Shown: positions 1 to 64,000 of the stretch, one piece after another
Position numbering within the stretch: position 1 is the stretch's first letter
How the letters are laid out: each line of letters starts with the position of its first letter
Origin: Phaeosaccion multiseriatum
Taxonomy: Eukaryota; Protista; Ochrophyta, other classes
Assembly: GCA_965112735.1 (NCBI GenBank)
Contig: OZ218950.1
Span: 5,952,001 to 6,016,000, forward strand
Length of the DNA: 64,000 nt
Direction: 5' to 3'
Notes under the pieces: model-generated
The model's database searches: none
Told to the model about the DNA's origin: nothing
The model's input: only the letters and a program-made list of their open reading frames with translations
Made by a program: the position numbers and the translations under genes

Positions 1-277
1 AGGGGAAGAGATGGTCAGCAAGGGGCGGAGAGAATCAGAGGAGTAGAGACACAGAACCCGGGAGACTCACTGAAGAATAGCCCGGCCCTGACGTGAATCA
101 TGGGTTGGGTCTCGTGTGATGGTGTGATTGGGTGGTTGTACCTGCCCGACAGGCTTCCTCCAAGGTCGGGCGCTTGCCTTTACTCCCTCACACGCCCCAT
201 TCACTCACTCATGCACCACTCCATCCATAACCCCCCGCCCCCCCCGACTTGACGACTACCTTACATATCACCAACAG

Positions 278-2936
278 CTTGGTCGGTAGAGTAGTGGAGT
301 GCGGCTCTGCTGTGCAGGACCCGGATCAGTACACGGGCAGACTCGTCTTCACCTTCAGCCCTCACGCCTCCCGCCTCGTCGTGGATGAGAGTGCCGTAAT
401 GCTTGTACCAGAGGTGAGGAGGAGGTGGTAGATCGTGTGTGCCTATGTTAATGGTGCGTTGCTTGTCGTCGCGGTCTGTGATGCTGATTTGGGTGTGGGG
501 GGGGGGGGGGGCAAGTACCACCAGAACCCCCTCCCCTAACGCTGCTTCATGCACCTCTAACGCACACACGCACACACGCACGCACACACGCACGCACACG
601 CGCACGCACACGCGCACGCACACGCACTCCTCCACCCTTCTCACCACCTTGTGCCGCTCTCTGCTCGCTCGCTCTCTCTCTCTCTCTCTCTCATTGCCCC
701 TCGCTTCGTCCTCTGCCCTCTGCCCTCCATCTCCACCTCCACCCCTACCACCCCCCCCCCCTCCACAGGGTATATCTGCCCGTGACGCAGTGTACTTGCC
801 TGCCGTAGAGACGGCCCTTGCGCTTGTGCAAGACGCCAATCCCGTCGTCGGAGAAGATGTTGCCGTCATCGGACAAGGCATGATTGGGTGCGTGCCTTTC
901 GCTATTATTGCCATGGGGAAAGTATTTATCTTAGCCACGCACGAAATGGCACAATCATACCCACACCCACACGTATTGAGTGCTGAGCTACTTACGGGTA
1001 CACGCTTGATGGGGGTGGGTAGGTAGGGCATGATTGGGTATCTGTATTGCTGAGTGGTGAGGTGGGCATGGTTGGGTGGTGAGGTGGGCATGGTTGGGTA
1101 TCTGTATTGCTGAGTGGTAGGGTGGGCATGGTTGGGTATCTGTATTGCTGAGTGGTGGGGTGGACATGGTTGGGTGGTGGGGTGGGCATGGTTGGGTGGT
1201 GGGGTGGGCATGGTTGGGTGGTGGGGTGGGCATGGTTGGGTATCTGTATTGCTGAGTGGTGGGGTGGGCATGGTTGGGTATCTGTATTGCTGAGTGGTGG
1301 GGTGGGCATGGTTGGGTGGTGGGGTGGGCATGGTTGGGTATCTGTATTGCTGAGTGGTGGGGTGGGCATGGTTGGGTGGTGGGGTGGGCATGGTTGGGTA
1401 TCTGTATTGCTGAGTGGTGGGGTGGGCATGGTTGGGTGGTGGGGTGGACATGGTTGGGTATCTGTATTGCTGAGTGGTGGGGTGGGCATGGTTGGGTGGT
1501 GGGGTGGACATGGTTGGGTATCTGTATTGCTGAGTGGTGGGGTGGGCATGGTTGGGTGGTGGGGTGGGCATGGTTGGGTATCTGTTATAAAGGCCGCTTC
1601 TCTCTGTGTCTCTCTTTGTCTCTGTCTGTCTGTCTGCCTGTCTGTCTGTCTGTCTCTCGCGCGCTTCCTTCCTTCCTCCCCTCCTGCCGTCCCTCCCCCC
1701 CCTCCTCCCTCTCACTCCCCCAATACCCCCCCCCCCCTCCCGCCACCCACACACACCCGTCCATTGCCATCCTCCCAGCCTCCTGGTGACCGCCATCCTC
1801 GCTCAAACACATGGCCGTGCTGGGGGAGGGAGCGTCACCGCCGTGGATAAGCTCCCCTCGAGGCTTGAGGCCGCGCAGAGGTATGTAAGTGTGTATGTAT
1901 GTATGTGTGGCATTGTCCATGCACACAGAAACCTTTCCTTCATTTTATTTTAATCACAAACTGTCTGGTGTGATCTCATGTTTTTCCTACTTACATTACA
2001 TACATGCCTACTCACTCACCTACCCTAACCCATCTACCTACCTGGCTGTGCACCCTCACACATGAACACACCAACTCAATCTCTCCCCCCCCCCTTCCCC
2101 CCCAAACAGCGTGGGAGCCACCCACTGCCTCCCCCCTGAGCGGCTCAGCGAAGTGGCCCCCCTGGACACTGTGGTAGAAGTGTCAGGATCCGCTCGAGGC
2201 CTACAGACGGCGCTGGACCACACGGGTTTCGGCGGGCAGGTGGTGATCGGCTCCTGGTACAGCGCTGCTGCCGCTCCCCTCGCGCTGGGCACCGCCTTCC
2301 ACCGCAGCCACTTGCGCCTCAAGGTAAGACGGGGTGTGGTGTGGTGTGGTGGGGTGGGGTAACCTGCTGCATAGTTGTAACGGTAAATGTAACGGCACGA
2401 CCGTTGCTGCTGGCCAGGGTGCTGTGGGGAAGGAGTGGGTGGCTGGAGTTGAGGTTGGGGGTTGGATTGGGTTGTGCAAAGGGTCGGGGTGTGTGATGTT
2501 GGGCGCAAGGATTGGATTCGTCGCCATGCTACGCACCGCAAAACGCTCTTCGCACCCCCCCCCGTTCGTTGTCTGCCGCCGACCCAGAAAGTCTAGAGAA
2601 GCTACGTACATCAAAGCCCCGCTCCACCTTTCCCCCCACTGCTTTGCCTCCCCTCCCCTCCCCTTATCTCTACCCCACCCCCACGCACGCACGCACTCGC
2701 AGGCCTCGCAAGTGAGTGTGATTCCCGCGGCCCTGTCGGCGCGATGGAGCAAGGCGCGGCGCTTCGAGCGGACTTGGTCTCTGGTGCGTCTGCTGCGGCC
2801 GTCGGACTTGCTCACCACGCTCACTCTTCCGCTGGAGGAGGCGCAGGAGGGCTACGCGGCGCTGGAGGCAGGCAGCGAGGTGGGGGTGTGCCTCTCTTAC
2901 GGAGGGGATGGGAATGACCACCACACGCACAAGTAG
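278..2936 (+). CDS. MDR-family (zinc-binding/alcohol dehydrogenase-like) oxidoreductase, spliced, 5' part upstream of the window
   Basis: GT-AG exons ~278-413, 769-887, 1779-1880, 2110-2323 and 2703-2936 join in frame: LVGRVVECG...VFTFSPHAS, Rossmann VAVIGQGMIG, DTVVEVSG..GLQTALD..GFGGQVVIGSWY, LPLEEAQEGY. Stop at 2934-2936. Confidence 0.8.
1026..1585. repeat. Intronic minisatellite (38+22 bp subunits, ~60 bp higher-order period)
   Basis: Tandem GGGGTGGGCATGGTTGGGT(ATCTGTATTGCTGAGTGGT/GGT) units inside dehydrogenase intron 888-1778. Confidence 0.95.
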
Positions 2937-3572
2937 GGAATGGACCTCTCTAGTGTGGTAGTGTGGTAGGAAGTTGAGAAGACGTTTCAAGCATCTTTTT
3001 TACGATCAAAAGCCTGCGGTGGACCCCACGGGGAACAAAACAAAGGCCTCTTTTTTTCAGAGGCCTCCGTAGCCGATGTCTTCCCCCCTTGCCAAAGAAC
3101 GGAGAGCAAGGCTTGAAAGGAGAGACTTCAGGCTTCTTGCCTGTGGTGGCGTAAAGCCCCTCGCCCCGCGGTGCGCCCGGGCCGCGTCGAGGAACAAGCA
3201 ACGAAAGCGTGAGAGACAAATATATCTCTCACTAGTTCTAATTAATTTTGAAAATAAGCTGCCGCTACTCCTACTCAACCCGATGCATACCGCAGGGCCC
3301 CCACGCCCTCCTAGAAGGAAGCCTCACAGCCGTTGGGCTCCTCTTGCGATCACGGTGCATCACGGTATCGTGTCTCTGAAAAGCGGAAAGTGCACGCACA
3401 CATACGCCCCCATGCATACACACACTAACAAATGCGTGTCTTTTAATAGTCCTTGCTGCGTTGGTGACTGCTGCACAAGATGGCAGGCTACCTAACGCTG
3501 GCAGAGTGCTGCGCTGGCACACACTACAGGAGAGAGGTGTACCTAGGCTGACAGACTGCGCTGCCTAGTACA

Positions 3573-4790
3573 CTACAGGAGAAAGGTCTCTTCGTGAAAG
3601 TCGAAGGAGACCTTGTTGGTGCTGTGCTTGTCACACATGAGCCGCACATCCTTGATGAGCGATGGAGGCCCGCATACGAGCACCGCCACCAAGCCGCTGG
3701 AGCACTCGGCGCTCTGTTAGGCGACAGGCGAGGGAGGGGAGGGGGGGATACAGATGATGATGATGATGAAGACGATGATGATGATGATGAGGATGTGTGT
3801 ATATGATGGTGTGATGATGATGGTGATGATGATGATGATGATGATAACAACGATAATGATAAAGATAACGATGATGATATAACAAAGATGGATGATAACG
3901 ATAACTATGACGGATTGACGACGATTGATGGTAAGACAAGGATGATGAGGGAAATTATGAGGATGGTGACAATGACTTACCGCCTCCGCGAATATTTTTG
4001 CCAAGTCAGGCCTTCCCGCCCTGACGTGCTCCTGAAGGTCGAGGTGCACGTTGGCGGCCGTTAGGTCACTCCTGCTCTCTCGCTTCATGCGGGTGAGATG
4101 GAAGTCAGTGCGGAAGAAGTCTCCGTCTGCAGAGTCAGGCCGTGTGGCGCAGCAGGGGTGAGACAAGGCAAGGAGGTACAGAGGCAACAAGGCACGCAGC
4201 AGAGGGGAAGGGAGCCGAGCGTGAGGAATCAGGGGAGGAATCAAGTCGTTCTTGGTGTACACAGGGGAGGAATCAAATCGTTCTTGGTGTACACGCAACA
4301 AACATCTAAGCGTCTAAACAGGAAACCCGCCGTGGAACCCCACCCACGTGTGTGCTACTTTAACCCCAAAGCTGCGGACCCAGTCAGTCAGGCGCATCCT
4401 ATCCTTCTCCTTTGGGGTACTTTTGACTGCTCTTGCCTCACTCCCCCACTCCCTCGCCCATTCCCTCACTCACTCACCCTTCTTGCCCCCCCCTTCTCCG
4501 TCCTTGGCACCTTCCCCGCCCCTCCCCTTCTCCTCATCGGCCCTTGTGTTGGGAGAGGCCAGGCGCCGCAAGAGGACCGGCTAAGGTGCGTACATAGAGG
4601 AGTAGAGAAGGTGCGTACGTAGGAGTACGGAAGGTACGTTACGTATGCATGTAGATAGGCAGGTATAGACAGAGGTAGGTAGGCAAACTAGCAGGTAGGT
4701 AGGGAGGTAGGTAGGTAGAGGAGGATGGAGGCGGTGAGAGGCATGGGGCAGTCAGCACCGAAGCAGGAGAGGGGTAGATGGTTGATCGTA

Positions 4791-4835
<45 letters not shown>

Positions 4836-6614
4836 ATGATCTCTCCCTCTGGCCTTCACACCACACATTCCCACTCTGTCACTCTCTGTGGGGTCTCTCT
4901 CCCCCACTCCCTCTTTCCCTCATTCGCTCTCCCTCTCTCCGTCCCACCTGGAAGCTCTTGGGGATGGCTTTGTGCATTGGCAGCAGCGATCTCTCCGCCT
5001 CTGCGTCCTTGTCGTACATAGAGTTGAGCAGGAAGTGATCTGCACACGACCACACGAACCACAGCCTATCCAGAGTCCGCCCCCTGCACGCACGCACGCA
5101 CGCGCACACACACACACGTAGACACGCATACAGGAAGAGAAGACTCTTTACGTTAGTTCACGCCGCCGACAGCCACCCACTCCTGCTTTCTCTTGTTTGC
5201 ATACGTGAGTCCATGCATTGTCTTTCAGCCCTGTACCGGCCCTCCTTGGCTTGTTGGTTCTTCGCCCTCCTCTCGCCCTCCCCTCACCCTCCCCTCACCT
5301 CTCACACTGGTCGAGGAGCTCGTTGCAAACGCTCTGCAGAGGGGTGATGCCGATGCCTGGGTAGAGGCACACGGGGATGGGGGGCAGTCGTTCAGAGGGG
5401 AGGGGAAAGCGACCGTCAGTCGCACGGTCAGTCGCACAGTCAGTCAGTGAGGCGGCAGCAAGCGACATTCGATAAGACAGTGAAAACGCGAGTCGGTGGT
5501 GGGTGGGGGGGTGCATTTGGAAGACCTTGCTGGCAGGGAGGTTTTATCAGTAGGCAGGCGGACAGACAAGAGAGGCAGGAGGGTAGAGTAGGGCAGTCTG
5601 GGGGTGGTGTGACTCACCTCCTGAGATGAGCAGCACAGACTTGTACTTGGGCCCGTCTAGGTCCACACCAAGCTCTCCGTAGGGGCCCTCCAAGTAAATC
5701 TACGGGAGGATGGCAGTGGATGGGGTGGAGATTTAGAGGCATAGGGGCGGTGTGGTGTGTGTGTGGGTGTTACGTGTGGTGTGTGTGTGTGTGAGAGGTG
5801 TGTGTGGAGAGTGTGATGGTGTGAGGTGTCATCATGCATTCAAACCCCTCACCTTGACCACGATGGGTGCCCCCTTGAGGCCGTTCTTGGCTGCGAGGGC
5901 GTGCAGGCGTTTCGTCCAACCCCCTAACACTCGCACGTGGAGAGTCACCTCGGCGTCGTGTGGGGAGGAGGAGATGCTGCAATCAGGGCATGCGCAGGGC
6001 ATGGCCAGGGCGGGGTAGAGGTGTATGGGCAGGGCAGGGGAGAGGTGTATGGGCAGGGCAGGGTAGAGGTGTATGGGCAGGGCAGGGTTAAGGTGTATGG
6101 GCAGGGCAAGACAGGGCAGGACAGGGTGGGGCCGTAGCAGAAGGGGGATGAGACAGAGGCAAGGCAAACGGAGATTGAAAGAAAGGGTGCACGTTATTTA
6201 GATAGATAGCTGTCAGAGGGAGGGGAAGGGGAAGGTGGGCTGCGGCTCACAACGGTGGTTACACCATGACACGGCCTTCTACCACTTCTGTAGTACTTGG
6301 TTAGTTTAGTACCTGAAGGGGTGCCACTCGAACATGGACAGCTCCGGGATCATAAGGAACACGTACTGGCCGCCCTTGTACTTGAAGTTGCCTTCTTTCT
6401 TTGAGAATGTGATGCGAATGACGTCAGCGGGCAGGGCCACGAGCTTGGCCTCATGGGCGTACCTGGTGTTGGGGAGTAAGACAGGGCCCAGCGAGGGTGG
6501 TGGGTTGGGGTGGGGTGGAGTGGGGTGGGGATGACTGAGGGAGCTTCGGGATGGGCGGGGGTAGACGCGGGACGAGGAGAGAGGCAAAGAGGGAGGGAGG
6601 AGAGAAACATGGGG

Positions 6615-6661
<47 letters not shown>

Positions 6662-8026
6662 GGGGAGGGGGGGGGGGAGATGGATGGGAGAGATGGGCAC
6701 ATACAGTGGGAGAGAGAGAGAGAGATGGCCCTGTCCACACACCTTCCTGCCATGTACCAGTAGCGGAGGCCGAGATCGACTGACCAGAGAGCCAATCCCA
6801 GCGCAATGACCCCGGCCCCGTGTATTATGGCAAAGACGATGGTCACTGCCAAGGCCACGAGGTGTAAGTAGTACCACACTTCAAAGAACTTTTCTCGGAA
6901 CACGCGAAAGAAGGAGGACGCCACCAAGACCCCCATGGCAATCACCAAGACCGTTCCGGAAAAGTTGTTCTCGCATTGCACAAAGCCATGCAGGCCGCCG
7001 GAGACGAAGGCAGCGAAGGAAGCGGCCTTGTGGTACCGGATGGCTCTCTCGAAGGGAACGCCGAGCAGGTAGGTGAGCGGGGAGTTGTGGATGGCAAAGA
7101 GGAAGGAGAGGGGGAGGAAGATGGAGGAGATACCACCTCCAGATTCACATGCGGCCACCGCGGGAATGGCGGTCAGGAGAAGTGCGAGGGGCAGCCAGAT
7201 GAAGGCCTGGCGGAGGGAGGGAGGGAGGGAGGGAGGGAGAAAGTGAGTGGTTGAGAGAGCGATTGAGGGAGTGAGCGGGTGTGGGGGTGAGGGAGGGAGG
7301 GCGGAATCAGAGGGGCGTGCGCCCTTCTTGAAGAGATTGTGGCTACAGCAGCATTTGTCAGGAGAGTGAGCCGAATGGAGGGGGACGCGCAGACTTTGGA
7401 AGATACCCCACCTCTGCGTAGGTGAGGTGGAATCTCCCAATGTTGATTCGCCGCTGCAGGGGATAGAGAAAGGGCGCCCGCCTGTTCGAGCAGCGAGAGA
7501 GTTGGGACATATGGCAGAGAGGAGAAGGGACAGGGAGCAGGAGGGAAAGAAGAAGAAGAAGAAGAAGAAGAAGAAGAAGAAGAAGGAGAAAGAAGAAGAA
7601 GAAGAAGAAGAAGAAGAAGAAGAAGAAGAAGAAGAAGAAGAAGAAGAAGAAGAAGAAGAAGAAGGAGGAGGAGAAGAAGATACATGGTCATCGCTGGCTC
7701 TAATTTAACGCCGTTTCCTCCTCACTGCAAGCGTGAGCTGTACCCGGGTGTGTGCGGGGAGGGGGGAGCACTTGAGCAGAATGGACCTCTCTGCCTTACC
7801 TCGCGGCCCACTTCTTGCTGTGTTTACACACGCTCTCGTAGGGCTCCCATGGCGTTGGCGAGATGCTCTCCTTCCCTTCAGCCGGCTTGAGGGGGTCGTC
7901 CTCTTGAGGTGGTGGCTCCTGTTCCTGCTGCTGCTGATCAACGAGCTCCACTTGCTGCAGCGCGGGGCTCCCAGCAACGGCGGCGCCATTGGTCTGTGTC
8001 TCTCCGTCAGCCACCACAGCCGCCAT
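3573..8026 (-). CDS. Ferric reductase / NADPH oxidase-family transmembrane flavocytochrome, about 11 exons
   Basis: Spliced exons give TM helices with His pairs (RYHK..GLHG, YYLHL..IIHG), FAD motif GQYVFL..EWHPFSISS, GGWTKRL, EGPYG, NADPH motif ISGGIGITP, WFVWS, GRPDL, VCGP and terminal FHEETFLL* (TAG 3573-3575). The start at 8026 and the first junctions are less certain. Confidence 0.88.
6012..6125. repeat. GTAGAGGTGTATGGGCAGGGCAGG minisatellite (dispersed intronic family)
   Basis: About 4 units in a ferric reductase intron. The same unit occurs at 10195-10420 (and its duplicates) and at 47233-47800. Confidence 0.9.
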
Positions 8027-8257
8027 GGGGAGTGGCTTTTGAGTGCCCGCCTTGCACCTTGCGACTGTGGCTTCCGTGTTCCCTCTTCCTTCCTTGCCTG
8101 ATTCCCTTGTTCTGGCGTTGAGGTGTCCGTTCAGTCGCGAATGTTTGCGAGCGGAGGATTCAGCGGGGACAAATCGACTGAAACAAGGACAAACCGAACA
8201 CAGGGGGGAATAAGTGCAGCCGTTGGTGGTATGGTGGGGAAAACACGTAATCTTACG

Positions 8258-8614
8258 ACCCCACGCGGTACCACCTTGTCCCTTTTGCAATAGAACAGCA
8301 AGGCGCATTTGGTCCTTCTGCTCAGATGTTTCTGAAAACACTCGCCACCCACATGGCTGTGGGGGGCACGAACATCTGGACCTGAGGGCTTATGCGAGAG
8401 CTGTTTGCGTCATTCGGCGACGATTAGCCGTAGCGCTCCAGCGGGCCCGACACGAACGATCGGTTCGCCACAGGATCCTGGCTGGTATCAACTTTGTTCC
8501 AATGGGAAGAACTGATGAGTCAGAGGGACACGACCTCGAGGGCTAAGTTCCCCGCGGCGGTGAGACATTACTTTTAGACAACCATAGATGGCACTTAAGG
8601 GTGTAATATATTTA
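8258..8614 (+). mobile_element. 5'-truncated 3' fragment of a CRE-like RLE non-LTR retrotransposon
   Basis: Near-identical to the reverse complement of 49720-50080 (YDPTRYHLVPF...EGHDLEG* plus 3' UTR), with a 1-nt frameshift near 8360. Flanked by direct repeat TAATCTTACG at 8248-8257 and 8615-8624 (TSD). Confidence 0.9.
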
Positions 8615-8862
8615 TAATCTTACGTTCAGGGGGGGGCACTCCACTTTTCTTCTCGTTGTCGTATAGCTTATCGTAGCCTGAGCCTCGCCCTTGTCGTACT
8701 ACTGAGACCGCTTTTCCACAAAGAGGGGCAAGAGATCTTTGGGGAGTGAATCCTGAGAGGAAATAAGCGGCGGAGGAGAGGAGAGGAAAGGACAGAGGAG
8801 GAAAGGGGTGGGAGACGCCCAGCACCGGAGGAGGAGGAACGGAGGAACAGCCGCCCCGAGAC

Positions 8863-11333
8863 ATGCAAATCTGTTCTGCTGTGATCAAGTACTTTGAGAA
8901 GAACCAGAAACAAGGATACGTGAACTATGTGATAGAGGTGAGGGAGAGGCCCACATATCTGGGGAGAGTGGGGGGGCTCTTGTTCAGGACACCCTCGTCC
9001 CTCAACGCGCAGGCTTTTGCCGTGCACCTAGATTTGTCTGCTCTCCTCTCTTGGCGGTTCTCTTCTTTGTCCCTTTCTTCTCGTAGACGCATATTCAACC
9101 ACACGCACCCCCACCCCCCCCTTCTTGTCTCAGGTGGGCTTTGACAGAGAGAAGTGGGAGATTGAGAAGCGCTTCAGTGACTTCTCGCAGCTGCACCAAA
9201 AGCTTCAAAGGGAGTTTCCCGAGGACCTGCTGGTAGACCTGCCCCCTAAGAGGTTCTTTGGAAGGTGGGTGAGGGGGGGGGGGCATGGCAAGAGAAACAA
9301 CACACAGAGGGAGGGGCATGCCTGCCTAGGAGAAGCGAGATCCTTGAGCGCCAACCAAAAACACGTGCTCCTCAGAGCACAGCAGAGGACCAACGCATGC
9401 TGTGCCCCATGTCCCCCTCGTCAACGTCGTCCTAACCCCCCCCCCTCCCTCATTATTCTCGTACCCTACACGCCTGCGCTCTGGGCACCCTGACGCAACG
9501 CAATGGGCAACGCACGCACACACGTACCTGGTGTCAGGTTCGACCCCCGGTTCCTCCACGAGCGCCATGGAGACCTCCAGCGGTACCTGAGTGAAGTGCT
9601 GACGCTTGTCTATGTCACTGAAAGCCTGGCGCTGGCGGAATTCCTGGAGATTGCCCAGCACACGAGCTGGGAACCGCAGGGCTTTGGGAATGGGCAGGAG
9701 GGGGATGCGGCGGGCAGAGAAGCCGTCGAGCGAGTGAGTCCGAGTCAAGGCAGAGGAGGATGGGGATCGTGCCACCGGGGGAGTTTTTTAGATTGGAATG
9801 AACTGTACCTAAGAATTTATACGTATGACATCGGGGGGCGGGGGTGGCGTTGCGGGGTGTGGTGTGGCGTGTTCGTCTGGGATGTGGGGGGACCTTTTGG
9901 GAGGCGGCGGTACGTTGTGTTCAGGCTGTGCCCTCGGCCGTCGTAGGATCTCCCTCTGTATAGATGTGTATCTCTCGTCTCTCGTCGCTGGCTCAGTTCG
10001 CTCACGGCAATCACGCTCGTCATTGGAATGTCATGATTGGAAACGCTCTTCCCCCCCCCCCCATTTTAGGAACGACTCGCCCTTCTAGTGGAGGAGACGG
10101 CGAAGGCCCTAATCGACGTGTCAAGGCTTGGTGTGGAGCCGCCAGACAAGGTCAGCGGTGTAGGCACGCCGGGCTGAGGGCAGGCGGGCGGGCACGGCAG
10201 GGTAGAGGTGTATGGGGAGGGCAGGGCAGGGCAGAGTAGAGGTGTATGGGCAGGGCAGGGCAGAGGTGTATGGGCAGGGCAGAGTAGAGGTGTATGGGCA
10301 GGGCAGGGCAGGGCAGGGCAGAGGTGTATGGGCAGGGCAGGGCAGAGGTGTATGGGCAGGGCAGGGTAGAGGTGTATGGGCAGGGCAGGGTAGAGGTGTA
10401 TGGGCAGGGCAGGCAGGGCTGCAGGGACTGGGTGCAGGGATATGAGCGGGGTGGGGGCGCCGAGGGAGATTTTCGAGCCAGGCTTTTGTTCGATATCCTC
10501 TGCCCCACTCAAACCCACCTACCCTTCTGCCCCACCACAACCCACCCACCCGCCCACCCATTGACATACTTCACCCACCCACCCACCCCCCTTGCCTCAG
10601 ATGGAGATCCTTGCCCAGCGGGAGAAGCTGCTGAGGCAGTGCGACGGCTTCAAGACGCACGCCGCCCACCTGGAGCAGTTCTTCAACCCACACATGCCCC
10701 CCAGTGACGGTGCGTGGCGGGTTGCTGTGCTTCTTTTCTCTGTTTGGCGCGTTGGTTCGGTGATTAGTTCATTGATTTGAGTTTCCAGCGTCTGTCCCTG
10801 CTGGATCGGCAGGAGGGGGTCGCCACCCCTCACGCCGTCTTTGGCATAGTTGGGAGGATGGGAGGGCAGCAGAGGGGAGAGCTCCGTCTCGGTTTGAGTT
10901 TCCGCTTTCTCGTCCTTGACAGCCCTCTCTTGAAGCTGGGGAGGGGGAGTGCTTCCTGAGGTTCGGTGAAGCGCGACGTGAGAAGGCGTAGAAGTGTTTT
11001 TCGTTTGTCGGTTCATGCCTTACTTCCCTGCTGCTATCCTGTATATTCTTCTAACAAATCCCCCCCTCCCCTCCCCTCCCCTCTTTGGGTGCTGCGTGAA
11101 AATGAACCCCTTTCCACAATTCCCTCCTCCCTCCAAACCCAAAAGACTGTGTGGGCAACGTAGACGGGCTGCTGGAGACCCTGTCCAGAGGGCCGGCCAT
11201 CCCCCTGTCTGGACAGGAGCAGTCCATGGAGCGGTGGGGCTTGGGCGTCATTGACCATCTGCGGGGAGCGGCAAGGATCGAGGAGGAGCAGGGCGGAGTA
11301 GGGATTGTGTGTCACATGCAGCAAATCCAGTGA
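8863..11333 (+). CDS. PX (phox homology) domain protein, 6 exons
   Basis: Exons 8863-8937, 9134-9264, 9538-9733, 10070-10150, 10601-10709 and 11146-11333 join in frame. PX signature YVIEV...WEIEKRFSDFSQLHQKL..FP...LPPKRFFGRFDPRFLHER..LQRYL. Confidence 0.88.
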
Positions 11334-11632
11334 GTGAGTGAGTGAGTGAGTAAAAGTGAGTGAGTGAGTGAGTGAGTGAGTGAGTGAGTGACCAGGGGGA
11401 GCGAGCGAACGAACGAGCAAGCTATAGGCCTCGGTGCAGTTTTGATTGTGTTCTTCTTCATTAAAATACATTTGATATCTCATTTGCTTCCGGGTGCTCA
11501 GGCGTGAGAGTAAGAGAGCAGGAGGCGGGGGGGAGAAGAGAGAAGGGGGCCAACGCCAAGCAGCAACGCGCACTTGGCTCCCCACGCGGGACATCCAATC
11601 TTTGAGGGTTGGTGCACCGCGCTGGCTCACAG

Positions 11633-11785
11633 GTTTCTTAGGTGATGTCTATTAAGTCAATAAATACTCCTCCCGGCGAGGGCCCCGGAGACACAGCGAC
11701 ACCTACACACACACACACACACACACACTTTCACACTTTCAGTTTCTTAGGTGATTCCTATTAAGTCAATAAAGTTCCTCCCGGC
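11633..11785. other. 64-bp (CA)n-containing insert between two ~45-bp imperfect direct repeats
   Basis: GTTTCTTAGGTGAT..CTATTAAGTCAATAAA..TCCTCCCGGC at 11633-11677 and 11742-11785. This segment is single-copy in the other array units. Confidence 0.8.
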
Positions 11786-11847
11786 TTGGTTCCTCTCCAC
11801 TTTCTTTGCTTTATCATTACATCGAGACTCATCATCCTTGGAGAAGC

Positions 11848-13179
11848 ATGAGTGATACCTGCGGAGCGCGGGCCTTGAGTACTGTGGCCAGCCTTTTCCC
11901 GACACTCAAAGCTCTGTGGGGATTGTGCAAGGAGATGGACAAGCTCACGTGCCGCACTCTGGTCCTTAGGGCCGACATGCCTCGTGATGTCAAGAGGCGC
12001 ATGCTTAGAATGCTGAAGGAGCAGCAGCAGAAAGAGGAGGAGAAGCACCATACTGCATCTTCGTCTTCTTGGTCGGGGACTAGGTCTGCAGCTGCTGCAG
12101 ATCAGGATGCGCTCGAAAGGCGGGGGAAGCGGGCAAAGGGAAGGGCACGGCGCCAGCTGCCCGAGAGCTCACAGCGCAGAGAGACTGGGCCGGGAAAGGA
12201 GAGGCGCTCATTTTGCGTGACCGCCGTGCGTCTCGGCGCCCAGAATGGACGCGGCCGTTCTGCCCCTAAAAAGGCTCTCGTTGTCAAAGTGTTGTCCATC
12301 TTGCCACGGTCCGCGAAGCGTGTGCTCTTCTCTGACGCTTTCAATCAGTCTGATGTGATCCTGCCGAGCTCGCTGGAGGAGGTGACATTCGGGAAGGAGT
12401 TTAACAGACCCATCGCTTTCCCTCCCTCGCTGAGGAAGCTTACTTTTGCTGAGAAGTCGCGGTTCAATCAGCCTGATGTGTTGTTGCCGAGCTCGCTAGA
12501 GGAGTTGACATTCGGGAGGGACTTTAACAGACCCGTCGCTCTCCCTCCCTCGCTGAGGAAGCTTACTTTTGCTGAGAACTCGCAGTTCAATCAGCCTGAT
12601 GTGATCCTGCCGAGCTCGCTGGAGGAGGTGACACTCGGGTGGCGTTTTCACAGACCCATTGCGTTTCCTCCCTCGCTGAGGAAGCTTACTTTTGCGAAGG
12701 GCTCGCTGTTCAATCAGCCTGATGTGATCCTGCCGAGCTCGCTGGAGGAGGTGGAATTCGGGAGGGACTTTAACAGACCCGTCGCTTTCCCTCCCTCGCT
12801 GAGGAAGCTCACTTTCTGCTTGGGTTCGGCGTTCAATCAGCCTGATGTGATCCTGCCGAGCTCGCTGGACGAGGTGACATTCGGGAGGGACTTTAACAGA
12901 CCCGTCGCTTTCCCTCCCTCGCTGAGGAGGCTTACCTTCGGCAGGTATTCGGCGTTCAATCAGCAGTTGATGCTTCCTTGTGGTGTGGAGGAGGTGGTGA
13001 TGGGGCTCGGCTTTGGGCAGCCCTTGCAGCTCCCTGCGTCTCTGCGGAGGCTGACACTGGGTTGGGGGTACACCTGTCCATTGACGGACCTGCCTGCTGG
13101 CCTCCAGTATCTCAAGGTTAGCAGGTATCTCCCGCTGCCCGCAGATCTGCCGGAGGGGCTCCGTGTAGAGTACTTTTGA
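11848..13179 (+). CDS. FNIP-repeat protein A (5 units), intronless, F-box-like N-terminus
   Basis: ATG MSDTCG at 11848. Repeat FNQPDVILPSSLEEVTFGxxFNRPIAFPPSLRKLTFxxxSx, then a conserved C-terminal cap. Confidence 0.92.
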   Translation: MSDTCGARALSTVASLFPTLKALWGLCKEMDKLTCRTLVLRADMPRDVKRRMLRMLKEQQQKEEEKHHTASSSSWSGTRSAAAADQDALERRGKRAKGRARRQLPESSQRRETGPGKERRSFCVTAVRLGAQNGRGRSAPKKALVVKVLSILPRSAKRVLFSDAFNQSDVILPSSLEEVTFGKEFNRPIAFPPSLRKLTFAEKSRFNQPDVLLPSSLEELTFGRDFNRPVALPPSLRKLTFAENSQFNQPDVILPSSLEEVTLGWRFHRPIAFPPSLRKLTFAKGSLFNQPDVILPSSLEEVEFGRDFNRPVAFPPSLRKLTFCLGSAFNQPDVILPSSLDEVTFGRDFNRPVAFPPSLRRLTFGRYSAFNQQLMLPCGVEEVVMGLGFGQPLQLPASLRRLTLGWGYTCPLTDLPAGLQYLKVSRYLPLPADLPEGLRVEYF

Positions 13180-13675
13180 CACAGAAAGCTCTCCCGTTTT
13201 CCCGAGCCTTGCGAAGGAATCAGAAGCGGGGCAGAGTTGCGAAGGAATCAGACGCCCTCTGCAAGCCAGGAGGAGGAGAGGAGGCCCCATCCAGGTGTGT
13301 GCCAAGAGAGGCTGGTGTGCGGAGTGGCGGGGTCTGTGTAGGTGCAGTATAGGCAGGAGCTTGGGCTTGCACTCGCTCGCTGTGGGCGGTGGTGGTCAGC
13401 GGAGTCGGAGTCAGGCCTGCTATAAACCCCCTTCCTCTGAACTGACTCATTTCGCTGTTGCTATCCCTGCTTGCCTGCCGCTTAGGTGGGAAGAAAGCGA
13501 CCTGTCCGCCACCGGAGAAGAGGGCAGAAGGGGTCGAGACTCCGAAGAGGAGGAGCGGTAGGCGGAGGAAGTGTCGATCGCTTCGCGAGGAAGGAAGGGG
13601 TCAGGGAGGCAGGGAGGAAGGACAGAGAGGGAGGGAACGACAGTGGGGGGCGGTTCGGAGTCAGAGCAATGATGG

Positions 13676-13724
<49 letters not shown>

Positions 13725-13956
13725 ATGATGGCACGCCACTGAGATGGGAGGCAGGCACCGCTGAAGCCTAGGCACTGAGGAGAAGGAGGAGGAGGAGCAG
13801 AAGCGGTAGATGCAGCCCTCTACAGGTATGAGTCCCTGCTCTCTTTGTGTCTCTCTCTCGTCGCCGGCCCCTTTTGGCTCAGTTCGCTCACGGCAATCAC
13901 GCTCGTCATTGGAATGTCATGATTGGAAACACTCTTCCCTCCCCCCCTTATTTTTG

Positions 13957-15220
13957 GAACGACTCGCCCTTCTAGTGGAGGAGACGGCGAAGGCCCTAAT
14001 CGACGTGTCAAGGCTTGGTGTGGAGCCGCCAGACAAGGTCAGCGGTGTAGGCACGCGGGGCTGAGGGCAGGCGGGCGGGCACGGCCGGGTAGAGGTGTAT
14101 GGGGAGGGGAGGGCAGGGCAGGGCAGGGTAGAGGTGTATGGGCAGGGCAAGACAGGGTGGAGGTGTATGGGCAGGGCAAGACAGGGCAGAGGTGTATGGG
14201 CAGGGCAGAGTAGAGGTGTATGGGCGGGGCAGGGTAGAGGTGTATGGGCAGGGTAGAGGTGTATGGGCAGGGCAGGGTAGAGGTGTATGGGCAGAGCAGG
14301 CAGGGCTGCAGGGACTGGGTGCAGGGATATGAGCGGGGTGGGGGCGCCGAGGGAGATTTTCGAGCCAGGCTTTTGTTCGATATCCTCTGCCCCACTCAAA
14401 CCCACCTACCCTTCTGCCCCACCCCAACCCACCCACCCGCCCACCCATTGACATACTTCACCCACCCACCCACCCCCCTTGCCTCAGATGGAGATCCTTG
14501 CCCAGCGGGAGAAGCTGCTGAGGCAGTGCGACGGCTTCAAGACGCACGCCGCCCACCTGGAGCAGTTCTTCAACCCACACATGCCCCCCAGTGACGGTGC
14601 GTGGCGGGTTGCTGTGCTTCTTTTCTCTGTTTGGCGCGTTGGTTCGGTGATTAGTTCATTGATTTGAGTTTCCAGCGTCTGTCCCTGCTGGATCGGCAGG
14701 AGGGGGTCGCCACCCCTCACGCCGTCTTTGGCATAGTTGGGAGGATGGGAGGGCAGCAGAGGGGAGAGCTCCGTCTCGGTTTGAGTTTCCGCTTTCTCGT
14801 CCTTGACAGCCCTCTCTTGAAGCTGGGGAGGGGGAGTGCTTCCTGAGGTTCGGTGAAGCGCGACGTGAGAAGGCGTAGAAGTGTTTTTCGTTTGTCGGTT
14901 CATGCCTTACTTCCCTGCTGCTATCCTGTATATTCTTCTAACAAATCCCCCCCTCCCCTCCCCTCCCCTCTTTGGGTGCTGGGTGAAAATGAACCCCTTT
15001 CCACAATTCCCTCCTCCCTCCAAACCCAAAAGACTGTGTGGGCAACGTAGACGGGCTGCTGGAGACCCTGTCCAGAGGGCCGGCCATCCCCCTGTCTGGA
15101 CAGGAGCAGTCCATGGAGCGGTGGGGCTTGGGCGTCATTGACCATCTGCGGGGAGCGGCAAGGATCGAGGAGGAGCAGGGCGGAGTAGGGATTGTATGTC
15201 ACATGCAGCAAATCCAGTGA
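13957..15220 (+). pseudogene. Orphan copy of PX gene exons 4-6
   Basis: Near-identical to 10070-11333 but lacks exons 1-3. The exon-4 acceptor AG is mutated (TTTTTG|GAAC). Confidence 0.8.
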
Positions 15221-15618
15221 GTGAGTGAGTGAGTGAGTGAGTGAGTGAGTGAGTGAGTGAGTGAGTGAGTGAGTGACCAGGGGGAGCGAGCGAACGAGCA
15301 AGCTACAAGCCTCGGTGCAGTTTTGATTGTGTTCTTCTTCATTAAAATTAAAATACATTTGATCTCTCATTTGCTTCCGGGGGCTCAGGCGTGAGAGTAA
15401 GGGAGCAGGAGGCGGGGGGGAGAAGAAGGGGGCCAACGCCAAGCAGCAACGCGCACTTGGCTCCCCAAGCGGGAAATCCAATCTTTGAGGGTTGGTGCAC
15501 CGCGCTGGCTCACAGGTTTCTTGGGTGATGTCTAATAAGTCAATAAATACTCCTCCGGCTTGGTTCCTCTCCACTTTCTCTGCTTTATCATTTCGAGACT
15601 CATCATCCTTGGAGAAGC

Positions 15619-18060
15619 ATGAGTGATACCTGCGGAGCGCGGGCCTTGAGTACTGTGGCCAGCCTTTTCCCGACACACATGGCCCTGTGGGGAGTGTGCA
15701 AGGAGGTGGACAAGCTCACGTGCCGCACTCTGGTCCTTAGGGCCGACATGCCTGGTGATGTCAAGAGGCGCATGCTTAGCATGCTGGAGGAGCAGCAGCA
15801 GAAAGACGAGGAGAAGCACCATATTGCATCTTCATCTTCTTGGTCGGGGACTAGGCCTGCTGCTGCCGCAGATCAGGATGCGCTCGAAAGGGGGGGGAAG
15901 CGGGCAAAGGGAAGGGCACAGCGCGAGCTGCCCGAGAGCTCACAGCGCGATGAGACTGGGCCGGGAAAGGAGAGGCGCTCATTTTGCGTGACCGCCGTGC
16001 GTCTCGGCGCCCAGAATGGACGCGGCCCTCCTGCCCCTGAAGAGGCTCTCGTTGTCAAAGTGTTGTCCATGTTGCCACGGTCGGTGAAGGGTGTGCTCTT
16101 CTCTGAGGCTTTCAATCAGTCTGATGTGTTGTTGCCGAGCTCGCTGGAGGAGGTGACATTCGGGAAGCGTTTTAACAGACCCATTGCTTTCCCTCCCTCG
16201 CTGAGGAAGCTTACTTTTGCTGAGAACTCGCGGTTCAATCAGCCTGATGTGTTGTTGCCGAGCTCGCTGGAGGAGATGACATTCGGGAAGGACTTTAACA
16301 GACCCATCGCTTTTCCTCCCTCGCTGAGGAAGCTTACTTTTGCTGAGAACTCGCTGTTCAATCAGCCTGATGTGTTGCTGCCGAGCTCGCTAGAGGAGGT
16401 GACGTTCGGGAGGTACTTTGACAGACCCATCGCGTTCCCTCCCTCGCTGAGGAAGCTTACTTTCTCCAATCTCTCGCGGTTCCATCAGCCTGATGTGTTG
16501 TTGCCGAGCTCGCTGGAGGAGGTGTCATTCGGGGAGTACTTTAACAGACCCATCGCTTTCCCTCCCTCGCTGAGGAAGCTTACTTTTGATGTGTACTCGG
16601 AGTTCAATCAGCCTGATGTGTTGTTGCCTAGCTCGCTGGAGGAGATGACATTCGGGAAGGACTTTAACAGACCCATCGCTTTCCCTCCCTCGCTGAGGAA
16701 GCTTACTTTTGATGCGGCGTTCAATCAGCCTGATGTGATCCTGCCGAGCGCGCTGGAGGAGGTGACATTCGGGAGGCACTTTAAGAGACCCATCGCTTTC
16801 CCTCCCTCGTTGAGGAAGCTTACTTTTGCTGGGGATTATTCGCAGTTCAATCAGCCTGATGTGATCCTGCCGAGCTCGCTGGAGGAGGTGACTTTCGGGG
16901 AGCGCTTTAACAGACCCATCGCTTTCCCTCCCTCGCTGAGGAAGCTTACTTTCCACTGGAATTCGAAGTTCAACCAGCCTGATGTGATCCTGCCGAGCTC
17001 GCTGGAGGAGGTGACATTCGGGAAGGACTTTAACAGACCCATCGCTTTCCCTCCCTCGCTGAGGAAGCTTACTTTTGATTCACAATCGTGGTTCAATCAG
17101 CCTGATGTGATCCTGCCGAGCTCGCTGGAGGAGGTGACGTTCGGGGAGTACTTTAACGGACCCATTGCTTTCCCCCCCTCGCTGAGGAAGCTTATTTTCC
17201 ACTGGGGTTCGCCGTTCAATCAGCCTGATGTGTTGTTGCCGAGCTCGCTGGAGGAGGTGACATTCGGGAGTGACTTGAACAGAGCCATCGCTTTCCCTCC
17301 CTCGCTGAGGAAGCTTACTTTTGCTGGGGATTATTCGCAGTTCAATCAGCCTGATGTGATCCTGCCGAGCTCGCTGGAGGAGGTGTCTTTCGGGGAGCGC
17401 TTTAGCAGACCCATCGCTTTCCCTCCCTCGCTGAGGAAGCTTACTTTCCACTGGAATTCGAAGTTCAACCAGCCTGATGTGATCCTGCCGAGCTCGCTGG
17501 AGGAGGTGACATTCGGGAGGCACTTTAACAGACCCATCGCTTTCCCTCCCTCGCTGAGGAAGCTTACTTTTGCTGGGGATTATTCGCAGTTCAACCAGCC
17601 TGATGTGATCCTGCCGAGCTCGCTGGAGGAGGTGACTTTCGGGGAGCGCTTTAGCAGACCCATCGCTTTCCCTCCCTCGCTGAGGAAGCTTACTTTCCAC
17701 TGGAATTCGAAGTTCAACCAGCCTGATGTGATCCTGCCGAGCTCGCTGGAGGAGGTGACATTCGGGAAGTACTTTAACAGACCCATCGCTTTCCCTCCCT
17801 CGCTGAGGAAGCTTACTTTTGATGGGTACTCGGCGTTCAATCAGCAGTTGATTCTTCCTTGTGGTGTGGAGGAGGTGGTGATGGGGCCCGACTTTAATCA
17901 TCCCTTGCAGCTCCCTGCGTCTCTGCGGAGGCTGACGCTGGGATTTAGATACACCTGTCCATTGACGGACCTGCCTGCTGGCCTCCAGTATCTCAAGGTT
18001 GAGAGGCAGTGCCCGCTGCCCGCAGATCTGCCCGAGGGGCTCAGGGTGGAGTACTTGTGA
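15619..18060 (+). CDS. FNIP-repeat protein B (14 units), intronless
   Basis: 813-aa ORF with the same N-terminus, framework and cap. Internal triplication of the AGDYSQ/ER/HWNSK block. Confidence 0.93.
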   Translation: MSDTCGARALSTVASLFPTHMALWGVCKEVDKLTCRTLVLRADMPGDVKRRMLSMLEEQQQKDEEKHHIASSSSWSGTRPAAAADQDALERGGKRAKGRAQRELPESSQRDETGPGKERRSFCVTAVRLGAQNGRGPPAPEEALVVKVLSMLPRSVKGVLFSEAFNQSDVLLPSSLEEVTFGKRFNRPIAFPPSLRKLTFAENSRFNQPDVLLPSSLEEMTFGKDFNRPIAFPPSLRKLTFAENSLFNQPDVLLPSSLEEVTFGRYFDRPIAFPPSLRKLTFSNLSRFHQPDVLLPSSLEEVSFGEYFNRPIAFPPSLRKLTFDVYSEFNQPDVLLPSSLEEMTFGKDFNRPIAFPPSLRKLTFDAAFNQPDVILPSALEEVTFGRHFKRPIAFPPSLRKLTFAGDYSQFNQPDVILPSSLEEVTFGERFNRPIAFPPSLRKLTFHWNSKFNQPDVILPSSLEEVTFGKDFNRPIAFPPSLRKLTFDSQSWFNQPDVILPSSLEEVTFGEYFNGPIAFPPSLRKLIFHWGSPFNQPDVLLPSSLEEVTFGSDLNRAIAFPPSLRKLTFAGDYSQFNQPDVILPSSLEEVSFGERFSRPIAFPPSLRKLTFHWNSKFNQPDVILPSSLEEVTFGRHFNRPIAFPPSLRKLTFAGDYSQFNQPDVILPSSLEEVTFGERFSRPIAFPPSLRKLTFHWNSKFNQPDVILPSSLEEVTFGKYFNRPIAFPPSLRKLTFDGYSAFNQQLILPCGVEEVVMGPDFNHPLQLPASLRRLTLGFRYTCPLTDLPAGLQYLKVERQCPLPADLPEGLRVEYL

Positions 18061-18575
18061 CACAGAAGCTCTCCCGTTTTCCCGAGCCTTGCGAAGGAAT
18101 CAGAAGCGGGGCAGAGTTGCGAAGGAATCAGACGCCCTCTGCAAGCCAGGAGAAGGAGAGGAGGCCCCATCCAGGTGTGTGCCAAGAGAGGCTGGTGTGC
18201 GGAGTGGCGGGGTCTGTGTAGGTACAGTGTAGGCAGGAGCTTGGGCTTGCACTCACTCGCTGTGGGCGGTGGTGGTCAGCGGAGTCGGAGTCAGGCCTGC
18301 TGAATGCAACCCCCTTCCTCTGAACTGACTAATTTCGCTGTTGCTCTCCCTGCTTGCCTGCCGTTTAGGTGGGAGGAAAGCGGCCTGTCTACCACGGGAG
18401 AAGAGGGCAGAAGGGGTCGAGACTCCAAAGAGGAGGAGCGGTAGGTGGAGGAAGTGTCGACGCTTCGCCGGGAAGGAAGGGGGCAGGGAGGCAGGGAGGA
18501 AGGACAGAAGGAAGGAAGGAAGGAAGGAAGGAAGGAAGGAGGGAACGAGAGGGGCGGCGGTTCTGAGTCAGGGCA

Positions 18576-18626
<51 letters not shown>

Positions 18627-18848
18627 ATGGCACGCCACTGAGACGGGAGCAGGCGCCGCCGAAGCTTAGGCAATGAGGAGAAGGAGGAGCAGAAGCGGTA
18701 GATGCAGCCCGCTACAGGTATGAGTCCCTGCTCTCTTTGTGTCTCTCTCTCGTCGCCGGCCACTTTTGGCTCAGTTCGCTCACGGCAATCACGCTCGTCA
18801 TTGGAATGTCATGATTGGAAACGCTCTTCCCCCCCCCCCCTATTTTAG

Positions 18849-20034
18849 GAACGACTCGCCCTTCTAGTGGAGGAGACGGCGAAGGCCCTAATCGACGTGT
18901 CAAGGCTTGGTGTGGAGCCGCCAGACAAGGTCAGCGGTGTAGACACGCGGGGCTGAGGGCAGGCGGGCGGTCGCGACAGGGTAGAGGTGTATGGGGAGGG
19001 CAGGGTAGAGGTGTATGGGCAGGGCAGGGTGGAGGTGTATGGGCAGAGCAGAGCAGAGCAGAGGTGTATGGGCAGGGAAGGGTAGAGGTGTATGGGCAGA
19101 GCAGGGCAGGGTGGAGGTGTAGGGATATGGGCGGGGTGGGGGCGCCGAGGGAGATTTTCGAGCCATTCTTTTGTTCGATATCCTCTGCCCCACTCAAACC
19201 CACCTACCCTTCTGCCCCACCCCAACCCACCCACCCGCCCACCCATTGACATACTTCACCCACCCACCCACCCACCCACCCACCCACCCCCCTTGCCTCA
19301 GATGGAGATCCTTGCCCAGCGGGAGAAGCTGCTGAGGCAGTGCGACGGTTTCAAGACGCACGCCGCCCACCTGGAGCAGTTCTTCAACCCACACATGCCC
19401 CCCAGTGACGGTGCGTGGCGGGTTGCTGTGCTTCGCTTCTCTGTTTAGCGCGTTGGTTCGGTGATTGGTTCATTGATTTGAGTTTCCAGCGTCTGTCCCT
19501 GCTTGATCGGCAGGAGGGGGTCGCCGCCCCTCACGCCGTCTTTGGCATAGTTGGGAGAATGGGAGGGCAGCAGAGGGGAGAGCCCCGTCTCGGTTTGAGT
19601 TTCCGCTTTCTCGTCCTTGACAGCCCTCTCTTGAAGCTGGGGAGGGGGAGTGCTTCCTGAGGTTCGGTGAAGCGCGACGCGAGAAGGCGTAGAAGTGTTT
19701 TTCGTTTGTCGGCTCATGCCTTACTTCCCTGCTGCTATCCTGTATATTCTTCTAACACATCCCCCCCTCCCCTCCCCTCCTCTCTTTGGGTGTTGCGTGA
19801 AAATGAACCCCTTTCCACAATTCCCTCCTCCCTCCAAACCCAAAAGACTGTGTGGGCAACGTAGACGGGCTGCTGGAGACCCTGTCCAGAGGGCCGGCCA
19901 TCCCCCTGTCTGGACAGGAGCAGTCCATGGAGCGGTGGGGCTTGGGCGTCATTGACCATCTGCGGGGAGCGGCAAGGATCGAGGAGGAGCAGGGCGGAGT
20001 AGGGATTGTATGTCACATGCAGCAAATCCAGTGA
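18849..20034 (+). pseudogene. Orphan copy of PX gene exons 4-6
   Basis: Near-identical to 10070-11333, with no upstream PX exons. Confidence 0.8.
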
Positions 20035-20315
20035 GTGAGTGAGTGAGTGAGTGAGTGAGTGAGTGAGTGAGTGAGTGAGTGAGTGACCAGGGGGAGCGAG
20101 CGAACGAGCAAGCTACAGGCCTCGGTGCAGGTTTGATTGTGTTCTTCTTCATTAAAATTAAAATACATTTGATCTCTCATTTGCTTCCGGGGGCTCAGGC
20201 GTGAGAGTAAGGGAGCAGGAGGCGGGGGCGAGAAGAAGGGGGCCAACGCCAAGCAGCAACGCGCACTTGCCCCCCCACGCGGGACATCCAATCTTTGGTT
20301 TTTTTCATTTAGGTG

Positions 20316-20356
20316 ATTACTTTTAGACAATCATAGATGGCCACTTAAAGGTGTAT
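20316..20356 (+). mobile_element. ~40-bp 3'-terminal fragment of the CRE-like retrotransposon
   Basis: ATTACTTTTAGACAATCATAGATGGCCACTTAAAGGTGTA matches the 3' UTR at 8567-8605. Inserted between GGTGAT and GTCTATTAAG of the FNIP upstream region. Confidence 0.78.
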
Positions 20357-20452
20357 TGGTGTCTATTAAGTAAAAAAATACTCCTCCGGCTTGGTTCCTC
20401 TCCACTTTCTTTGCTTTATCATTACATCGAGACTCATCATCCTTGGAGAAGC

Positions 20453-22525
20453 ATGAGTGATACCTGCGGAGCGCGGGCCTTGAGTACTGTGGCCAGTCTT
20501 TTCCCGACACACAAGGCCCTGTGGGGAGTGTGCAAGGAGGTGGACAAGCTCACGTGCCGCACTCTGGTCCTTAGCGCCGACATGCCTGGTGATGTCAAGA
20601 GGCGCATGCTTAGCATGCTGGAGGAGCAGCAGCAGAAAGACGAGGAGAAGCACCATACTGCATCTTCATCTTCTTGGTCGGGGACTAGGCCTGCTGCTGC
20701 CGCAGATCAGGATGCGCTCGAAAGGGGGGGGAAGCGGGCAAAGGGAAGAGCACAGCGCCAGCTGCCCGAGAGCTCACAGCGCGATGAGACTGGGCCGGGG
20801 AATGAGAGGCGCTCATTTTGCGTGATCGCCGTGCGTCTCGGCGCCCAGAGTGGACGCGGCCCTCCTGCCCCTGAAGAGGCTCTCGTTGTCAACGTGTTGT
20901 CCATGTTGCCACGGTCGGTGAAGGGTGTGCTCTTCTCTGAGGCTTTCAATCAGTCTGATGTGTTATTGCCGAGCTCGCTGGAGGAGGTGACATTCGGGAG
21001 GGACTTTGACAGACCCATTGCTTTCCCTCCCTCGCTGAGGAAGCTTACTTTTGCCGAGGACTCGCTGTTCAATCAGCCTGATGTGTTGTTGCCGAGCTCG
21101 CTGGAGGAGGTGACATTCGGGAGGTACTTTGACAGATCCATCGCTTTTCCTCCCTTGCTGAGGAAGCTTACTTTCAGCTCGTTTTCGGCGTTCAATCAGC
21201 CTAGTGTGATCCTGCCGAGCTCGCTGGAGGAGGTGACATTCGGGAGGTACTTTAACAGACCCATCACTTTCCCTCCCTCGCTGAGGAAGCTCACTTTCCT
21301 CTCTACCTCACAGTTCAATCAGCCTGATGTGTTGTTGCCGAGCTCGCTGGAGGAGGTGAAATTCTGGTGTCATTTCAACAGACCCATCGCTTTCCCTCCC
21401 TCGCTGAGGAAGCTTATTTTCCACTGGGATTCGGCGTTCAATCAGCCTGATGTGTTGTTGCCGAGCTCGCTGGAGGAGGTGACATTCGGGAGGTTCTTTG
21501 ACAGACCCATCGCTTTCCCTCCCTCGCTGAGGAAGCTTACTTTCTTCTCTACCTCAGTGTTCAATCAGCCTGATGTGATCCTGCCGAGCTCGCTGGAGAA
21601 GGTGACATTCGGGAGGGACTTTGACAGACCGATCGCTTTCCCTCCCTCGCTGAGGAAGCTTACTTTCTACTTCAATTCGGCGTTCAATCAGCCTGATGTG
21701 ATCCTGCCGAGCGCGCTGGAGGAGGTGACATTCGGGAAGGACTTTAACAGACCCATCGCTTTCCCTCCATCTCTGAGGAAGCTTACTTTCTCCGATATCT
21801 CGCGGTTCAATCAGCCTGACGTGTTGTTGCCGAGCTCGCTGGAGGAGGTGACGTTCGGGCAGTACTTTAACAGACCCGTCGCTTTCCCTCCCTCGCTGAG
21901 GAAGCTTACTTTCAGCTTGTTTTCGGTGTTCAATCAGTCTGATGTGATCCTGCCGAGCTCGCTGGAGGAGGTGACATTCGGGAGGGCCTTTGACAGACCC
22001 ATCGCTTTCCCTCCCTCGCTGAGGAAGCTTAGTTTCTCCTATCCCTCGCAGTTCAATCAGCCTGATGTGATCCTGCCGAGCTCGCTGGAGGAGGTGACAT
22101 TCGGGAGGTACTTTAACAGACCCGTCGCTTTCCCTCCCTCGCTGAGGAAGCTCACTTTCTGCTTGGGTTCGGCGTTCAATCAGCCTGACGTGTTGTTGCC
22201 GAGCTCGCTGGAGGAGGTGACATTCGGGAGGGACTTTAACAGACCCGTCGCTTTCCCTCCCTCGCTGAGGAGGCTTACCTTCGGCAGGTATTCGGCGTTC
22301 AATCAGCAGTTGATTCTTCCTTGTGGTGTGGAGGAGGTGGTGATGGGGCCCGGCTTTGAGCAGCCCTTGCAGCTCCCTGCGTCTCTGCGGAGACTGACGC
22401 TGGGAAAGAGGTACACCTGTCCATTGACGGACCTACCTGCTGGCCTCCAGTATCTCAAGGTTGAGAGGCAGTGCCCGCTGCCCGCAGATCTGCCCGAGGG
22501 GCTCAGGGTGGAGTACTATTCTTGA
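20453..22525 (+). CDS. FNIP-repeat protein C (11 units), intronless
   Basis: ATG at 20453 (conserved MSDTCG), 690 aa. Confidence 0.93.
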   Translation: MSDTCGARALSTVASLFPTHKALWGVCKEVDKLTCRTLVLSADMPGDVKRRMLSMLEEQQQKDEEKHHTASSSSWSGTRPAAAADQDALERGGKRAKGRAQRQLPESSQRDETGPGNERRSFCVIAVRLGAQSGRGPPAPEEALVVNVLSMLPRSVKGVLFSEAFNQSDVLLPSSLEEVTFGRDFDRPIAFPPSLRKLTFAEDSLFNQPDVLLPSSLEEVTFGRYFDRSIAFPPLLRKLTFSSFSAFNQPSVILPSSLEEVTFGRYFNRPITFPPSLRKLTFLSTSQFNQPDVLLPSSLEEVKFWCHFNRPIAFPPSLRKLIFHWDSAFNQPDVLLPSSLEEVTFGRFFDRPIAFPPSLRKLTFFSTSVFNQPDVILPSSLEKVTFGRDFDRPIAFPPSLRKLTFYFNSAFNQPDVILPSALEEVTFGKDFNRPIAFPPSLRKLTFSDISRFNQPDVLLPSSLEEVTFGQYFNRPVAFPPSLRKLTFSLFSVFNQSDVILPSSLEEVTFGRAFDRPIAFPPSLRKLSFSYPSQFNQPDVILPSSLEEVTFGRYFNRPVAFPPSLRKLTFCLGSAFNQPDVLLPSSLEEVTFGRDFNRPVAFPPSLRRLTFGRYSAFNQQLILPCGVEEVVMGPGFEQPLQLPASLRRLTLGKRYTCPLTDLPAGLQYLKVERQCPLPADLPEGLRVEYYS

Positions 22526-23501
22526 CACACAAGCTCTCCCGTTTTCCCGCGCCTTGCGAAGCAATCAGAAGCGGGGCAGAGTTGCGAAGGAATCAGACGC
22601 CCTCTGCAAGCCAGGAGGAGGAGAGGAGGCCCCATCCAGGTGTGTGCCAAGAGAGGCTGGTGTGCGGAGTGGTGGGGTCTGTGTAGGTGCAGTGTAGGCA
22701 GGAGCGTGGGCTTGCACTCACTCGCTGTGGGCGGTGGTGGTCAGCGGAGTCGGAGTCAGGCCTGCTGAATGCAACCCCCTTCCTCTGAACTGACTCATTT
22801 CGCTGTTGCTCTCCCTGCTTGCCTGCCGGTTAGGTGGGAAGAAAGCGACCTGTCCGCCACCGGAGAAGAGGGCAGAAGGGGCCGAGACTCCGAAGAGGAG
22901 GAGCGGTAGGCGGAGGAAGTGCCGATCGCTTCGCGAGGAAGGAAGGGGTCAGGGAGGCAGGGAGGAAGGAGGGAACGACAGTGGGGGCGGTTCGGAGTCA
23001 GAGCAATGATAATGACATCCATCGGGCTTAATTGACATACAAGGGCATTTTACAACCCACACAACTGGGCTGGGCCGGCCCCTGCTGTGCGTGCACCCTT
23101 TCACCACTCGTACGATGCAGAGAAGAAGAGGAGTCGCCACCGCAGCAAGAGTAAGAGGAGGCTGCGCTTGCCATCACAGTACGTTAGTTTGGTTGGTTTC
23201 AGTAGTCAAGTTTTTTTTTTTTTTAAATTAGTAATTTGTACTGTACACTCTACACGCCTCCTTCCCCTCTCAACACTATGGCACACAATACGAGCCGCAC
23301 TTAGAAGCCCCAGACGACACCTGTCCGTGGGGCCCCGTGAGTATACCGCACATTGTTTCGACTCTAGCCTCCTCTCTTCCCCTTACCCCCCCCCCCGCGT
23401 CCCTCCAGTGGGGTAAACGCACTGGCAAGAGGGCTGATCCCTCCATCCCCACTCTCGCACCCCGGCCCTTGGGGTCCCCAACCCGGCACATGGCGAGCTT
23501 A

Positions 23502-24965
23502 TCATGCCATCTCCTCCGCCACCTCCTGCAGCACCTCAGGGCTAACCTCTCTCTGCGACACCTTCAGCCTCCCTTCCTTGCCAAAGAGGCGGTCAGTGCC
23601 CCGCATCAGGTCCAACGCGCTTTGTGACGCAAAGTGATGTCTATCCGCGGCCAGAAGGCACTCGACCGCGGCAACATTGTGGAGCCCTCGGTGTTTACTC
23701 AAAGCCTTTTCCAGTGAGGACCCTCCGGAGAGCAGCTCTAGTACCGCGCCGCTGTTGCCTCGTCGTGCCGCCATACTCAGAGGCGTCCATCCAGGACCCA
23801 AACTGCCCTCATTGTCAGGATTGGCTCCGGCAGACAGAAGATCACGAATAGCTCCCCTATGCCCCCCCCAAGCTGCCAGGGACAACGGTGTGTTACCATC
23901 TGCAGCCCGCGCCTCCACGTCAGCCCCTCCTAAGATGAGTTCCTCCGCGACACCAGCACGGCCATGTTGACATGCCAAGTGAAGGACTTCAAACCCATTG
24001 CCAGTCCTCGCACTGATCTCTGCACCAGCCCTGACAAGCTTTCGCACCACGCTTCTATGCCCTCCTACCACGGTTGCTGCCATTAAGGCAGTTTTTTTTT
24101 GCTCACCATTGGGCCTGTCGAGATCAGCGCCGGCTGTGATGAGCTGCTCCACTCCACCAACATGACCACTCGCGCTCGCAACACAAAGTGGGAAAAAACC
24201 ATTGCTTGTAGCGATGTTCGCATCAGCCCCGGAGGTGAGCAGCAGCCGCATCATCCTGTCGTCTCCTGCCTGTGCAGCGAGGTACAACGGGGTTAAGCCA
24301 TGGCAATTCCGACCATCCACATAGTTGGGGTTAGCCCCCCCTGAAAGCAGCTGCTGCACCACTGTATAATACCCTAGCTGGGACGCCACAAGCAAGGGTG
24401 TGCCACCATCCATCTTCGCCTTGTCGACTTGAGCACCAGCGGAAAGAAGCTGCTGCACCACTTTCTCTTTCCCACTCTGACATGCTATAATCAGAGCCGT
24501 ACTGCCAGCGCCAGCTCCTCTCGCCGCCAAGTCCACGCTGGCACCAGCAGATAGCAGCATTTGTACAATCGCCACGTGTCCTTCACCGGATGCCGTTGTA
24601 AGTGCCGTATATTGGTCCTCCGGGTTTAAATCGACGTCAGCCCCAGCAGACAGAAGCTGACGTACAGCAGCAGCATTCGGCAATCGCGCTGCCATTCCCA
24701 AGGGACACAAATGCAGGGAAGTAGCATTCGGCGACGCCCCCTCCTGCAGCAAAAACGCAATGATATCTCCCCTGCCGATATTGATAGCCACCACTAGGGC
24801 AAGGTCGCCTGCCTCGGTGAGGGGCTCGTCCAAGCATGTCTTTCTCCCTCCGTTCTTAGCGACGAGGGCCCTTACAGGCGCTTGAACCTTCTTCGCGCTC
24901 TGGCCAACTCTGATGCCTTCATACAGGCGGGTGGCCTGCCACAAGAAGAGGGGGACATATCTCAT
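23502..24965 (-). CDS. Ankyrin-repeat protein (roughly 11-12 repeats), apparently intronless
   Basis: 487-aa ORF with repeated G-T(P/A)L..A...G...VV..LL..GA.VD motifs. The true start could lie further upstream. Confidence 0.9.
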   Translation of the reverse strand: MRYVPLFLWQATRLYEGIRVGQSAKKVQAPVRALVAKNGGRKTCLDEPLTEAGDLALVVAINIGRGDIIAFLLQEGASPNATSLHLCPLGMAARLPNAAAVRQLLSAGADVDLNPEDQYTALTTASGEGHVAIVQMLLSAGASVDLAARGAGAGSTALIIACQSGKEKVVQQLLSAGAQVDKAKMDGGTPLLVASQLGYYTVVQQLLSGGANPNYVDGRNCHGLTPLYLAAQAGDDRMMRLLLTSGADANIATSNGFFPLCVASASGHVGGVEQLITAGADLDRPNGEQKKTALMAATVVGGHRSVVRKLVRAGAEISARTGNGFEVLHLACQHGRAGVAEELILGGADVEARAADGNTPLSLAAWGGHRGAIRDLLSAGANPDNEGSLGPGWTPLSMAARRGNSGAVLELLSGGSSLEKALSKHRGLHNVAAVECLLAADRHHFASQSALDLMRGTDRLFGKEGRLKVSQREVSPEVLQEVAEEMA

Positions 24966-25302
24966 TGAGAAGGCGGAGGGGGAAGGGGGGGCTGTGGAAA
25001 ACAGGCATGCGTTGTGGCTACGTCCTCCCTCCCCTCAGGATCTTACCTCGTTGCTGAAGGTCCTCTGCATGGCGAGGAGTAGAGCGAAGGGAAGGAGGGG
25101 AGGAGGGCTTTTGTAGGTGAAGAAGTATTAAAAAAAGACGGAATTTTTAGCAATCCATGTGTCCCCACCTAATCCCCTCCCTCCCCCTTTTCTTTTTTTC
25201 CAACCCTCTGGTGTACTGCGTGTAATCCATCTCATCTTCCCTGTCCGCAGTACGAAAGTACAGAGAGGTAGTGGCAGTATTGGACGCGAACGAACGTAGA
25301 GG

Positions 25303-27317
25303 ATGAGCAGCAGCAGGAGATCGAAGGATGCCACTGGGGTAAGAAGGGGGCTGCTGCCTCTGGTGGTTGGCCTGGTCATGCTAAGCTGCTGCAGAGGGTT
25401 CGTGCTCTGTCCCGTGGCTGCAGCCGTAGCGCCGGGCTCGTCAGGCAAAAGTAAATCCTGCCTCTCTTCGATGCCAAAGCAAGCCACCCTTGATGTGCGT
25501 TAAAAAATTTCCCACGGCCCCTCTGTGATTGCTTTGCTTTGCAAGTAGGGGGATTTTGGAGCTTCCACCTCCCATCCAGTCGCTGCTACTGCTGCTGATG
25601 CTGATGATGATGATGACGATGACACATGTTATCTTATCCCTCCCCCTTTGCCCTTCGCGACAGAGTGGCGTGAAGACAGGGACAGCGGGGTGGGCACAAA
25701 AAACCATCACAGTCACCGCCCCCTCAAGAGGGTGCCACCTCATCACGAGCGAGATCACCAGGTGCGTTCAGGCTCAGGAGAGAGTCGGCCATATATTGTC
25801 CTACAGTAGAAAGGGGAAAGGGAGGGTTTGGCCACACTTCCCAACGCAAACTGAGCACCGTGCGTCCTTCCAAAAGACACACATGAATGGTGGAGAGTTG
25901 GCCCATATCAGTGAGTCCGTCATCTGCGCTCTCCCCCCCTCTCTCTCTTTCTCATCATCGCAGGCAGTTTCCCGAGCTCAGCAACTTTTCCGTGGGCATG
26001 GCTAACATCTTCATCAAGCACACCAGTGCCTCACTCACTCTCAACGAAAACGCCGATCCCGATGTAAGCAGCGGACCAACATGGTCGTGGGCCTGCTGTC
26101 CCTCCCTCCCCCTCTCATCCGGCGGCTCTCTCTCTCTCCTCCCCACAAGGGCCACCTATCCCTCCAACGTTCCTCTATACCAGTACGTCGCGTTGGAGTC
26201 GTTTCAAAGGGGTCCATCCCGAATGTAAGCTTCAACCCACCCTTCACTAACCCCACACAACCCCCCTCCCCTTTTGTCTCCCTGTGCTTGGCTGCCATTG
26301 GCTCGTTGCACACTGAGGGCATTAGGTTCGGACAGACATGGAGGTGAGAACAGCAGGGCAGTGAGGGAATGCAGCAATCAAGCTCCCGCAGCGACGGTGA
26401 AATCCCTCTTGGATGGGGAGTGTTGTTTGCTTGTGTGGATGGCAAAGCTGTGGATGGCATTGCTCCTCGCCGAGCAAGGAAGACAATCATGTCATGTACC
26501 GTCTCTCTCCTTCTCCTCCTCCTCCTCCTCCTCCTCCTCCTCCTCCTGCTGCTCCTGGTCCTCCTCCTCCTCCTCCCGCTGCTCTTCCTCCTCAATCTCC
26601 TCCTCCCTCTCCTTCTCCTCGTCCTCCTCGTCTCCTCCTCCTGCTGCTGCTGCTCCTGCTCCTGGTCCTCCTCCTCCTCCTCCTCCTCCTCCTCCCACTG
26701 CTCTTCCTCCTCAATCTCCTCCTCCCTCTCCTTCTCCTCCTCCTCCTGCTGCTGCTGCTCCTGGTCCTCCTCCTCCTCCTCCTCCCGCTGCTCTCTTCCT
26801 CCTCCTTCTCGTCGTCGTCGTCCTCCTCCTCCTCCTCCTCCCCCTCCTCCTCCTGCCCCCCCTCCTCTGCAGGCGGCCTTGAATAAGATTGTCCCCGTTG
26901 AATGGCACTCGAACCTCTTCACACACACGCTAGAGGGCCCCGACGGTGAGTCAGAGCAAACCGCGGGCAGGGGCGGGGGGGGGGGTTGCCACTTATGCCA
27001 CACGGAAAGTATAGACTTGCCGCGGATGTCAATGGGTCAGTATGATGCACTCTCTCACTCCTATCCACCTCCCTCTCTCCCTCCCTCCTCCCTCCCTCTC
27101 TCTTGTTTCTGTGATCATCGATCTTCCAGATATGGTAAGAGGCACTGACTCCATTCGCGAAAAGGCACATGGCACACCGCCGCTACCGCTCCCTGCTTGC
27201 TCCCTGCATGCTCCTCTCCCTTGGGGGCTGTTGGAAGCAAGCAAGGCTGGCTGACTGGCTGACTGGCTGACTAGCTGACCGGAGACCGCGAGACTCTGTT
27301 TCCCAATCGAAGGACTG

Positions 27318-27364
<47 letters not shown>

Positions 27365-28692
27365 TCCGCAGGTCACGGGGTATTTGTTTCTCACGCTCCT
27401 TTGTCCTCCCGCCGCCCCGCGCCCCCCCTTGTACTTTGATTCTGTCTACCTACCCTGCCCTTCCTTGCTCTGTTTTGTTTGGGTTGGTCCAAACGTCTCC
27501 ACCACCCCCACTGAAGGCTGGGCATGTCAAGTCCTCGCTCTTGGGCTCCTCTGTCAACGTGCCCGTGTCCAATGGACGTCTGAACCTCGGCACTTGGCAA
27601 GGGGTCTACCTTTGGTGAGAGAGAGTGTGAGGGGGGGGGGGGAGTGAGATCGAGAGAGAGAGGGACAGAGAGAAGGGTAGAGGGACAGAGAGATGACACA
27701 GAAGGAAGGAGAGAGGGAGAGAGGAGAAAGAAAGAGAGGAGACAGAGAAGGAAGGAGAGAGGGAGAGAGGAGAAAGAAAGAGAGGAGACAGAGAAGGAAG
27801 GAGAGAGGGAGAGAGGAGAAAGAAAGAGAGGAGACAGAGAAGGAAGGAGAGAGGGAGAGAGGAGAAAGAAAGAGAGGAGACAGAGAAGGAAGGAGAGAGG
27901 GAGAGAGGAGAAAGAAAGAGAGGAGACAGAGAAGGAAGGAGAGAGGGAGAGAGGAGAAAGAAAGAGAGGAGACAGAAGGAAAGAGAGGGAGAGGGAGAGA
28001 GAAGAGTAGAGGGAGAGGGTGAGAGAAGAGTAGAGGGAGAGGGACAGAGAGGGGAGACAGAGAAGGAAGGAGAGAGGGAGAGAGGAGGGAGGGAGAGAGG
28101 AGACAGAGAAGGAAAGAGAGAGAGGGTGAGAGAAGAGTAGAGGGAGAGGGACAGAGAGAGGAGACAGAGAAGGAAGGAGAGAGGGAGAGAGGAGAGGGAC
28201 GGAGAGAGGAGAAAGAGAAGGAAGGAGAGAGGGAGAGAGGGGGGGGAGAGAGAGGAGACAGAGAAGGAAAGAGAGAGAGCGAGAGCGGGAGACGGGGGTG
28301 CAGGCGTATCTCTGGGGAGAGATGCACGCTCCCTTCCTTCCTTCCTTCCCTCCTTCCTTCCTTCCTTCCTTCCTTCCTCACTTCCTTCCTTCCGTCCTTC
28401 CTTCCTTCTCTTCTTCCCACGCTCCTTCTTTCTTCGTTCCTCCTTCCCCTTCTTTTCACTTCGTTCTTTTCCACCCCTTCCTTCCTCCCAGTGTTTCGTA
28501 GTGTACTAGTACTCCGACCGAACTGCCTCAATATCTTTATACAGTGCCCTCCTCCCAATACGTGCATACCCTTCTCATGCATACCCCTCTTGCCCTTGCC
28601 CCCCCCCCCCCAATAGTGAGCACAGGGACACAGGAGGGTACGGAGGTGGTCATGCTCGCAACATCGTCATCACTGTACAAGGTCTGGTCTAA
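25303..28692 (+). CDS. yjbQ: YjbQ/UPF0047 (secondary thiamine-phosphate synthase-like) protein with N-terminal signal/transit peptide, 8 exons
   Basis: Spliced product contains [63 protein letters not shown] and RNIVITVQG. It includes an 18-nt exon near 26326-26343 and a 5-nt exon at 27130-27134. Confidence 0.9.
27700..28270. repeat. GA-rich intronic minisatellite (~46 bp unit)
   Basis: Tandem GAGACAGAGAAGGAAGGAGAGAGGGAGAGAGGAGAAAGAAAGAGAG in the last yjbQ intron. Confidence 0.9.
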
Positions 28693-29742
28693 TCATCATG
28701 GCAAGGCCCAACCCCAGGCAAGGCCTGCCTGGTGTCAGGAGGCAGGACCCAGGGGGGAAGACCCAGGCGGGAGGACCCTGGGGGGAGGGGAACTCTGAGA
28801 CGAATGCAAAGTGGCGCCGTGGGGATAGATGGGGATACCAAATGTATTCCCCCAAGTTGTGCCCAAGTTGTGCCCAAGTTGGTGGGATGGGATAGAGGGC
28901 AGGCAGGAGGCGCGGAGGACGGGGCGGTGGTGAAGCCCCCCCCTTGCAGCTGGCGCCACATGTCCTCCCCTCACACCGTGCAAATCGAGGCCGCGAAGAG
29001 AGAGGGTCACCTCTGTACAGTGTAACTGTAAATAAAAAAGGAAGGAAAGAGTAGCAGGGGCAAGAGGGTAGCAAGAAGAAGCAGCAGGGCGTTTCGGGTC
29101 AAGTGCGGGCAAGGAAGGAACGCTTGCGCAGCAGAGGCTTTGGGCAACAATAACAAGGCTATTTCGTTATTCTTCTTGTGTTTGTCGATGTACGCCGTTC
29201 GTCCGGTCGTAACTGCAGACAAACGTTGGGCCATCCATACCCATGAGTAAACCTCCAAGGCCATCCATCCATCTCGATGAGTGAACCACCCTTGACTGAG
29301 TGGGCCATCCATCCAACTCCATGAGTGAACCTCCCTCCACCCTGTGAGTCTCTGACCATCGCAGCGCTGACGCTTCTTCTGATCCGCCTTGGCCCTCGTC
29401 GCGACGAGTGCCTGCTACGACACTGCCAGCCAGCCAGCCAGCCAGCCAAGTAGCCAAGTAGCCAGCCAGTCAGCCAGCCACCCGCCCAGTTCGTCTGATT
29501 GGATTAATGGTCCGCCAACCGAGCCTTCCTTGTCCACGCCGATCCCAAACAGCACAACCACACCATGTTGAGACGGTCTCTGTCCGTTAAGCAACCAAAG
29601 AATGCTTCACACTCCTCGCCCTCTTCTAATTGAATTTTAGTAATCAAAAATTAAGTTGTTCAGTCATTGTTATCGGAATTAACCACAGGGACGACACTGG
29701 TCAACGTTAACGTTCCTTTTCTTTCAGTCATTGTAAACGGAA

Positions 29743-30042
29743 CTACACAGGGACAACACTGAGCCCACGGAGGGCAACTGTGACGGAGTGTGGCGTCACC
29801 ACCACCCCTTCCTCTCCCCCTTGCCCTTGCCCTTCCCCTCCTCCTCCTCCTCCTCCTCCTCCTCCTCCTCCTCCTCCTCCTCCTCCTCCTCCTCCTCCTC
29901 CTTCCCGCCCCTCCCTCTTCGACGACAATGCTCCGACGACGGGGCAGGGTGTGGCCGTGGCGATGAGGCTCTTCTCGAACACGCCCGCGCGGACGGGCAT
30001 GAAGCGCACTGGCAGCCACACGTAGGCCTATCGAGGGTAAGG

Positions 30043-30121
<79 letters not shown>

Positions 30122-32226
30122 GAAAGAGGAGTAAGGCGGGCAGGCAAGGGTGTGTGCGTTGACAGACAAGGCTGGTGTCAGGACCATGGTGGGGAGAAGG
30201 ACAGGGGTTGGTTGTGCGTGAGTGAGTGGGTGTTAAGACAGAAAGTGGGTGGGTGTCAGGACAGAGGGAGGAAGGGTGTCAGGACAGAGGGTGCGTGGAT
30301 GTCAGGACGGAGGGTGGGTGGGTGTCAGGACAGAGAGTGGGTGGGTGTCAGGACAGAGAGTGGGTGGGTGTCAGGACAGATGGTGGGTGGGTGTCAGGAC
30401 AGAGGGTGGGTGGGTGTCAGGACAGAGGGTGGGTGGGTGTCAGGACAGAGGGTGGGTGGGTGTCAGGACAGAGAGTGGGTGGGTGTCAGGACAGAGGGTG
30501 GGTGGGTGTCAGGACAGAGGGTGGGTGGGTGTCAGGACAGAGGGTGGGTGGGTGTCAGGACAGAGGGTGGGTGGGTGTCAGGACAGAGGGTGGGTGGGTG
30601 TCAGGACGGAAGGAGAGGGGTGCGTACCTGAGCCCTCAACGTAAAGTGCTCATGGAGGACGATGAAGGGCAAGCCAGGGTCTTGAATGGTCACAGACACG
30701 GGAGAGTGAGACGCTGAGGGGCAGGGGGAAGTGAAGTTAGGAGGAGGAGGAGGAGGAGGAAGATGAGGAGGAGGAGGAGGAGGGAGCAGGGAGTGGAGGA
30801 GGAAGACGGGTGGGAGGGGGGGGGGGTATTGGTTGGTATGGGGGACGGGGAGGGAGGGACAACAGCGAGGGTTTTTAGGAAGCCCTCAAGTCATGCTCTT
30901 CTTGTGTACCTCAGGGACCGAACATGCTCCTCTCGCCAGGCTGCCTTCGCAACACTTCACTTGCACCCTTTGCGCACACTCTGAGGATCAACCCTCTCGG
31001 CAGCGCGAAACGCTCACTCCCTTCCCTCCACTGTGAGGCAGTCCCCCACCCACCACTCTCATTCACAGACTCAGTCACGACCGCACGCATTCATGGAATC
31101 ACCCTACTCACTCACTCACTCACTCACTCACTCACTCACTCACGATCGCACGCACGATCGCACGCACTCACTTACTCACTCACTCACTCACGCACTCACT
31201 CAATCACTCCACTCACTCCTCACTCCACTCACTCACTCACTCGGTCACGCACGCACGCACTCACTCTCACTCACTCACCCACTCACCCACTCACCCCACT
31301 CACTCACTCACTCACTCACTCACTCACCCACTCACCATTGCACAGCTGCACCTTGAGCAGCTGCATCTCTGCAACTCCCTTCCGCCCAAAGTCCAAAATG
31401 CCGCACTTAAAGTAGAGCCCCTCGCGGCGACGGATCAAAGAGGGAGGAGGTCCAGTGTCACGCTTGGTCAACGCACCCCATCCGTTCCCAGCAGCACCAG
31501 TTGGTGATACAGCAACACCACCCGCAGCGCCAGCAGCAGACACTACCCTCCCCCCTCCGCTCTCTCCTGCCTTGCTGCGTGCTTCTCTTTCCTCGAAGCG
31601 ATGCCTCTCTTTCTGCTGCTGCTCTCGCTGCTGCTCCTCCTGTCGCTGCTTTTGCTGCTGTGGCTGACGCTGCTGCTGCCGTTGCTGCTGCTCATGCTGT
31701 TGCTGCTGACGATGCAAGCGCCAATCGTCGCTATTCATTGACATGTTCACCTCCTCCACGACCTTCGGGTTGTCATACGAGTCGCGCACCGTGCCAAAGC
31801 TGCCCCCACCCCCTGCACCTGCCGCAGTTGGTGATACAGCCGTAGCGTTGCCAGTAGCAGCATTGCCTGGGCCAGGGGAGAGGATACTCACTCGCACCTC
31901 TCGACGCTCTCGCTTGGCAGAGAGAACCGCCACCCAGCAGCACACCGCACCCCCTTCTCCCTCCCCCCCGGGATGATGTCCTTGCCCCCCCTCGGGGTCT
32001 GCTTCCTCCTCCCCGGGGTCTCCTCCTTGCCCCGCTCGCCTCTTCCCCCTCACCTTCCTCCTCCTGCTCCTCAAACTCAGCCCTATTCGCACTTGGCCCA
32101 GGGGGGGCACAGTTCCTGCATCAATGCTCAGCCCGAGGAGCGCCGCTTGAGAGCACGACACTGTAAAGCTCAGCGCCTCTGTGGGGTGAGGGTTGGCGAC
32201 TATGAAGGAGGAGGAGGAGGAGGCCG

Positions 32227-32267
<41 letters not shown>

Positions 32268-35200
32268 ACCACACTGGCAGGGGAGACGCTCCAGCTCACC
32301 AACTTGCGCAGGAGGGGCGAGTCCGATGGCGGGGGTCGTTCGCCGCGGGGTCCTGACACCGACACAAGGTCAAAGCGATGGCAGTGGATGGTAATACACA
32401 GCGCACGCAGGGGGTGGGGTTAGCACCACGGTTCTTCCTTCGTTGAAGGCTCTACACTACGCAGGTGGGATGGCAGTCCATGGTAAACAAAACATGTCCT
32501 CACTTCACCTGCATGGGCATTCGAAGCCGCAGCAGTGGCAGTTGGTGATACAGGACTCGGGCTACTCGCAGACACGTTGTGGAGCGGCGTAGTCCGTCCA
32601 TCTGCTGCCATCTTGGAGGAGCGCGATTCTTGCTCACTGCCCGTGTGCTCCCTCAAGTGTTGGCGGCGCCTCCGTCGCTGCCGTAGCACCAACTTCTCCT
32701 CCTCTTTCTGCAGCTGCTCCAACTGCTCCTTCAGCCGCTGCTGGAGCTGCCGCTGCACACGCACATGCCGCCGTTGCTCACCACCCACGCCTCCCCACTC
32801 CTTCCCTTCTTCACTGTCGTCTTCCTCTCCTTGTGCTTCGTCTCCTTCTTCTCCTTGTTGGTTTTCTTCTTCTTCATTTTCTTCCCCGTCCTCTCCGTTC
32901 CCCTCCAATACTCGCCCCTCGGTGTGGTGCCTCTCGTTATGGTCGTGACCACCCTCCTCCTCCTTATCCTCCTCCTGGCCGGGAGAAGGCATGCGATGTA
33001 GTCTACGACGTTGACCCTCCTCCTCCACATGCTGCTCCTGCTGCTGCTGCTGCTTCGAACGCAGCGAGCCCTTGGGGAGTATCGCTCTACCGCACAACGT
33101 CAGATGATACACCTTGGGTCGGAAGCGTAGCTCCTCCTCCTCTATCTGCAGGCCGTACACGTCGCCAGTTGGAAACACGCGTACTTCCAACACGGCCTCG
33201 TATACGGGAGACTGAGGGGGGCGGCGGCGGTACCCATCCACCACATCGGCCCTTCTTCGTCTCGAGTCACTACGACGACGACGACTGCGTAGGGTGCCAT
33301 CGCCCCCCCCCTCCTCCCTCTCCTCCACGTTCCCCTCTTCCTCTTCCTCCCTCTCCTCCTCCTGCTGCTGCTGCAGTGGAAGAGTGCGCTGCGGCGGCCG
33401 GAAGCGTATGTAGACCGACTCCCTCTTGAGAGGTCCTAGCTCGAACCAGGGCTGCCCCACCACCTCGAAGCCCTCCACAACCGAGGGGGAGGAGGAGGAG
33501 AGGGGGTTGCTGTAGTATGTCATTGGGGACGAGATTCGATGTCAGGGTCAGAATCAGGGTCAGGGTCACGGTCACGGTCAGGGTAAGGGTCAGGGTCAGG
33601 GTCAGGTCTTGAAAGCAAAGGAGGAAGGTCCCTCCCATTTCCACCATACCCCCTACCTTCCACCGCTCCCCGCGCTTGTGCCCCCTCCCCCCGGGAAGAG
33701 CTCCAACTGCACCATACAGCGGTAGCCCTGCAAGTTCCTGGTACCAAGCATCTTGCTGCTCGCCCCCCCGGGGCTCAAGCCGCCCCACGACAGGGAGAGA
33801 GAAAAGGGGTCGACCTGCATTCGGTGGTGGGTGTGGAAGAAGCAGCAGGAAGAGGCGGAGGAAGGAGGAGTGGTCTGGTGTTAGTTTCAGAAGCAGCAGG
33901 AAGGGCAGAAGAAGGAAATGGGCTTGACATTGACAGTGTGTTGTCAGAGGCAGAAAGGAAAGAAAGGAAGGGCCCGGAGGGGGTTGCCACAAAGGTGTCA
34001 AGTGGGGTGGACGCACCTGCAGGCACGGAGGCTCCAGCGCCAGTCCCATCAGCGCCACACGCGTCTCTCTTTCTCTCTCCCCCCCTCTCTCTCTCCCTCG
34101 ACCCCCTCGGCCGTGCCTACCGCCGCTGCCGCCGCTGCCTCGCCCTCTTGCTGTGCTGGAAATACCGTCGTCGTCGTGATGATGTTCGTATTGGTGTTTG
34201 TGTTGGTGTTGGTGTTGGTGCTGTCGTAGTCGTGCGAAGCGCAGCACGAGTGTGGCTCCATGCATCCCTTGTTCCCGAGGGAGGAAGGCCACTCGGAAGG
34301 TCTGAGAAGCGAAGAGACAGCGAGAGGGATGGAGATAGAGATAGACAGAGGGGGAGAGAGAAAAGGTGCGTTTGTGTGGAATAGAGAGAGAGAGAGATGG
34401 AGTGAAAGCGCGCGCGTGAGGGGTTGCAGCCGCACGGGCGACAAGAGGCGCGTTCGAGGACAGAGTGGAAGCGGAGAGAAGGGTAGGAGACAAGCAAGGG
34501 TCGGTGGGAGGAAGGACGCGCCGCAGAATTGGGAAGGGGAGATCACATCTCAGCCCGGAACGCACGAACGCACGAACGCACCCGCTTGCCGCCGCCCTGC
34601 ACGGACATGGCGCCGCCGCCCCCGCCGCTGCTGCTACCGCCTCCTCCTCCTCCTCCTCCTCCTCCTCCTCCTCCTCCTCCTCCTCCTCCTCCTCCTCCTC
34701 CTCCTCCTCTTCCTCTCCCGCTCTCCAGTGAAAATGCCCCCTCCAGGCCGTGTTCGCTCCACACAGTCAAAGCACCCTCCTGTCCTCCTCCCCCCCCTCC
34801 TCCTTCTTCTCCTCCTCCCTTCTGATCCGTGATGGACAGCAGCACCTCACACAGATAAGGAAAGGGGTTCTCCGCCACAATCTCGCCGAGGGTTTCCATC
34901 CCGACATACGTCCCTATCTTCAGCACGGCTGCGGACGTGGACCTCTCTTCTGTTGAGCTCTCACTTCCTTCGTGCTTGTGGTCGCCGCTCTGCCCCCTAT
35001 CACTACGGCCGCTGCCGTACATTCTCTTCCCTCGCCTCCCTTCCCTACTCCTCTCTATCCCCACTGGCGCTGCCGCTGCCACTGAAGGAGCAGCGCCCAG
35101 GTGGACATAGGCACCACCACCACCACCACCACCACCACCACCACCACCACCACCATCATCATCATAATCATCATCATCATCCTCGTCGCCATCGCCACCG

Positions 35201-38188
35201 AGGTATCGAGACGACCGCCACCCCCACCCCATCTGATCCTCCTTGTGCACCTCCTCCTCCTCCTCCTCCTCCTCCTCCTCCTGCTGCTGCTGCTGCTGCC
35301 TCCCATACATGTAGGTGCGCGTGCTCTTGTCCTCAAGACCAGCGAGGTAGCCCTCGCTGTAGTCAGAGATGGCACCAGAGCGCCGCCGTCGTTGCTGATC
35401 ACCATACAGCACCTCTTCCTCCTCATCATAACCATTACCATCATGATGATGATCATGACGGTGATGAAGGCGAGGGGAAGAGCGGTGGGGACGATCCCAC
35501 CTAGACACATCAATGTCGGAAAGCTCCGTCTCCACCGAGTCGTTCAAGCCGGCCCATATGCCTCTGTCTGTGCCTCTGCCCGTGCCTGCGTCGTCGTCCT
35601 CCTCACCGCCGCCTCTGGCGTGTGGTGCAGGCCCCAAGCCGGCGTCCGCTTCGTCTTCGTCGTCCGACCAGCCCTGCTGCCCCCTTCTCCTCCTCCTCCT
35701 CCTCCTCCACCCTGTGCCTCTTTCACCTCCTTCACTGCCGTCACTGCTGCCTAAATTGGAGTCTCGCTCATCGTTCACTCCGCTCCTCCTCCTCCTCCTC
35801 GTCGTCGTCTTCGTCGTCGCTGACGTTGTTCTCGTCGCCCTTCTGCCAGCAGAATGCACCTCGCTTAACCCGCCTCTGATGCCGCCGCTGCTGCCCCTGC
35901 TCCTACCTCTACTCCTGCTCCTGCTCCTACTGCCCTCGGCCATAATGTACCCAGTCCCCCCTCGCCGGTACTCCACCCCCCCCCCCCACTCCTCCTCCTC
36001 CTCACCCTCCTCCTCCGACTCCTCCTCCCCCTCTAGCCCTCTCCCTGGCCGTGCGTGAACCCTCCTCGACCTCGACCTCGATCTCGCTGATGCCGGCGAG
36101 GTTGGCACTGACACCCTGTATCTCCTTGCACTATTCTCACTGTAACCGTTGTAACTGTCTCTTTCGTCTTGCTCTCGCACGCCTCTTTCCTCCGTCTTGT
36201 CACCCCGAGTGGAATCATCAACATCGGAAGCAGCGGGTCGCTTGTATCCCCCGCCACCCCTACCAACACCGCCACAACCACCACCCCCACCACCACCCCC
36301 AACAGAAGAGGCCCTACTGCTGCTGTCGCGCCACCCTCCCTGATCCTGGCCTTCGTTCGGCTGCTTATCCTGCGAACGTTGTAGGGGCTTTCGCTCTTCG
36401 CGCATTGCCTGACGGGGACGATTGGGTATCGGAGGTCTGTCGACGGCGCGCCCTGACCGCCTGTGCTGCTGTATCGCCAACTGTTGGTGCTGCTCCTGTT
36501 GTAACCGTTGCCGTTGCTGCTGTATTCGGGTGCGAATGTCGAGTTTCTCACCCACCTTCACATCGCCTGCAGCTGCACCTTTTCTGGCCGCAGAACGGCT
36601 ACTCGTACTACCATCAGCAGTTGGTGATACAGCACCGATTTCATCCGTGTCGCTGGTCGCGACGTCGATACTGCTTAGCTCCCCACTGGCGATGGAAAGT
36701 TTGCCGCTGCCTCTGTCATCCACTGCCATCCGTAAGGGTGCTTGCCTCTCCTTTCCCTTTCCCAACGTCACAAAGCCGCCCTCTCGGATCAATCGCAACG
36801 CCTCCCTCTTGATCCTCTCGTCCTCCTCATCCTCCTCCCCCTCCACCACCACCTCCTCCTCGCCTTCACCACCACCACTGTATTCGACCACGCCACCACT
36901 ACCCCGAGCCGAGAAAGTACGAAGGCCCTCATCTGTCTCCGACGCCCCATTCGTCACAACGACAGCAGCACCCTCCTCCTCCTCCTCCTCCTCCTCGCCC
37001 CCAAGGCTACCATCGTCATCGTCATTTTGGTCTTTCGCAAGCACCGCACCCTTGACCACCACATCGCCCACATCGGAAGAGAGACGCCCGCTGATGCGAC
37101 TCACATTGATACCGCTCAAAAAGTTGCGCGACTCAAAGCCCAAGCCATCCCCATCGCCATGGCCGTTCCCCTCCTCATGTTCAGCAGCGGATGATCCAGC
37201 CGCGGCCCTCCCCTCGGGAAGGAGCAATCCGAGCCCTGATGCTGACAGCGTGGCTCTGCTCAAGGCAGCGGCCAAAAGGGAAGCCCTCTCCGCAGCGTCC
37301 ACCCCTCCCCTCCCTCTGCTGCCATCTGCCACTCTGGTGCCATCTGTGGCGTTGCCGCTACTGGTAGTGGCATTGGTGGTAGTGGTGGTGTTGCTGCTCC
37401 TAGCTACAGTGGCCTTGGAGGGCCCCTCCTCGTGGCTCTGCGATCCTCTGCTGGTCCTGCCCGCCCCTCCCCTCCCTCTTCTCGACCCCCTTCTGCCCCC
37501 ATCCACGCTGCCATTGCCAAGCCCGAGGAAAGAGGAGGACGACCCCGGGGGGGGTCCCAAAGGAGGTCCCAGTGGGTGTGCCAGCGAGGAGGAGGAGGCC
37601 TCTCTACCTCGACCCTTCCGACGACTTCCTGCGCCTTCCTCCTCCTCCTCCTCCTCCTCCATCTGCTCATCCTCCTCCTCCTCATCCAGCCAGTCTTCCT
37701 GCCCTTCTTCCCGCTCTCCTCCTCTGTCGCCAGCCCTCGTGACGTTGATGCTGCTGAGGTCGGGGCCGTAATAGCCGGACTCACTGTTGCGCTGTGGTTT
37801 TGCATCACCTTGCCCCTTGTTGCCGTGGTGGTGGTCAGAGGAGCTTGTCTTGGTCGACTTGCCCTCCTCCTCTCCATGCGCACTTGATGATGGTGCATGC
37901 CAGTCGTTGTCTTCATGCCCTTCCTGCCCCTCCCCCTCGCCCATTCTCTCGCTCTGCTGCTCCTCTCCCTCTCGGCGCTGGATGGCACTCAAAGGAGTCT
38001 CATTACGTAAGTTATGTAAGTTCACCGACGCCCCCCTTGGCAACACTCGCTGTATCGCCAACTCCTCCTCCTCTGTCGCCCCGGTGAACGCCGAATCTCC
38101 TCCTCCTCTAGGCCCATCATTTGCGCGATCTTCCCCGCCCATTCCCCTTTCCTCTGCAGGCGCGCCTGCCTCTGCTCCTGCATCGCCA

Positions 38189-38234
<46 letters not shown>

Positions 38235-39164
38235 CTTCCTCCTCCGCCACCCAAGCCCGTGCCGCAGCTACCTCCTCGTTATAGCGCCGCTGCTTAGTCT
38301 CCAGAGCAGTGACGGCCATTGCAGCGGCAGTGGCAGCAGCATCCGCTGCCGCAGCAACGCCTCCTTCCTCCCCCCTCTGTGCCTGAGCCTGAGCCTCGAA
38401 GGAGCCGCCGACTACACCTGCACCTCTGCCAGGGATTGCTGTATCACCAACTGGCACACGATCGCTTCCCTCCTGCCCTGCGTCCTCCCCAGCCCTATCC
38501 CCAGCCCGTGCAGCAGTAGCCCCCGAAGGAGCCGCAGAGCCCTCTTCTGTCGTCGACAGCTGCTGTTGCTGTCCCTGCTTTTCCACTGTCCGAATGGAGG
38601 AGAGCATGCGTGCTCCGGTCAGCATTACTTCCTCCACTCGCTCGTCCAGCTTGTCCCCCTCTCCCTCTCCGTCTCCCTGCTCTTCTCGTCGTTGCTGTGC
38701 GCTGCCACCCTCTGCCCTTGGGCTCCTCCTTCGCTGCTCTTCTGCCACTACCCGTCCCTCTCGCCGCCCCGTATTACCCTCCCCCCCTCCTGGCCGAGAC
38801 GAAACCGACCCTCCTGACGGCGGCGGCGGCGGAGAAGAAGAAGGAGACGAGGAGATATGCTGGCAGATATGCTGGCGGAACGGGGACGTGGAGGTGGGGG
38901 GCTTCCCCCCCAATACTCCCATGCCTTGCCCTCCCCGTTTCCGCACCGGGGTGGTGCGTATCTGCCCGTCACCACCGTCACCCCCGACAATATGTGCTGC
39001 AGCAAGGGCCTCTGCCCCGGCCCCTGTCCCTCTCCGCAAGGGGGAGGGAGAGAGAGAAGACATCGTGGAGTGCGCCGAGTCGCGTGAGAAAGACAGGTCC
39101 CGAAAGACTGTGGAGGGGGTGGACATGCTCCCTCCCCCGCTGCCATCTGTGATTCCGCTGCCGT

Positions 39165-39195
<31 letters not shown>

Positions 39196-39783
39196 GGAGA
39201 GGCCCGATGCTCCTCCTCCCAGCTCGCTCGCATCCTCTTCCCTCCCTTCTTCTACGGTGGAGGCTTGAGTTTCATCCGTGACCGGGTCCGTGATGTAGCT
39301 GCCTTTGCAGTAAGAGGGCTCCAATTCAGCTTCATCACCAGCGCGTGGGACCATCACTGTGTCAGCAACTCCTGCCTCTGCAGCCTTTCCTTCGTCCTGT
39401 GGGAGGAGCGAGAGAGAGCAGTCTCCCAGCTCCGGTCGCTCTCCTTTGGTGTCTTCGTTGGGCAGCTGCGAGTTGACTGCCATCATCTCCACCACCTCCG
39501 GCTTCTCTTGCCCTTCTCCATCATCCTCCTCGGTCCCTGCTGCTGCGCTGTTGTTGTTGGTGCCTGTGTGAGATTGAGTTTCAATCAACACTGCTTGAGA
39601 CATCCTCCTTTCCTCCTCCTCCTGCTGCGGCAAAAGGAGGGACAGAGAGACGTCGTCAAGCCGCCTTCTCCTCACAGGGGAAGAGCAAGGCCCCTCAACG
39701 TCATCGATTTGGGGCAGCAGGGAGAGGGATGTGTCGTCCAGTCCACCTGGATAGCCATCCTGGTCATCGTTCACCTCCTTCAT
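29743..39783 (-). CDS. Large CEP192/SPD-2-like protein: ~5-kb low-complexity first exon, then ASH/Ig-like domains
   Basis: A 1746-aa open acidic/low-complexity ORF, then exons with ASH-like strands (FRVAFLPREQG, FELGPLKRESVYIRFRP, FIVANP, LDFG). The spliced C-terminus PFIVLHEHFTLRAQ|AYVWLPVRFMPVRAGVFEKSL...VALRG resembles the last CEP192 domain as recalled. Internal junctions are approximate. Confidence 0.6.
30037..30121. repeat. (GGGTGA)n hexamer tract, intronic
   Basis: About 14 copies next to the last acceptor of the CEP192-like gene. Confidence 0.9.
30240..30610. repeat. 23-bp intronic minisatellite
   Basis: Tandem GGGTGGGTGGGTGTCAGGACAGA, about 15 copies. Confidence 0.93.
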
Positions 39784-40209
39784 CGTTGGTAGCCGGAAGA
39801 GGGTTGAAGGAGAGGAACGGCAGGATAAGTTGCCTCGGAGACGTCAGTAACATTATTCTCAGGCACGCATCCTCGAGTTAAAACAAGGACGACAAGCGGA
39901 AAGACAAGGCGCTTGCCAACTGCCGAGCGAAGGTGGTGTTGCAGAGAGAGATAGAATTTCCTTTTCCGTCCTGCACCACTGGTATGCCGAGTCACGTGCC
40001 CACTTCTACCTCTCTCCTTATCCTCACTCACCATGGATTAATCCTTTCATTCCATTGCCCCTCCTCTCTCCTCTTTCCCTCTAAAGCAGCGAGGGTGTAT
40101 TGACAAGATCGAGTGGGAGCAGATTTTTGAAAACGCCATCGGGTGCCATCCGATGGCACTCAATGTTCCCCCCCTTTTTTTTCCGTACATGTATCACATG
40201 CTTTCACGG

Positions 40210-43200
40210 CATGGAGGAGAGCTCTGATGCTGATGTTGCGGTAGCTCTTCTGGAGCAGGCCGTGGCTCTCCTCGCAGACGTGCGTGCAGCGAAAGCTTCG
40301 CTCAACAGCATGAATTTGCAGCTGGCGAAGGCGACAGGCAGCCTGCGTCATAAAGGAGCCAACAGTGTCGATGGAGCTCCCTCCCTCGCGATTCAAACGG
40401 ACTGGGACTACGACGAGGGGGTGCCGCAGCAGCTGCTCCAGGGCCTCTGGGGAGAAGCTGGGGCAGCCTTCGAACATGCTGGTGCAGAGGGTGGGGAGGT
40501 GGCCGCCACCTCCCTCATCCCCTCTCTCACGCGGCTACTCTTCGCTGCAATCTTTGTCAACGTGCTGTGGAGATGCTTGAGTACGGTGGGGGAACTTTCC
40601 CAGGTGCGGAACGCTGGGATGTAATAAGGGGGGTGGGGGGGGGGTTATTATTTTATTTTCAAGGCCCGTGACTCACTCATGCCTCTTATAACACTGCTTG
40701 CCCCTCCTCCACCGCAGTACTGGGCTTTTCGGAATAGCACAAAAGCCAACAAGTCGCTGGATGACCCCCCTACATGCACGCATACGCCTTCGCTGGTCTT
40801 GTGGCAGGTAGCGCCATCCGGCCTTCTGCTCCTGCTCGGGCTCCTCGCCTCCTTGCAGTGGTGGGGGTTGGGGGCCCCAGCCTCCCTCTCCCTCCTGGCG
40901 CTGTTGGTCCTCCTTCTTGCCGTCGTCGCCAACTCAGTACACCTCGCTATGGCGTGGGCGGGAAGGACGAGGAGAGGGCACGGCGCCGGAGCCTCTTTTC
41001 GAGGTGAGTTCGCTTGACAATAGACAATACACGCAAAGCTCCCCCCCTCAAGGTTTTCATTCTCATATGAAAAGGGCAGTCTTAAGGGCATTCTTGATCT
41101 ATCGTCTCACTCGCCTGCTGGGCACCCCTGCTGCCCCTCGTCATGCCGTACGGACAGGCTCCGGCACGCTCTCGCTGCTCACCGCCGACGCGTCCACCGT
41201 CTTGGCTATTCTCTTACAGGGGTATGACGCACTCGTCAGACAAGAGACTTTGGGTTTCATTGTCGCTGGGGGAGGGGTGTGGCGTTTGGCGGGTATCGTG
41301 GGCCTTGTGTGGGGGGTGTTCTTCGCCACTACCACGACGCGAGTGAGGAGGTGAGTTGAACAGCACTGGCACAACACAGCACAGCACAGCACAGCGCAGT
41401 TAGGGCCTCTCTGCCCTTTCTCTGCCTCTTCCTATCCTCTTTCCATATGCTTTTGCCTACCCCTTTCCCATCTCTCCCGTCCCGTCTTATCTGTATGGGG
41501 TGGGCATAGAGGTTGTATACGGTAGGGTAGACTCACTGACTCACAAGGTACAAGGAGCCTAAAGGAAACTCATCTCCGTATTCATCCATCCTGCTCCCCT
41601 CTCGTCCAGGCCTGTTTGCTTGCTCCTCCTGGCTCATGCCCTCCAATCCCTCTGTGCCATACCTTGCCATCTCTTCCGTTGCGCCCATCTCAAAGACAAT
41701 GGAGAAGCGGCGCTGCTGTATCACCAACTGCTACTGTGGCTGGAAGGGCTGTTGTATCACCAACTCCTGCAGTTGTGTTCCTGGGTCACCCCACCACGCT
41801 AACATCCACCTGTGCCATCTGGCGGGCGGACTACCAGGACCCCTCGCGCGCGTAAGTACTCCAGTAAGACTACGTGAGAAGCCAACGCATACCCTCTCTG
41901 TCAGTCTTGTCCATCTACATGCCTTGTCTCTCTCTCTGCCTGTGTATCTCTCTCTGTCTGCCTGTCGCTCTCTCCTCGTTCTCTCTGACCTTCTTATTTG
42001 TCTATCCTCTCTCCCCTCTTCTCCTCTCCCCCTCCCTCTGCGACTCTTCCGTGCGTCCTCTCTCCATCACACAAACACACAACAATAGATGGGAGCAGGA
42101 GCCGTGGATGCTCCTCTTCTGGCCGCCTCTTTTCCTCTTCAGCCTCTGCAACCTCTACGTGCTCCCACTTTTGAGAGGGCCGATGATGAAGGTTGACCGA
42201 TTCCAGTACGGCTCCGCCAAGCATGGCTCCTTCGTCAACGAAGTATGGCTGTCCAGAGCCTACGGTTTCCAATTCCTCGTGCGCTGCTTCCGGAGGAGAG
42301 TGGAACGCAACATCGCGGACATTGTGTGGGAGGCGGATCAAGCCGGAGTACCGGTGAGGCTGGTGGTGGTGCTCTACTGGAGAGAGGAGAGGGAGGGGAG
42401 GTAGGGAGGGAGGTAGGAAGGAACGAAGAAGAGGCGTCACTCCTCCTCATTTATATCAATCTCTCTCTCTCTCTCTCACTCACTCTTTGATGAGACGAGG
42501 TATGTAGAGCACGTGCCGTGGTGCGCATGTACCTGATCCTTTTCTTCCCTTCCCCACCCATGTGTACTGCCCTTTGTCCCTCCCTCCCTCCCTGCCTCCC
42601 TCCCTCCCTCCCTCCCTCCCTCCCCGTCCTCTCCTCGCTGTTCTGCTCTAAGGTTCTCGGACTCGGTGCCCTGAACAAGGCGGAGTTCATCAACAAAGGA
42701 GGGCAGAGAATCCTCACGACTTACCAGGTCCAGTGCGGTGGTGGACAGCCATATCGCGAAAGAGCTCTAGATGGCAATGCATGGCTATGTATGGCTAACT
42801 CTAAGCTATAGCTTTAGCTCCCTCTTCTCTCGTCCTCTCCCTCTCTGGCTATGTATGGCTATGTATGGCTAACTCTAAGCTATAGCTAAAGGTCCCTTCC
42901 CCCTGTCTCTCTTTTTCTCCCTCTTCTCTCTTCCTCTCCCTCTCCCACCCTCCCTCTCCCCCCCCCTCCCCCCCCCTCCGCGTCCTTACGTGTGCTTACG
43001 TACCCATCCCATCCCCCAACCCACCCCTTAGCCGCGAGTGACACGTGTAGTGCATGGCAACACCCTCACTGCTGCCGTGGTGGTGCACAACGTCACAGCC
43101 CTCCTGTATCACCAACTGCAACTTCAAAGACGTGGGGTGGGCATGGGTCAAGGCGGGCAGCACCACCACCACCACCACCACTACCACCAGCAGCAGCAGC

Positions 43201-45168
43201 AGCAGCCACTGCAATCGGTGATGCAGCAGTTGGTGGTACAGCAGCAGCCCGAGGTGTTCCTCACAGGGGCGACGTCGAAGGTGGGGCGGGCGGTGGCGCT
43301 GCGTCTCGCGCTTCAAGGCGTGCACGTGGTGTGCTGCACCGCCTCGGCAGAGAGATTCCACGCACTGCAGAGCGAGTTGGTGATACGACAGCAGCAGCAG
43401 CAGCAGGAGGAGGAGGAGGAGGGGTCTGGTGCTGGTGCTGGTGCGAGAGCGAGTGCCAGTGGAGGTGGTGGTGGTGGTGGTGATGATGGTGGAGGCTGTA
43501 TGGCCCAAAGCAGCGCCGACAGCAAGTGGAAGGGTCGGCTGTCTCACTGTTACAGAGTCAGCGAGGGTGTGCACATCAAGGTAAACGGAAGGTCAAAGGT
43601 CAAAAGCAGAAAGCGTATGGGTGGGTTAGGTGGGGTTGGGTTGGGTTGGGTTGGGTTGGTTTGAGCATGTAGCTCTCCCACGGATACCACCCCTTCGACT
43701 CTACCGAGGGTGGTGTGGTGCTTCTCGTCTCTCCATTGCCTCTCCTCATCCACTCCTCGCCCGTCCCCTCCTCTCCCGTCTCTGTCTCTATCTCTCTCTT
43801 TCTCGCTCTCTCTCTCTCTCTCTCCCTCTCCCTCTCTCTTTCTCTCTTTCCCTCCTCTCATCTCCTCTTCTCCCCTCCTCATGAATGAATCAGGTGTGGG
43901 TAGTCGGCAAGAGCGAACCCTCCGTACGCCTCCACGCACCCACGGGAGCACACGTGGTGAGCTTCGCTGTGCCTTGTCCGCTCAAAGGGTTCCGCCCCGA
44001 CCTGCAGCTCCAAGGTGAGTGAGTGGGTCAGATAGTGAGTCAGTGAGTGAGTGAGTGCGTGCGTGCGTGAGTGAGTGAGTGCGTGAGTGAGTGAGTGAGT
44101 GAGTGAGTGCGTGCGTGCGTGAGTGGGCTAGTCTGTGAGTGAGTGAGTGAGTGAGTGAGAGAGTGTGCTGAGTGAGTGAGTAAGTGAGAGAGTGAGTACG
44201 TGAGTGAGTGACAGAGTGAGTGCTGAGTGAGGCGATAGGACCTACTTTGATCGAAGCCAATCAACTGCTGCTGCTTTCTGTGACATGTTGTTGGTGCTCT
44301 CTCGCCTCGTCACTCACAGATGGCGGCCAATTGGTGCTTGACGTCAACATGTGCTCCAAGGTGGGTTCCCCTCGATGCCTTAATCATGTCTTACATGGTA
44401 ACATACTCCGCCCCATCCCCCTTGGCGCCCTTCTCTTCCTTATCCACGCGGTATCACCAACTCCCTCACTCCCTTCCTTCCTTCCTTCCTCCTTTCCTCC
44501 CTCGTGGGGGGTGGTGCTCACGATCCCCTGAGGTTTGTTTCCTCAGTGGACAGCAGCTTCAGCAGCAGGGCATCCAACTTATTTCTCCCTCCCTCTCTCT
44601 CTCGTGCGCCCGTGTGTGTGCGTGTGTGTGTTGTATGTGTGTGCGTGTGTGTTCTCCGGTGGAGACAGAGGGGCTTCGGCATTCTCCTGCCCATGGACAC
44701 CGTGTATGCGTGTCACGCTGCTGCCATGGTGCATCATGCCATGGGGTGGTCAGACCACGAGCTCGGAGAGGTGGACGTAAGTACGACGCTTCGCCTTCCT
44801 TCCTTCCTTCCTTCCTTCTCTCCGTTGGGCCTCCCTTCTGCCCCCCAACCTGCTTAACCTCTCTGACGCCTTGGTGCTCTGTTCCCTCCCCTTTCTCTCT
44901 CCGTTTCCTCTCTCTCTCTATCTCTTTCTCTGCTCAGATCAACCGCATGGACGAGACATTCAACGCGGCGCACAGTCTAGGTTTCCGAATACCTCAGCAG
45001 CAAGGAATAGTAGCACCGCCCAAAGTACCTTCAGCAGCAGCAGCAGCAGCAGTTGGTGATACGGAATTAGAAGCTCCACCGTCGCCCGCTGTGCCCGTGG
45101 CTCCGGCTGCAACAGTGTCCAATCATCCGCCGAGAGCTCATGGTCACGACAATTGTCGAGAGGAGAAG
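40210..45168 (+). CDS. CER1/CER3 (WAX2 C-terminal)-like membrane protein region, probably the 5' part of a fusion gene
   Basis: Exons encode VVFLGHP, IVWEADQAGVPVLGLGALNKAEFINKGG, RVVHGNTLTAAVV, EVFLTGATSKVGRAVAL and VYACHAAAMVHHAMGWSDHELGEVD|INRMDETFNAAHSLGF, all hallmark CER1/CER3 C-terminal motifs. Confidence 0.82.
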
Positions 45169-45436
45169 GTGAGGGAGGGAGGGAGGGAGGGAGGGAGGGA
45201 GGGAAGGAGGGAGGGATGGAGTCGACTCCGCCTCCGCCTGACAACACACCATGGTACCTGGCCTACCCTTTGAAAAGAGAGGACTCACAGCCCTCTCCAT
45301 CCACTGCCACCCTCCCCCGTCTCTCTTCTCCCCTTGCTGCTGCGACTGCCTCCATCTCTAACTCCCTCCCTTCTTGTGATGTGCGTGTGCGTGTGCGTGT
45401 GCGTGTGTGTGCGCGTGTGTGTGCGTATTGGCACAG

Positions 45437-48400
45437 CTGCCTGCCTTCGCCCGAGTGGTGGTCATCGGAGCGGGATCGAGTGGCCTGGCAGCCGCAGCGG
45501 TACTGTCGGAAGGCTTCCAGACACAGAGACGGAGCCGTGATGGCGAGAACAAGAAGCGACCTCGGTCCGTCAAAGGCACCGTTAGTAACCCACCTTCTAC
45601 TGATGGTGAGTAGCGAGGCACGACGAGGGAGAGGAGACATTGGATGGGTGGGTGGGTCGGTGGGTGAGTTGACGGATGGATGGATGGATGGACTGATGGA
45701 CTGACTGATCATTGGCAAGCTAGCCTGGTCATCATTGTGGCAAAGCTCTGGTGGACTGGCTGTCGGGCCATCCATCCACCTATCCACCCATCCAACCAGA
45801 CCAATAGAGTCTTACCGCCCCCGCACCGGTCGTCCGATCACATGCTCAGAACTTCTGTACTTTTTCGTACTTGCTGTTGCTGTTGGTGTTGCTGCTACTA
45901 TTGCTGTTGCTGTGATTCTACCCCATGTGGTGGGGTACACGATCGATGCCCTACCCGACTTACCGACATCGATCATCGATTATGGGCTGAATGTAACACC
46001 TACCAAAATCCAACGCCACCCAACGGTGCGCAGTGTTGGTAGTGGAGGCAAGTAGCTCTCTGGGCGGCACTTGGACTCGCCAATACGAGGGGCTCCATAT
46101 CACCACCCGGCGAAGGTACTGCTCCCTGCCGCTGTACCCCATTCCGCAGGACGGTGGTTATCCGGAGGAGGTGCTCACAGCTGGCGATTATGTGACGTAT
46201 CTCCGAGCCTATGCGGCCCGCTTCGCTCTCGACGTTCGGACGGGGGTGGAGGTGACCACTTGCTGCCGTACCGCAACAGCAGCAGCAGCAGGAGGAGGAG
46301 GAGGAGGAGGAGGAGGAGGAGGAGGAGGAGGAGGAGGAGGAAGGGGGGGGGATGACAATGGATGCAAGAACGGAGGGTGGCGGATGGAAGGAGAAGAAGA
46401 CGGAACAAGGCGCGGAGCGCTCGTGGTGATGACCTCGACCGGGCAGCGCATTCGGTGCGACCATGTAGTCATTGCCTCAGGTAGGTCGAGGTCTGTGCAT
46501 GTGTGTGTATGTGTGTGTGTGTGCGTGCGTGTGTATGTGTGTATGTCTGTATGTACGGTGCTTGTACTTGTGTGTGTGCGTGTGTGTTTTCTCCCCTCTG
46601 ATTCCCCCTCTCGTCTCCCCATACCAATCCACTGCCATCCCCCCCCCCCCCCCATCCACTGCCATAGGCAAGCATCAAGAGCCCTTCCTGCCCCCCGAGC
46701 TTCTCTCTCGGACGCTGCGCTCCTTCGCAGGCCCTGTGCTTCACTCCTCGCAGGTACCGTACTTTCGCATCGGTCCTCATCCACTCCCATCTAGAGGCAG
46801 AGAGAGAGAGAGAGTCCTCATCCACTGCCATCTAGATGCAGAGAGAGAGAGAGAGCGTTGCTAGTGCAGAGGACCGCAGCGGGGATTTTTGCACGCTTGC
46901 CCCTGTGCAGTTGGTGTGTGTGAGTGTGTGTGTGAGTGTGTGTGTAAGTAAGTAAGTGTTTGTGTGTGTATAAGTAGGTAAGTGTGTGTGTAAGTGTGTG
47001 TGTGTGCGCGCGCGTGAAGGGAGAGGGCGGGCGAATGAGGCTCTTCCCTCCTCACCCCCCCCTCCCTCGTACGTGCGTGTACATGTACGTGTGCGGCTGA
47101 CTCAGGTGACTGACTTGGCTGGCCTGGCCCTTCGAAGGGTGTGCATAGTGGGCTTCGGCAACAGCGCAGTGGACATCGCCACCGACCTCGCAGGGAGAGG
47201 CTGCCCGCAGGTACCGTTCTTACTTTCAACCTACCCTGCCCTGCCCATGCACCTCAATCCTACTCTTACTATGCCTCTCCTGCCCTGCCCATACACCTCT
47301 ACCCTGCCCTGCCCTGCCCATACACCTCTACTCTGCCCTGCCCATACACCTCTACCCTACCCCTGCCGATACACCTCTACCCTGCCCTGCCCATACACCT
47401 CTACCCTGCTCTGCCCATACACCTCTGCCCTGCTCTGCCCTGTCCATAAACCTCTACCCTGCTCTGCCCATACACCTCTGCCCTACTCTGCCCTGCCCAT
47501 ACACCTCTACCCTGCCCTGCCCATCACCTCTACCCTGCCCTGCCCTGCCCATACACCTCTACTCTGCCCTGCCCATACACCTCTACCCTACCCCTGCCCA
47601 TACACCTCTACCCTGCCCTGCCCATACACCTCTACCCTGCTCTGCCCATACACCTCTGCCCTGCTCTGCCCTGTCCATAAACCTCTACCCTGCTCTGCCC
47701 ATACACCTCTGCCCTGCTCTGCCCTGCCCATACACCTCTACCCTGCCCTGCCCATACACCTCTACCCTGCCCTGCCCATACACCTCTACTCTACCCTGCA
47801 GGTGGTGCTCAGCACCCGCTCCGTCCCCCCCATCATCTGCCGACAGTGGGGCTTCCTCTCCATCGAGCGTGTCAGCCTCCTCTTGGGGCAGTTCCTCCCT
47901 GCTGGGGTGGCAGACGCCATCCTGGAGGCGGTGGGGCGCCTTCGCTGGGGTGAGTGAGTGAGCGGCTCGCAAGGAAAACTAGCGTAGTGTAGAGGGGGTG
48001 GGTTGGTGGGTTGATGGGTGGATGGATTGGGTGGGTTGTTGGGTTGGGGTCAGGTTGATGGGTGGGCCGATCTTTGGGCGAGTAGGGCTGGGCTGGGCTG
48101 GTGTGGGCTGGGCCTTAGGGCTTCCTCTGCCGCATGCGGCGGAGTAGTGTCGCACGTCGCCACTGACACGCACACACACACATTATCGACAACACACACG
48201 CACATACACAAACACACACACACGCACACACACACGCACACACACACGCACACACACACACACGCCATGCATTGCCCTGTGCGCTTGCGCCTTGCGACGC
48301 GCTGCTGCCCTGCAGGAAGGCGGTGGAAGGAAGACGGATCCATCTTCCCCAGGTGTCTGCTGCAAGGAGAGGCAAGCAGCAGCAGTCATATGGGCAGCAG

Positions 48401-49379
48401 CGAGCCCCTTACTGGCCGGCGGTGGAGGGCGCGCGAGTCGGGAAGGATACCCGTAATCGACAAGGGACATTTAGTGTCACACCTCAAGTCGGGCCGAATC
48501 CAAGTGAGTGAGGGAGGGGGGGGGGAGGGAGGAAGGAAGGAAGGAAGGAAGGAATGGGTGGATGGATGGATGGATGGAGGGAGGGAGGGAGGGAAGGAGG
48601 AATGTAGGTAGGGAGGGAGGGAGAAAGGGAAGGAGGGACTGAGTCCGTGAGCGACTGAGTATGGGCATGCGTGAGTGACTGAGTTAGGGAGTGATGACTT
48701 TTGAGCCCCTCCCCTGTTCCTTCTCTTCTCAGCGAGCGCAGCTCTCAAACTCAAACTCCCATCACACGTTTCGAGATGTCAAACATTCTTGATACCGCCA
48801 CGATGCTTTATCACCAACTGCTACTGCTGTATCGCCAACTGTTGTTCGCTTCCCCCCCGCCAGGTACGGGGTCCTTTGCTAGGCTGCCAGGCGAGTTGTG
48901 GTAGCGGGGGGCGCCTCTCTTTCCTCGGGGAAGCGCCCTCGCCATCATCTGCCATAGCGCGGCCCTTGGGCTCAGCAGCAGGCACCACACCCAACAACGA
49001 CCGCAGTAGAAGAGGCAATTTTATGGGTGGCAGCGTAGTCACAGATGCCGTTGGTAGGTGTGAGATGGAGGCCGACGTCGTGGTGGTGGCCACGGGCTTC
49101 AAGTCGGGCTTCTTAACCTTCCTCTCGCCAGAGCTCTGCCCCCGACAGCAGCAGCAGCAGCAGCAGTTGGTGATCCATCAGCAGACGGGGAGGGGTGGAG
49201 GGGACAAGGCCGAGTCCTCCGTGTCTACATCGGGCTCCGAGTCGGGGTCAGGAAAAGGGTCAGTGCATTGGGTGGGCTTCGACAACGGCCGAGCTCTGCT
49301 GCCGCTGAGACAGGCGGGGATTGAAGCCATGCAAGTGGGCAGGACAATCCTCAGGGACTATGAGGGAGGGAGGGAGTGA
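45437..49379 (+). CDS. Flavin-containing monooxygenase (class B, FMO/YUCCA-like) domain, 7 exons, no own in-frame ATG
   Basis: VVVIGAGSSGLAAA, VVEASSSLGGTW..QYEGLH, DHVVIASG, FAGPVLHSSQ, VCIVGFGNSAVDIATDL, PVIDKG, ADVVVVATGF. Stop at 49377-49379. Confidence 0.85.
47233..47800. repeat. CCCTGCCCATACACCTCTAC minisatellite filling an FMO intron
   Basis: Reverse complement of the unit at 6012 and 10195. It runs right up to the acceptor CCCTGCAG. Confidence 0.93.
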
Positions 49380-49719
49380 GCCTTTGCCTCAGAGAGGGGG
49401 TGTGCGAGCGAGCGAGGGAAGGAGTACAAGCTTAGACCCCGCCCGCACAGCGAAGCAAAGCAAAGCAAGGCGAAGGGAAGGGAAACGGGTAGATGCCCGA
49501 CCTTGATGTCAGTGTGTCGGACGGAAGTTTTCCTTTATCCCATTCTAAGACCAATTTATTTTAGGGGGGGGGGGGAGGGGGGGGGGGGGAGGGCGCGAGT
49601 GGCTGTCAGCGAGCAGGAGGCACGGCCGGGGGAGAAGAAGGGGGCCAAGCAACGCCAGCCAGCCAAGCAGCAACGGGCACTTGGCTCCCCACGCGGCAAA
49701 TCCAATCTTTGAGGGTTGG

Positions 49720-51354
49720 ATCATTAATATATTACACCCTTAAGTGCCATCTATGGTTGTCTAAAAGTAATGTCTCACCGCCCCGGGGAACTTAGCCCTC
49801 GAGGTCGTGTCCCTCTGACTCATCAGTTCTCCCCATTGGAACAAAGTTGATACCAGCCAGGATCCTGTGTCGAACCGATCGTTCGTGTTGGGCCCGCTGG
49901 AGCGCTACGGCTAATCGTCGCCGAATGACGCAAACAGCTCTCGCATAAGCCCTCGTGTCCAGATGTTCGTGCCCCCCAGCCATGTGGGTGGCGAGTGTTT
50001 TAATAAACATCTGAGCAGAAGGACCAAATGCGCCTTGCTGTTCTAGTGCGAAAGGGACAAGGTGGTACCGCGTGGGGTCATAGTGGATGTCCCCACCCTG
50101 GCCTTCCATGCCTACCTGTGGCACCCCATACCTGGTCCGCTTGGTCGCTTCAGCCTTCTTGGCTGCCGCGAGTGCCTCCTTCGATGCCTTGGCCCGGTTG
50201 GTGGTGTTGGTGGCATCTGTGAGCGTGACGTCGATCATGAGGGACTTGTGGCCGTCGCCATATTCATGATCGGACGGAAGCTCAAACATCCTGGGGGGAG
50301 TCACGATGTCCATCTCCATCTGCTTGGCCACGTGGGCGTCACTCCTCACGGCGTTGCTCCCCCCTCTCCCTCGTCGCGGGGTGACCGTTCTTGCCCTCAT
50401 GAAGAAGGGGAAGCCGGTGTTCTGGACGATCCCTCTGCCCAGGCCCTCGCTCTTCAGCAGGGTGACAAGTGCCTTCTGCACAGCGTCGTGTTGGGGTGTG
50501 CTGAGCCCCGTCTTTGTACAAGTGACGATGTGCCCCTCCGTCAGCGCCTTGCCAGGGCACTTATGACAGTCCTTGCTGTAGGTGGGGTCAGAGCCAAGTC
50601 TTCGCCGAATGGCACTCTTGTGCTCGGCGTCCGTAAGGTGGAGTGCTCCCCCTGCCGTCTTGGTCGGCTGAAGGTGGAGCCACGCACCAGCACCTTTCAC
50701 GCTGTGGCTGAGGGCTCTGGCCAGGTACTTCTCCCGTTGGACCTGCTGTGGGATGGCTTGCAATCGTGCCAAGAAGTCCGCCCTCGCCTTCGACGTGAGG
50801 AGCTTGGTATAACGCTTCTGGGCGCCTCGCCGCTCTCCGTGTCGGCTGTGTGGAATGGAGGGTCCTCCCTCGTCCAACATCTTGGTTTCCTGGGTCCGCC
50901 AGCGCGGCCGGCCGTCCTCATCATCGTCATCACCACCGCCTCGTTCCACGTCATGCTCATCCTCAGGGGCTGCGTCACTGCCACCATCTGGGTCGTCGTC
51001 ACGTTCACCCTGTGGGTCGTCCTGGCTCCCCCCCCCTGGGTCTGCCGCGCTATCAGAGGTTGGTCCATCTGCGGTCCCCTGCTGCCCTGCAGCCGCGTCG
51101 CACCCTTCCGCACCCACCCCAGGGTGTATCCCTGCGGCCCCAACAATATCCCCTTCGTCTAAGTCTGCTCCTTCACCCCCAGATTGTGTCTCATCCCCCC
51201 CGGGGGCATCACTCGCAGCCGGTTGGTCCCCTCTGCCACCGACAGGTGTGTGCCCTTCATGCTCTGGGGTGTCGTCTCTCTCCGGGAAGAGCGTGGTGAT
51301 CAGCCATGGCTCTCTCCATCTGTTGTCACTGAGGTGGGAGATGATTGGCGCCGC
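49720..51354 (-). mobile_element. 5'-truncated CRE-like non-LTR retrotransposon (RLE class)
   Basis: Interrupts the conserved TCTTTGAGGGTTGG|TGCACCGCG, with GTTGG duplicated (49715-49719 and 51355-51359). The reading frame is open without an ATG to the 5' boundary. AT-rich 3' end. Confidence 0.88.
49792..51354 (-). CDS. Retrotransposon ORF remnant: linker, CCHC zinc knuckle, restriction-like endonuclease; RT absent
   Basis: GAGAWL..P, AIRRRLG, C-x2-C-x8-H-x3-C (CHKCPGKALTEGHIVTC), QHD, MDIV, IDVT, AEATK..RY, VPFALEQQGAFGPSA. Confidence 0.82.
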   Translation of the reverse strand, partial: AAPIISHLSDNRWREPWLITTLFPERDDTPEHEGHTPVGGRGDQPAASDAPGGDETQSGGEGADLDEGDIVGAAGIHPGVGAEGCDAAAGQQGTADGPTSDSAADPGGGSQDDPQGERDDDPDGGSDAAPEDEHDVERGGGDDDDEDGRPRWRTQETKMLDEGGPSIPHSRHGERRGAQKRYTKLLTSKARADFLARLQAIPQQVQREKYLARALSHSVKGAGAWLHLQPTKTAGGALHLTDAEHKSAIRRRLGSDPTYSKDCHKCPGKALTEGHIVTCTKTGLSTPQHDAVQKALVTLLKSEGLGRGIVQNTGFPFFMRARTVTPRRGRGGSNAVRSDAHVAKQMEMDIVTPPRMFELPSDHEYGDGHKSLMIDVTLTDATNTTNRAKASKEALAAAKKAEATKRTRYGVPQVGMEGQGGDIHYDPTRYHLVPFALEQQGAFGPSAQMFIKTLATHMAGGHEHLDTRAYARAVCVIRRRLAVALQRAQHERSVRHRILAGINFVPMGRTDESEGHDLEG

Positions 51355-51483
51355 GTTGGTGCACCGCGCTGGTTCACAGGTTTCTGGTGATGTCTATTAA
51401 GTCAATAAGACCCCTCGCGACTTGGTTCCTCTCCACTTTCTTTGCTTTATCATTACATCGAGACTCATCATCCTTGGAGAAGC

Positions 51484-53559
51484 ATGAGTGATACCTGCGG
51501 AGCGCGGGCCTTGAGTACTGTGGCCAGCCTTTTCCCGACACTCAAGGCCCTGTGGGGAGTGTGCAAGGAGGTGGACAAGCTCACGTGCCGCACTCTGGTC
51601 CTTAGCGCCGACATGCCTGGTGATGTCAAGAGGCGCATGCTTAGCATGCTGGAGGAGCAGCAGCAGAAAGACGAGGAGAAGCACCATACTGCATCTTCGT
51701 CTTCTTGGTCGGGGACTAGGGCTGCTGTTACTGCAGATCAGGATGCGCTCGAAAGGCGGGGGAAGCGGGCAAAGGGAAGGGCACAGCGCCAGCTGCCCGA
51801 GAGCTCACAGCGCAGAGAGACTAGGCGGGGAAAGGAGAGGCGCTCATTTTGCGTGACCGCCGTGCGTCTCGGCGCCCAGAGTCGACGCGACCCTTCTGCC
51901 CCTGGAAAGGCTGTCGTTGTCAAAGTGTTGTCCATGTTGCCACGGTCGGTGAAGGGTGTGCTCTTCTCTCACACTTTCAATCAGCCTCATATGATCCTGC
52001 CGGGCTCGCTGGAGGAGTTGACATTCGGGAGGGACTTTAACAGACCCATCGCTTTCCCTCCCTCGCTGAGGAAGCTTACTTTCTGCTCGGAATCGGCGTT
52101 CAATCAGCCTGATGTGATCCTGCCGAGCTCGCTGGAGGAGGTGACATTCGGGAGGAACTTTGACAGACCCGTCGCTTTCCCTCCCTCGCTGAGGAAGCTT
52201 ACTTTCTACGGGGGTTCGACGTTCAATCAGCCTGATGCGATCCTGCCGAGCTCGCTGGAGGAGGTGACATTCGGGGAGCGCTTTAACAGACCCATCGCTT
52301 TCCCTCCCTCGCTGAGGAAGCTTACTTTCTGCTCGGAATCGGCGTTCAATCAGCCTGATGTGTTGTTGCCGAGCTCGCTGGAGGAGGTGACATTCGGGGA
52401 GCGCTTTAACAGACCCATCGCTTTCCCTCCCTCGCTGAGGAAGCTTATTTTCCACTGGGATTCGGCGTTCAATCAGCCTGATGTGTTGTTGCCGAGCTCG
52501 CTTGAGGAGGTGACATTCGGGAGGTTCTTTGACAGACCCATCGCTTTCCCTCCCTCGCTGAGGAAGCTTACTTTCTTCTCTACCTCAGTGTTGAATCAGC
52601 CTGATGTGATCCTGCCGAGCTCGCTGGAGAAGGTGACATTCGGGAGGGACTTTGACAGACCCATCGCTTTCCCTCCCTCGCTGAGGAAGCTTACTTTCTA
52701 CTTCAATTCGGCGTTCAATCAGCCTGATGTGATCCTGCCGAGCGCGCTGGAGGAGGTGACATTCGGGAAGGACTTTAACAGACCCATCGCTTTCCCTCCC
52801 TCGCTGAGGAAGCTTACTTTCTCCGATATCTCGCGGTTCAATCAGCCTGACGTGTTGTTGCCGAGCTCGCTGGAGGAGGTGACGTTCGGGCAGTACTTTA
52901 ACAGACCCGTCGCTTTCCCTCCCTCGCTGAGGAAGCTTACTTTCAGCTTGTTTTCGGTGTTCAATCAGTCTGATGTGATCCTGCCGAGCTCGCTGGAGGA
53001 GGTGACATTCGGGAGGGCCTTTGACAGACCCATCGCTTTCCCTCCCTCGCTGAGGAAGCTTAGTTTCTCCTATCCCTCGCAGTTCAATCAGCCTGATGTG
53101 ATCCTGCCGAGCTCGCTGGAGGAGGTGACATTCGGGAGGTACTTTAACAGACCCGTCGCTTTCCCTCCCTCGCTGAGGAAGCTCACTTTCTGCTTGGGTT
53201 CGGCGTTCAATCAGCCTGATGTGATCCTGCCGAGCTCGCTGGACGAGGTGACATTCGGGAAGCGTTTTAACAGACCCGTCGCTTTCCCTCCCTCGCTGAG
53301 GAAGCTTGCTTTCAACTGGAATTCGGCGTTCAATCAGCAGTTGATTCTTCCTTGTGGTGTGGAGGAGGTGGTGATGGGGCCCGGCTTCAAGCAGCCCTTG
53401 CAGCTCCCTGCGTCTCTGCGGAGGCTGACGCTGGGAAAGAGGTACACCTGTCCATTGACGGACCTGCCTGCTGGCCTCCAGTATCTCAAGGTTAGCAGGT
53501 ATCTCCCGCTGCCCGCAGATCTGCCGGAGGGGCTCCGCGTGGAGTACAACTATTCTTGA
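51484..53559 (+). CDS. FNIP-repeat protein D (11 units), intronless
   Basis: ATG at 51484, 691 aa. Shares a run of about seven units with gene C. Confidence 0.93.
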   Translation: MSDTCGARALSTVASLFPTLKALWGVCKEVDKLTCRTLVLSADMPGDVKRRMLSMLEEQQQKDEEKHHTASSSSWSGTRAAVTADQDALERRGKRAKGRAQRQLPESSQRRETRRGKERRSFCVTAVRLGAQSRRDPSAPGKAVVVKVLSMLPRSVKGVLFSHTFNQPHMILPGSLEELTFGRDFNRPIAFPPSLRKLTFCSESAFNQPDVILPSSLEEVTFGRNFDRPVAFPPSLRKLTFYGGSTFNQPDAILPSSLEEVTFGERFNRPIAFPPSLRKLTFCSESAFNQPDVLLPSSLEEVTFGERFNRPIAFPPSLRKLIFHWDSAFNQPDVLLPSSLEEVTFGRFFDRPIAFPPSLRKLTFFSTSVLNQPDVILPSSLEKVTFGRDFDRPIAFPPSLRKLTFYFNSAFNQPDVILPSALEEVTFGKDFNRPIAFPPSLRKLTFSDISRFNQPDVLLPSSLEEVTFGQYFNRPVAFPPSLRKLTFSLFSVFNQSDVILPSSLEEVTFGRAFDRPIAFPPSLRKLSFSYPSQFNQPDVILPSSLEEVTFGRYFNRPVAFPPSLRKLTFCLGSAFNQPDVILPSSLDEVTFGKRFNRPVAFPPSLRKLAFNWNSAFNQQLILPCGVEEVVMGPGFKQPLQLPASLRRLTLGKRYTCPLTDLPAGLQYLKVSRYLPLPADLPEGLRVEYNYS

Positions 53560-54051
53560 CATTGAAGCTCTCCCGTTTTCCCGCGCCTTGCGAAGGAATC
53601 AGAAGCGGGGTAGAGTTGCGAAGGAATCAGACGCCCTCTGCAAGCCAGGAGGAGGAGAGGAGGCCCCATCCAGGTGTGTGCCAAGAGAGGCTGGTGTGCG
53701 GAGTGGCGGGGTCTGTGTAGGTACAGTGTAGGCAGGAGCTTGGGCTTGCACTCGCTCGCTCTGGGCGGTGGTGGTCAGCGGAGTCGGAGTCAGGCCTGCT
53801 GAATGCAACCCCCTTCCTCTGAACTGACTCATTTCGCTGTTGCTCTCCCTGCTTGCCTGCCGGTTAGGTGGGAAGAAAGCGGCCTGTCTGCTACCGGAGA
53901 AGAGGGCAGAAGGGGCCGAGACTCCGAAGAGGAGGAGCGGTAGGCGGAGGAAGTGCCGATCGCTTCGCGAGGAAGGAAGGGGGCAGGGAGGCAGGGAGGA
54001 AGGACAGAGAGGGAGGGAACGACAGTGGGGGGGGGGTTCGGAGTCAGAGCA

Positions 54052-54114
<63 letters not shown>

Positions 54115-54351
54115 ATGATGATATGGCACGCCACTGAGACGGGAGGCAGGCACCGCCGAAGCCTAGGCAATGAGGAGAAGAAGGAGGAGGAGCAGAAGCG
54201 GTAGATGCAGCCCGCTACAGGTATGAGTCCCTGCTCTCGTTGTGTCTCTCTCTCGTCGCCGGCCACTTTTGGCTCAGTTCGCTCACGGCAAACACGCTCG
54301 TTATTGGAATGTCATGATTGGAAACGCTCTCTCCCCCCCGCCTTATTCTAG

Positions 54352-55493
54352 GAACGACTCGCCCTTCTAGTGGAGGAGACGGCGAAGGCCCTAATCGACG
54401 TGTCAAGGCTTGGTGTGGAGCCGCCAGACAAGGTCAGCGGTGTAGACACGCGGGGCTGAGGGCAGGCGGGCGGGCACGGCCAGGTAGAGGTGTATGGGGA
54501 GGGGAGGGCAGGGCAGGGCAGGGTAGAGGTGTATGGGCAGAGCAGGGCAGGGTGGAGGTGTATGGGCAGGGGTAGGGCAGGGTGGAGGTGTAGGGATATG
54601 GGCGGGATGGGGGCGCCGAGGGAGATTTTCGAGCCTTTCTTTTGTTCGATATCCTCTGCCCCACTCAAACCCACCTACCCTTCTGCCCCACCCCAACCCA
54701 CCCACCCACCCACCCATTGACATACTTCACCCACCCACCCACCCACCCCCCTTGCCTCAGATGGAGATCCTTGCCCAGCGGGAGAAGCTGCTGAGGCAGT
54801 GCGACGGTTTCAAGACGCACGCCGCCCACCTGGAGCAGTTCTTCAACCCACACATGCCCCCCAGTGACGGTGCGTGGCGGGTTGCTGTGCTTCTTTTCTC
54901 TGTTTGGCGCGTTGGTTCGGTGATTAGTTCATTGATTTGAGTCTCCAGCGTCTGTCCCTGCTGGATCGGCAGGAGGGGGTCGCCACCCCTCACGCCGTCT
55001 TTGGCATAGTTGGGAGGATGGGAGGGCAGCAGAGGGGAGAGCTCCGTCTCGGTTTGAGTTTCCGCTTTCTCGTCCTTGACAGCCCTCTCTTGAAGCTGGG
55101 GAGGGGGAGTGCTTCCTGAGGTTCGGTGAAGCGCGACGTGAGAAGGCGTAGAAGTTTTTTTCGTTTGTCGGTTCATGCCTTACTTCCCTGCTGCTATCCT
55201 GTATATTCTTCTAACAAATCCCCCCCTCCCCTCCCCTCCCCTCTTTGGGTGTTGCGTGAAAATGAACCCCTTTCCACAATTCCCTCCTCCCTCCAAACCC
55301 AAAAGACTGTGTGGGCAACGTAGACGGGCTGCTGGAGACCCTGTCCAGAGGGCCGGCCATCCCCCTGTCTGGACAGGAGCAGTCCATGGAGCGGTGGGGC
55401 TTGGGCGTCATTGACCATCTGCGGGGAGCGGCAAGGATCGAGGAGGAGCAGGGCGGAGTAGGGATTGTATGTCACATGCAGCAAATCCAGTGA
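54352..55493 (+). pseudogene. Orphan copy of PX gene exons 4-6
   Basis: Near-identical to 10070-11333, 44 kb from PX exons 1-3. Confidence 0.8.
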
Positions 55494-55853
55494 GTGAGTG
55501 AGTGAGTGAGTGAGTGGCCAGGGGGAGCGAGCGAACGAGCAACTTTAGGCGTCGGTCCAGTTTTGATTGTGCTCTTCTTCATTAAAATACATTTGATCTC
55601 TCATTTGCTTCCGGGGGCTCAGGCGTGAGAGTAAGAGAGCAGGAGGCGGGGGGGAGAAGAAGGGGGCCAACGCCAAGCAGCAACGCGCACTTGGCCCCCC
55701 ACGCGGGAAATCCAATCTTTGAGGGTTGGTGCACCGCGCTGGTTCACAGGTTTCTGGTGATGTCTATTAAGTCAATAAGACCCCTCGCGACTTGGTTCCT
55801 CTCCACTTTCTTTGCTTTATCATTACATCGAGACTCATCATCCTTGGAGAAGC

Positions 55854-57680
55854 ATGAGTGATACCTGCGGAGCGCGGGCCTTGAGTACTGTGGCCAGCCT
55901 TTTCCCGACACACAAGGCCCTGTGGGGAGTGTGCAAGGAGGTGGACAAGCTCACGTGCCGCACTCTGGTCCTTAGCGCCGACATGCCTGGTGATGTCAAG
56001 AGGCGCATGCTTAGCATGCTGGAGGAGCAGCAGCAGAAAGACGAGGAGAAGCACCATACTGCATCTTCTTCTTGGTCGGGGACTAGGCCTGCTGCTGCCG
56101 CAGATCAGGATACGCTGGAAAGGGGGGGGAAGCGGGCAAAGGGAAGGGCACAGCGCCAGCTGCCCGAGAGCTCACAGCGCGATGAGACTGGGCCGGGGAA
56201 TGAGAGGCGCTTATTTTGCGTGATCGCCGTGCGTCTCGGCGCCCGGAGTCGATGCGGCCGTTCTGCCCCTGAAGAGGCTCTCGTTGTCAAAGTGTTGTCC
56301 ATGTTGCCACGGTCCGCGAAGCGTGTGCTCTTCTCTGAGGCTTTCAATCAGTCTGATGTGATCCTGCCGAGCTCGCTGGAGGAGGTGACATTCGGGAGTG
56401 ACTTTGACAGACCCATCGCTTTCCCTCCCTCGCTGAGGAAGCTTACTTTCGACTTGTATTCGGCGTTCAATCAGCCTGATGTGATCCTGCCGAGCGCGCT
56501 GGAGGAGGTGACATTCGGGAAGGACTTTAACAGACCCATCGTTTTCCCTCCCTCGCTGAGGAAGCTTACTTTTGCTGAGGGCTCGCTGTTCAATCAGCCT
56601 GATGTGATCCTGCCGGGCTCGCTGGAGGAGGTGACATTCTGGAAGTGTTTTAACAGACCCATCGCTTTCCCTCCATCGCTGAGGAAGCTTACTTTTGCTG
56701 TGGGCTCGCCGTTCAATGAACCTGATGTGATCCTGCCGAGCTCGCTGGAGGAGGTGGGATTCGGGAAGTGTTTTAACAGACCCATCGCTTTCCCTCCCTC
56801 GCTGAGGAAGCTTACTTTTAAAGCGGACTCGCGGTTCAATCAGTCTGATGTTATCCTGCCGAGCTCGCTGGAGGAGTTGACATTCGGGGAGGACTTTAAC
56901 AGACCCATCGCTTTCCCTGCCTCGCTGAGGAAGCTCACTTTTTACGAGTACTCGCAGTTCAATCAGCCTGACGTGTTGTTGCCGAGCTCGCTGGAGGAGG
57001 TGACATTCGGGAGTGACTTTGACAGACCCATCGCTTTCCCTCCCTCGCTGAGGAAGCTTATTTTCCACTGGGATTCAGCGTTCAATCAGCCTGATGTGTT
57101 GTTGCCGAGCTCGCTGGAGGAGGTGACATTCGGGAAGGACTTTAACAAACCCGTCGCTTTCCCTCCCTCGCTGAGGAAGCTTACTTTCTGCTTCAATTCG
57201 GCGTTCAATCAGCCTGATGTGTTGTTGCCGAGCTCGCTGGAGGAGGTGACATTCGGGCGGCGCTTCAACAGACCCATCGCTTTCCCTCCCTCGCTGAGGA
57301 AGCTTACTTTCGACTTGGACTCGGCGTTCAATCAGCCTGATGTGTTGTTGCCGAGCTCGCTGGAGGAGGTGACATTCGGGAAGCGTTTTAACAGACCCAT
57401 CGCTTTCCCTCCCTCGCTGAGGAAGCTTGCTTTCAGCTGGAATTCGGCGTTCAATCAGCAGTTGATTCTTCCTTGTGGTGTGGAGGAGGTGTTGATGGGG
57501 GGCGGCTTTAATCATCCCTTGCAGCTCCCTGCGTCTCTGCGGAGGCTGACGCTGGTAGAGAGCTACACCTGTCCATTGACGGACCTGCCTGCTGGCCTCC
57601 AGTATCTCGAGGTTAGCAGGTATCTCCCGCTGCCCGCAGATCTGCCGGAGGGGCTCCGCGTGGAGTACAACTATTCTTGA
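55854..57680 (+). CDS. FNIP-repeat protein E (9 units), intronless
   Basis: ATG at 55854, 608 aa. Confidence 0.93.
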   Translation: MSDTCGARALSTVASLFPTHKALWGVCKEVDKLTCRTLVLSADMPGDVKRRMLSMLEEQQQKDEEKHHTASSSWSGTRPAAAADQDTLERGGKRAKGRAQRQLPESSQRDETGPGNERRLFCVIAVRLGARSRCGRSAPEEALVVKVLSMLPRSAKRVLFSEAFNQSDVILPSSLEEVTFGSDFDRPIAFPPSLRKLTFDLYSAFNQPDVILPSALEEVTFGKDFNRPIVFPPSLRKLTFAEGSLFNQPDVILPGSLEEVTFWKCFNRPIAFPPSLRKLTFAVGSPFNEPDVILPSSLEEVGFGKCFNRPIAFPPSLRKLTFKADSRFNQSDVILPSSLEELTFGEDFNRPIAFPASLRKLTFYEYSQFNQPDVLLPSSLEEVTFGSDFDRPIAFPPSLRKLIFHWDSAFNQPDVLLPSSLEEVTFGKDFNKPVAFPPSLRKLTFCFNSAFNQPDVLLPSSLEEVTFGRRFNRPIAFPPSLRKLTFDLDSAFNQPDVLLPSSLEEVTFGKRFNRPIAFPPSLRKLAFSWNSAFNQQLILPCGVEEVLMGGGFNHPLQLPASLRRLTLVESYTCPLTDLPAGLQYLEVSRYLPLPADLPEGLRVEYNYS

Positions 57681-58163
57681 CATAGAAGCTCTCCCGTTTT
57701 CCCGAGCCTTGCGAAGGAATCAGAAGCGGGGCAGAGTTGCGAAGGAATCAGACGCCCTCTGCAAGCCAGGAGGAGGAGAGGAGGCCCCATCCAGGTGTGT
57801 GCCAAGAGAGGCGGGTGTGCGGAGTGGTGGGGTCTGTGTAGGTACTGTGTAGGCAGGAGCTTGGGCTTGCACTCGCTCGCTGTGGGCGGTGGTGGTCAGC
57901 GGAGTCGGAGTCAGGCCTGAATGCAACCCCCTTCCTCTGAACTGACTCATTTCGCTGTTGCTCTCCCTGCTTGCCTGCCGGTTAGGTGGGAAGAAAGCGG
58001 CCTGTCTACCACGGGAGAAGAGGGCAGAAGGGGTCGAGACTCCGAAGAGGAGGAGCGGTAGGCGGAGGAAGTGTTGATCGCTTCGCGGGGAAGGAAGGGG
58101 GCAGGGAGGCAGGGAGGCAGGAAGGAAGGCAGAAGGGAAGGAAGGAGAGAAGGAAGGAAGGAA

Positions 58164-58260
<97 letters not shown>

Positions 58261-58301
58261 GAAGGGCGCAACGAGAGGGGGGCCGGTTCGGGTTTAGAGC
58301 A

Positions 58302-58333
<32 letters not shown>

Positions 58334-59945
58334 ATGGCACGCCACTGAGACGGGAGGCAGGCGCCGCTGAAGCCTAGGCAATGAGGAGAAGGAGGAGGAG
58401 GAGGAGCGGAAGCGGTAGATGCAGCCGCTACAGGTATGAGTCCCTGCTCTCTGCGTCCCGAGCGGGGCAGGAGCTGGAGGGATAGGAGGAGACGGAGGAA
58501 AAGCAGCAGTAGGAGTGGTAGAGATGGCGCAAGGGAGAGGAGGATGAGAGAACAGAAGGAGGGCTGCAGTAGCCGTGTGGGAGAAGTGAAGGGGACCTGC
58601 ATCAGCCCGGTGGCAACAAACAGCGAAGGGGGTCGCTGCGATGAGAGCCGCATGAGTTAAAGTCATGGCATTGTGTTCTTGTGTCGTGTTGGCACAGGCC
58701 GCGAGAGGGGCCGATGCTCACTCGATAGCACGACAAACCACAGGGGGGGCATAGAGTGAATGTGTGCACGAGGGTGAGTGTCGTGAGTTTTTTTTTTTTT
58801 TTGCGACCTCACTCGTACTAGTATCTTAATTTTAGTTAGTGTACATGATACCAAATACAAGAATGTAGGACTCAAAAGTGATCAGCAGTGCCGTACGCAT
58901 ACGGAGTTGGTTGTTGGGCACGGCTTGGCTCCCTGTGCCGCATCCGTGAGAAGCAACCCCCATGAGTCCCCAGTCCAGCGTGGTCGCTGCTTCGTTGGCA
59001 GGCATGGTGCCCCGAAGCAGGGTGCCGTACTCTTTGTACACAAGGGCCAGGTACAGCTTGCGCTTCTTTTCCGAACACAAGTGTTTCCTCCTCCTCCTCC
59101 TCCTCCTCTCCTCGTATATATATATACACATATATGTGTGTGTGTATATATACCCAAGTGGCCGTCAGTCCCCAAGGGGCCATAAACTGAAGAACCATCT
59201 TTCTTTCCAAGGGCCGGCTCTAAGCACGTTAGGCCCCGCACATAGGCAGGACACACACTACCCACCATACGGGCGGTGTGTCTGTAACTCCCTTCATTCT
59301 ACTCCATACTCCATACTCCATGTGTGAGCGAGGCGCTGAGGCGAGGTGCTGCATGTACATGATGCCCCCCCCCCCCCCCCCTTTTTCTCCTCGTTCTCTT
59401 CCTTCTCCTCTCTCTCTCTCTTCTCTGTTGCCCTCTCACCTTCGCTCACGCCTGTCGTGGGTGGAACTAAGTTCTTGCCCGGTCGGGGCCGATACCGATA
59501 TGACTGGTCATGAATATGAATAACCATATGACCATTCATGACCGTCGGAGCCAGCATCAGCAGTAGATCCGTCAGGCTTGCGAGGTCACGCCATCCATTG
59601 CTAATACTTGCGCTCACTTGATCAGTCAGACAGTCAGTCCGTCCGTCCGTCCGTCAGTCAGTCAGCCAGCGAGTCAGCCAGTCAGCCAGTCAGCCAATCA
59701 GGCAGTCAGGCAGTCAGGCAGACAGGCAAGAAGGCAGCCAGCCAGGGGCAGCCCTGTCGTGGGATGAGGGAGCGAGGGCCACACGGCAGCAAGGCAAACC
59801 ATCTGCTCATGTCTCTTGCTCTCCCTGTCTGCTTGTTGTTCTTGTCGCAGTGCATTGCTACAGCCGTTGGCAAGCAATGAGAAGACAGCCTTCCTTCTTC
59901 GTCATCTCTCTGCTCGTGCATGTAACTCAGGCCTTGCTCAGGCAC

Positions 59946-60788
59946 TCATTCTCCCGATTTGGAGCTCAAAAGTCTCTGCTTGAGCTTAGCGGCAGCCTCG
60001 CCATTCGCCGCCGCATCTGCCGATCCTGCTTCGGCAGGCTTGACGGCGCTGCCTGCTTCTTCTTCTTCTGCTGCTGCTGTGCCCCCCGCTGCCCCCTTGA
60101 GCGGCTGCTTCTGCGCTTGTTCTTCATCGTCATCCATAGAAAAGCTCGTCAGTGCTTGAGTCTGCTGCCGTTTGCGCTTCTTCCGCTTCGCTTCCAGCTG
60201 TTGGTAGCACAGCAGCAGCAGAGGGAGGGGCAGGTCGAGGAGAAGCATAGGCGTGAGATTTTGCACACCTTATAGGGGACATGCACAGTCACATGCTACA
60301 AATCAGATACAGTGCACAGCACCGGCTAGGCCCTTTACCCTTTGTTACCTTGTCGGACTTTCTCCGCTCCTTGGCCTCTGCCTTCTTCTTCTCCTCCTTC
60401 TCCCTCTCCTCCCTTCCCTCCAATTCTAGCTTGGCCTTTACGAAGTCCTCCTTAGTGGCCAGTCCCACCGTCTTTTGACTGAGAAGAGAGGTCGAGTCCA
60501 CCGTCTTTGCGGTAAACCTGTGGATGCAGACAGGAAAGAGAGCGTCGTCGTTAATTCCCTCCCCCCCATAAACCATGCTATTCCCCACCCGCACCTGCTA
60601 TCGCCCGTGAGGGCTGACTCAAGACTCTTCCAAGATGCTCCGTCCTTCTCCAGCCCCCTCGCAATCAATCCCGCCTCCTTCTTTTGCTGCCTCTTGGGGA
60701 TGGTCCCACCCCTCCTCGCCCTCCCCTCGCCATCTCCTTTACTGCCCTCGAACACTGCTCCCTCATCACTCGCGAAAGCGGCTTTCAT
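59946..60788 (-). CDS. FAM50/XAP5-like protein (N-terminal half recognisable only)
   Basis: Exons ~60788-60596, 60517-60349 and ~60200-59946 give RFTAKTVDSTSLLSQKTVGLATKEDFVKAKLELE and KRKKRKRQQTQALTSFSMDDDEE, which resemble FAM50 TVGLVT and LSF..DDEE. The 3' end is uncertain. Confidence 0.5.
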
Positions 60789-60996
60789 AAGCAGGCCAGG
60801 AAGAGTATATCCTGACTGCAGGGACGGAGCTCTTCTGTCCTCCTCCTCGTCCTTCCTGTCCAGTTGTAGTTTCAGCTCATTGATTCCTTGGCTTACTAAC
60901 CTTTTTTTCCCCCTTTCATTCTCTTCCACCCTTTGCTCTGTTCGGTACGCGGTGCCCACACGTAGAGAAGGGTTGTGATCACCGACACATCACAAT

Positions 60997-62997
60997 ATGG
61001 CTTCCGCGGAGGGTGTTGGAGCCAAGCAGGACGAAGAAAGGGAGGAGGAGGTGAGGGAGACACAAAAACAAACAGAGAAATTGAAACGCCAAATCACCTC
61101 TCTGCTGTTTCCTCTCCCACTTTTATTGTCTAAGATCAAAACCAGGCTTGATCACGCGCGGAAAACCATGGCAACAGTGCTTCACCTCGACACCTTGAAC
61201 ATGGGGGTGAGTGAAAATGAAAGAATATAAGGGGGGCGAGAGGCAAGACTTTAATGCTGACCACTTCCCTCCGTCGGGTTGCCTCCGTCTCCCCCCCCCC
61301 CCCCTCCCCAGATGGTTCCTAAGGCACTGTCTTTCATCGGTCACTACCCGTGCCTGCGGGTACTGGACATGCGAGACAACCAACTCGTGATGCTGCCCTC
61401 TGCCATGTTCACCATCCTCACCCACCTTGAGGAGCTGCGACTGCAGAACGTACGTGTGCAACAAGGTCTATCTAGACATAGAGCTCCTTTGGGAAGAAGC
61501 CAAGTCACTCTTAGACGAAGAGGTGAAGCCCCTCGAGTGGTGCAAGCCTTCGAAATTTCTTGCATTGTGGCCTCGGGTAGGAAATCAAACTCTTTTCCTC
61601 ATGAAAGCCATTATTACTTAGCAGCAAAAATTGCTTCACTGCTGCTGCCCGGCTTTGAAGATGCATCCTCACTCCTCCCCCCCCCCCCCCAATTTCCCCT
61701 CAAACCGCCCCGCTTCGTCGCCGACCCCAACGCTGCACTGCATAGAACCAATTGAGCTACCTCCCGGAGAGCCTCTCTGATCTCCATCAGCTCAAAGTGC
61801 TGAATCTCAGCAACAATGCCCTGGAGGAGATGCCGGAGGGACTCTTCGTGCTTGAGCAGCTCGAGAAGCTGAACATCTCCGACAACAGGTGGGCGAGTGA
61901 GTGAGTGAGTGAGTGAGTACGTGAGTGAGTGAGTGAGTGAGTGGTGAGGGTGAGGAGATGGTGGCAAGTAGAGGAGGACGGAGCGAGGGCAGAAGAGGGA
62001 GAGTCCATGGCATTCGAAAACGTGCAGGGAAAGGACATGAGTAGGGCCCGGAGGGAGGAGGAGGAGGAGGAGGAGGAGCAGGAATGAATGGAACATTGAC
62101 CCCGTCACTGATCAGCTCTCTTGCCGGCCTTGTCTTGATGCCCCCCCCCCCCTCCATCGCCCTGTGTGTGTGCGTGCTCGATTAGGCTGGAGGTGCTAGT
62201 TCCTCACTTCGGGCTACTCACTCACTTGAAGGAGCTACTCCTGGCCAGGAACCCATTCAGCGTAGTCCCTCCCGAGGTGAGAGAAAGGCATCTGTGGGGA
62301 GGGGGGAAGAAAGAAGTGAGAGGTCCTCCTTGTACACCCCGTGTCCATCGCTCCTCAACCGCAGACTTGAGGAGGTATGATAGATGCATGCACCCACCAC
62401 TCGAAGCGCGGCTGCCTCTACTTGTACTTGCTTTCCTTACACCACTAGCTCCTCCTCTGTGCACTACACACACACGCTCTCTCTCTCCCACTCTCTCTCT
62501 CTCTCTGTTGCGCTTCTTTCTACCCACCTGCTTTACGACAGCTGAAGGCCCTGACGGAGCTGACGAGATTCGACGTGAGTGGCAACCCCATCACGATCAT
62601 ACCCGAGACTCTGCAGCGCCTGCACGCCAAGGGAGAGCTGCTGCGGTAAGTCACTCACTGAGCTAGTACATGGTGTCAGTCAGTCAGTCAGTCAGTCAGT
62701 CAGTCCTCGCGTTCACTCTCTCTCTCATTCACTCTCTCTCTATCCTTCTCTCTCTCTCTCCCTCCTTCTCTCCCTCTCTCCCTCTCTCCCTCTCCTTCTT
62801 TCCCTCTCTCTCTCTCTCCCCCTCCTCTTTCTGTCTTCGTATGCCTACCCCACCCCACCGGCCACTCTCTCCCCAGCGACAAGGAGCGCAGGAAGGGCCT
62901 GATCAGACGGGCTCTCGCCGTGCGCACGAGAACTAGAGCCGCGTACAGGAAACAGATCCTCGGCCCTTCGCCTCTGCTAGGGGGGGTGGCGTCTTGA
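60997..62997 (+). CDS. Leucine-rich repeat protein, about 7 exons
   Basis: LRVLDMRDNQLVMLP, LEELRLQNNQLSYLP, LKVLNLSNNALEEMP, LEKLNISDNRL, LKELLLARNPFSVVP and LTRFDVSGNPITIIP across GT-AG junctions. TGA at 62995-62997. Confidence 0.85.
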
Positions 62998-63203
62998 AGG
63001 AACGGATGGCACTGGATGGAAGGGAGTGAGGGAGGGACGGACGGCAGGGGGGGAGGGGGGGGGGGCTTCTGCTGTGCCGCTACTACTCCCCCATTTACTG
63101 CCATCCCCCAATGCCGAGGGGTAAGGATTCTTCGTTCCTTCGGGAGATGAGGTGCCTTTTGCTTGCAACCCGCTTGCATCAAGGCCCACAAAGGCACGGT
63201 ATC

Positions 63204-63470
63204 GGATGGCAGCAGAGGGCAGTGGATGGCAGCAGAGGGCAGTGGATGGCAGCAGAGGGCAGTGGATGGCAGCAGAGGGCAGTGGATGGCAGCAGAGGGC
63301 AGTGGATGGCAGCAGAGGGCAGTGGATGGCAGCAGAGGGCAGTGGATGGCAGCAGAGGGCAGTGGATGGCAGTAGAGGGTAGTGGATGGCAGCAGAGGGC
63401 AGTGGATGGCAGCAGAGGGCAGTGGATGGCAGCAGAGAACAATGGTTGGCAGCAGAGTGTAGCGGATGGC
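63204..63470. repeat. 20-bp minisatellite
   Basis: (AGTGGATGGCAGCAGAGGGC) about 12 copies. Confidence 0.95.
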
Positions 63471-63837
63471 AGTTGAGGGTATCAGATGGAGGCAGAGGGC
63501 CTGGGAGAAATGGGCGGGTCGGCTCACACGGGGTTGGGGTGTCGACTTTGGGTGTCGACTTAGGGTGTCGACTTTGTGCTCCGGTGCTCTCTCCTCCTCC
63601 GCCTCCAGCCAAGGCACCACACAGAGAGGACACGGACATCGCAGGTCGGTGGGGTGGATGAGAGGAGCGAGGAGCATGCCCAAAGTGTCAGGAAGTACCA
63701 AGTGTCAGGATCAGCGAAAGGTGGTGAGGACAGGACATGGTCAGCTCAGACAGTGTCAGGTGTCAGGACGTGGCGACAACAATAGGTTTCCGCGCCCCGC
63801 TGGACATACGGCCCATACTGCCTCAGAGCCTTGGAGC

Positions 63838-63945
63838 CTGCCTCAGAGTGAGTATCTTGCTGCCTCAGAGTGAGTATCTTGCTGCCTCAGAGTGAGTATC
63901 TTGCTGCCTCAGAGTGAGTATCTTTCGATATCTTGCTGCCTCAGA
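63838..63945. repeat. 22-bp tandem repeat
   Basis: (GCCTCAGAGTGAGTATCTTGCT) about 4 copies. Confidence 0.9.
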
Positions 63946-64000
63946 CAGATGGATGGGCGGCAACACTTCTACTCCTCGGGGATGAGGGTGAGGGGGGGTT

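Follow-up and report, generated by a model that had tools for sequence, protein, structure and literature searches.

VLRs of lampreys and hagfish are modular LRR solenoids whose variable residues lie on or beside the concave face; their germline gene is incomplete and flanked by cassettes, the receptors are assembled somatically, and they are secreted or membrane-anchored. Little is known about innate recognition in protists. FNIP/FGxxFN LRR proteins (PF05725; 6NYR, 7ZAL; Huyton et al. 2022, PMC9525666) form large families with near-identical repeats within each protein and a double-Phe/Asn motif, in which the xx between FG and FN is the most variable part and sits on the edge of the concave face. 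In the crystals of CroV588 and CroV539, variability is greatest at positions 8-9, whose residues lie on that edge and form contiguous patches across adjacent repeats, and the authors already compared the variable positions with VLRs (PMC9525666). The F-box and FNIP proteins of Mimiviridae and Dictyostelium place a small helical N-terminus before an FNIP array. In fungi, the NLR repeats of high internal conservation (HIC; the WD repeats of Podospora nwd/het-d/het-e, and the ANK and TPR NLRs) undergo concerted evolution through exchange within and between paralogs and vary in number, and positive selection acts on a few binding-surface residues per repeat (Paoletti 2007, PMC1805685; Dyrka 2014, PMC4986451). 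TALE repeats and PRDM9 zinc-finger arrays also consist of near-identical repeat DNA with two to three variable ligand residues per unit and undergo unequal exchange; they are alpha-solenoids or zinc fingers and read nucleic acids by a small code.

We analysed a window of 64,000 nucleotides, the whole stretch of Phaeosaccion multiseriatum DNA presented here. Five intact intronless ORFs, all on the + strand, encode FNIP-type LRR proteins (genes A-E; Table 1). They lie in the order A-B-C, followed by a 29-kb gap and then D-E. Unlike the giant-virus genes for FGxxFN proteins, they are tandem genes of a cellular chromosome. All five proteins match Pfam FNIP (PF05725) with scores of 138-307 bits, where the gathering cut-off is 21, and the C-terminal cap also matches it. 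A preliminary description had counted 5, 14, 11, 11 and 9 units of 123 bp (41 aa) in these genes. Splitting the ORFs at the FNQP motif reproduced these counts (n = 50), and TRF likewise found the five arrays, with a consensus equal to the one quoted there. The exceptions in size are all in gene B, with three 42-aa units and one of 39 aa, so that all length changes are in frame. A 23-nt framework pattern, allowing up to 3 mismatches, matched the same 50 units and 0 other sites in the window (0 expected by chance).

Table 1. Coordinates of the five FNIP-type LRR genes, their parts and the tract shared by genes C and D
Feature	Position	Strand	Protein	Details
Gene A	11848..13179	+	443 aa	ORF and translation; Pfam FNIP E 1.1e-40
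Gene A, N-terminal orphan domain and linker	11848-12339	+		
Gene A, repeat array	12340-12954	+		5 units
Gene A, C-terminal cap	12955-13179	+		Degenerate
Gene B	15619..18060	+	813 aa	Pfam FNIP E 1.4e-93
Gene B, repeat array	16111-17835	+		14 units, of which one 117 bp and three 126 bp
Gene C	20453..22525	+	690 aa	Pfam FNIP E 4.3e-71; protein modelled
Gene C, repeat array	20945-22297	+		11 units
Units C5-C10	21437..22174	+		One side of the inter-locus conversion/exchange tract with D5-D10
Gene D	51484..53559	+	691 aa	Pfam FNIP E 2.4e-75
Gene D, repeat array	51976-53328	+		11 units
Units D5-D10	52468..53205	+		Counterpart of C5-C10 in this tract, at a distance of 31 kb
Gene E	55854..57680	+	608 aa	Pfam FNIP E 2.8e-59
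Gene E, repeat array	56343-57449	+		9 units

Each 41-aa unit comprises two LRR turns of 20 and 21 residues, compared with 22 in FGxxFN LRRs. Turn 1 follows the pattern L-E-E-V-T-F, G-x-x, F-N (L-E-E-V-T-F-G-x-x-F-N in 48 of the 50 units), and turn 2 the pattern L-R-K-L-T-F, x-x-x-S-x, F-N, in which F...F-N is kept and G-x-x is replaced. This second loop of 5-6 residues is rare in the 40 relatives from other organisms that we examined, in which the xx is likewise variable (H 2.5-3.2 bits). A further difference from the FGxxFN LRRs is that the concave-face x positions are invariant in genes A-E (EE alternating with RK). In a per-column analysis, the variable columns were codons 19-20 (segment 1) and codons 37, 38, (39), 40 and 42 (segment 2), with an entropy of 2.1-3.4 bits versus 0-0.97 elsewhere and up to 1.28 at codon 22, an N/D dimorphism. 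Six to seven loop residues per unit differ strongly on a nearly fixed scaffold: identity between units is 93% (0.933) at the nucleotide level and 90% at the amino-acid level in the framework, and 48% (0.481) and 17% in the segments, with a whole-unit amino-acid identity of 0.79. R/K/E predominate at codon 19 and D/R/Y at codon 20; segment 2, inside which Ser41 is fixed, has 34 distinct haplotypes among the 50 units. The preliminary description had reported two such variable segments, free of stops and frameshifts and rich in aromatic and charged residues. This was borne out: none of the 50 units carries a stop or frameshift in either segment, and 17% of segment residues are aromatic and 39% charged, versus 5% and 27% in neighbouring ORFs. 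Its further statement that the framework is nearly identical even at synonymous sites, and its expectation of a near-zero dS there, proved too strong: framework pS is 0.110 (pN 0.052), a low value that is nonetheless clearly above zero.

Recombination takes place both among the units of one gene and between units of different genes. C5-C10 and D5-D10 show 5 differences in 738 nt, while outside this tract, which begins near codon 21 of unit 4, C and D diverge by 5.5% in the N-terminal region and by about 13% in units 1-3 and 11. In gene B, a two-unit block of about 249 bp is present three times (B6-7, B10-11 and B12-13; TRF period 249), and B7, B11 and B13 differ by 2 nt. Globally, the framework dimorphisms P/S4, I/L7, N/D22, I/V25 and T/I35 recur across all genes, most pairs of framework dimorphisms show four gametes, and the framework distance within genes (6.87) is close to that between genes (7.15). 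The divergence of the segments is nearly uncorrelated with that of the framework (r = 0.17), and segment distances gather close to 0 or close to saturation, though some fall in between. With such exchange, a high unit identity (0.79; framework 0.90), 5-14 units per gene and the segment pN/pS given below, genes A-E resemble the HIC repeats of fungal NLRs. They differ in being LRRs, which were not found in fungal NLRs by PMC1805685 and PMC4986451, in having no NACHT/NB-ARC and no known N-terminal effector, and in a host that is not a fungus.

The AF2 model of the gene C protein (mean pLDDT 78) has helices at residues 4-68, disorder at 71-146 and then an LRR solenoid. With Foldseek, its best PDB match was CroV588 (6NYR; E 9.3e-26, TMq 0.62, 31-33% identity), and CroV539 (7ZAL; E 6e-9) was also among the top matches. 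Together with the Pfam matches, this agrees with the earlier assignment of the repeats as FNIP/LRR-like. DSSP of the model places beta-strands at codons 14-17 and 33-36, directly before both segments, so that each segment is the loop after the strand of its turn, the "xx" of the FGxxFN motif. The variable loops would form a single stripe on the edge of the concave face. We regard this as well founded because both segments share the same post-strand position and match positions 8-9 of CroV588 and CroV539. The preliminary description had put the segments on one binding face; the shared position and the homology to CroV588 speak for this placement, which is drawn from homology and predicted secondary structure. 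Most likely, the stripe is a protein-binding surface.

Outside the repeats, no Pfam domain besides FNIP was found in the five proteins, and among those absent are NOD, TIR, death-fold, kinase and other signalling or effector domains, as well as the F-box at E up to 1. The model of the N-terminal domain, searched with Foldseek against PDB and the Swiss-Prot AFDB, returned nothing below an E of 1 and no F-box protein. Comparison of its profile with the N-termini of algal FNIP proteins gave a probability of 0.2%, and a profile search of 1.84 billion representatives gave a repeat-summation artefact and no homologue. The N-terminal domain is an orphan, and the best sequence identity of the proteins to any database protein is 38%. 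By inspection, there is no signal peptide (the N-terminus, MSDTCGARALST..., is unlike one), no membrane segment and no VLR-type Cys pattern in the caps, and the disordered linker carries a K/R-rich stretch in the five proteins. The proteins look intracellular, as far as the absence of a signal peptide and membrane segment on inspection can tell.

The pattern in the segments is real and looks selected. By a counting method, segment pN was 0.55 and pS 0.38; the resulting pN/pS of 1.47 (bootstrap 1.28-1.72) agrees with the ratio above 1 that the preliminary description had expected, and its value is approximate because the method was applied to near-saturated units that recombine with each other. 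Segment pN was 5.0 (4.3-6.0) times framework pS. An alternative is that the loops are neutral and have drifted to saturation under concerted evolution: the scaffold would be kept uniform by homology-dependent gene conversion together with purifying selection, and the diverged loops would block conversion tracts. There would then be neither adaptive diversification nor a recognition repertoire. The active gene conversion in the C/D tract and the gene B block fits this reading, and so do the weak correlation of segment and framework divergence and the clustered segment distances. A pN/pS of about 1 outside the repeats (N-terminus 1.32, C-cap 0.98) fits it too and could reflect weak constraint across the whole genes. 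Neutral loops are nevertheless hard to reconcile with a bootstrap interval that excludes 1, or with the steps of a minimum spanning tree, which comprised 6 synonymous versus 63 nonsynonymous changes in the segments (p = 0.011), although segment 1 alone gave no significant result (p = 0.47). Moreover, diversity within the segments is higher at codon positions 1 and 2 than at position 3, which is invariant at codon 42, and the 300 near-saturated codons of the segments contain no stop, for which the probability in random codons is 5.6e-7. The restricted alphabets of codons 19 and 20 and the fixed Ser41 point the same way, and we consider neutral drift an unlikely account.

Other readings concern how the loops vary and what they bind. 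Programmed diversification, by VLR-like cassette copying, DGR-like mutagenesis or deaminase targeting, whether somatic or germline, would suit units B8, B12 and B14, which have 0/105 framework differences yet 8-13 segment differences, as well as a segment synonymous divergence 3.4 times that of the framework and several segment codons in which positions 1-2 vary but position 3 does not. However, the ORFs of all five genes are complete, the window contains no copy of a unit and no partial cassette beyond them, and no reverse transcriptase or template repeat was found among the 20 ORFs scanned in it. The restricted alphabets and the excess at positions 1-2 over 3 fit selection plus codon bias, and the identical multi-unit tracts are ordinary homologous exchange, which leaves this mechanism extremely improbable. 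The analogy with VLRs drawn in the preliminary description applies to the LRR solenoid and the clustered variable residues; since the germline ORFs are complete and have no spare cassettes in the window, genes A-E are not VLR-like in mechanism. They have no signal peptide by inspection, unlike VLRs. The second analogy, with TALEs, fails on the fold. A TALE-like reader in which each unit reads one or two bases and the basic linker is a nuclear localisation signal would account for the modular units with two variable segments and the K/R-rich linker, and hmmsearch of the N-terminal profile does list AvrBs3 and Hax3. Yet this match is an artefact, summed over 17 repeats of about 0-1.6 bits (i-Evalue in thousands), the turns of A-E are the strands and loops of an LRR beta-solenoid and not two-helix RVD repeats of 33-35 aa, and 34 segment 2 haplotypes in 50 units are too many for a small code. 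No LRR is known to read nucleic-acid sequence base by base, and such a reader is hardly credible here. If the N-terminus were a degenerate F-box, it would dock Skp1 and the LRR stripe would pick ubiquitylation targets, a role that has been proposed for the F-box and FNIP proteins of mimiviruses and Dictyostelium. The helices are short and of about the right size, F-box fusions with FGxxFN LRRs are described (PMC9525666), and a protein language model places residues 1-164 near clusters of giant-virus proteins named "F-box and FNIP repeat" (scores 0.85-0.90, a lead only). Against these stand the Pfam, profile and fold searches, in which no F-box was detectable, and substrate adaptors of this type seem very unlikely. 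A dedicated anti-pathogen or antiviral receptor repertoire, germline-encoded, unit-shuffled and functionally like VLRs or the NLR repeats of fungi and plants, would share its evolutionary syndrome with the HIC-repeat NLRs through which non-self recognition is controlled in fungi (PMC1805685, PMC4986451). The loop composition is typical of binding sites, and giant viruses and virophages are systems in which FGxxFN proteins feature prominently (PMC9525666, PMC10945749). This repertoire is improbable, as no signalling domain was found and no secretion signal or membrane anchor was seen on inspection, and the best-studied FGxxFN proteins are viral and do not serve host defence (PMC9525666). Its most specific form, an intracellular, recombination-shuffled germline repertoire as the LRR counterpart of HIC-repeat NLRs, with a new orphan N-terminal signalling domain and directed against giant viruses, virophages or other parasites, is decidedly unlikely. 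An immune or receptor role as such is speculative.

The earlier interpretation as a whole is thus partly supported, and the explanation that we favour, with good though not full confidence, is a lineage-specific tandem array of FNIP/FGxxFN-type LRR genes with shuffled units and a selected loop stripe as a putative binding surface. A virus, a parasite or non-self is a plausible arms-race target of this putative stripe. In the family, a uniform LRR scaffold goes together with unit exchange that is active between loci and with hypervariable loops that look selected. Fungal allorecognition NLRs and other receptors of arms races were singled out by this signature, and the combination makes the family a concrete, testable candidate family with an orphan N-terminal domain to study. 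The variation pattern is already published for this protein class, and so is the central idea that the variable FGxxFN positions make up a recognition repertoire, with VLRs as the comparison. The value lies in a clean, quantified cellular example and not in a new principle, as the structural and evolutionary pattern has been described both for FGxxFN LRRs and for HIC repeats. The proteins begin with a small orphan domain of four helices, which a basic, disordered linker joins to a curved solenoid of roughly 14-32 LRR turns. In the solenoid, the Phe/Asn core and the concave face made by the beta-strands stay constant, and only the post-strand loops vary. In the mechanism that we propose, amino-acid changes in the loops would be favoured or retained by diversifying selection, as the pN/pS supports, and stops and frameshifts would be purged. 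The sequences show that units are exchanged and duplicated within and between paralogs, by unequal crossover and gene conversion, which gives a well-mixed scaffold pool of low diversity and a changing unit number; the paralogs, with 5 to 14 units, have non-coding 5' flanks that are 94-98.5% identical.

Cutting the proteins of the five FNIP-repeat genes, A to E, at the FNQP motif yielded 5, 14, 11, 11 and 9 units, or 50 in total, the same counts as in the preliminary description of this DNA. The units are 41 amino acids long, the only exceptions being one 39-residue and three 42-residue units in gene B. Since these are whole-codon differences, every change of unit length preserves the reading frame. 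Searching the 64 kb with a 23-nt pattern from the framework (the codons outside the hypervariable windows), and allowing up to 3 mismatches, gave 50 matches against a chance expectation of 0, and all of the matches were the 50 units. The Pfam family FNIP (PF05725) was matched by all five proteins (E 1e-40 to 1e-93). Of gene C, 51-68% of words were present in the sequencing runs X1-X4. Antisense ORFs of 202-327 amino acids run across the repeat arrays on the minus strand (12496-13305, 17080-18063, 52585-53562 and 56211-57683); the unit has no stops in that frame, so these are expected by-products and not evidence of genes.

Features of the stretch, with positions and strands
Feature	Position	Strand	Remarks
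Ferric-reductase-like transmembrane ORF piece	6451-7440	-	PF01794, E 1e-10
G-rich tandem repeat, 60 bp (and 38/98 bp)	1026-1585		within the 511-aa minus-strand ORF 261-1796
Gene A	11848-13179	+	complete ORF, 5 units
Gene B	15619-18060	+	complete ORF, 14 units
Gene C	20453-22525	+	complete ORF, 11 units
Gene D	51484-53559	+	complete ORF, 11 units
Gene E	55854-57680	+	complete ORF, 9 units
Simple-repeat series after FNIP genes	13669-15276, 18576-20086, 54052-54707; also 10163-11391 (upstream of gene A)
Ankyrin-repeat protein, 487 aa, intronless	23502-24965	-	Ank_2, E 3e-64; about 1 kb downstream of gene C, opposite strand
ORF of 1746 aa, uninterrupted	34543-39783	-	between the FNIP sub-clusters; no Pfam family up to E 1

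Each unit comprises two LRR turns: the first reads F-N-Q-P-D-V-(I/L)-L-P-S-S-L-E-E-V-T-F followed by G-x-x, and the second F-N-R-P-I-A-F-P-P-S-L-R-K-L-T-F followed by x-x-x-S-x. Column entropy was 2.1-3.4 bits at codons 19 and 20 (window 1) and 37, 38, 40 and 42 (in window 2), while outside the windows it was 0-0.97 bits, except for 1.28 bits at codon 22, where an N/D dimorphism resides. Within window 2, an extra codon 39 is occasionally present and Ser41 is fixed. At the 3' end of the array, one degenerate unit is followed by a cap comprising a few additional LRR-like turns. The AF2 model of protein C (mean pLDDT 78, pTM 0.70) is a regular LRR solenoid which, together with the Pfam matches, bears out the earlier identification of the repeats as LRR-like FNIP repeats; its short strands span codons 14-17 and 33-36, each directly 5' of a window. 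Because the variable columns of the two turns are placed alike, windows 1 and 2 are the same structural element, namely the loop after the beta-strand in alternate turns. The best PDB matches of the model by Foldseek were the FGxxFN LRR proteins CroV588 (6NYR; E 9.3e-26, TMq 0.62, 31-33% identity) and CroV539 (7ZAL), both known from crystals (Huyton et al. 2022, PMC9525666). That study found positions 8-9 to vary most and placed them at the concave edge. From the homology to these crystals and the LRR register, the windows would form one continuous variable stripe. The preliminary view that they line one binding face thus stands as regards their predicted position on the same post-strand element in both turns. 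The concave-face positions of the beta-strands (codons 13-14 and 32-33) are invariant and alternate by turn between acidic E-E and basic R-K, a pattern that points to salt bridges between turns or to a second, conserved binding face.

The windows and the framework differed sharply in diversity. Between pairs of units, nucleotide identity was 0.933 in the framework versus 0.481 in the windows, and amino acid identity was 0.90 versus 0.17. Nei-Gojobori counts over all unit pairs gave a pS of 0.110 in the framework and 0.377 in the windows, and a pN of 0.052 and 0.550, respectively. The window pN/pS was 1.47 (1.28-1.72 by bootstrap over units, every replicate exceeding 1), in line with the excess above 1 that had been anticipated for the windows; in the same bootstrap, the ratio to framework pS was 5.0 (4.3-6.0) for window pN and 3.4 for window pS. 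On minimum spanning trees connecting the distinct codons, 63 steps were nonsynonymous and 6 synonymous (p=0.011); for window 1 by itself the step count was not significant (p=0.47). Codon positions 1 and 2 of the windows had roughly double the diversity of position 3, which is invariant in codon 42. None of the 300 window codons is a stop even though they are near saturation, an outcome with a probability of 5.6e-7 for random codons. The residues D, R, K, E, Y, W and H were enriched; 17% of window residues are aromatic and 39% charged, compared with 5% and 27% in neighbouring ORFs, and each window column uses a restricted residue alphabet; the windows had correctly been described as rich in such residues and free of stops. 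Together, the pN/pS ratio, the step counts, the codon-position skew, the absence of stops and the residue bias favour selection acting on the encoded amino acids over plain local hypermutation or pure drift, and they support a variable binding stripe subject to diversifying selection. On the other hand, the statement that the framework is nearly identical even at synonymous sites was too strong: its synonymous diversity is 11%, concentrated in few recurrent dimorphisms. The framework dimorphisms are P/S4, I/L7 (with a linked Leu8 codon), N/D22, I/V25, T/I35 and TTT/TTC at codon 36. Phe36 is encoded by TTT (e.g. at 12445-12447) in 15 of the 19 units that have G as the first base of window 2 and in 2 of the remaining 31. 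Decay of CpG was rejected as the source of this dimorphism, for 48 of the 50 units keep the TTC-GGG CpG of codons 17-18; linkage with the type of window 2 is the better reading.

The genes form part of tandem duplicons, and the 5' flanks of A, B, C and E are 94-98.5% identical. On its 3' side, each FNIP gene has a simple-repeat series made up of (ATG)n, a 24-bp minisatellite rich in G (GGGCAGGGCAGGGTAGAGGTGTAT-like), a 27-bp C-rich repeat in two copies, and (AGTG)n. This series also occurs upstream of gene A, and hence the duplicon is larger than the coding region. In reverse orientation, a related C-rich minisatellite is found at 47231-47799. The fifth to tenth units of genes C and D (C5-C10 and D5-D10) differ at 5 of 738 nt, whereas the two genes diverge by 5.5% over the N-terminal region and by about 13% across units 1-3 and 11. 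Judged from this pattern of divergence, the two blocks represent a tract exchanged between two loci separated by 31 kb. For eight clustered differences between C4 and D4, micro-conversion or hypermutation was considered and rejected, because they are located at the boundary of this tract. In gene B, a two-unit block is present in three copies. The mean framework distance per 105 nt was 6.87 within genes and 7.15 between genes, four gametes were found at most pairs of framework dimorphisms, and window distance was nearly uncorrelated with framework distance (r=0.17). For example, the gene B units B8, B12 and B14 have identical frameworks and 8-13 nucleotide differences in the windows. The simplest reading is a recombining pool of units with selected loop variants. 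Unequal crossover and gene conversion would make the units one pool and shift their number (5-14), selection would keep the loop variants distinct, and the diverged loops would probably also end conversion tracts, with the same effect.

Among 5.8 billion proteins, the best identity was 38%. The closest database relatives were FNIP proteins of Symbiodiniaceae, brown algae and dictyostelids and unnamed metagenomic sequences, and no close relatives were found in IMG/VR and JGI metagenome contigs. Among 40 database relatives, variability likewise peaks at the xx positions (2.5-3.2 bits). With the Pfam match, the fold and the variable positions 8-9 all found, A to E belong to the FNIP/FGxxFN LRRs. 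They nevertheless differ from these relatives, most of which are variable at the concave-face x positions as well, fixed in A to E as E-E/R-K, and nearly always have a 3-residue loop, while every second loop in A to E has 5-6 residues. A to E are new lineage-specific members of this known kind. Fungal NLR repeats with high internal conservation undergo concerted evolution within and between paralogs, vary in repeat number and have few positively selected surface residues (PMC1805685, PMC4986451). This evolutionary mode is shared with A to E, but the NOD and effector domains that define the fungal NLRs are absent. The proposed analogy with VLR and TALE-type repeats was not borne out for the mechanism: unlike VLRs, the germline genes are complete and have no donor cassettes in the 64 kb, and the fold is not that of TALEs. 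FGxxFN families may bind many ligands, being "not quite as diverse" as VLRs (PMC9525666); a receptor or immune role of A to E is speculative. The gene flanks share their satellites with the rest of the stretch, and no sign of a recent viral insertion was seen within it.

Beside the repeats, FNIP being the sole domain detectable by Pfam search of the proteins, 164 residues precede the array. These contain a helical domain (residues 4-68, four helices, pLDDT 73 when modelled alone) and a K/R-rich linker predicted to be disordered (residues 71-146). By inspection of residues 1-164 (e.g. 20453-20944), the K/R-rich stretch resembles a nuclear localisation signal. Inspection of the proteins revealed no signal peptide or membrane segment, so they are probably intracellular. 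An F-box N-terminus was rejected: Pfam was negative up to E 1, hhalign against the motif-bearing N-termini of brown-alga-type FNIP proteins gave a probability of 0.2%, and a Foldseek comparison of a separately built N-terminal model with the PDB and the Swiss-Prot AFDB was negative, as was a profile search of 1.84 billion representative proteins. That search returned no homologue of residues 1-164, its single match, P0100, being a translated tandem repeat and thus an artefact. Language-model likeness to giant-virus "F-box and FNIP" clusters was weak (scores 0.85-0.90). An apparent TALE link (AvrBs3, E 9e-10, hmmsearch of the N-terminal profile against the PDB) summed 17 repeats at about 0-1.6 bits each and was likewise an artefact. 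Among paralogs, pN/pS was 1.32 for the N-terminus and 0.98 for the C-cap; values near 1 in these non-repeat parts reflect either fast evolution or weak constraint.

Elsewhere in the stretch, a word-based homologue search with the ferric-reductase-like piece was empty, probably because it is a single exon, and the 511-aa ORF had no Pfam match. Overall, the DNA is eukaryote-like, with about 58% GC and abundant micro- and minisatellites. The GC3 of A to E (0.69-0.72) is somewhat higher than that of the neighbouring ORFs (0.57-0.61).

What the first reader, a model, noticed from the sequence alone, without database searches (positions are those of the whole stretch)
21381..53330. Repeat modules are exchanged between paralogues 31 kb apart
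Seen: genes C (~21381-22190) and D (~52412-53220) share an ordered ~800-bp run HWDSA-RF-FSTSV-RD-YFNSA-KD-SDISR-QY-SLFSV-RA-SYPSQ-RY-CLGSA, yet differ before and after it. A and C share the terminal CLGSA-RD-GRYSA. A and D share CLGSA..SSLDEV. D and E share KR..KLAFxWNSA. HWDSA also recurs in E. Cap polymorphisms assort independently (ERQC in B and C; SRYL in A, D and E; GKRY in C and D; FNHP in B and E). Inference: recurrent gene conversion or unequal crossover through the homogenised framework produces combinatorial diversity.
Basis: partly seen in the sequence, partly recalled or inferred. Interest (0 to 1): 0.8.

Follow-up and report, generated by a model that had tools for sequence, protein, structure and literature searches.

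The report
FNIP-repeat genes exchange repeat blocks
Five neighbouring genes for leucine-rich-repeat (FNIP/FGxxFN-type) proteins in an algal genome are patchworks of one another because runs of repeats have been copied between gene copies; this is a well-known way for recognition-protein families to evolve, seen here in a family where it had not been described.

Summary
Genes C and D, 31,031 bp apart, share an 812-bp stretch (C 21377-22188 = D 52408-53219) with 5 mismatches (99.4%). The repeat units on either side are 85-88% identical and the non-coding flanks 86-96%. This block has only these two copies in the 67-Mb genome; the next best match is 89%.

Permutation tests (GENECONV-like, 3SEQ-like, PHI) and segment trees with AU tests all reject a single tree. 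C looks like F/G at its 5' end, D in the middle and F at its 3' end. F lies on the opposite strand, and the C-D patch is bounded on both sides. This points to non-reciprocal interlocus gene conversion. Unequal exchange better explains unit-number changes and out-of-register tracts.

The genes belong to a family of at least about 140 loci of FGxxFN leucine-rich-repeat proteins. Each 41-residue unit has six hypervariable codons in a family-wide uniform framework.

This is the process known from plant resistance-gene clusters and Tetrahymena LRR genes: a new member of a known kind. I found no sign of a dedicated diversification machine. First-stage readers of this scan noted the same phenomenon on adjacent DNA (s1-362997, s1-362840). 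Assembly error could not be tested.

The parts
9989..23015 (+). Tandem array 1: genes A, B and C, each preceded by a homologous spacer of about 2.4 kb
   Evidence: Self-BLAST: 9989-11677 matches 13875-15559 at 95.8%; 10306-11604 matches 18993-20297 at 93.5%; homology downstream of C ends near 23015
51355..58163 (+). Tandem array 2: genes D and E. Homology upstream of D begins only about 130 bp before its ATG
   Evidence: Self-BLAST rows 15491-17473 / 51355-53338 and 16713-18545 / 56336-58163. The last 100 nt upstream are 100% identical between D and E
11848..13179 (+). Gene A: orphan N-terminal domain, 5 repeat units, C-cap
   Evidence: AF2 model: helical N-domain, disordered linker, LRR solenoid
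15619..18060 (+). Gene B: 14 units with internal 249-bp duplications (unit types 05/06 recur)
20453..22525 (+). Gene C: 11 units; a mosaic that is F/G/B-like at the 5' end, D-like in the middle and F-like at the 3' end
51484..53559 (+). Gene D: 11 units
55854..57680 (+). Gene E: 9 units
21377..22188 (+). C copy of the shared block, from after patch 1 of unit 4 to the start of unit 11
   Evidence: 5 mismatches in 812 bp against D. Only two copies at 99% or more in the genome; the next best is 89%
52408..53219 (+). D copy of the shared block
22174..22519 (+). C 3' tract (end of unit 10, unit 11, cap) shared with paralogue F, which lies outside the window at G000:C1:5939337-5941403 on the opposite strand
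   Evidence: 346 bp at 98.6%; unit 11 is 100% identical
20453..21175 (+). C 5' tract (N-domain to unit 2) shared with paralogue G (G000:C1:5943922-5945988, opposite strand)
   Evidence: 723 bp at 97.1%; unit 1 is 97.6% identical to G1 but 85-89% to D, F and I
12702..12886 (+). A tract (units 3-5) shared out of register with D units 9-11 (53076-53260)
   Evidence: 185 bp at 97.8%
52594..52820 (+). D tract (units 6-7) shared out of register with E units 1-2 (56346-56572)
   Evidence: 227 bp at 96.9%
14073..14300 (+). G-rich 24-bp minisatellite present in every internal spacer (also at 10163-10413, 18977-19121 and 54460-54592)
   Evidence: Tandem Repeats Finder. Any role in recombination is speculation

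Best explanation
The five genes belong to a young subfamily of 12 intact genes plus fragments. Nine of the twelve lie within 225 kb of contig 1. This subfamily sits inside a lineage-specific expansion of at least about 140 FGxxFN (FNIP) leucine-rich-repeat genes in a photosynthetic alga.

Each 41-residue unit makes two LRR turns. Its framework is equally uniform within and between genes (93% nt identity in both cases). Six codons are hypervariable: the xx of FGxxFN, and xxx.x of TFxxxSxFN. By homology with the CroV588/539 crystal structures these residues sit on the edge of the concave face, the presumed ligand-binding surface.

The uniform framework offers long stretches of homology, so repair of DNA breaks can use a paralogue as template. 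This copies tracts of about 0.13-0.85 kb (one to seven units) from one gene into another, which is non-allelic gene conversion. Unequal alignment within and between genes changes unit number (5 to 14) and produces out-of-register copies.

The 812-bp C-D block is the youngest large tract in the window. It is 0.6% diverged, against about 4-5% for the genes' flanks.

Shown: the mosaic structure, its statistical significance, breakpoints in framework sequence, and the concentration of variability in six codons. Inferred: the repair mechanism, the direction of each transfer, that the new unit combinations change binding specificity, and that they are selected.
For: - Block identity against background.
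- Mosaic of C by segment.
- Tracts at 96.5% identity or more between many gene pairs. These include partners on the opposite strand (C-F, C-G), 220 kb away (H-L, 237 bp at 100%, out of register) and on another contig (E-I).
- GENECONV-like permutation: C-D has a run of 96 mismatch-free polymorphic sites against a permuted mean of 13 and maximum of 32.
- 3SEQ-like test, 0 of 20,000 permutations.
- PHI: z = -14 for the five-gene CDS, p = 0.004 for the N-domain, z = -6.4 for the cap; 36% of informative site pairs are incompatible.
- Conflicting segment trees and AU tests.
- Different nearest neighbours for upstream, N-domain, cap and downstream segments.
- Hypervariable positions, with amino-acid entropy 2.3-3.3 bits against mostly under 0.8 in the framework (up to about 1.25 at three positions).
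- dN/dS 1.86 at the six hypervariable codons against 0.46 in the framework.
- Framework identity 93.2% within genes and 93.1% between genes; 95 distinct patch combinations in 120 units.
- Fold and family: PF05725; phmmer to CroV588 at 9e-74 with our variable residues aligned to its xx; Foldseek top hits 6nyr and 7zal.
- Structural meaning of xx: PMC9525666.
Against: - There is one assembly and no reads, haplotypes or strains, so mis-assembly of 123-bp repeats cannot be excluded directly.
- In-register alignment of repeat arrays assumes positional homology.
- The segments and clades for the AU tests were chosen after seeing the data. The 3' data do not formally reject (C,D) (p-AU 0.10), and the 5' data do so only marginally (p-AU 0.052).
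- Donor and recipient cannot be told apart.
- dN/dS at the hypervariable codons is computed on saturated codons, where pathway averaging inflates pS.
- N-domain and cap have dN/dS near 1, which could mean relaxed constraint rather than adaptive change.
- No expression or function data exist. The claimed F-box was not found, so the downstream partner of these proteins is unknown.
Confidence: 0.85

Rival explanations
1. Assembly artefact. The assembler threaded reads from one FNIP gene into another, or duplicated or collapsed haplotypes, creating an apparent shared block.
For: The genes consist of 123-bp units about 86% alike, with only one assembly and no read data.
Against: - The two copies differ at 5 sites, so they are not a copied consensus.
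- Block boundaries are clean and the flanks are unique: D's upstream region is unrelated to C's.
- The genome is 22 contigs for 67 Mb. Contiguity of that order in a repeat-rich genome suggests, but does not show, a long-read assembly whose reads would span these 1.3-2.4-kb arrays.
- Many independent tracts with graded identity (96.5-100%) link genes on both strands and on other contigs. A single mis-join would not produce this.
Confidence: 0.05
2. A single ancient chimeric duplication. D (or C) was created by one unequal crossover or segmental duplication that joined parts of two genes. The flanks later diverged or were overwritten, and there is no recurrent exchange.
For: C and D have the same unit number and align in register over 2.7 kb at 94%. 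Tandem duplication clearly built the arrays.
Against: - The block (0.6% diverged) is bounded on both sides by much more diverged sequence: units 1-3 and 11 at 85-88%, downstream flank at 96%. One crossover gives one boundary.
- Overwritten flanks would themselves require conversion.
- C's ends match F, G and B while F's middle matches G, so several events are needed.
- The caps show all four combinations of multi-nucleotide haplotypes.
Confidence: 0.07
3. A programmed, high-rate diversification system. Mitotic gene conversion would be targeted to these arrays, for example started at the G-rich minisatellite in each spacer, so that clonal cells differ in their FNIP repertoire, as in lamprey VLR assembly or parasite antigenic variation.
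For: Hypervariable patches sit in a uniform framework. There are very young tracts at 100% identity. A conserved G-rich minisatellite lies in every internal spacer. The VLR analogy was already voiced for FGxxFN proteins (PMC9525666).
Against: - All 12 close paralogues are complete genes with N-domain, cap and intact ORF. None is an incomplete acceptor gene flanked by headless cassettes.
- Tract identities form a continuum from 96.5% to 100%, as expected of events spread over evolutionary time.
- The N-terminus has no hydrophobic stretch of the signal-peptide kind on reading it; no predictor was run. So a surface-antigen role is unsupported.
- No dedicated enzyme was seen in the window.
Confidence: 0.05
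4. No exchange. The identical run reflects strong purifying or convergent selection on those particular units in C and D.
For: Framework residues are strongly conserved throughout.
Against: - Identity extends to synonymous sites and to all hypervariable codons across six units, while the same positions differ freely in neighbouring units.
- Four of the five differences in the block are synonymous.
- Selection cannot produce 416 bp with no synonymous change when the non-coding flanks are 4% diverged.
Confidence: 0.01

Closest known systems
Plant resistance-gene clusters (NLR and receptor-like LRR genes such as Cf-4/9, RPP8, Pi2/9)
   Same: Tandemly arrayed LRR paralogues; sequence exchange by interlocus gene conversion and unequal crossing-over; hypervariable residues on the exposed LRR face with an excess of non-synonymous change. 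These are standard textbook points; examples are listed (PMC6771003, PMC3492116, PMC3113787).
   Different: A different LRR class (FGxxFN, 20+21-residue turns), no NB-ARC, kinase or transmembrane part, and an orphan helical N-domain instead. The host is a unicellular or simple alga, and an immune role is unproven.
Tetrahymena 90-bp-exon LRR genes (PMC6564038)
   Same: A protist LRR family of hundreds to thousands of genes. Near-identical repeat modules occur in different genes and on different chromosomes, which the authors attribute to ectopic recombination, unequal crossing-over or gene conversion. Repeat number varies.
   Different: There each module is an exon with phase-2 introns and a retrotransposon is implicated. 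Here the genes are intronless, the unit is 123 bp, and no transposon was found in the spacers.
FGxxFN / FNIP LRR proteins of CroV, Megavirus and Dictyostelium (structures 6nyr, 7zal; PMC9525666)
   Same: The same Pfam family and fold. The two residues between FG and FN are the most variable and lie on the edge of the concave face. Individual species carry large repertoires.
   Different: The unit is a pair of unequal turns, the second carrying a longer variable loop (xxxSx). Best identity outside this genome is only 37%. The N-domain has no detectable relative. I found no paper among the 31 mentioning 'FNIP repeat' that clearly analyses paralogue-to-paralogue conversion; I judged this from titles and abstracts only.
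Lamprey/hagfish variable lymphocyte receptors
   Same: Diversity arises by combining LRR modules through a copying (gene-conversion-like) process.
   Different: VLRs are assembled somatically into an incomplete germline gene from cassettes that lack gene ends. Here every copy is a complete gene, and the exchanges look evolutionary rather than developmental.

Membership tests
FNIP / FGxxFN leucine-rich-repeat proteins (Pfam PF05725) | Significant match to the PF05725 profile in repeated copies | tested here: met
   E 8e-71 (C), 3e-75 (D) and 1e-93 (B), with 11-25 matched stretches; cut-off 21 bits
FNIP / FGxxFN leucine-rich-repeat proteins (Pfam PF05725) | LxxLxFGxxFN motif at a period of about 21-22 residues, with the xx pair most variable | tested here: met
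   The unit reads ...SLEEVTFGxxFNRP...SLRKLTFxxxSxFNQP... (20+21 residues). Entropy peaks at positions 19, 20, 37-39 and 41
FNIP / FGxxFN leucine-rich-repeat proteins (Pfam PF05725) | Sequence and fold similarity to the solved members CroV588 and CroV539 | tested here: met
   phmmer 9e-74 and 1e-26. Foldseek on the AF2 model of A: 6nyr at E 8.5e-13, 7zal at 2.4e-8. Model pLDDT is only 67 overall, 64-91 (block means) in the repeats
F-box + FNIP subfamily (as in Megavirus and Dictyostelium) | N-terminal F-box domain | tested here: not met
   No F-box family in Pfam at E up to 10. An 11-sequence N-domain profile finds nothing in PDB at E up to 10. The AF2 N-domain model (4 helices, pLDDT 77) gives no F-box or Skp2-type match by Foldseek or VIA. 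A very degenerate F-box is not excluded
Interlocus (non-allelic) gene conversion | A tract of elevated identity bounded on both sides by lower identity between paralogues | tested here: met
   812 bp at 99.4% between 85-88% units. Further tracts
Interlocus (non-allelic) gene conversion | Statistically significant clustering of shared sites and conflict between segment trees | tested here: met
Interlocus (non-allelic) gene conversion | Non-reciprocal transfer, with the donor left unchanged | not testable with these tools
   This needs an outgroup, strains or pedigree data. It is supported only indirectly, by exchange between inverted copies and between contigs without rearrangement
VLR-type programmed assembly | An incomplete acceptor gene plus cassettes lacking gene ends | tested here: not met
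   All 12 close paralogues have N-domain, cap and an intact ORF. There are a few fragments elsewhere (contig 16, contig 2) but none beside these arrays
VLR-type programmed assembly | Somatic or clonal variation of the locus | not testable with these tools
   Needs read-level or single-cell data

The most novel reading that the evidence does not exclude
The FNIP arrays are a targeted, ongoing mitotic gene-conversion system. It might be started at the G-rich minisatellite found in every spacer. It would continually reshuffle hypervariable LRR modules within a clonal algal population, giving an intracellular recognition repertoire (for instance against giant viruses) that varies between sister cells.
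Probability: 0.05. Interest if true: 0.8.

Novelty: new member of a known kind. Interest (0 to 1): 0.4.

Why it matters
FGxxFN/FNIP repeat proteins are among the largest unexplained gene families in protists, brown algae and giant viruses, and their function is essentially unknown. This locus shows that an algal genome maintains at least about 140 of them. Variability is confined to six codons per unit on the predicted binding edge. Paralogues exchange blocks of units.

That places the family in the same evolutionary regime as plant resistance genes and other recognition repertoires. It gives a concrete reason to test these proteins as recognition or immune factors.

It also carries a practical warning. 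Trees and orthology calls for these genes are meaningless unless they are made segment by segment.

Tried and rejected
- **F-box at the N-terminus** (lead from note s1-336572). Pfam at E up to 10, a family profile against PDB, and an AF2 model searched with Foldseek and VIA-wide all gave nothing specific. It was therefore not used in the explanation.
- **Relatives of the N-domain outside the genome.** None were found by the word-based search.
- **Organism identification from a neighbouring ferric-reductase-like ORF.** No hits.
- **Close relatives in viral contigs**, to test recent virus-host transfer. None.
- **Genes or transposons in the spacers.** No Pfam hits for 10 spacer and flank ORFs. 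The bacterial promoter/terminator scan is irrelevant here.
- **First literature query.** It was badly posed and returned only generic gene-conversion papers.
- **Not attempted.** I did not scan metagenomes for strains: the tool note says records of this or a near genome may be left out, and protein searches found nothing above 37% identity.
- **Structure mapping.** I could not read the model coordinates, so the placement of hypervariable residues rests on the alignment to CroV588 and the published structure description.


Full report
**What is there**

The window (G000 contig 1, 5,952,001-6,016,000; genome 67 Mb in 22 contigs) is eukaryotic. It is about 58% G+C, rich in micro- and minisatellites and has sparse long ORFs. 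The genome has 54 light-harvesting-complex matches. The best solved relatives of one of them include fucoxanthin/violaxanthin-type chlorophyll a/c proteins. So this is a photosynthetic alga whose antenna proteins are of the chlorophyll a/c type. Other agents of this scan call it a stramenopile alga; I did not verify that.

Five intact ORFs on the + strand share a conserved start (MSDTCGA...): A 11848-13179, B 15619-18060, C 20453-22525, D 51484-53559, E 55854-57680. Each has four parts:
- a 164-residue N-terminal part: four predicted helices, then a charged, disordered linker;
- 5, 14, 11, 11 or 9 units of 41 residues (123 nt);
- a 75-77-residue cap.

All match Pfam FNIP PF05725 very strongly and the solved FGxxFN LRR proteins CroV588 and CroV539.

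The genes sit in two tandem arrays, A-B-C (9989-23015) and D-E (51355-58163). Genes within an array are separated by homologous spacers of about 2.4 kb. In those spacers and array flanks I found no protein domain.

**Checking the observation**

C and D have the same unit count and align without gaps at an offset of 31,031 bp. Identity per unit is 85, 88, 85, 93.5, 99.2, 98.4, 98.4, 100, 100, 100 and 87%. The high-identity stretch runs from 21377 to 22188 (D 52408-53219). It is 812 bp with five mismatches, and the last 416 bp have none. Four of the five mismatches are synonymous, and none touches a hypervariable codon.

To judge chance, I collected seven further close paralogues from the same genome:
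- F, G and H just upstream of the window on the opposite strand;
- L 140 kb downstream;
- I, J and K on contigs 13, 4 and 2.

I then compared all 127 units with each other. The median identity is 86.2% and the 99th percentile 95.1%. A genome-wide DNA search with the block finds only the C and D copies at 99% or more; the next best match is 89%.

**Is it recombination?**

The five 11-unit genes (C, D, F, G, I) align in register, and I used them for the formal tests.

- *Nearest neighbour by segment*. In the N-domain C is closest to F and G (99.6% and 99.2% in its first half, 96.7% and 97.2% in its second). In unit 1 it is closest to G (97.6%). In units 2-3 it has no close partner. From the end of unit 4 through unit 10 it is closest to D (98-100%). 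In unit 11 and the cap it is closest to F (100% and 96.9%).
- *GENECONV-like test*. Polymorphic-site order was permuted 10,000 times. No permutation reached the observed mismatch-free run for C-D (96 sites; permuted mean 13, maximum 32), C-F or F-G. C-G gave p = 3e-4 and D-F p = 2e-4.
- *3SEQ-like triplet walk*. C is a mosaic of D and F, or of D and G, at p < 5e-5.
- *PHI test*. It is significant for the five-gene CDS (z = -14; 36% of informative site pairs incompatible), for the N-domain of 12 genes (p = 0.004) and for the cap (z = -6.4).
- *ML trees by segment*. The block gives (C,D) and (F,G), both with 100/99 support, and rejects (C,F) at p-AU 6e-8. The 3' end gives (C,F) 99/98 and rejects (F,G) at p-AU 6e-4. 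The 3' data do not formally reject (C,D) (p-AU 0.10), and the groups were named after seeing the data.
- *Flanks*. The upstream, N-domain, cap and downstream segments of the 12 genes each have different nearest neighbours.

**Conversion or crossover?**

The C-D patch has two boundaries and is younger than what surrounds it. It is 0.6% diverged, against 4% in the 450 nt downstream, 5.5% in the N-domain and 12-15% in the neighbouring units. C's other partners, F and G, lie on the opposite strand. A crossover with them would invert the intervening DNA. Further tracts link genes 220 kb apart (H-L, 237 bp at 100%, shifted by two units) and on different contigs (E8-I10 at 98.4%, E6-K11 at 96.7%).

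Non-reciprocal copying explains these best. Tract lengths of 0.13-0.85 kb are typical for it.

Unequal alignment is also evident:
- Out-of-register tracts: A units 3-5 with D units 9-11, D units 6-7 with E units 1-2, and H with L.
- Internal duplications in B, H and J.
- Unit numbers ranging from 5 to 14.

Both C-D breakpoints fall in framework sequence between hypervariable patches.

**What is being shuffled**

Within the unit, amino-acid entropy is 2.3-3.3 bits at positions 19, 20, 37, 38, 39 and 41. Elsewhere it is mostly below 0.8, rising to about 1.25 at three framework positions. These six positions are the xx of FGxxFN and the xxx.x of TFxxxSxFN.

The alignment to CroV588 puts both patches on that protein's xx positions. 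[quoted passage not shown]

Pooled Nei-Gojobori estimates give dN/dS 1.86 at the six codons and 0.46 in the framework. The first figure comes from saturated codons and should be taken qualitatively.

Framework nucleotide identity is the same within genes (93.2%) and between genes (93.1%). There are 95 distinct patch combinations among 120 units. So the framework is uniform across the family, which provides the homology that recombination needs, while the patches stay diverse.

The N-domain and cap have dN/dS near 1, yet all 12 ORFs are intact.

**Family context**

A search with the last 53 residues of the cap scored 150 of 761 candidates. About 140 of these are separate loci, most inside ORFs of 400-900 residues, clustered on contigs 1, 9, 12 and 13. 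Outside this genome the best match is 37% identical (dinoflagellate, brown-algal and xanthophyte FNIP proteins). The N-domain has no detectable relative. No close relative was found in viral contigs.

The suggested F-box (note s1-336572) was not supported by Pfam, a PDB profile search or two fold searches.

**Comparison with what is known**

Sequence exchange among tandem LRR paralogues, with diversifying selection on exposed residues, is the textbook picture for plant resistance-gene clusters (examples). Module sharing by ectopic recombination or gene conversion has been described for the huge LRR family of Tetrahymena (PMC6564038). The position of the variable residues in FGxxFN repeats, and even the comparison with lamprey VLRs, are already in the literature.

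Three things are new here: the family and host, the two-turn unit with a second and longer variable loop, and the explicit demonstration of conversion mosaics. Unlike VLRs, every copy is a complete gene, and tract identities are graded from 96.5% to 100%. That fits events spread over evolutionary time rather than programmed assembly.

First-stage readers made the same kind of observation on the adjacent arrays upstream of this window (s1-362997, s1-362840). My analysis included those genes (F, G, H) and agrees.

**Verdict**

It is a new member of a known kind, of moderate interest. The main open risk is that no read-level check of the assembly was possible.

Noticed in passing
window 10163-10413, 14073-14300, 18977-19121, 54460-54592; also 6001-6108 and, on the reverse strand, 47231-47799: A G-rich 24-bp minisatellite (unit of the type GGGCAGGGCAGGGTAGAGGTGTAT, with runs of GGG) sits in every internal FNIP spacer and at two other places in the window. 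It might form G-quadruplexes or act as a recombination hotspot, but neither was tested.
   Followed up: no
window 11329-11391, 15216-15276, 20030-20086 and 13669-13730, 18576-18629, 54052-54122: Conserved microsatellites flank the genes. (AGTG)n lies about 400-500 bp upstream of A, B and C. (ATG)n lies about 500 bp downstream of A, B and D. They are part of the duplicated spacer.
   Followed up: no
window 11848-12339 and the equivalent part of B-E: The 164-residue N-terminal part (four helices, then a charged disordered linker) has no relative outside this genome by word search and no F-box signal. It evolves with dN/dS of about 1.1 among 12 paralogues while every ORF stays open.
   Followed up: partly
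window 23502-24965 (-): An intact 487-residue ankyrin-repeat protein gene lies immediately downstream of array 1 (Pfam Ank_2, E 3e-64).
   Followed up: no
window 34543-39783 (-): A 1746-residue uninterrupted ORF has no Pfam match. It lies in the most G+C-rich and strand-skewed part of the window.
   Followed up: no
window 261-1796 (-), repeats at 1026-1585: A 511-residue ORF with no Pfam match contains about nine copies of a 60-bp tandem repeat.
   Followed up: no
window 6451-7440 (-): An ORF has a ferric-reductase-type transmembrane domain (PF01794, E 1e-10), but the word-based protein search found no homologue.
   Followed up: partly
G000 contig 9, 474910-498129 (-) and 499006-521083 (+): Eleven light-harvesting-complex genes with identical profile scores form two head-to-head tandem arrays, a large palindrome-like arrangement. 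There are further tandem LHC arrays on contigs 15 and 8.
   Followed up: no
G000 contig 16 39338-40393 (-); contig 2 2544775-2545711 (-) and about 4135053-4135892: Truncated or fragmentary copies of this FNIP subfamily (a 359-residue ORF lacking the start, and short inverted pieces) are scattered away from the arrays.
   Followed up: no
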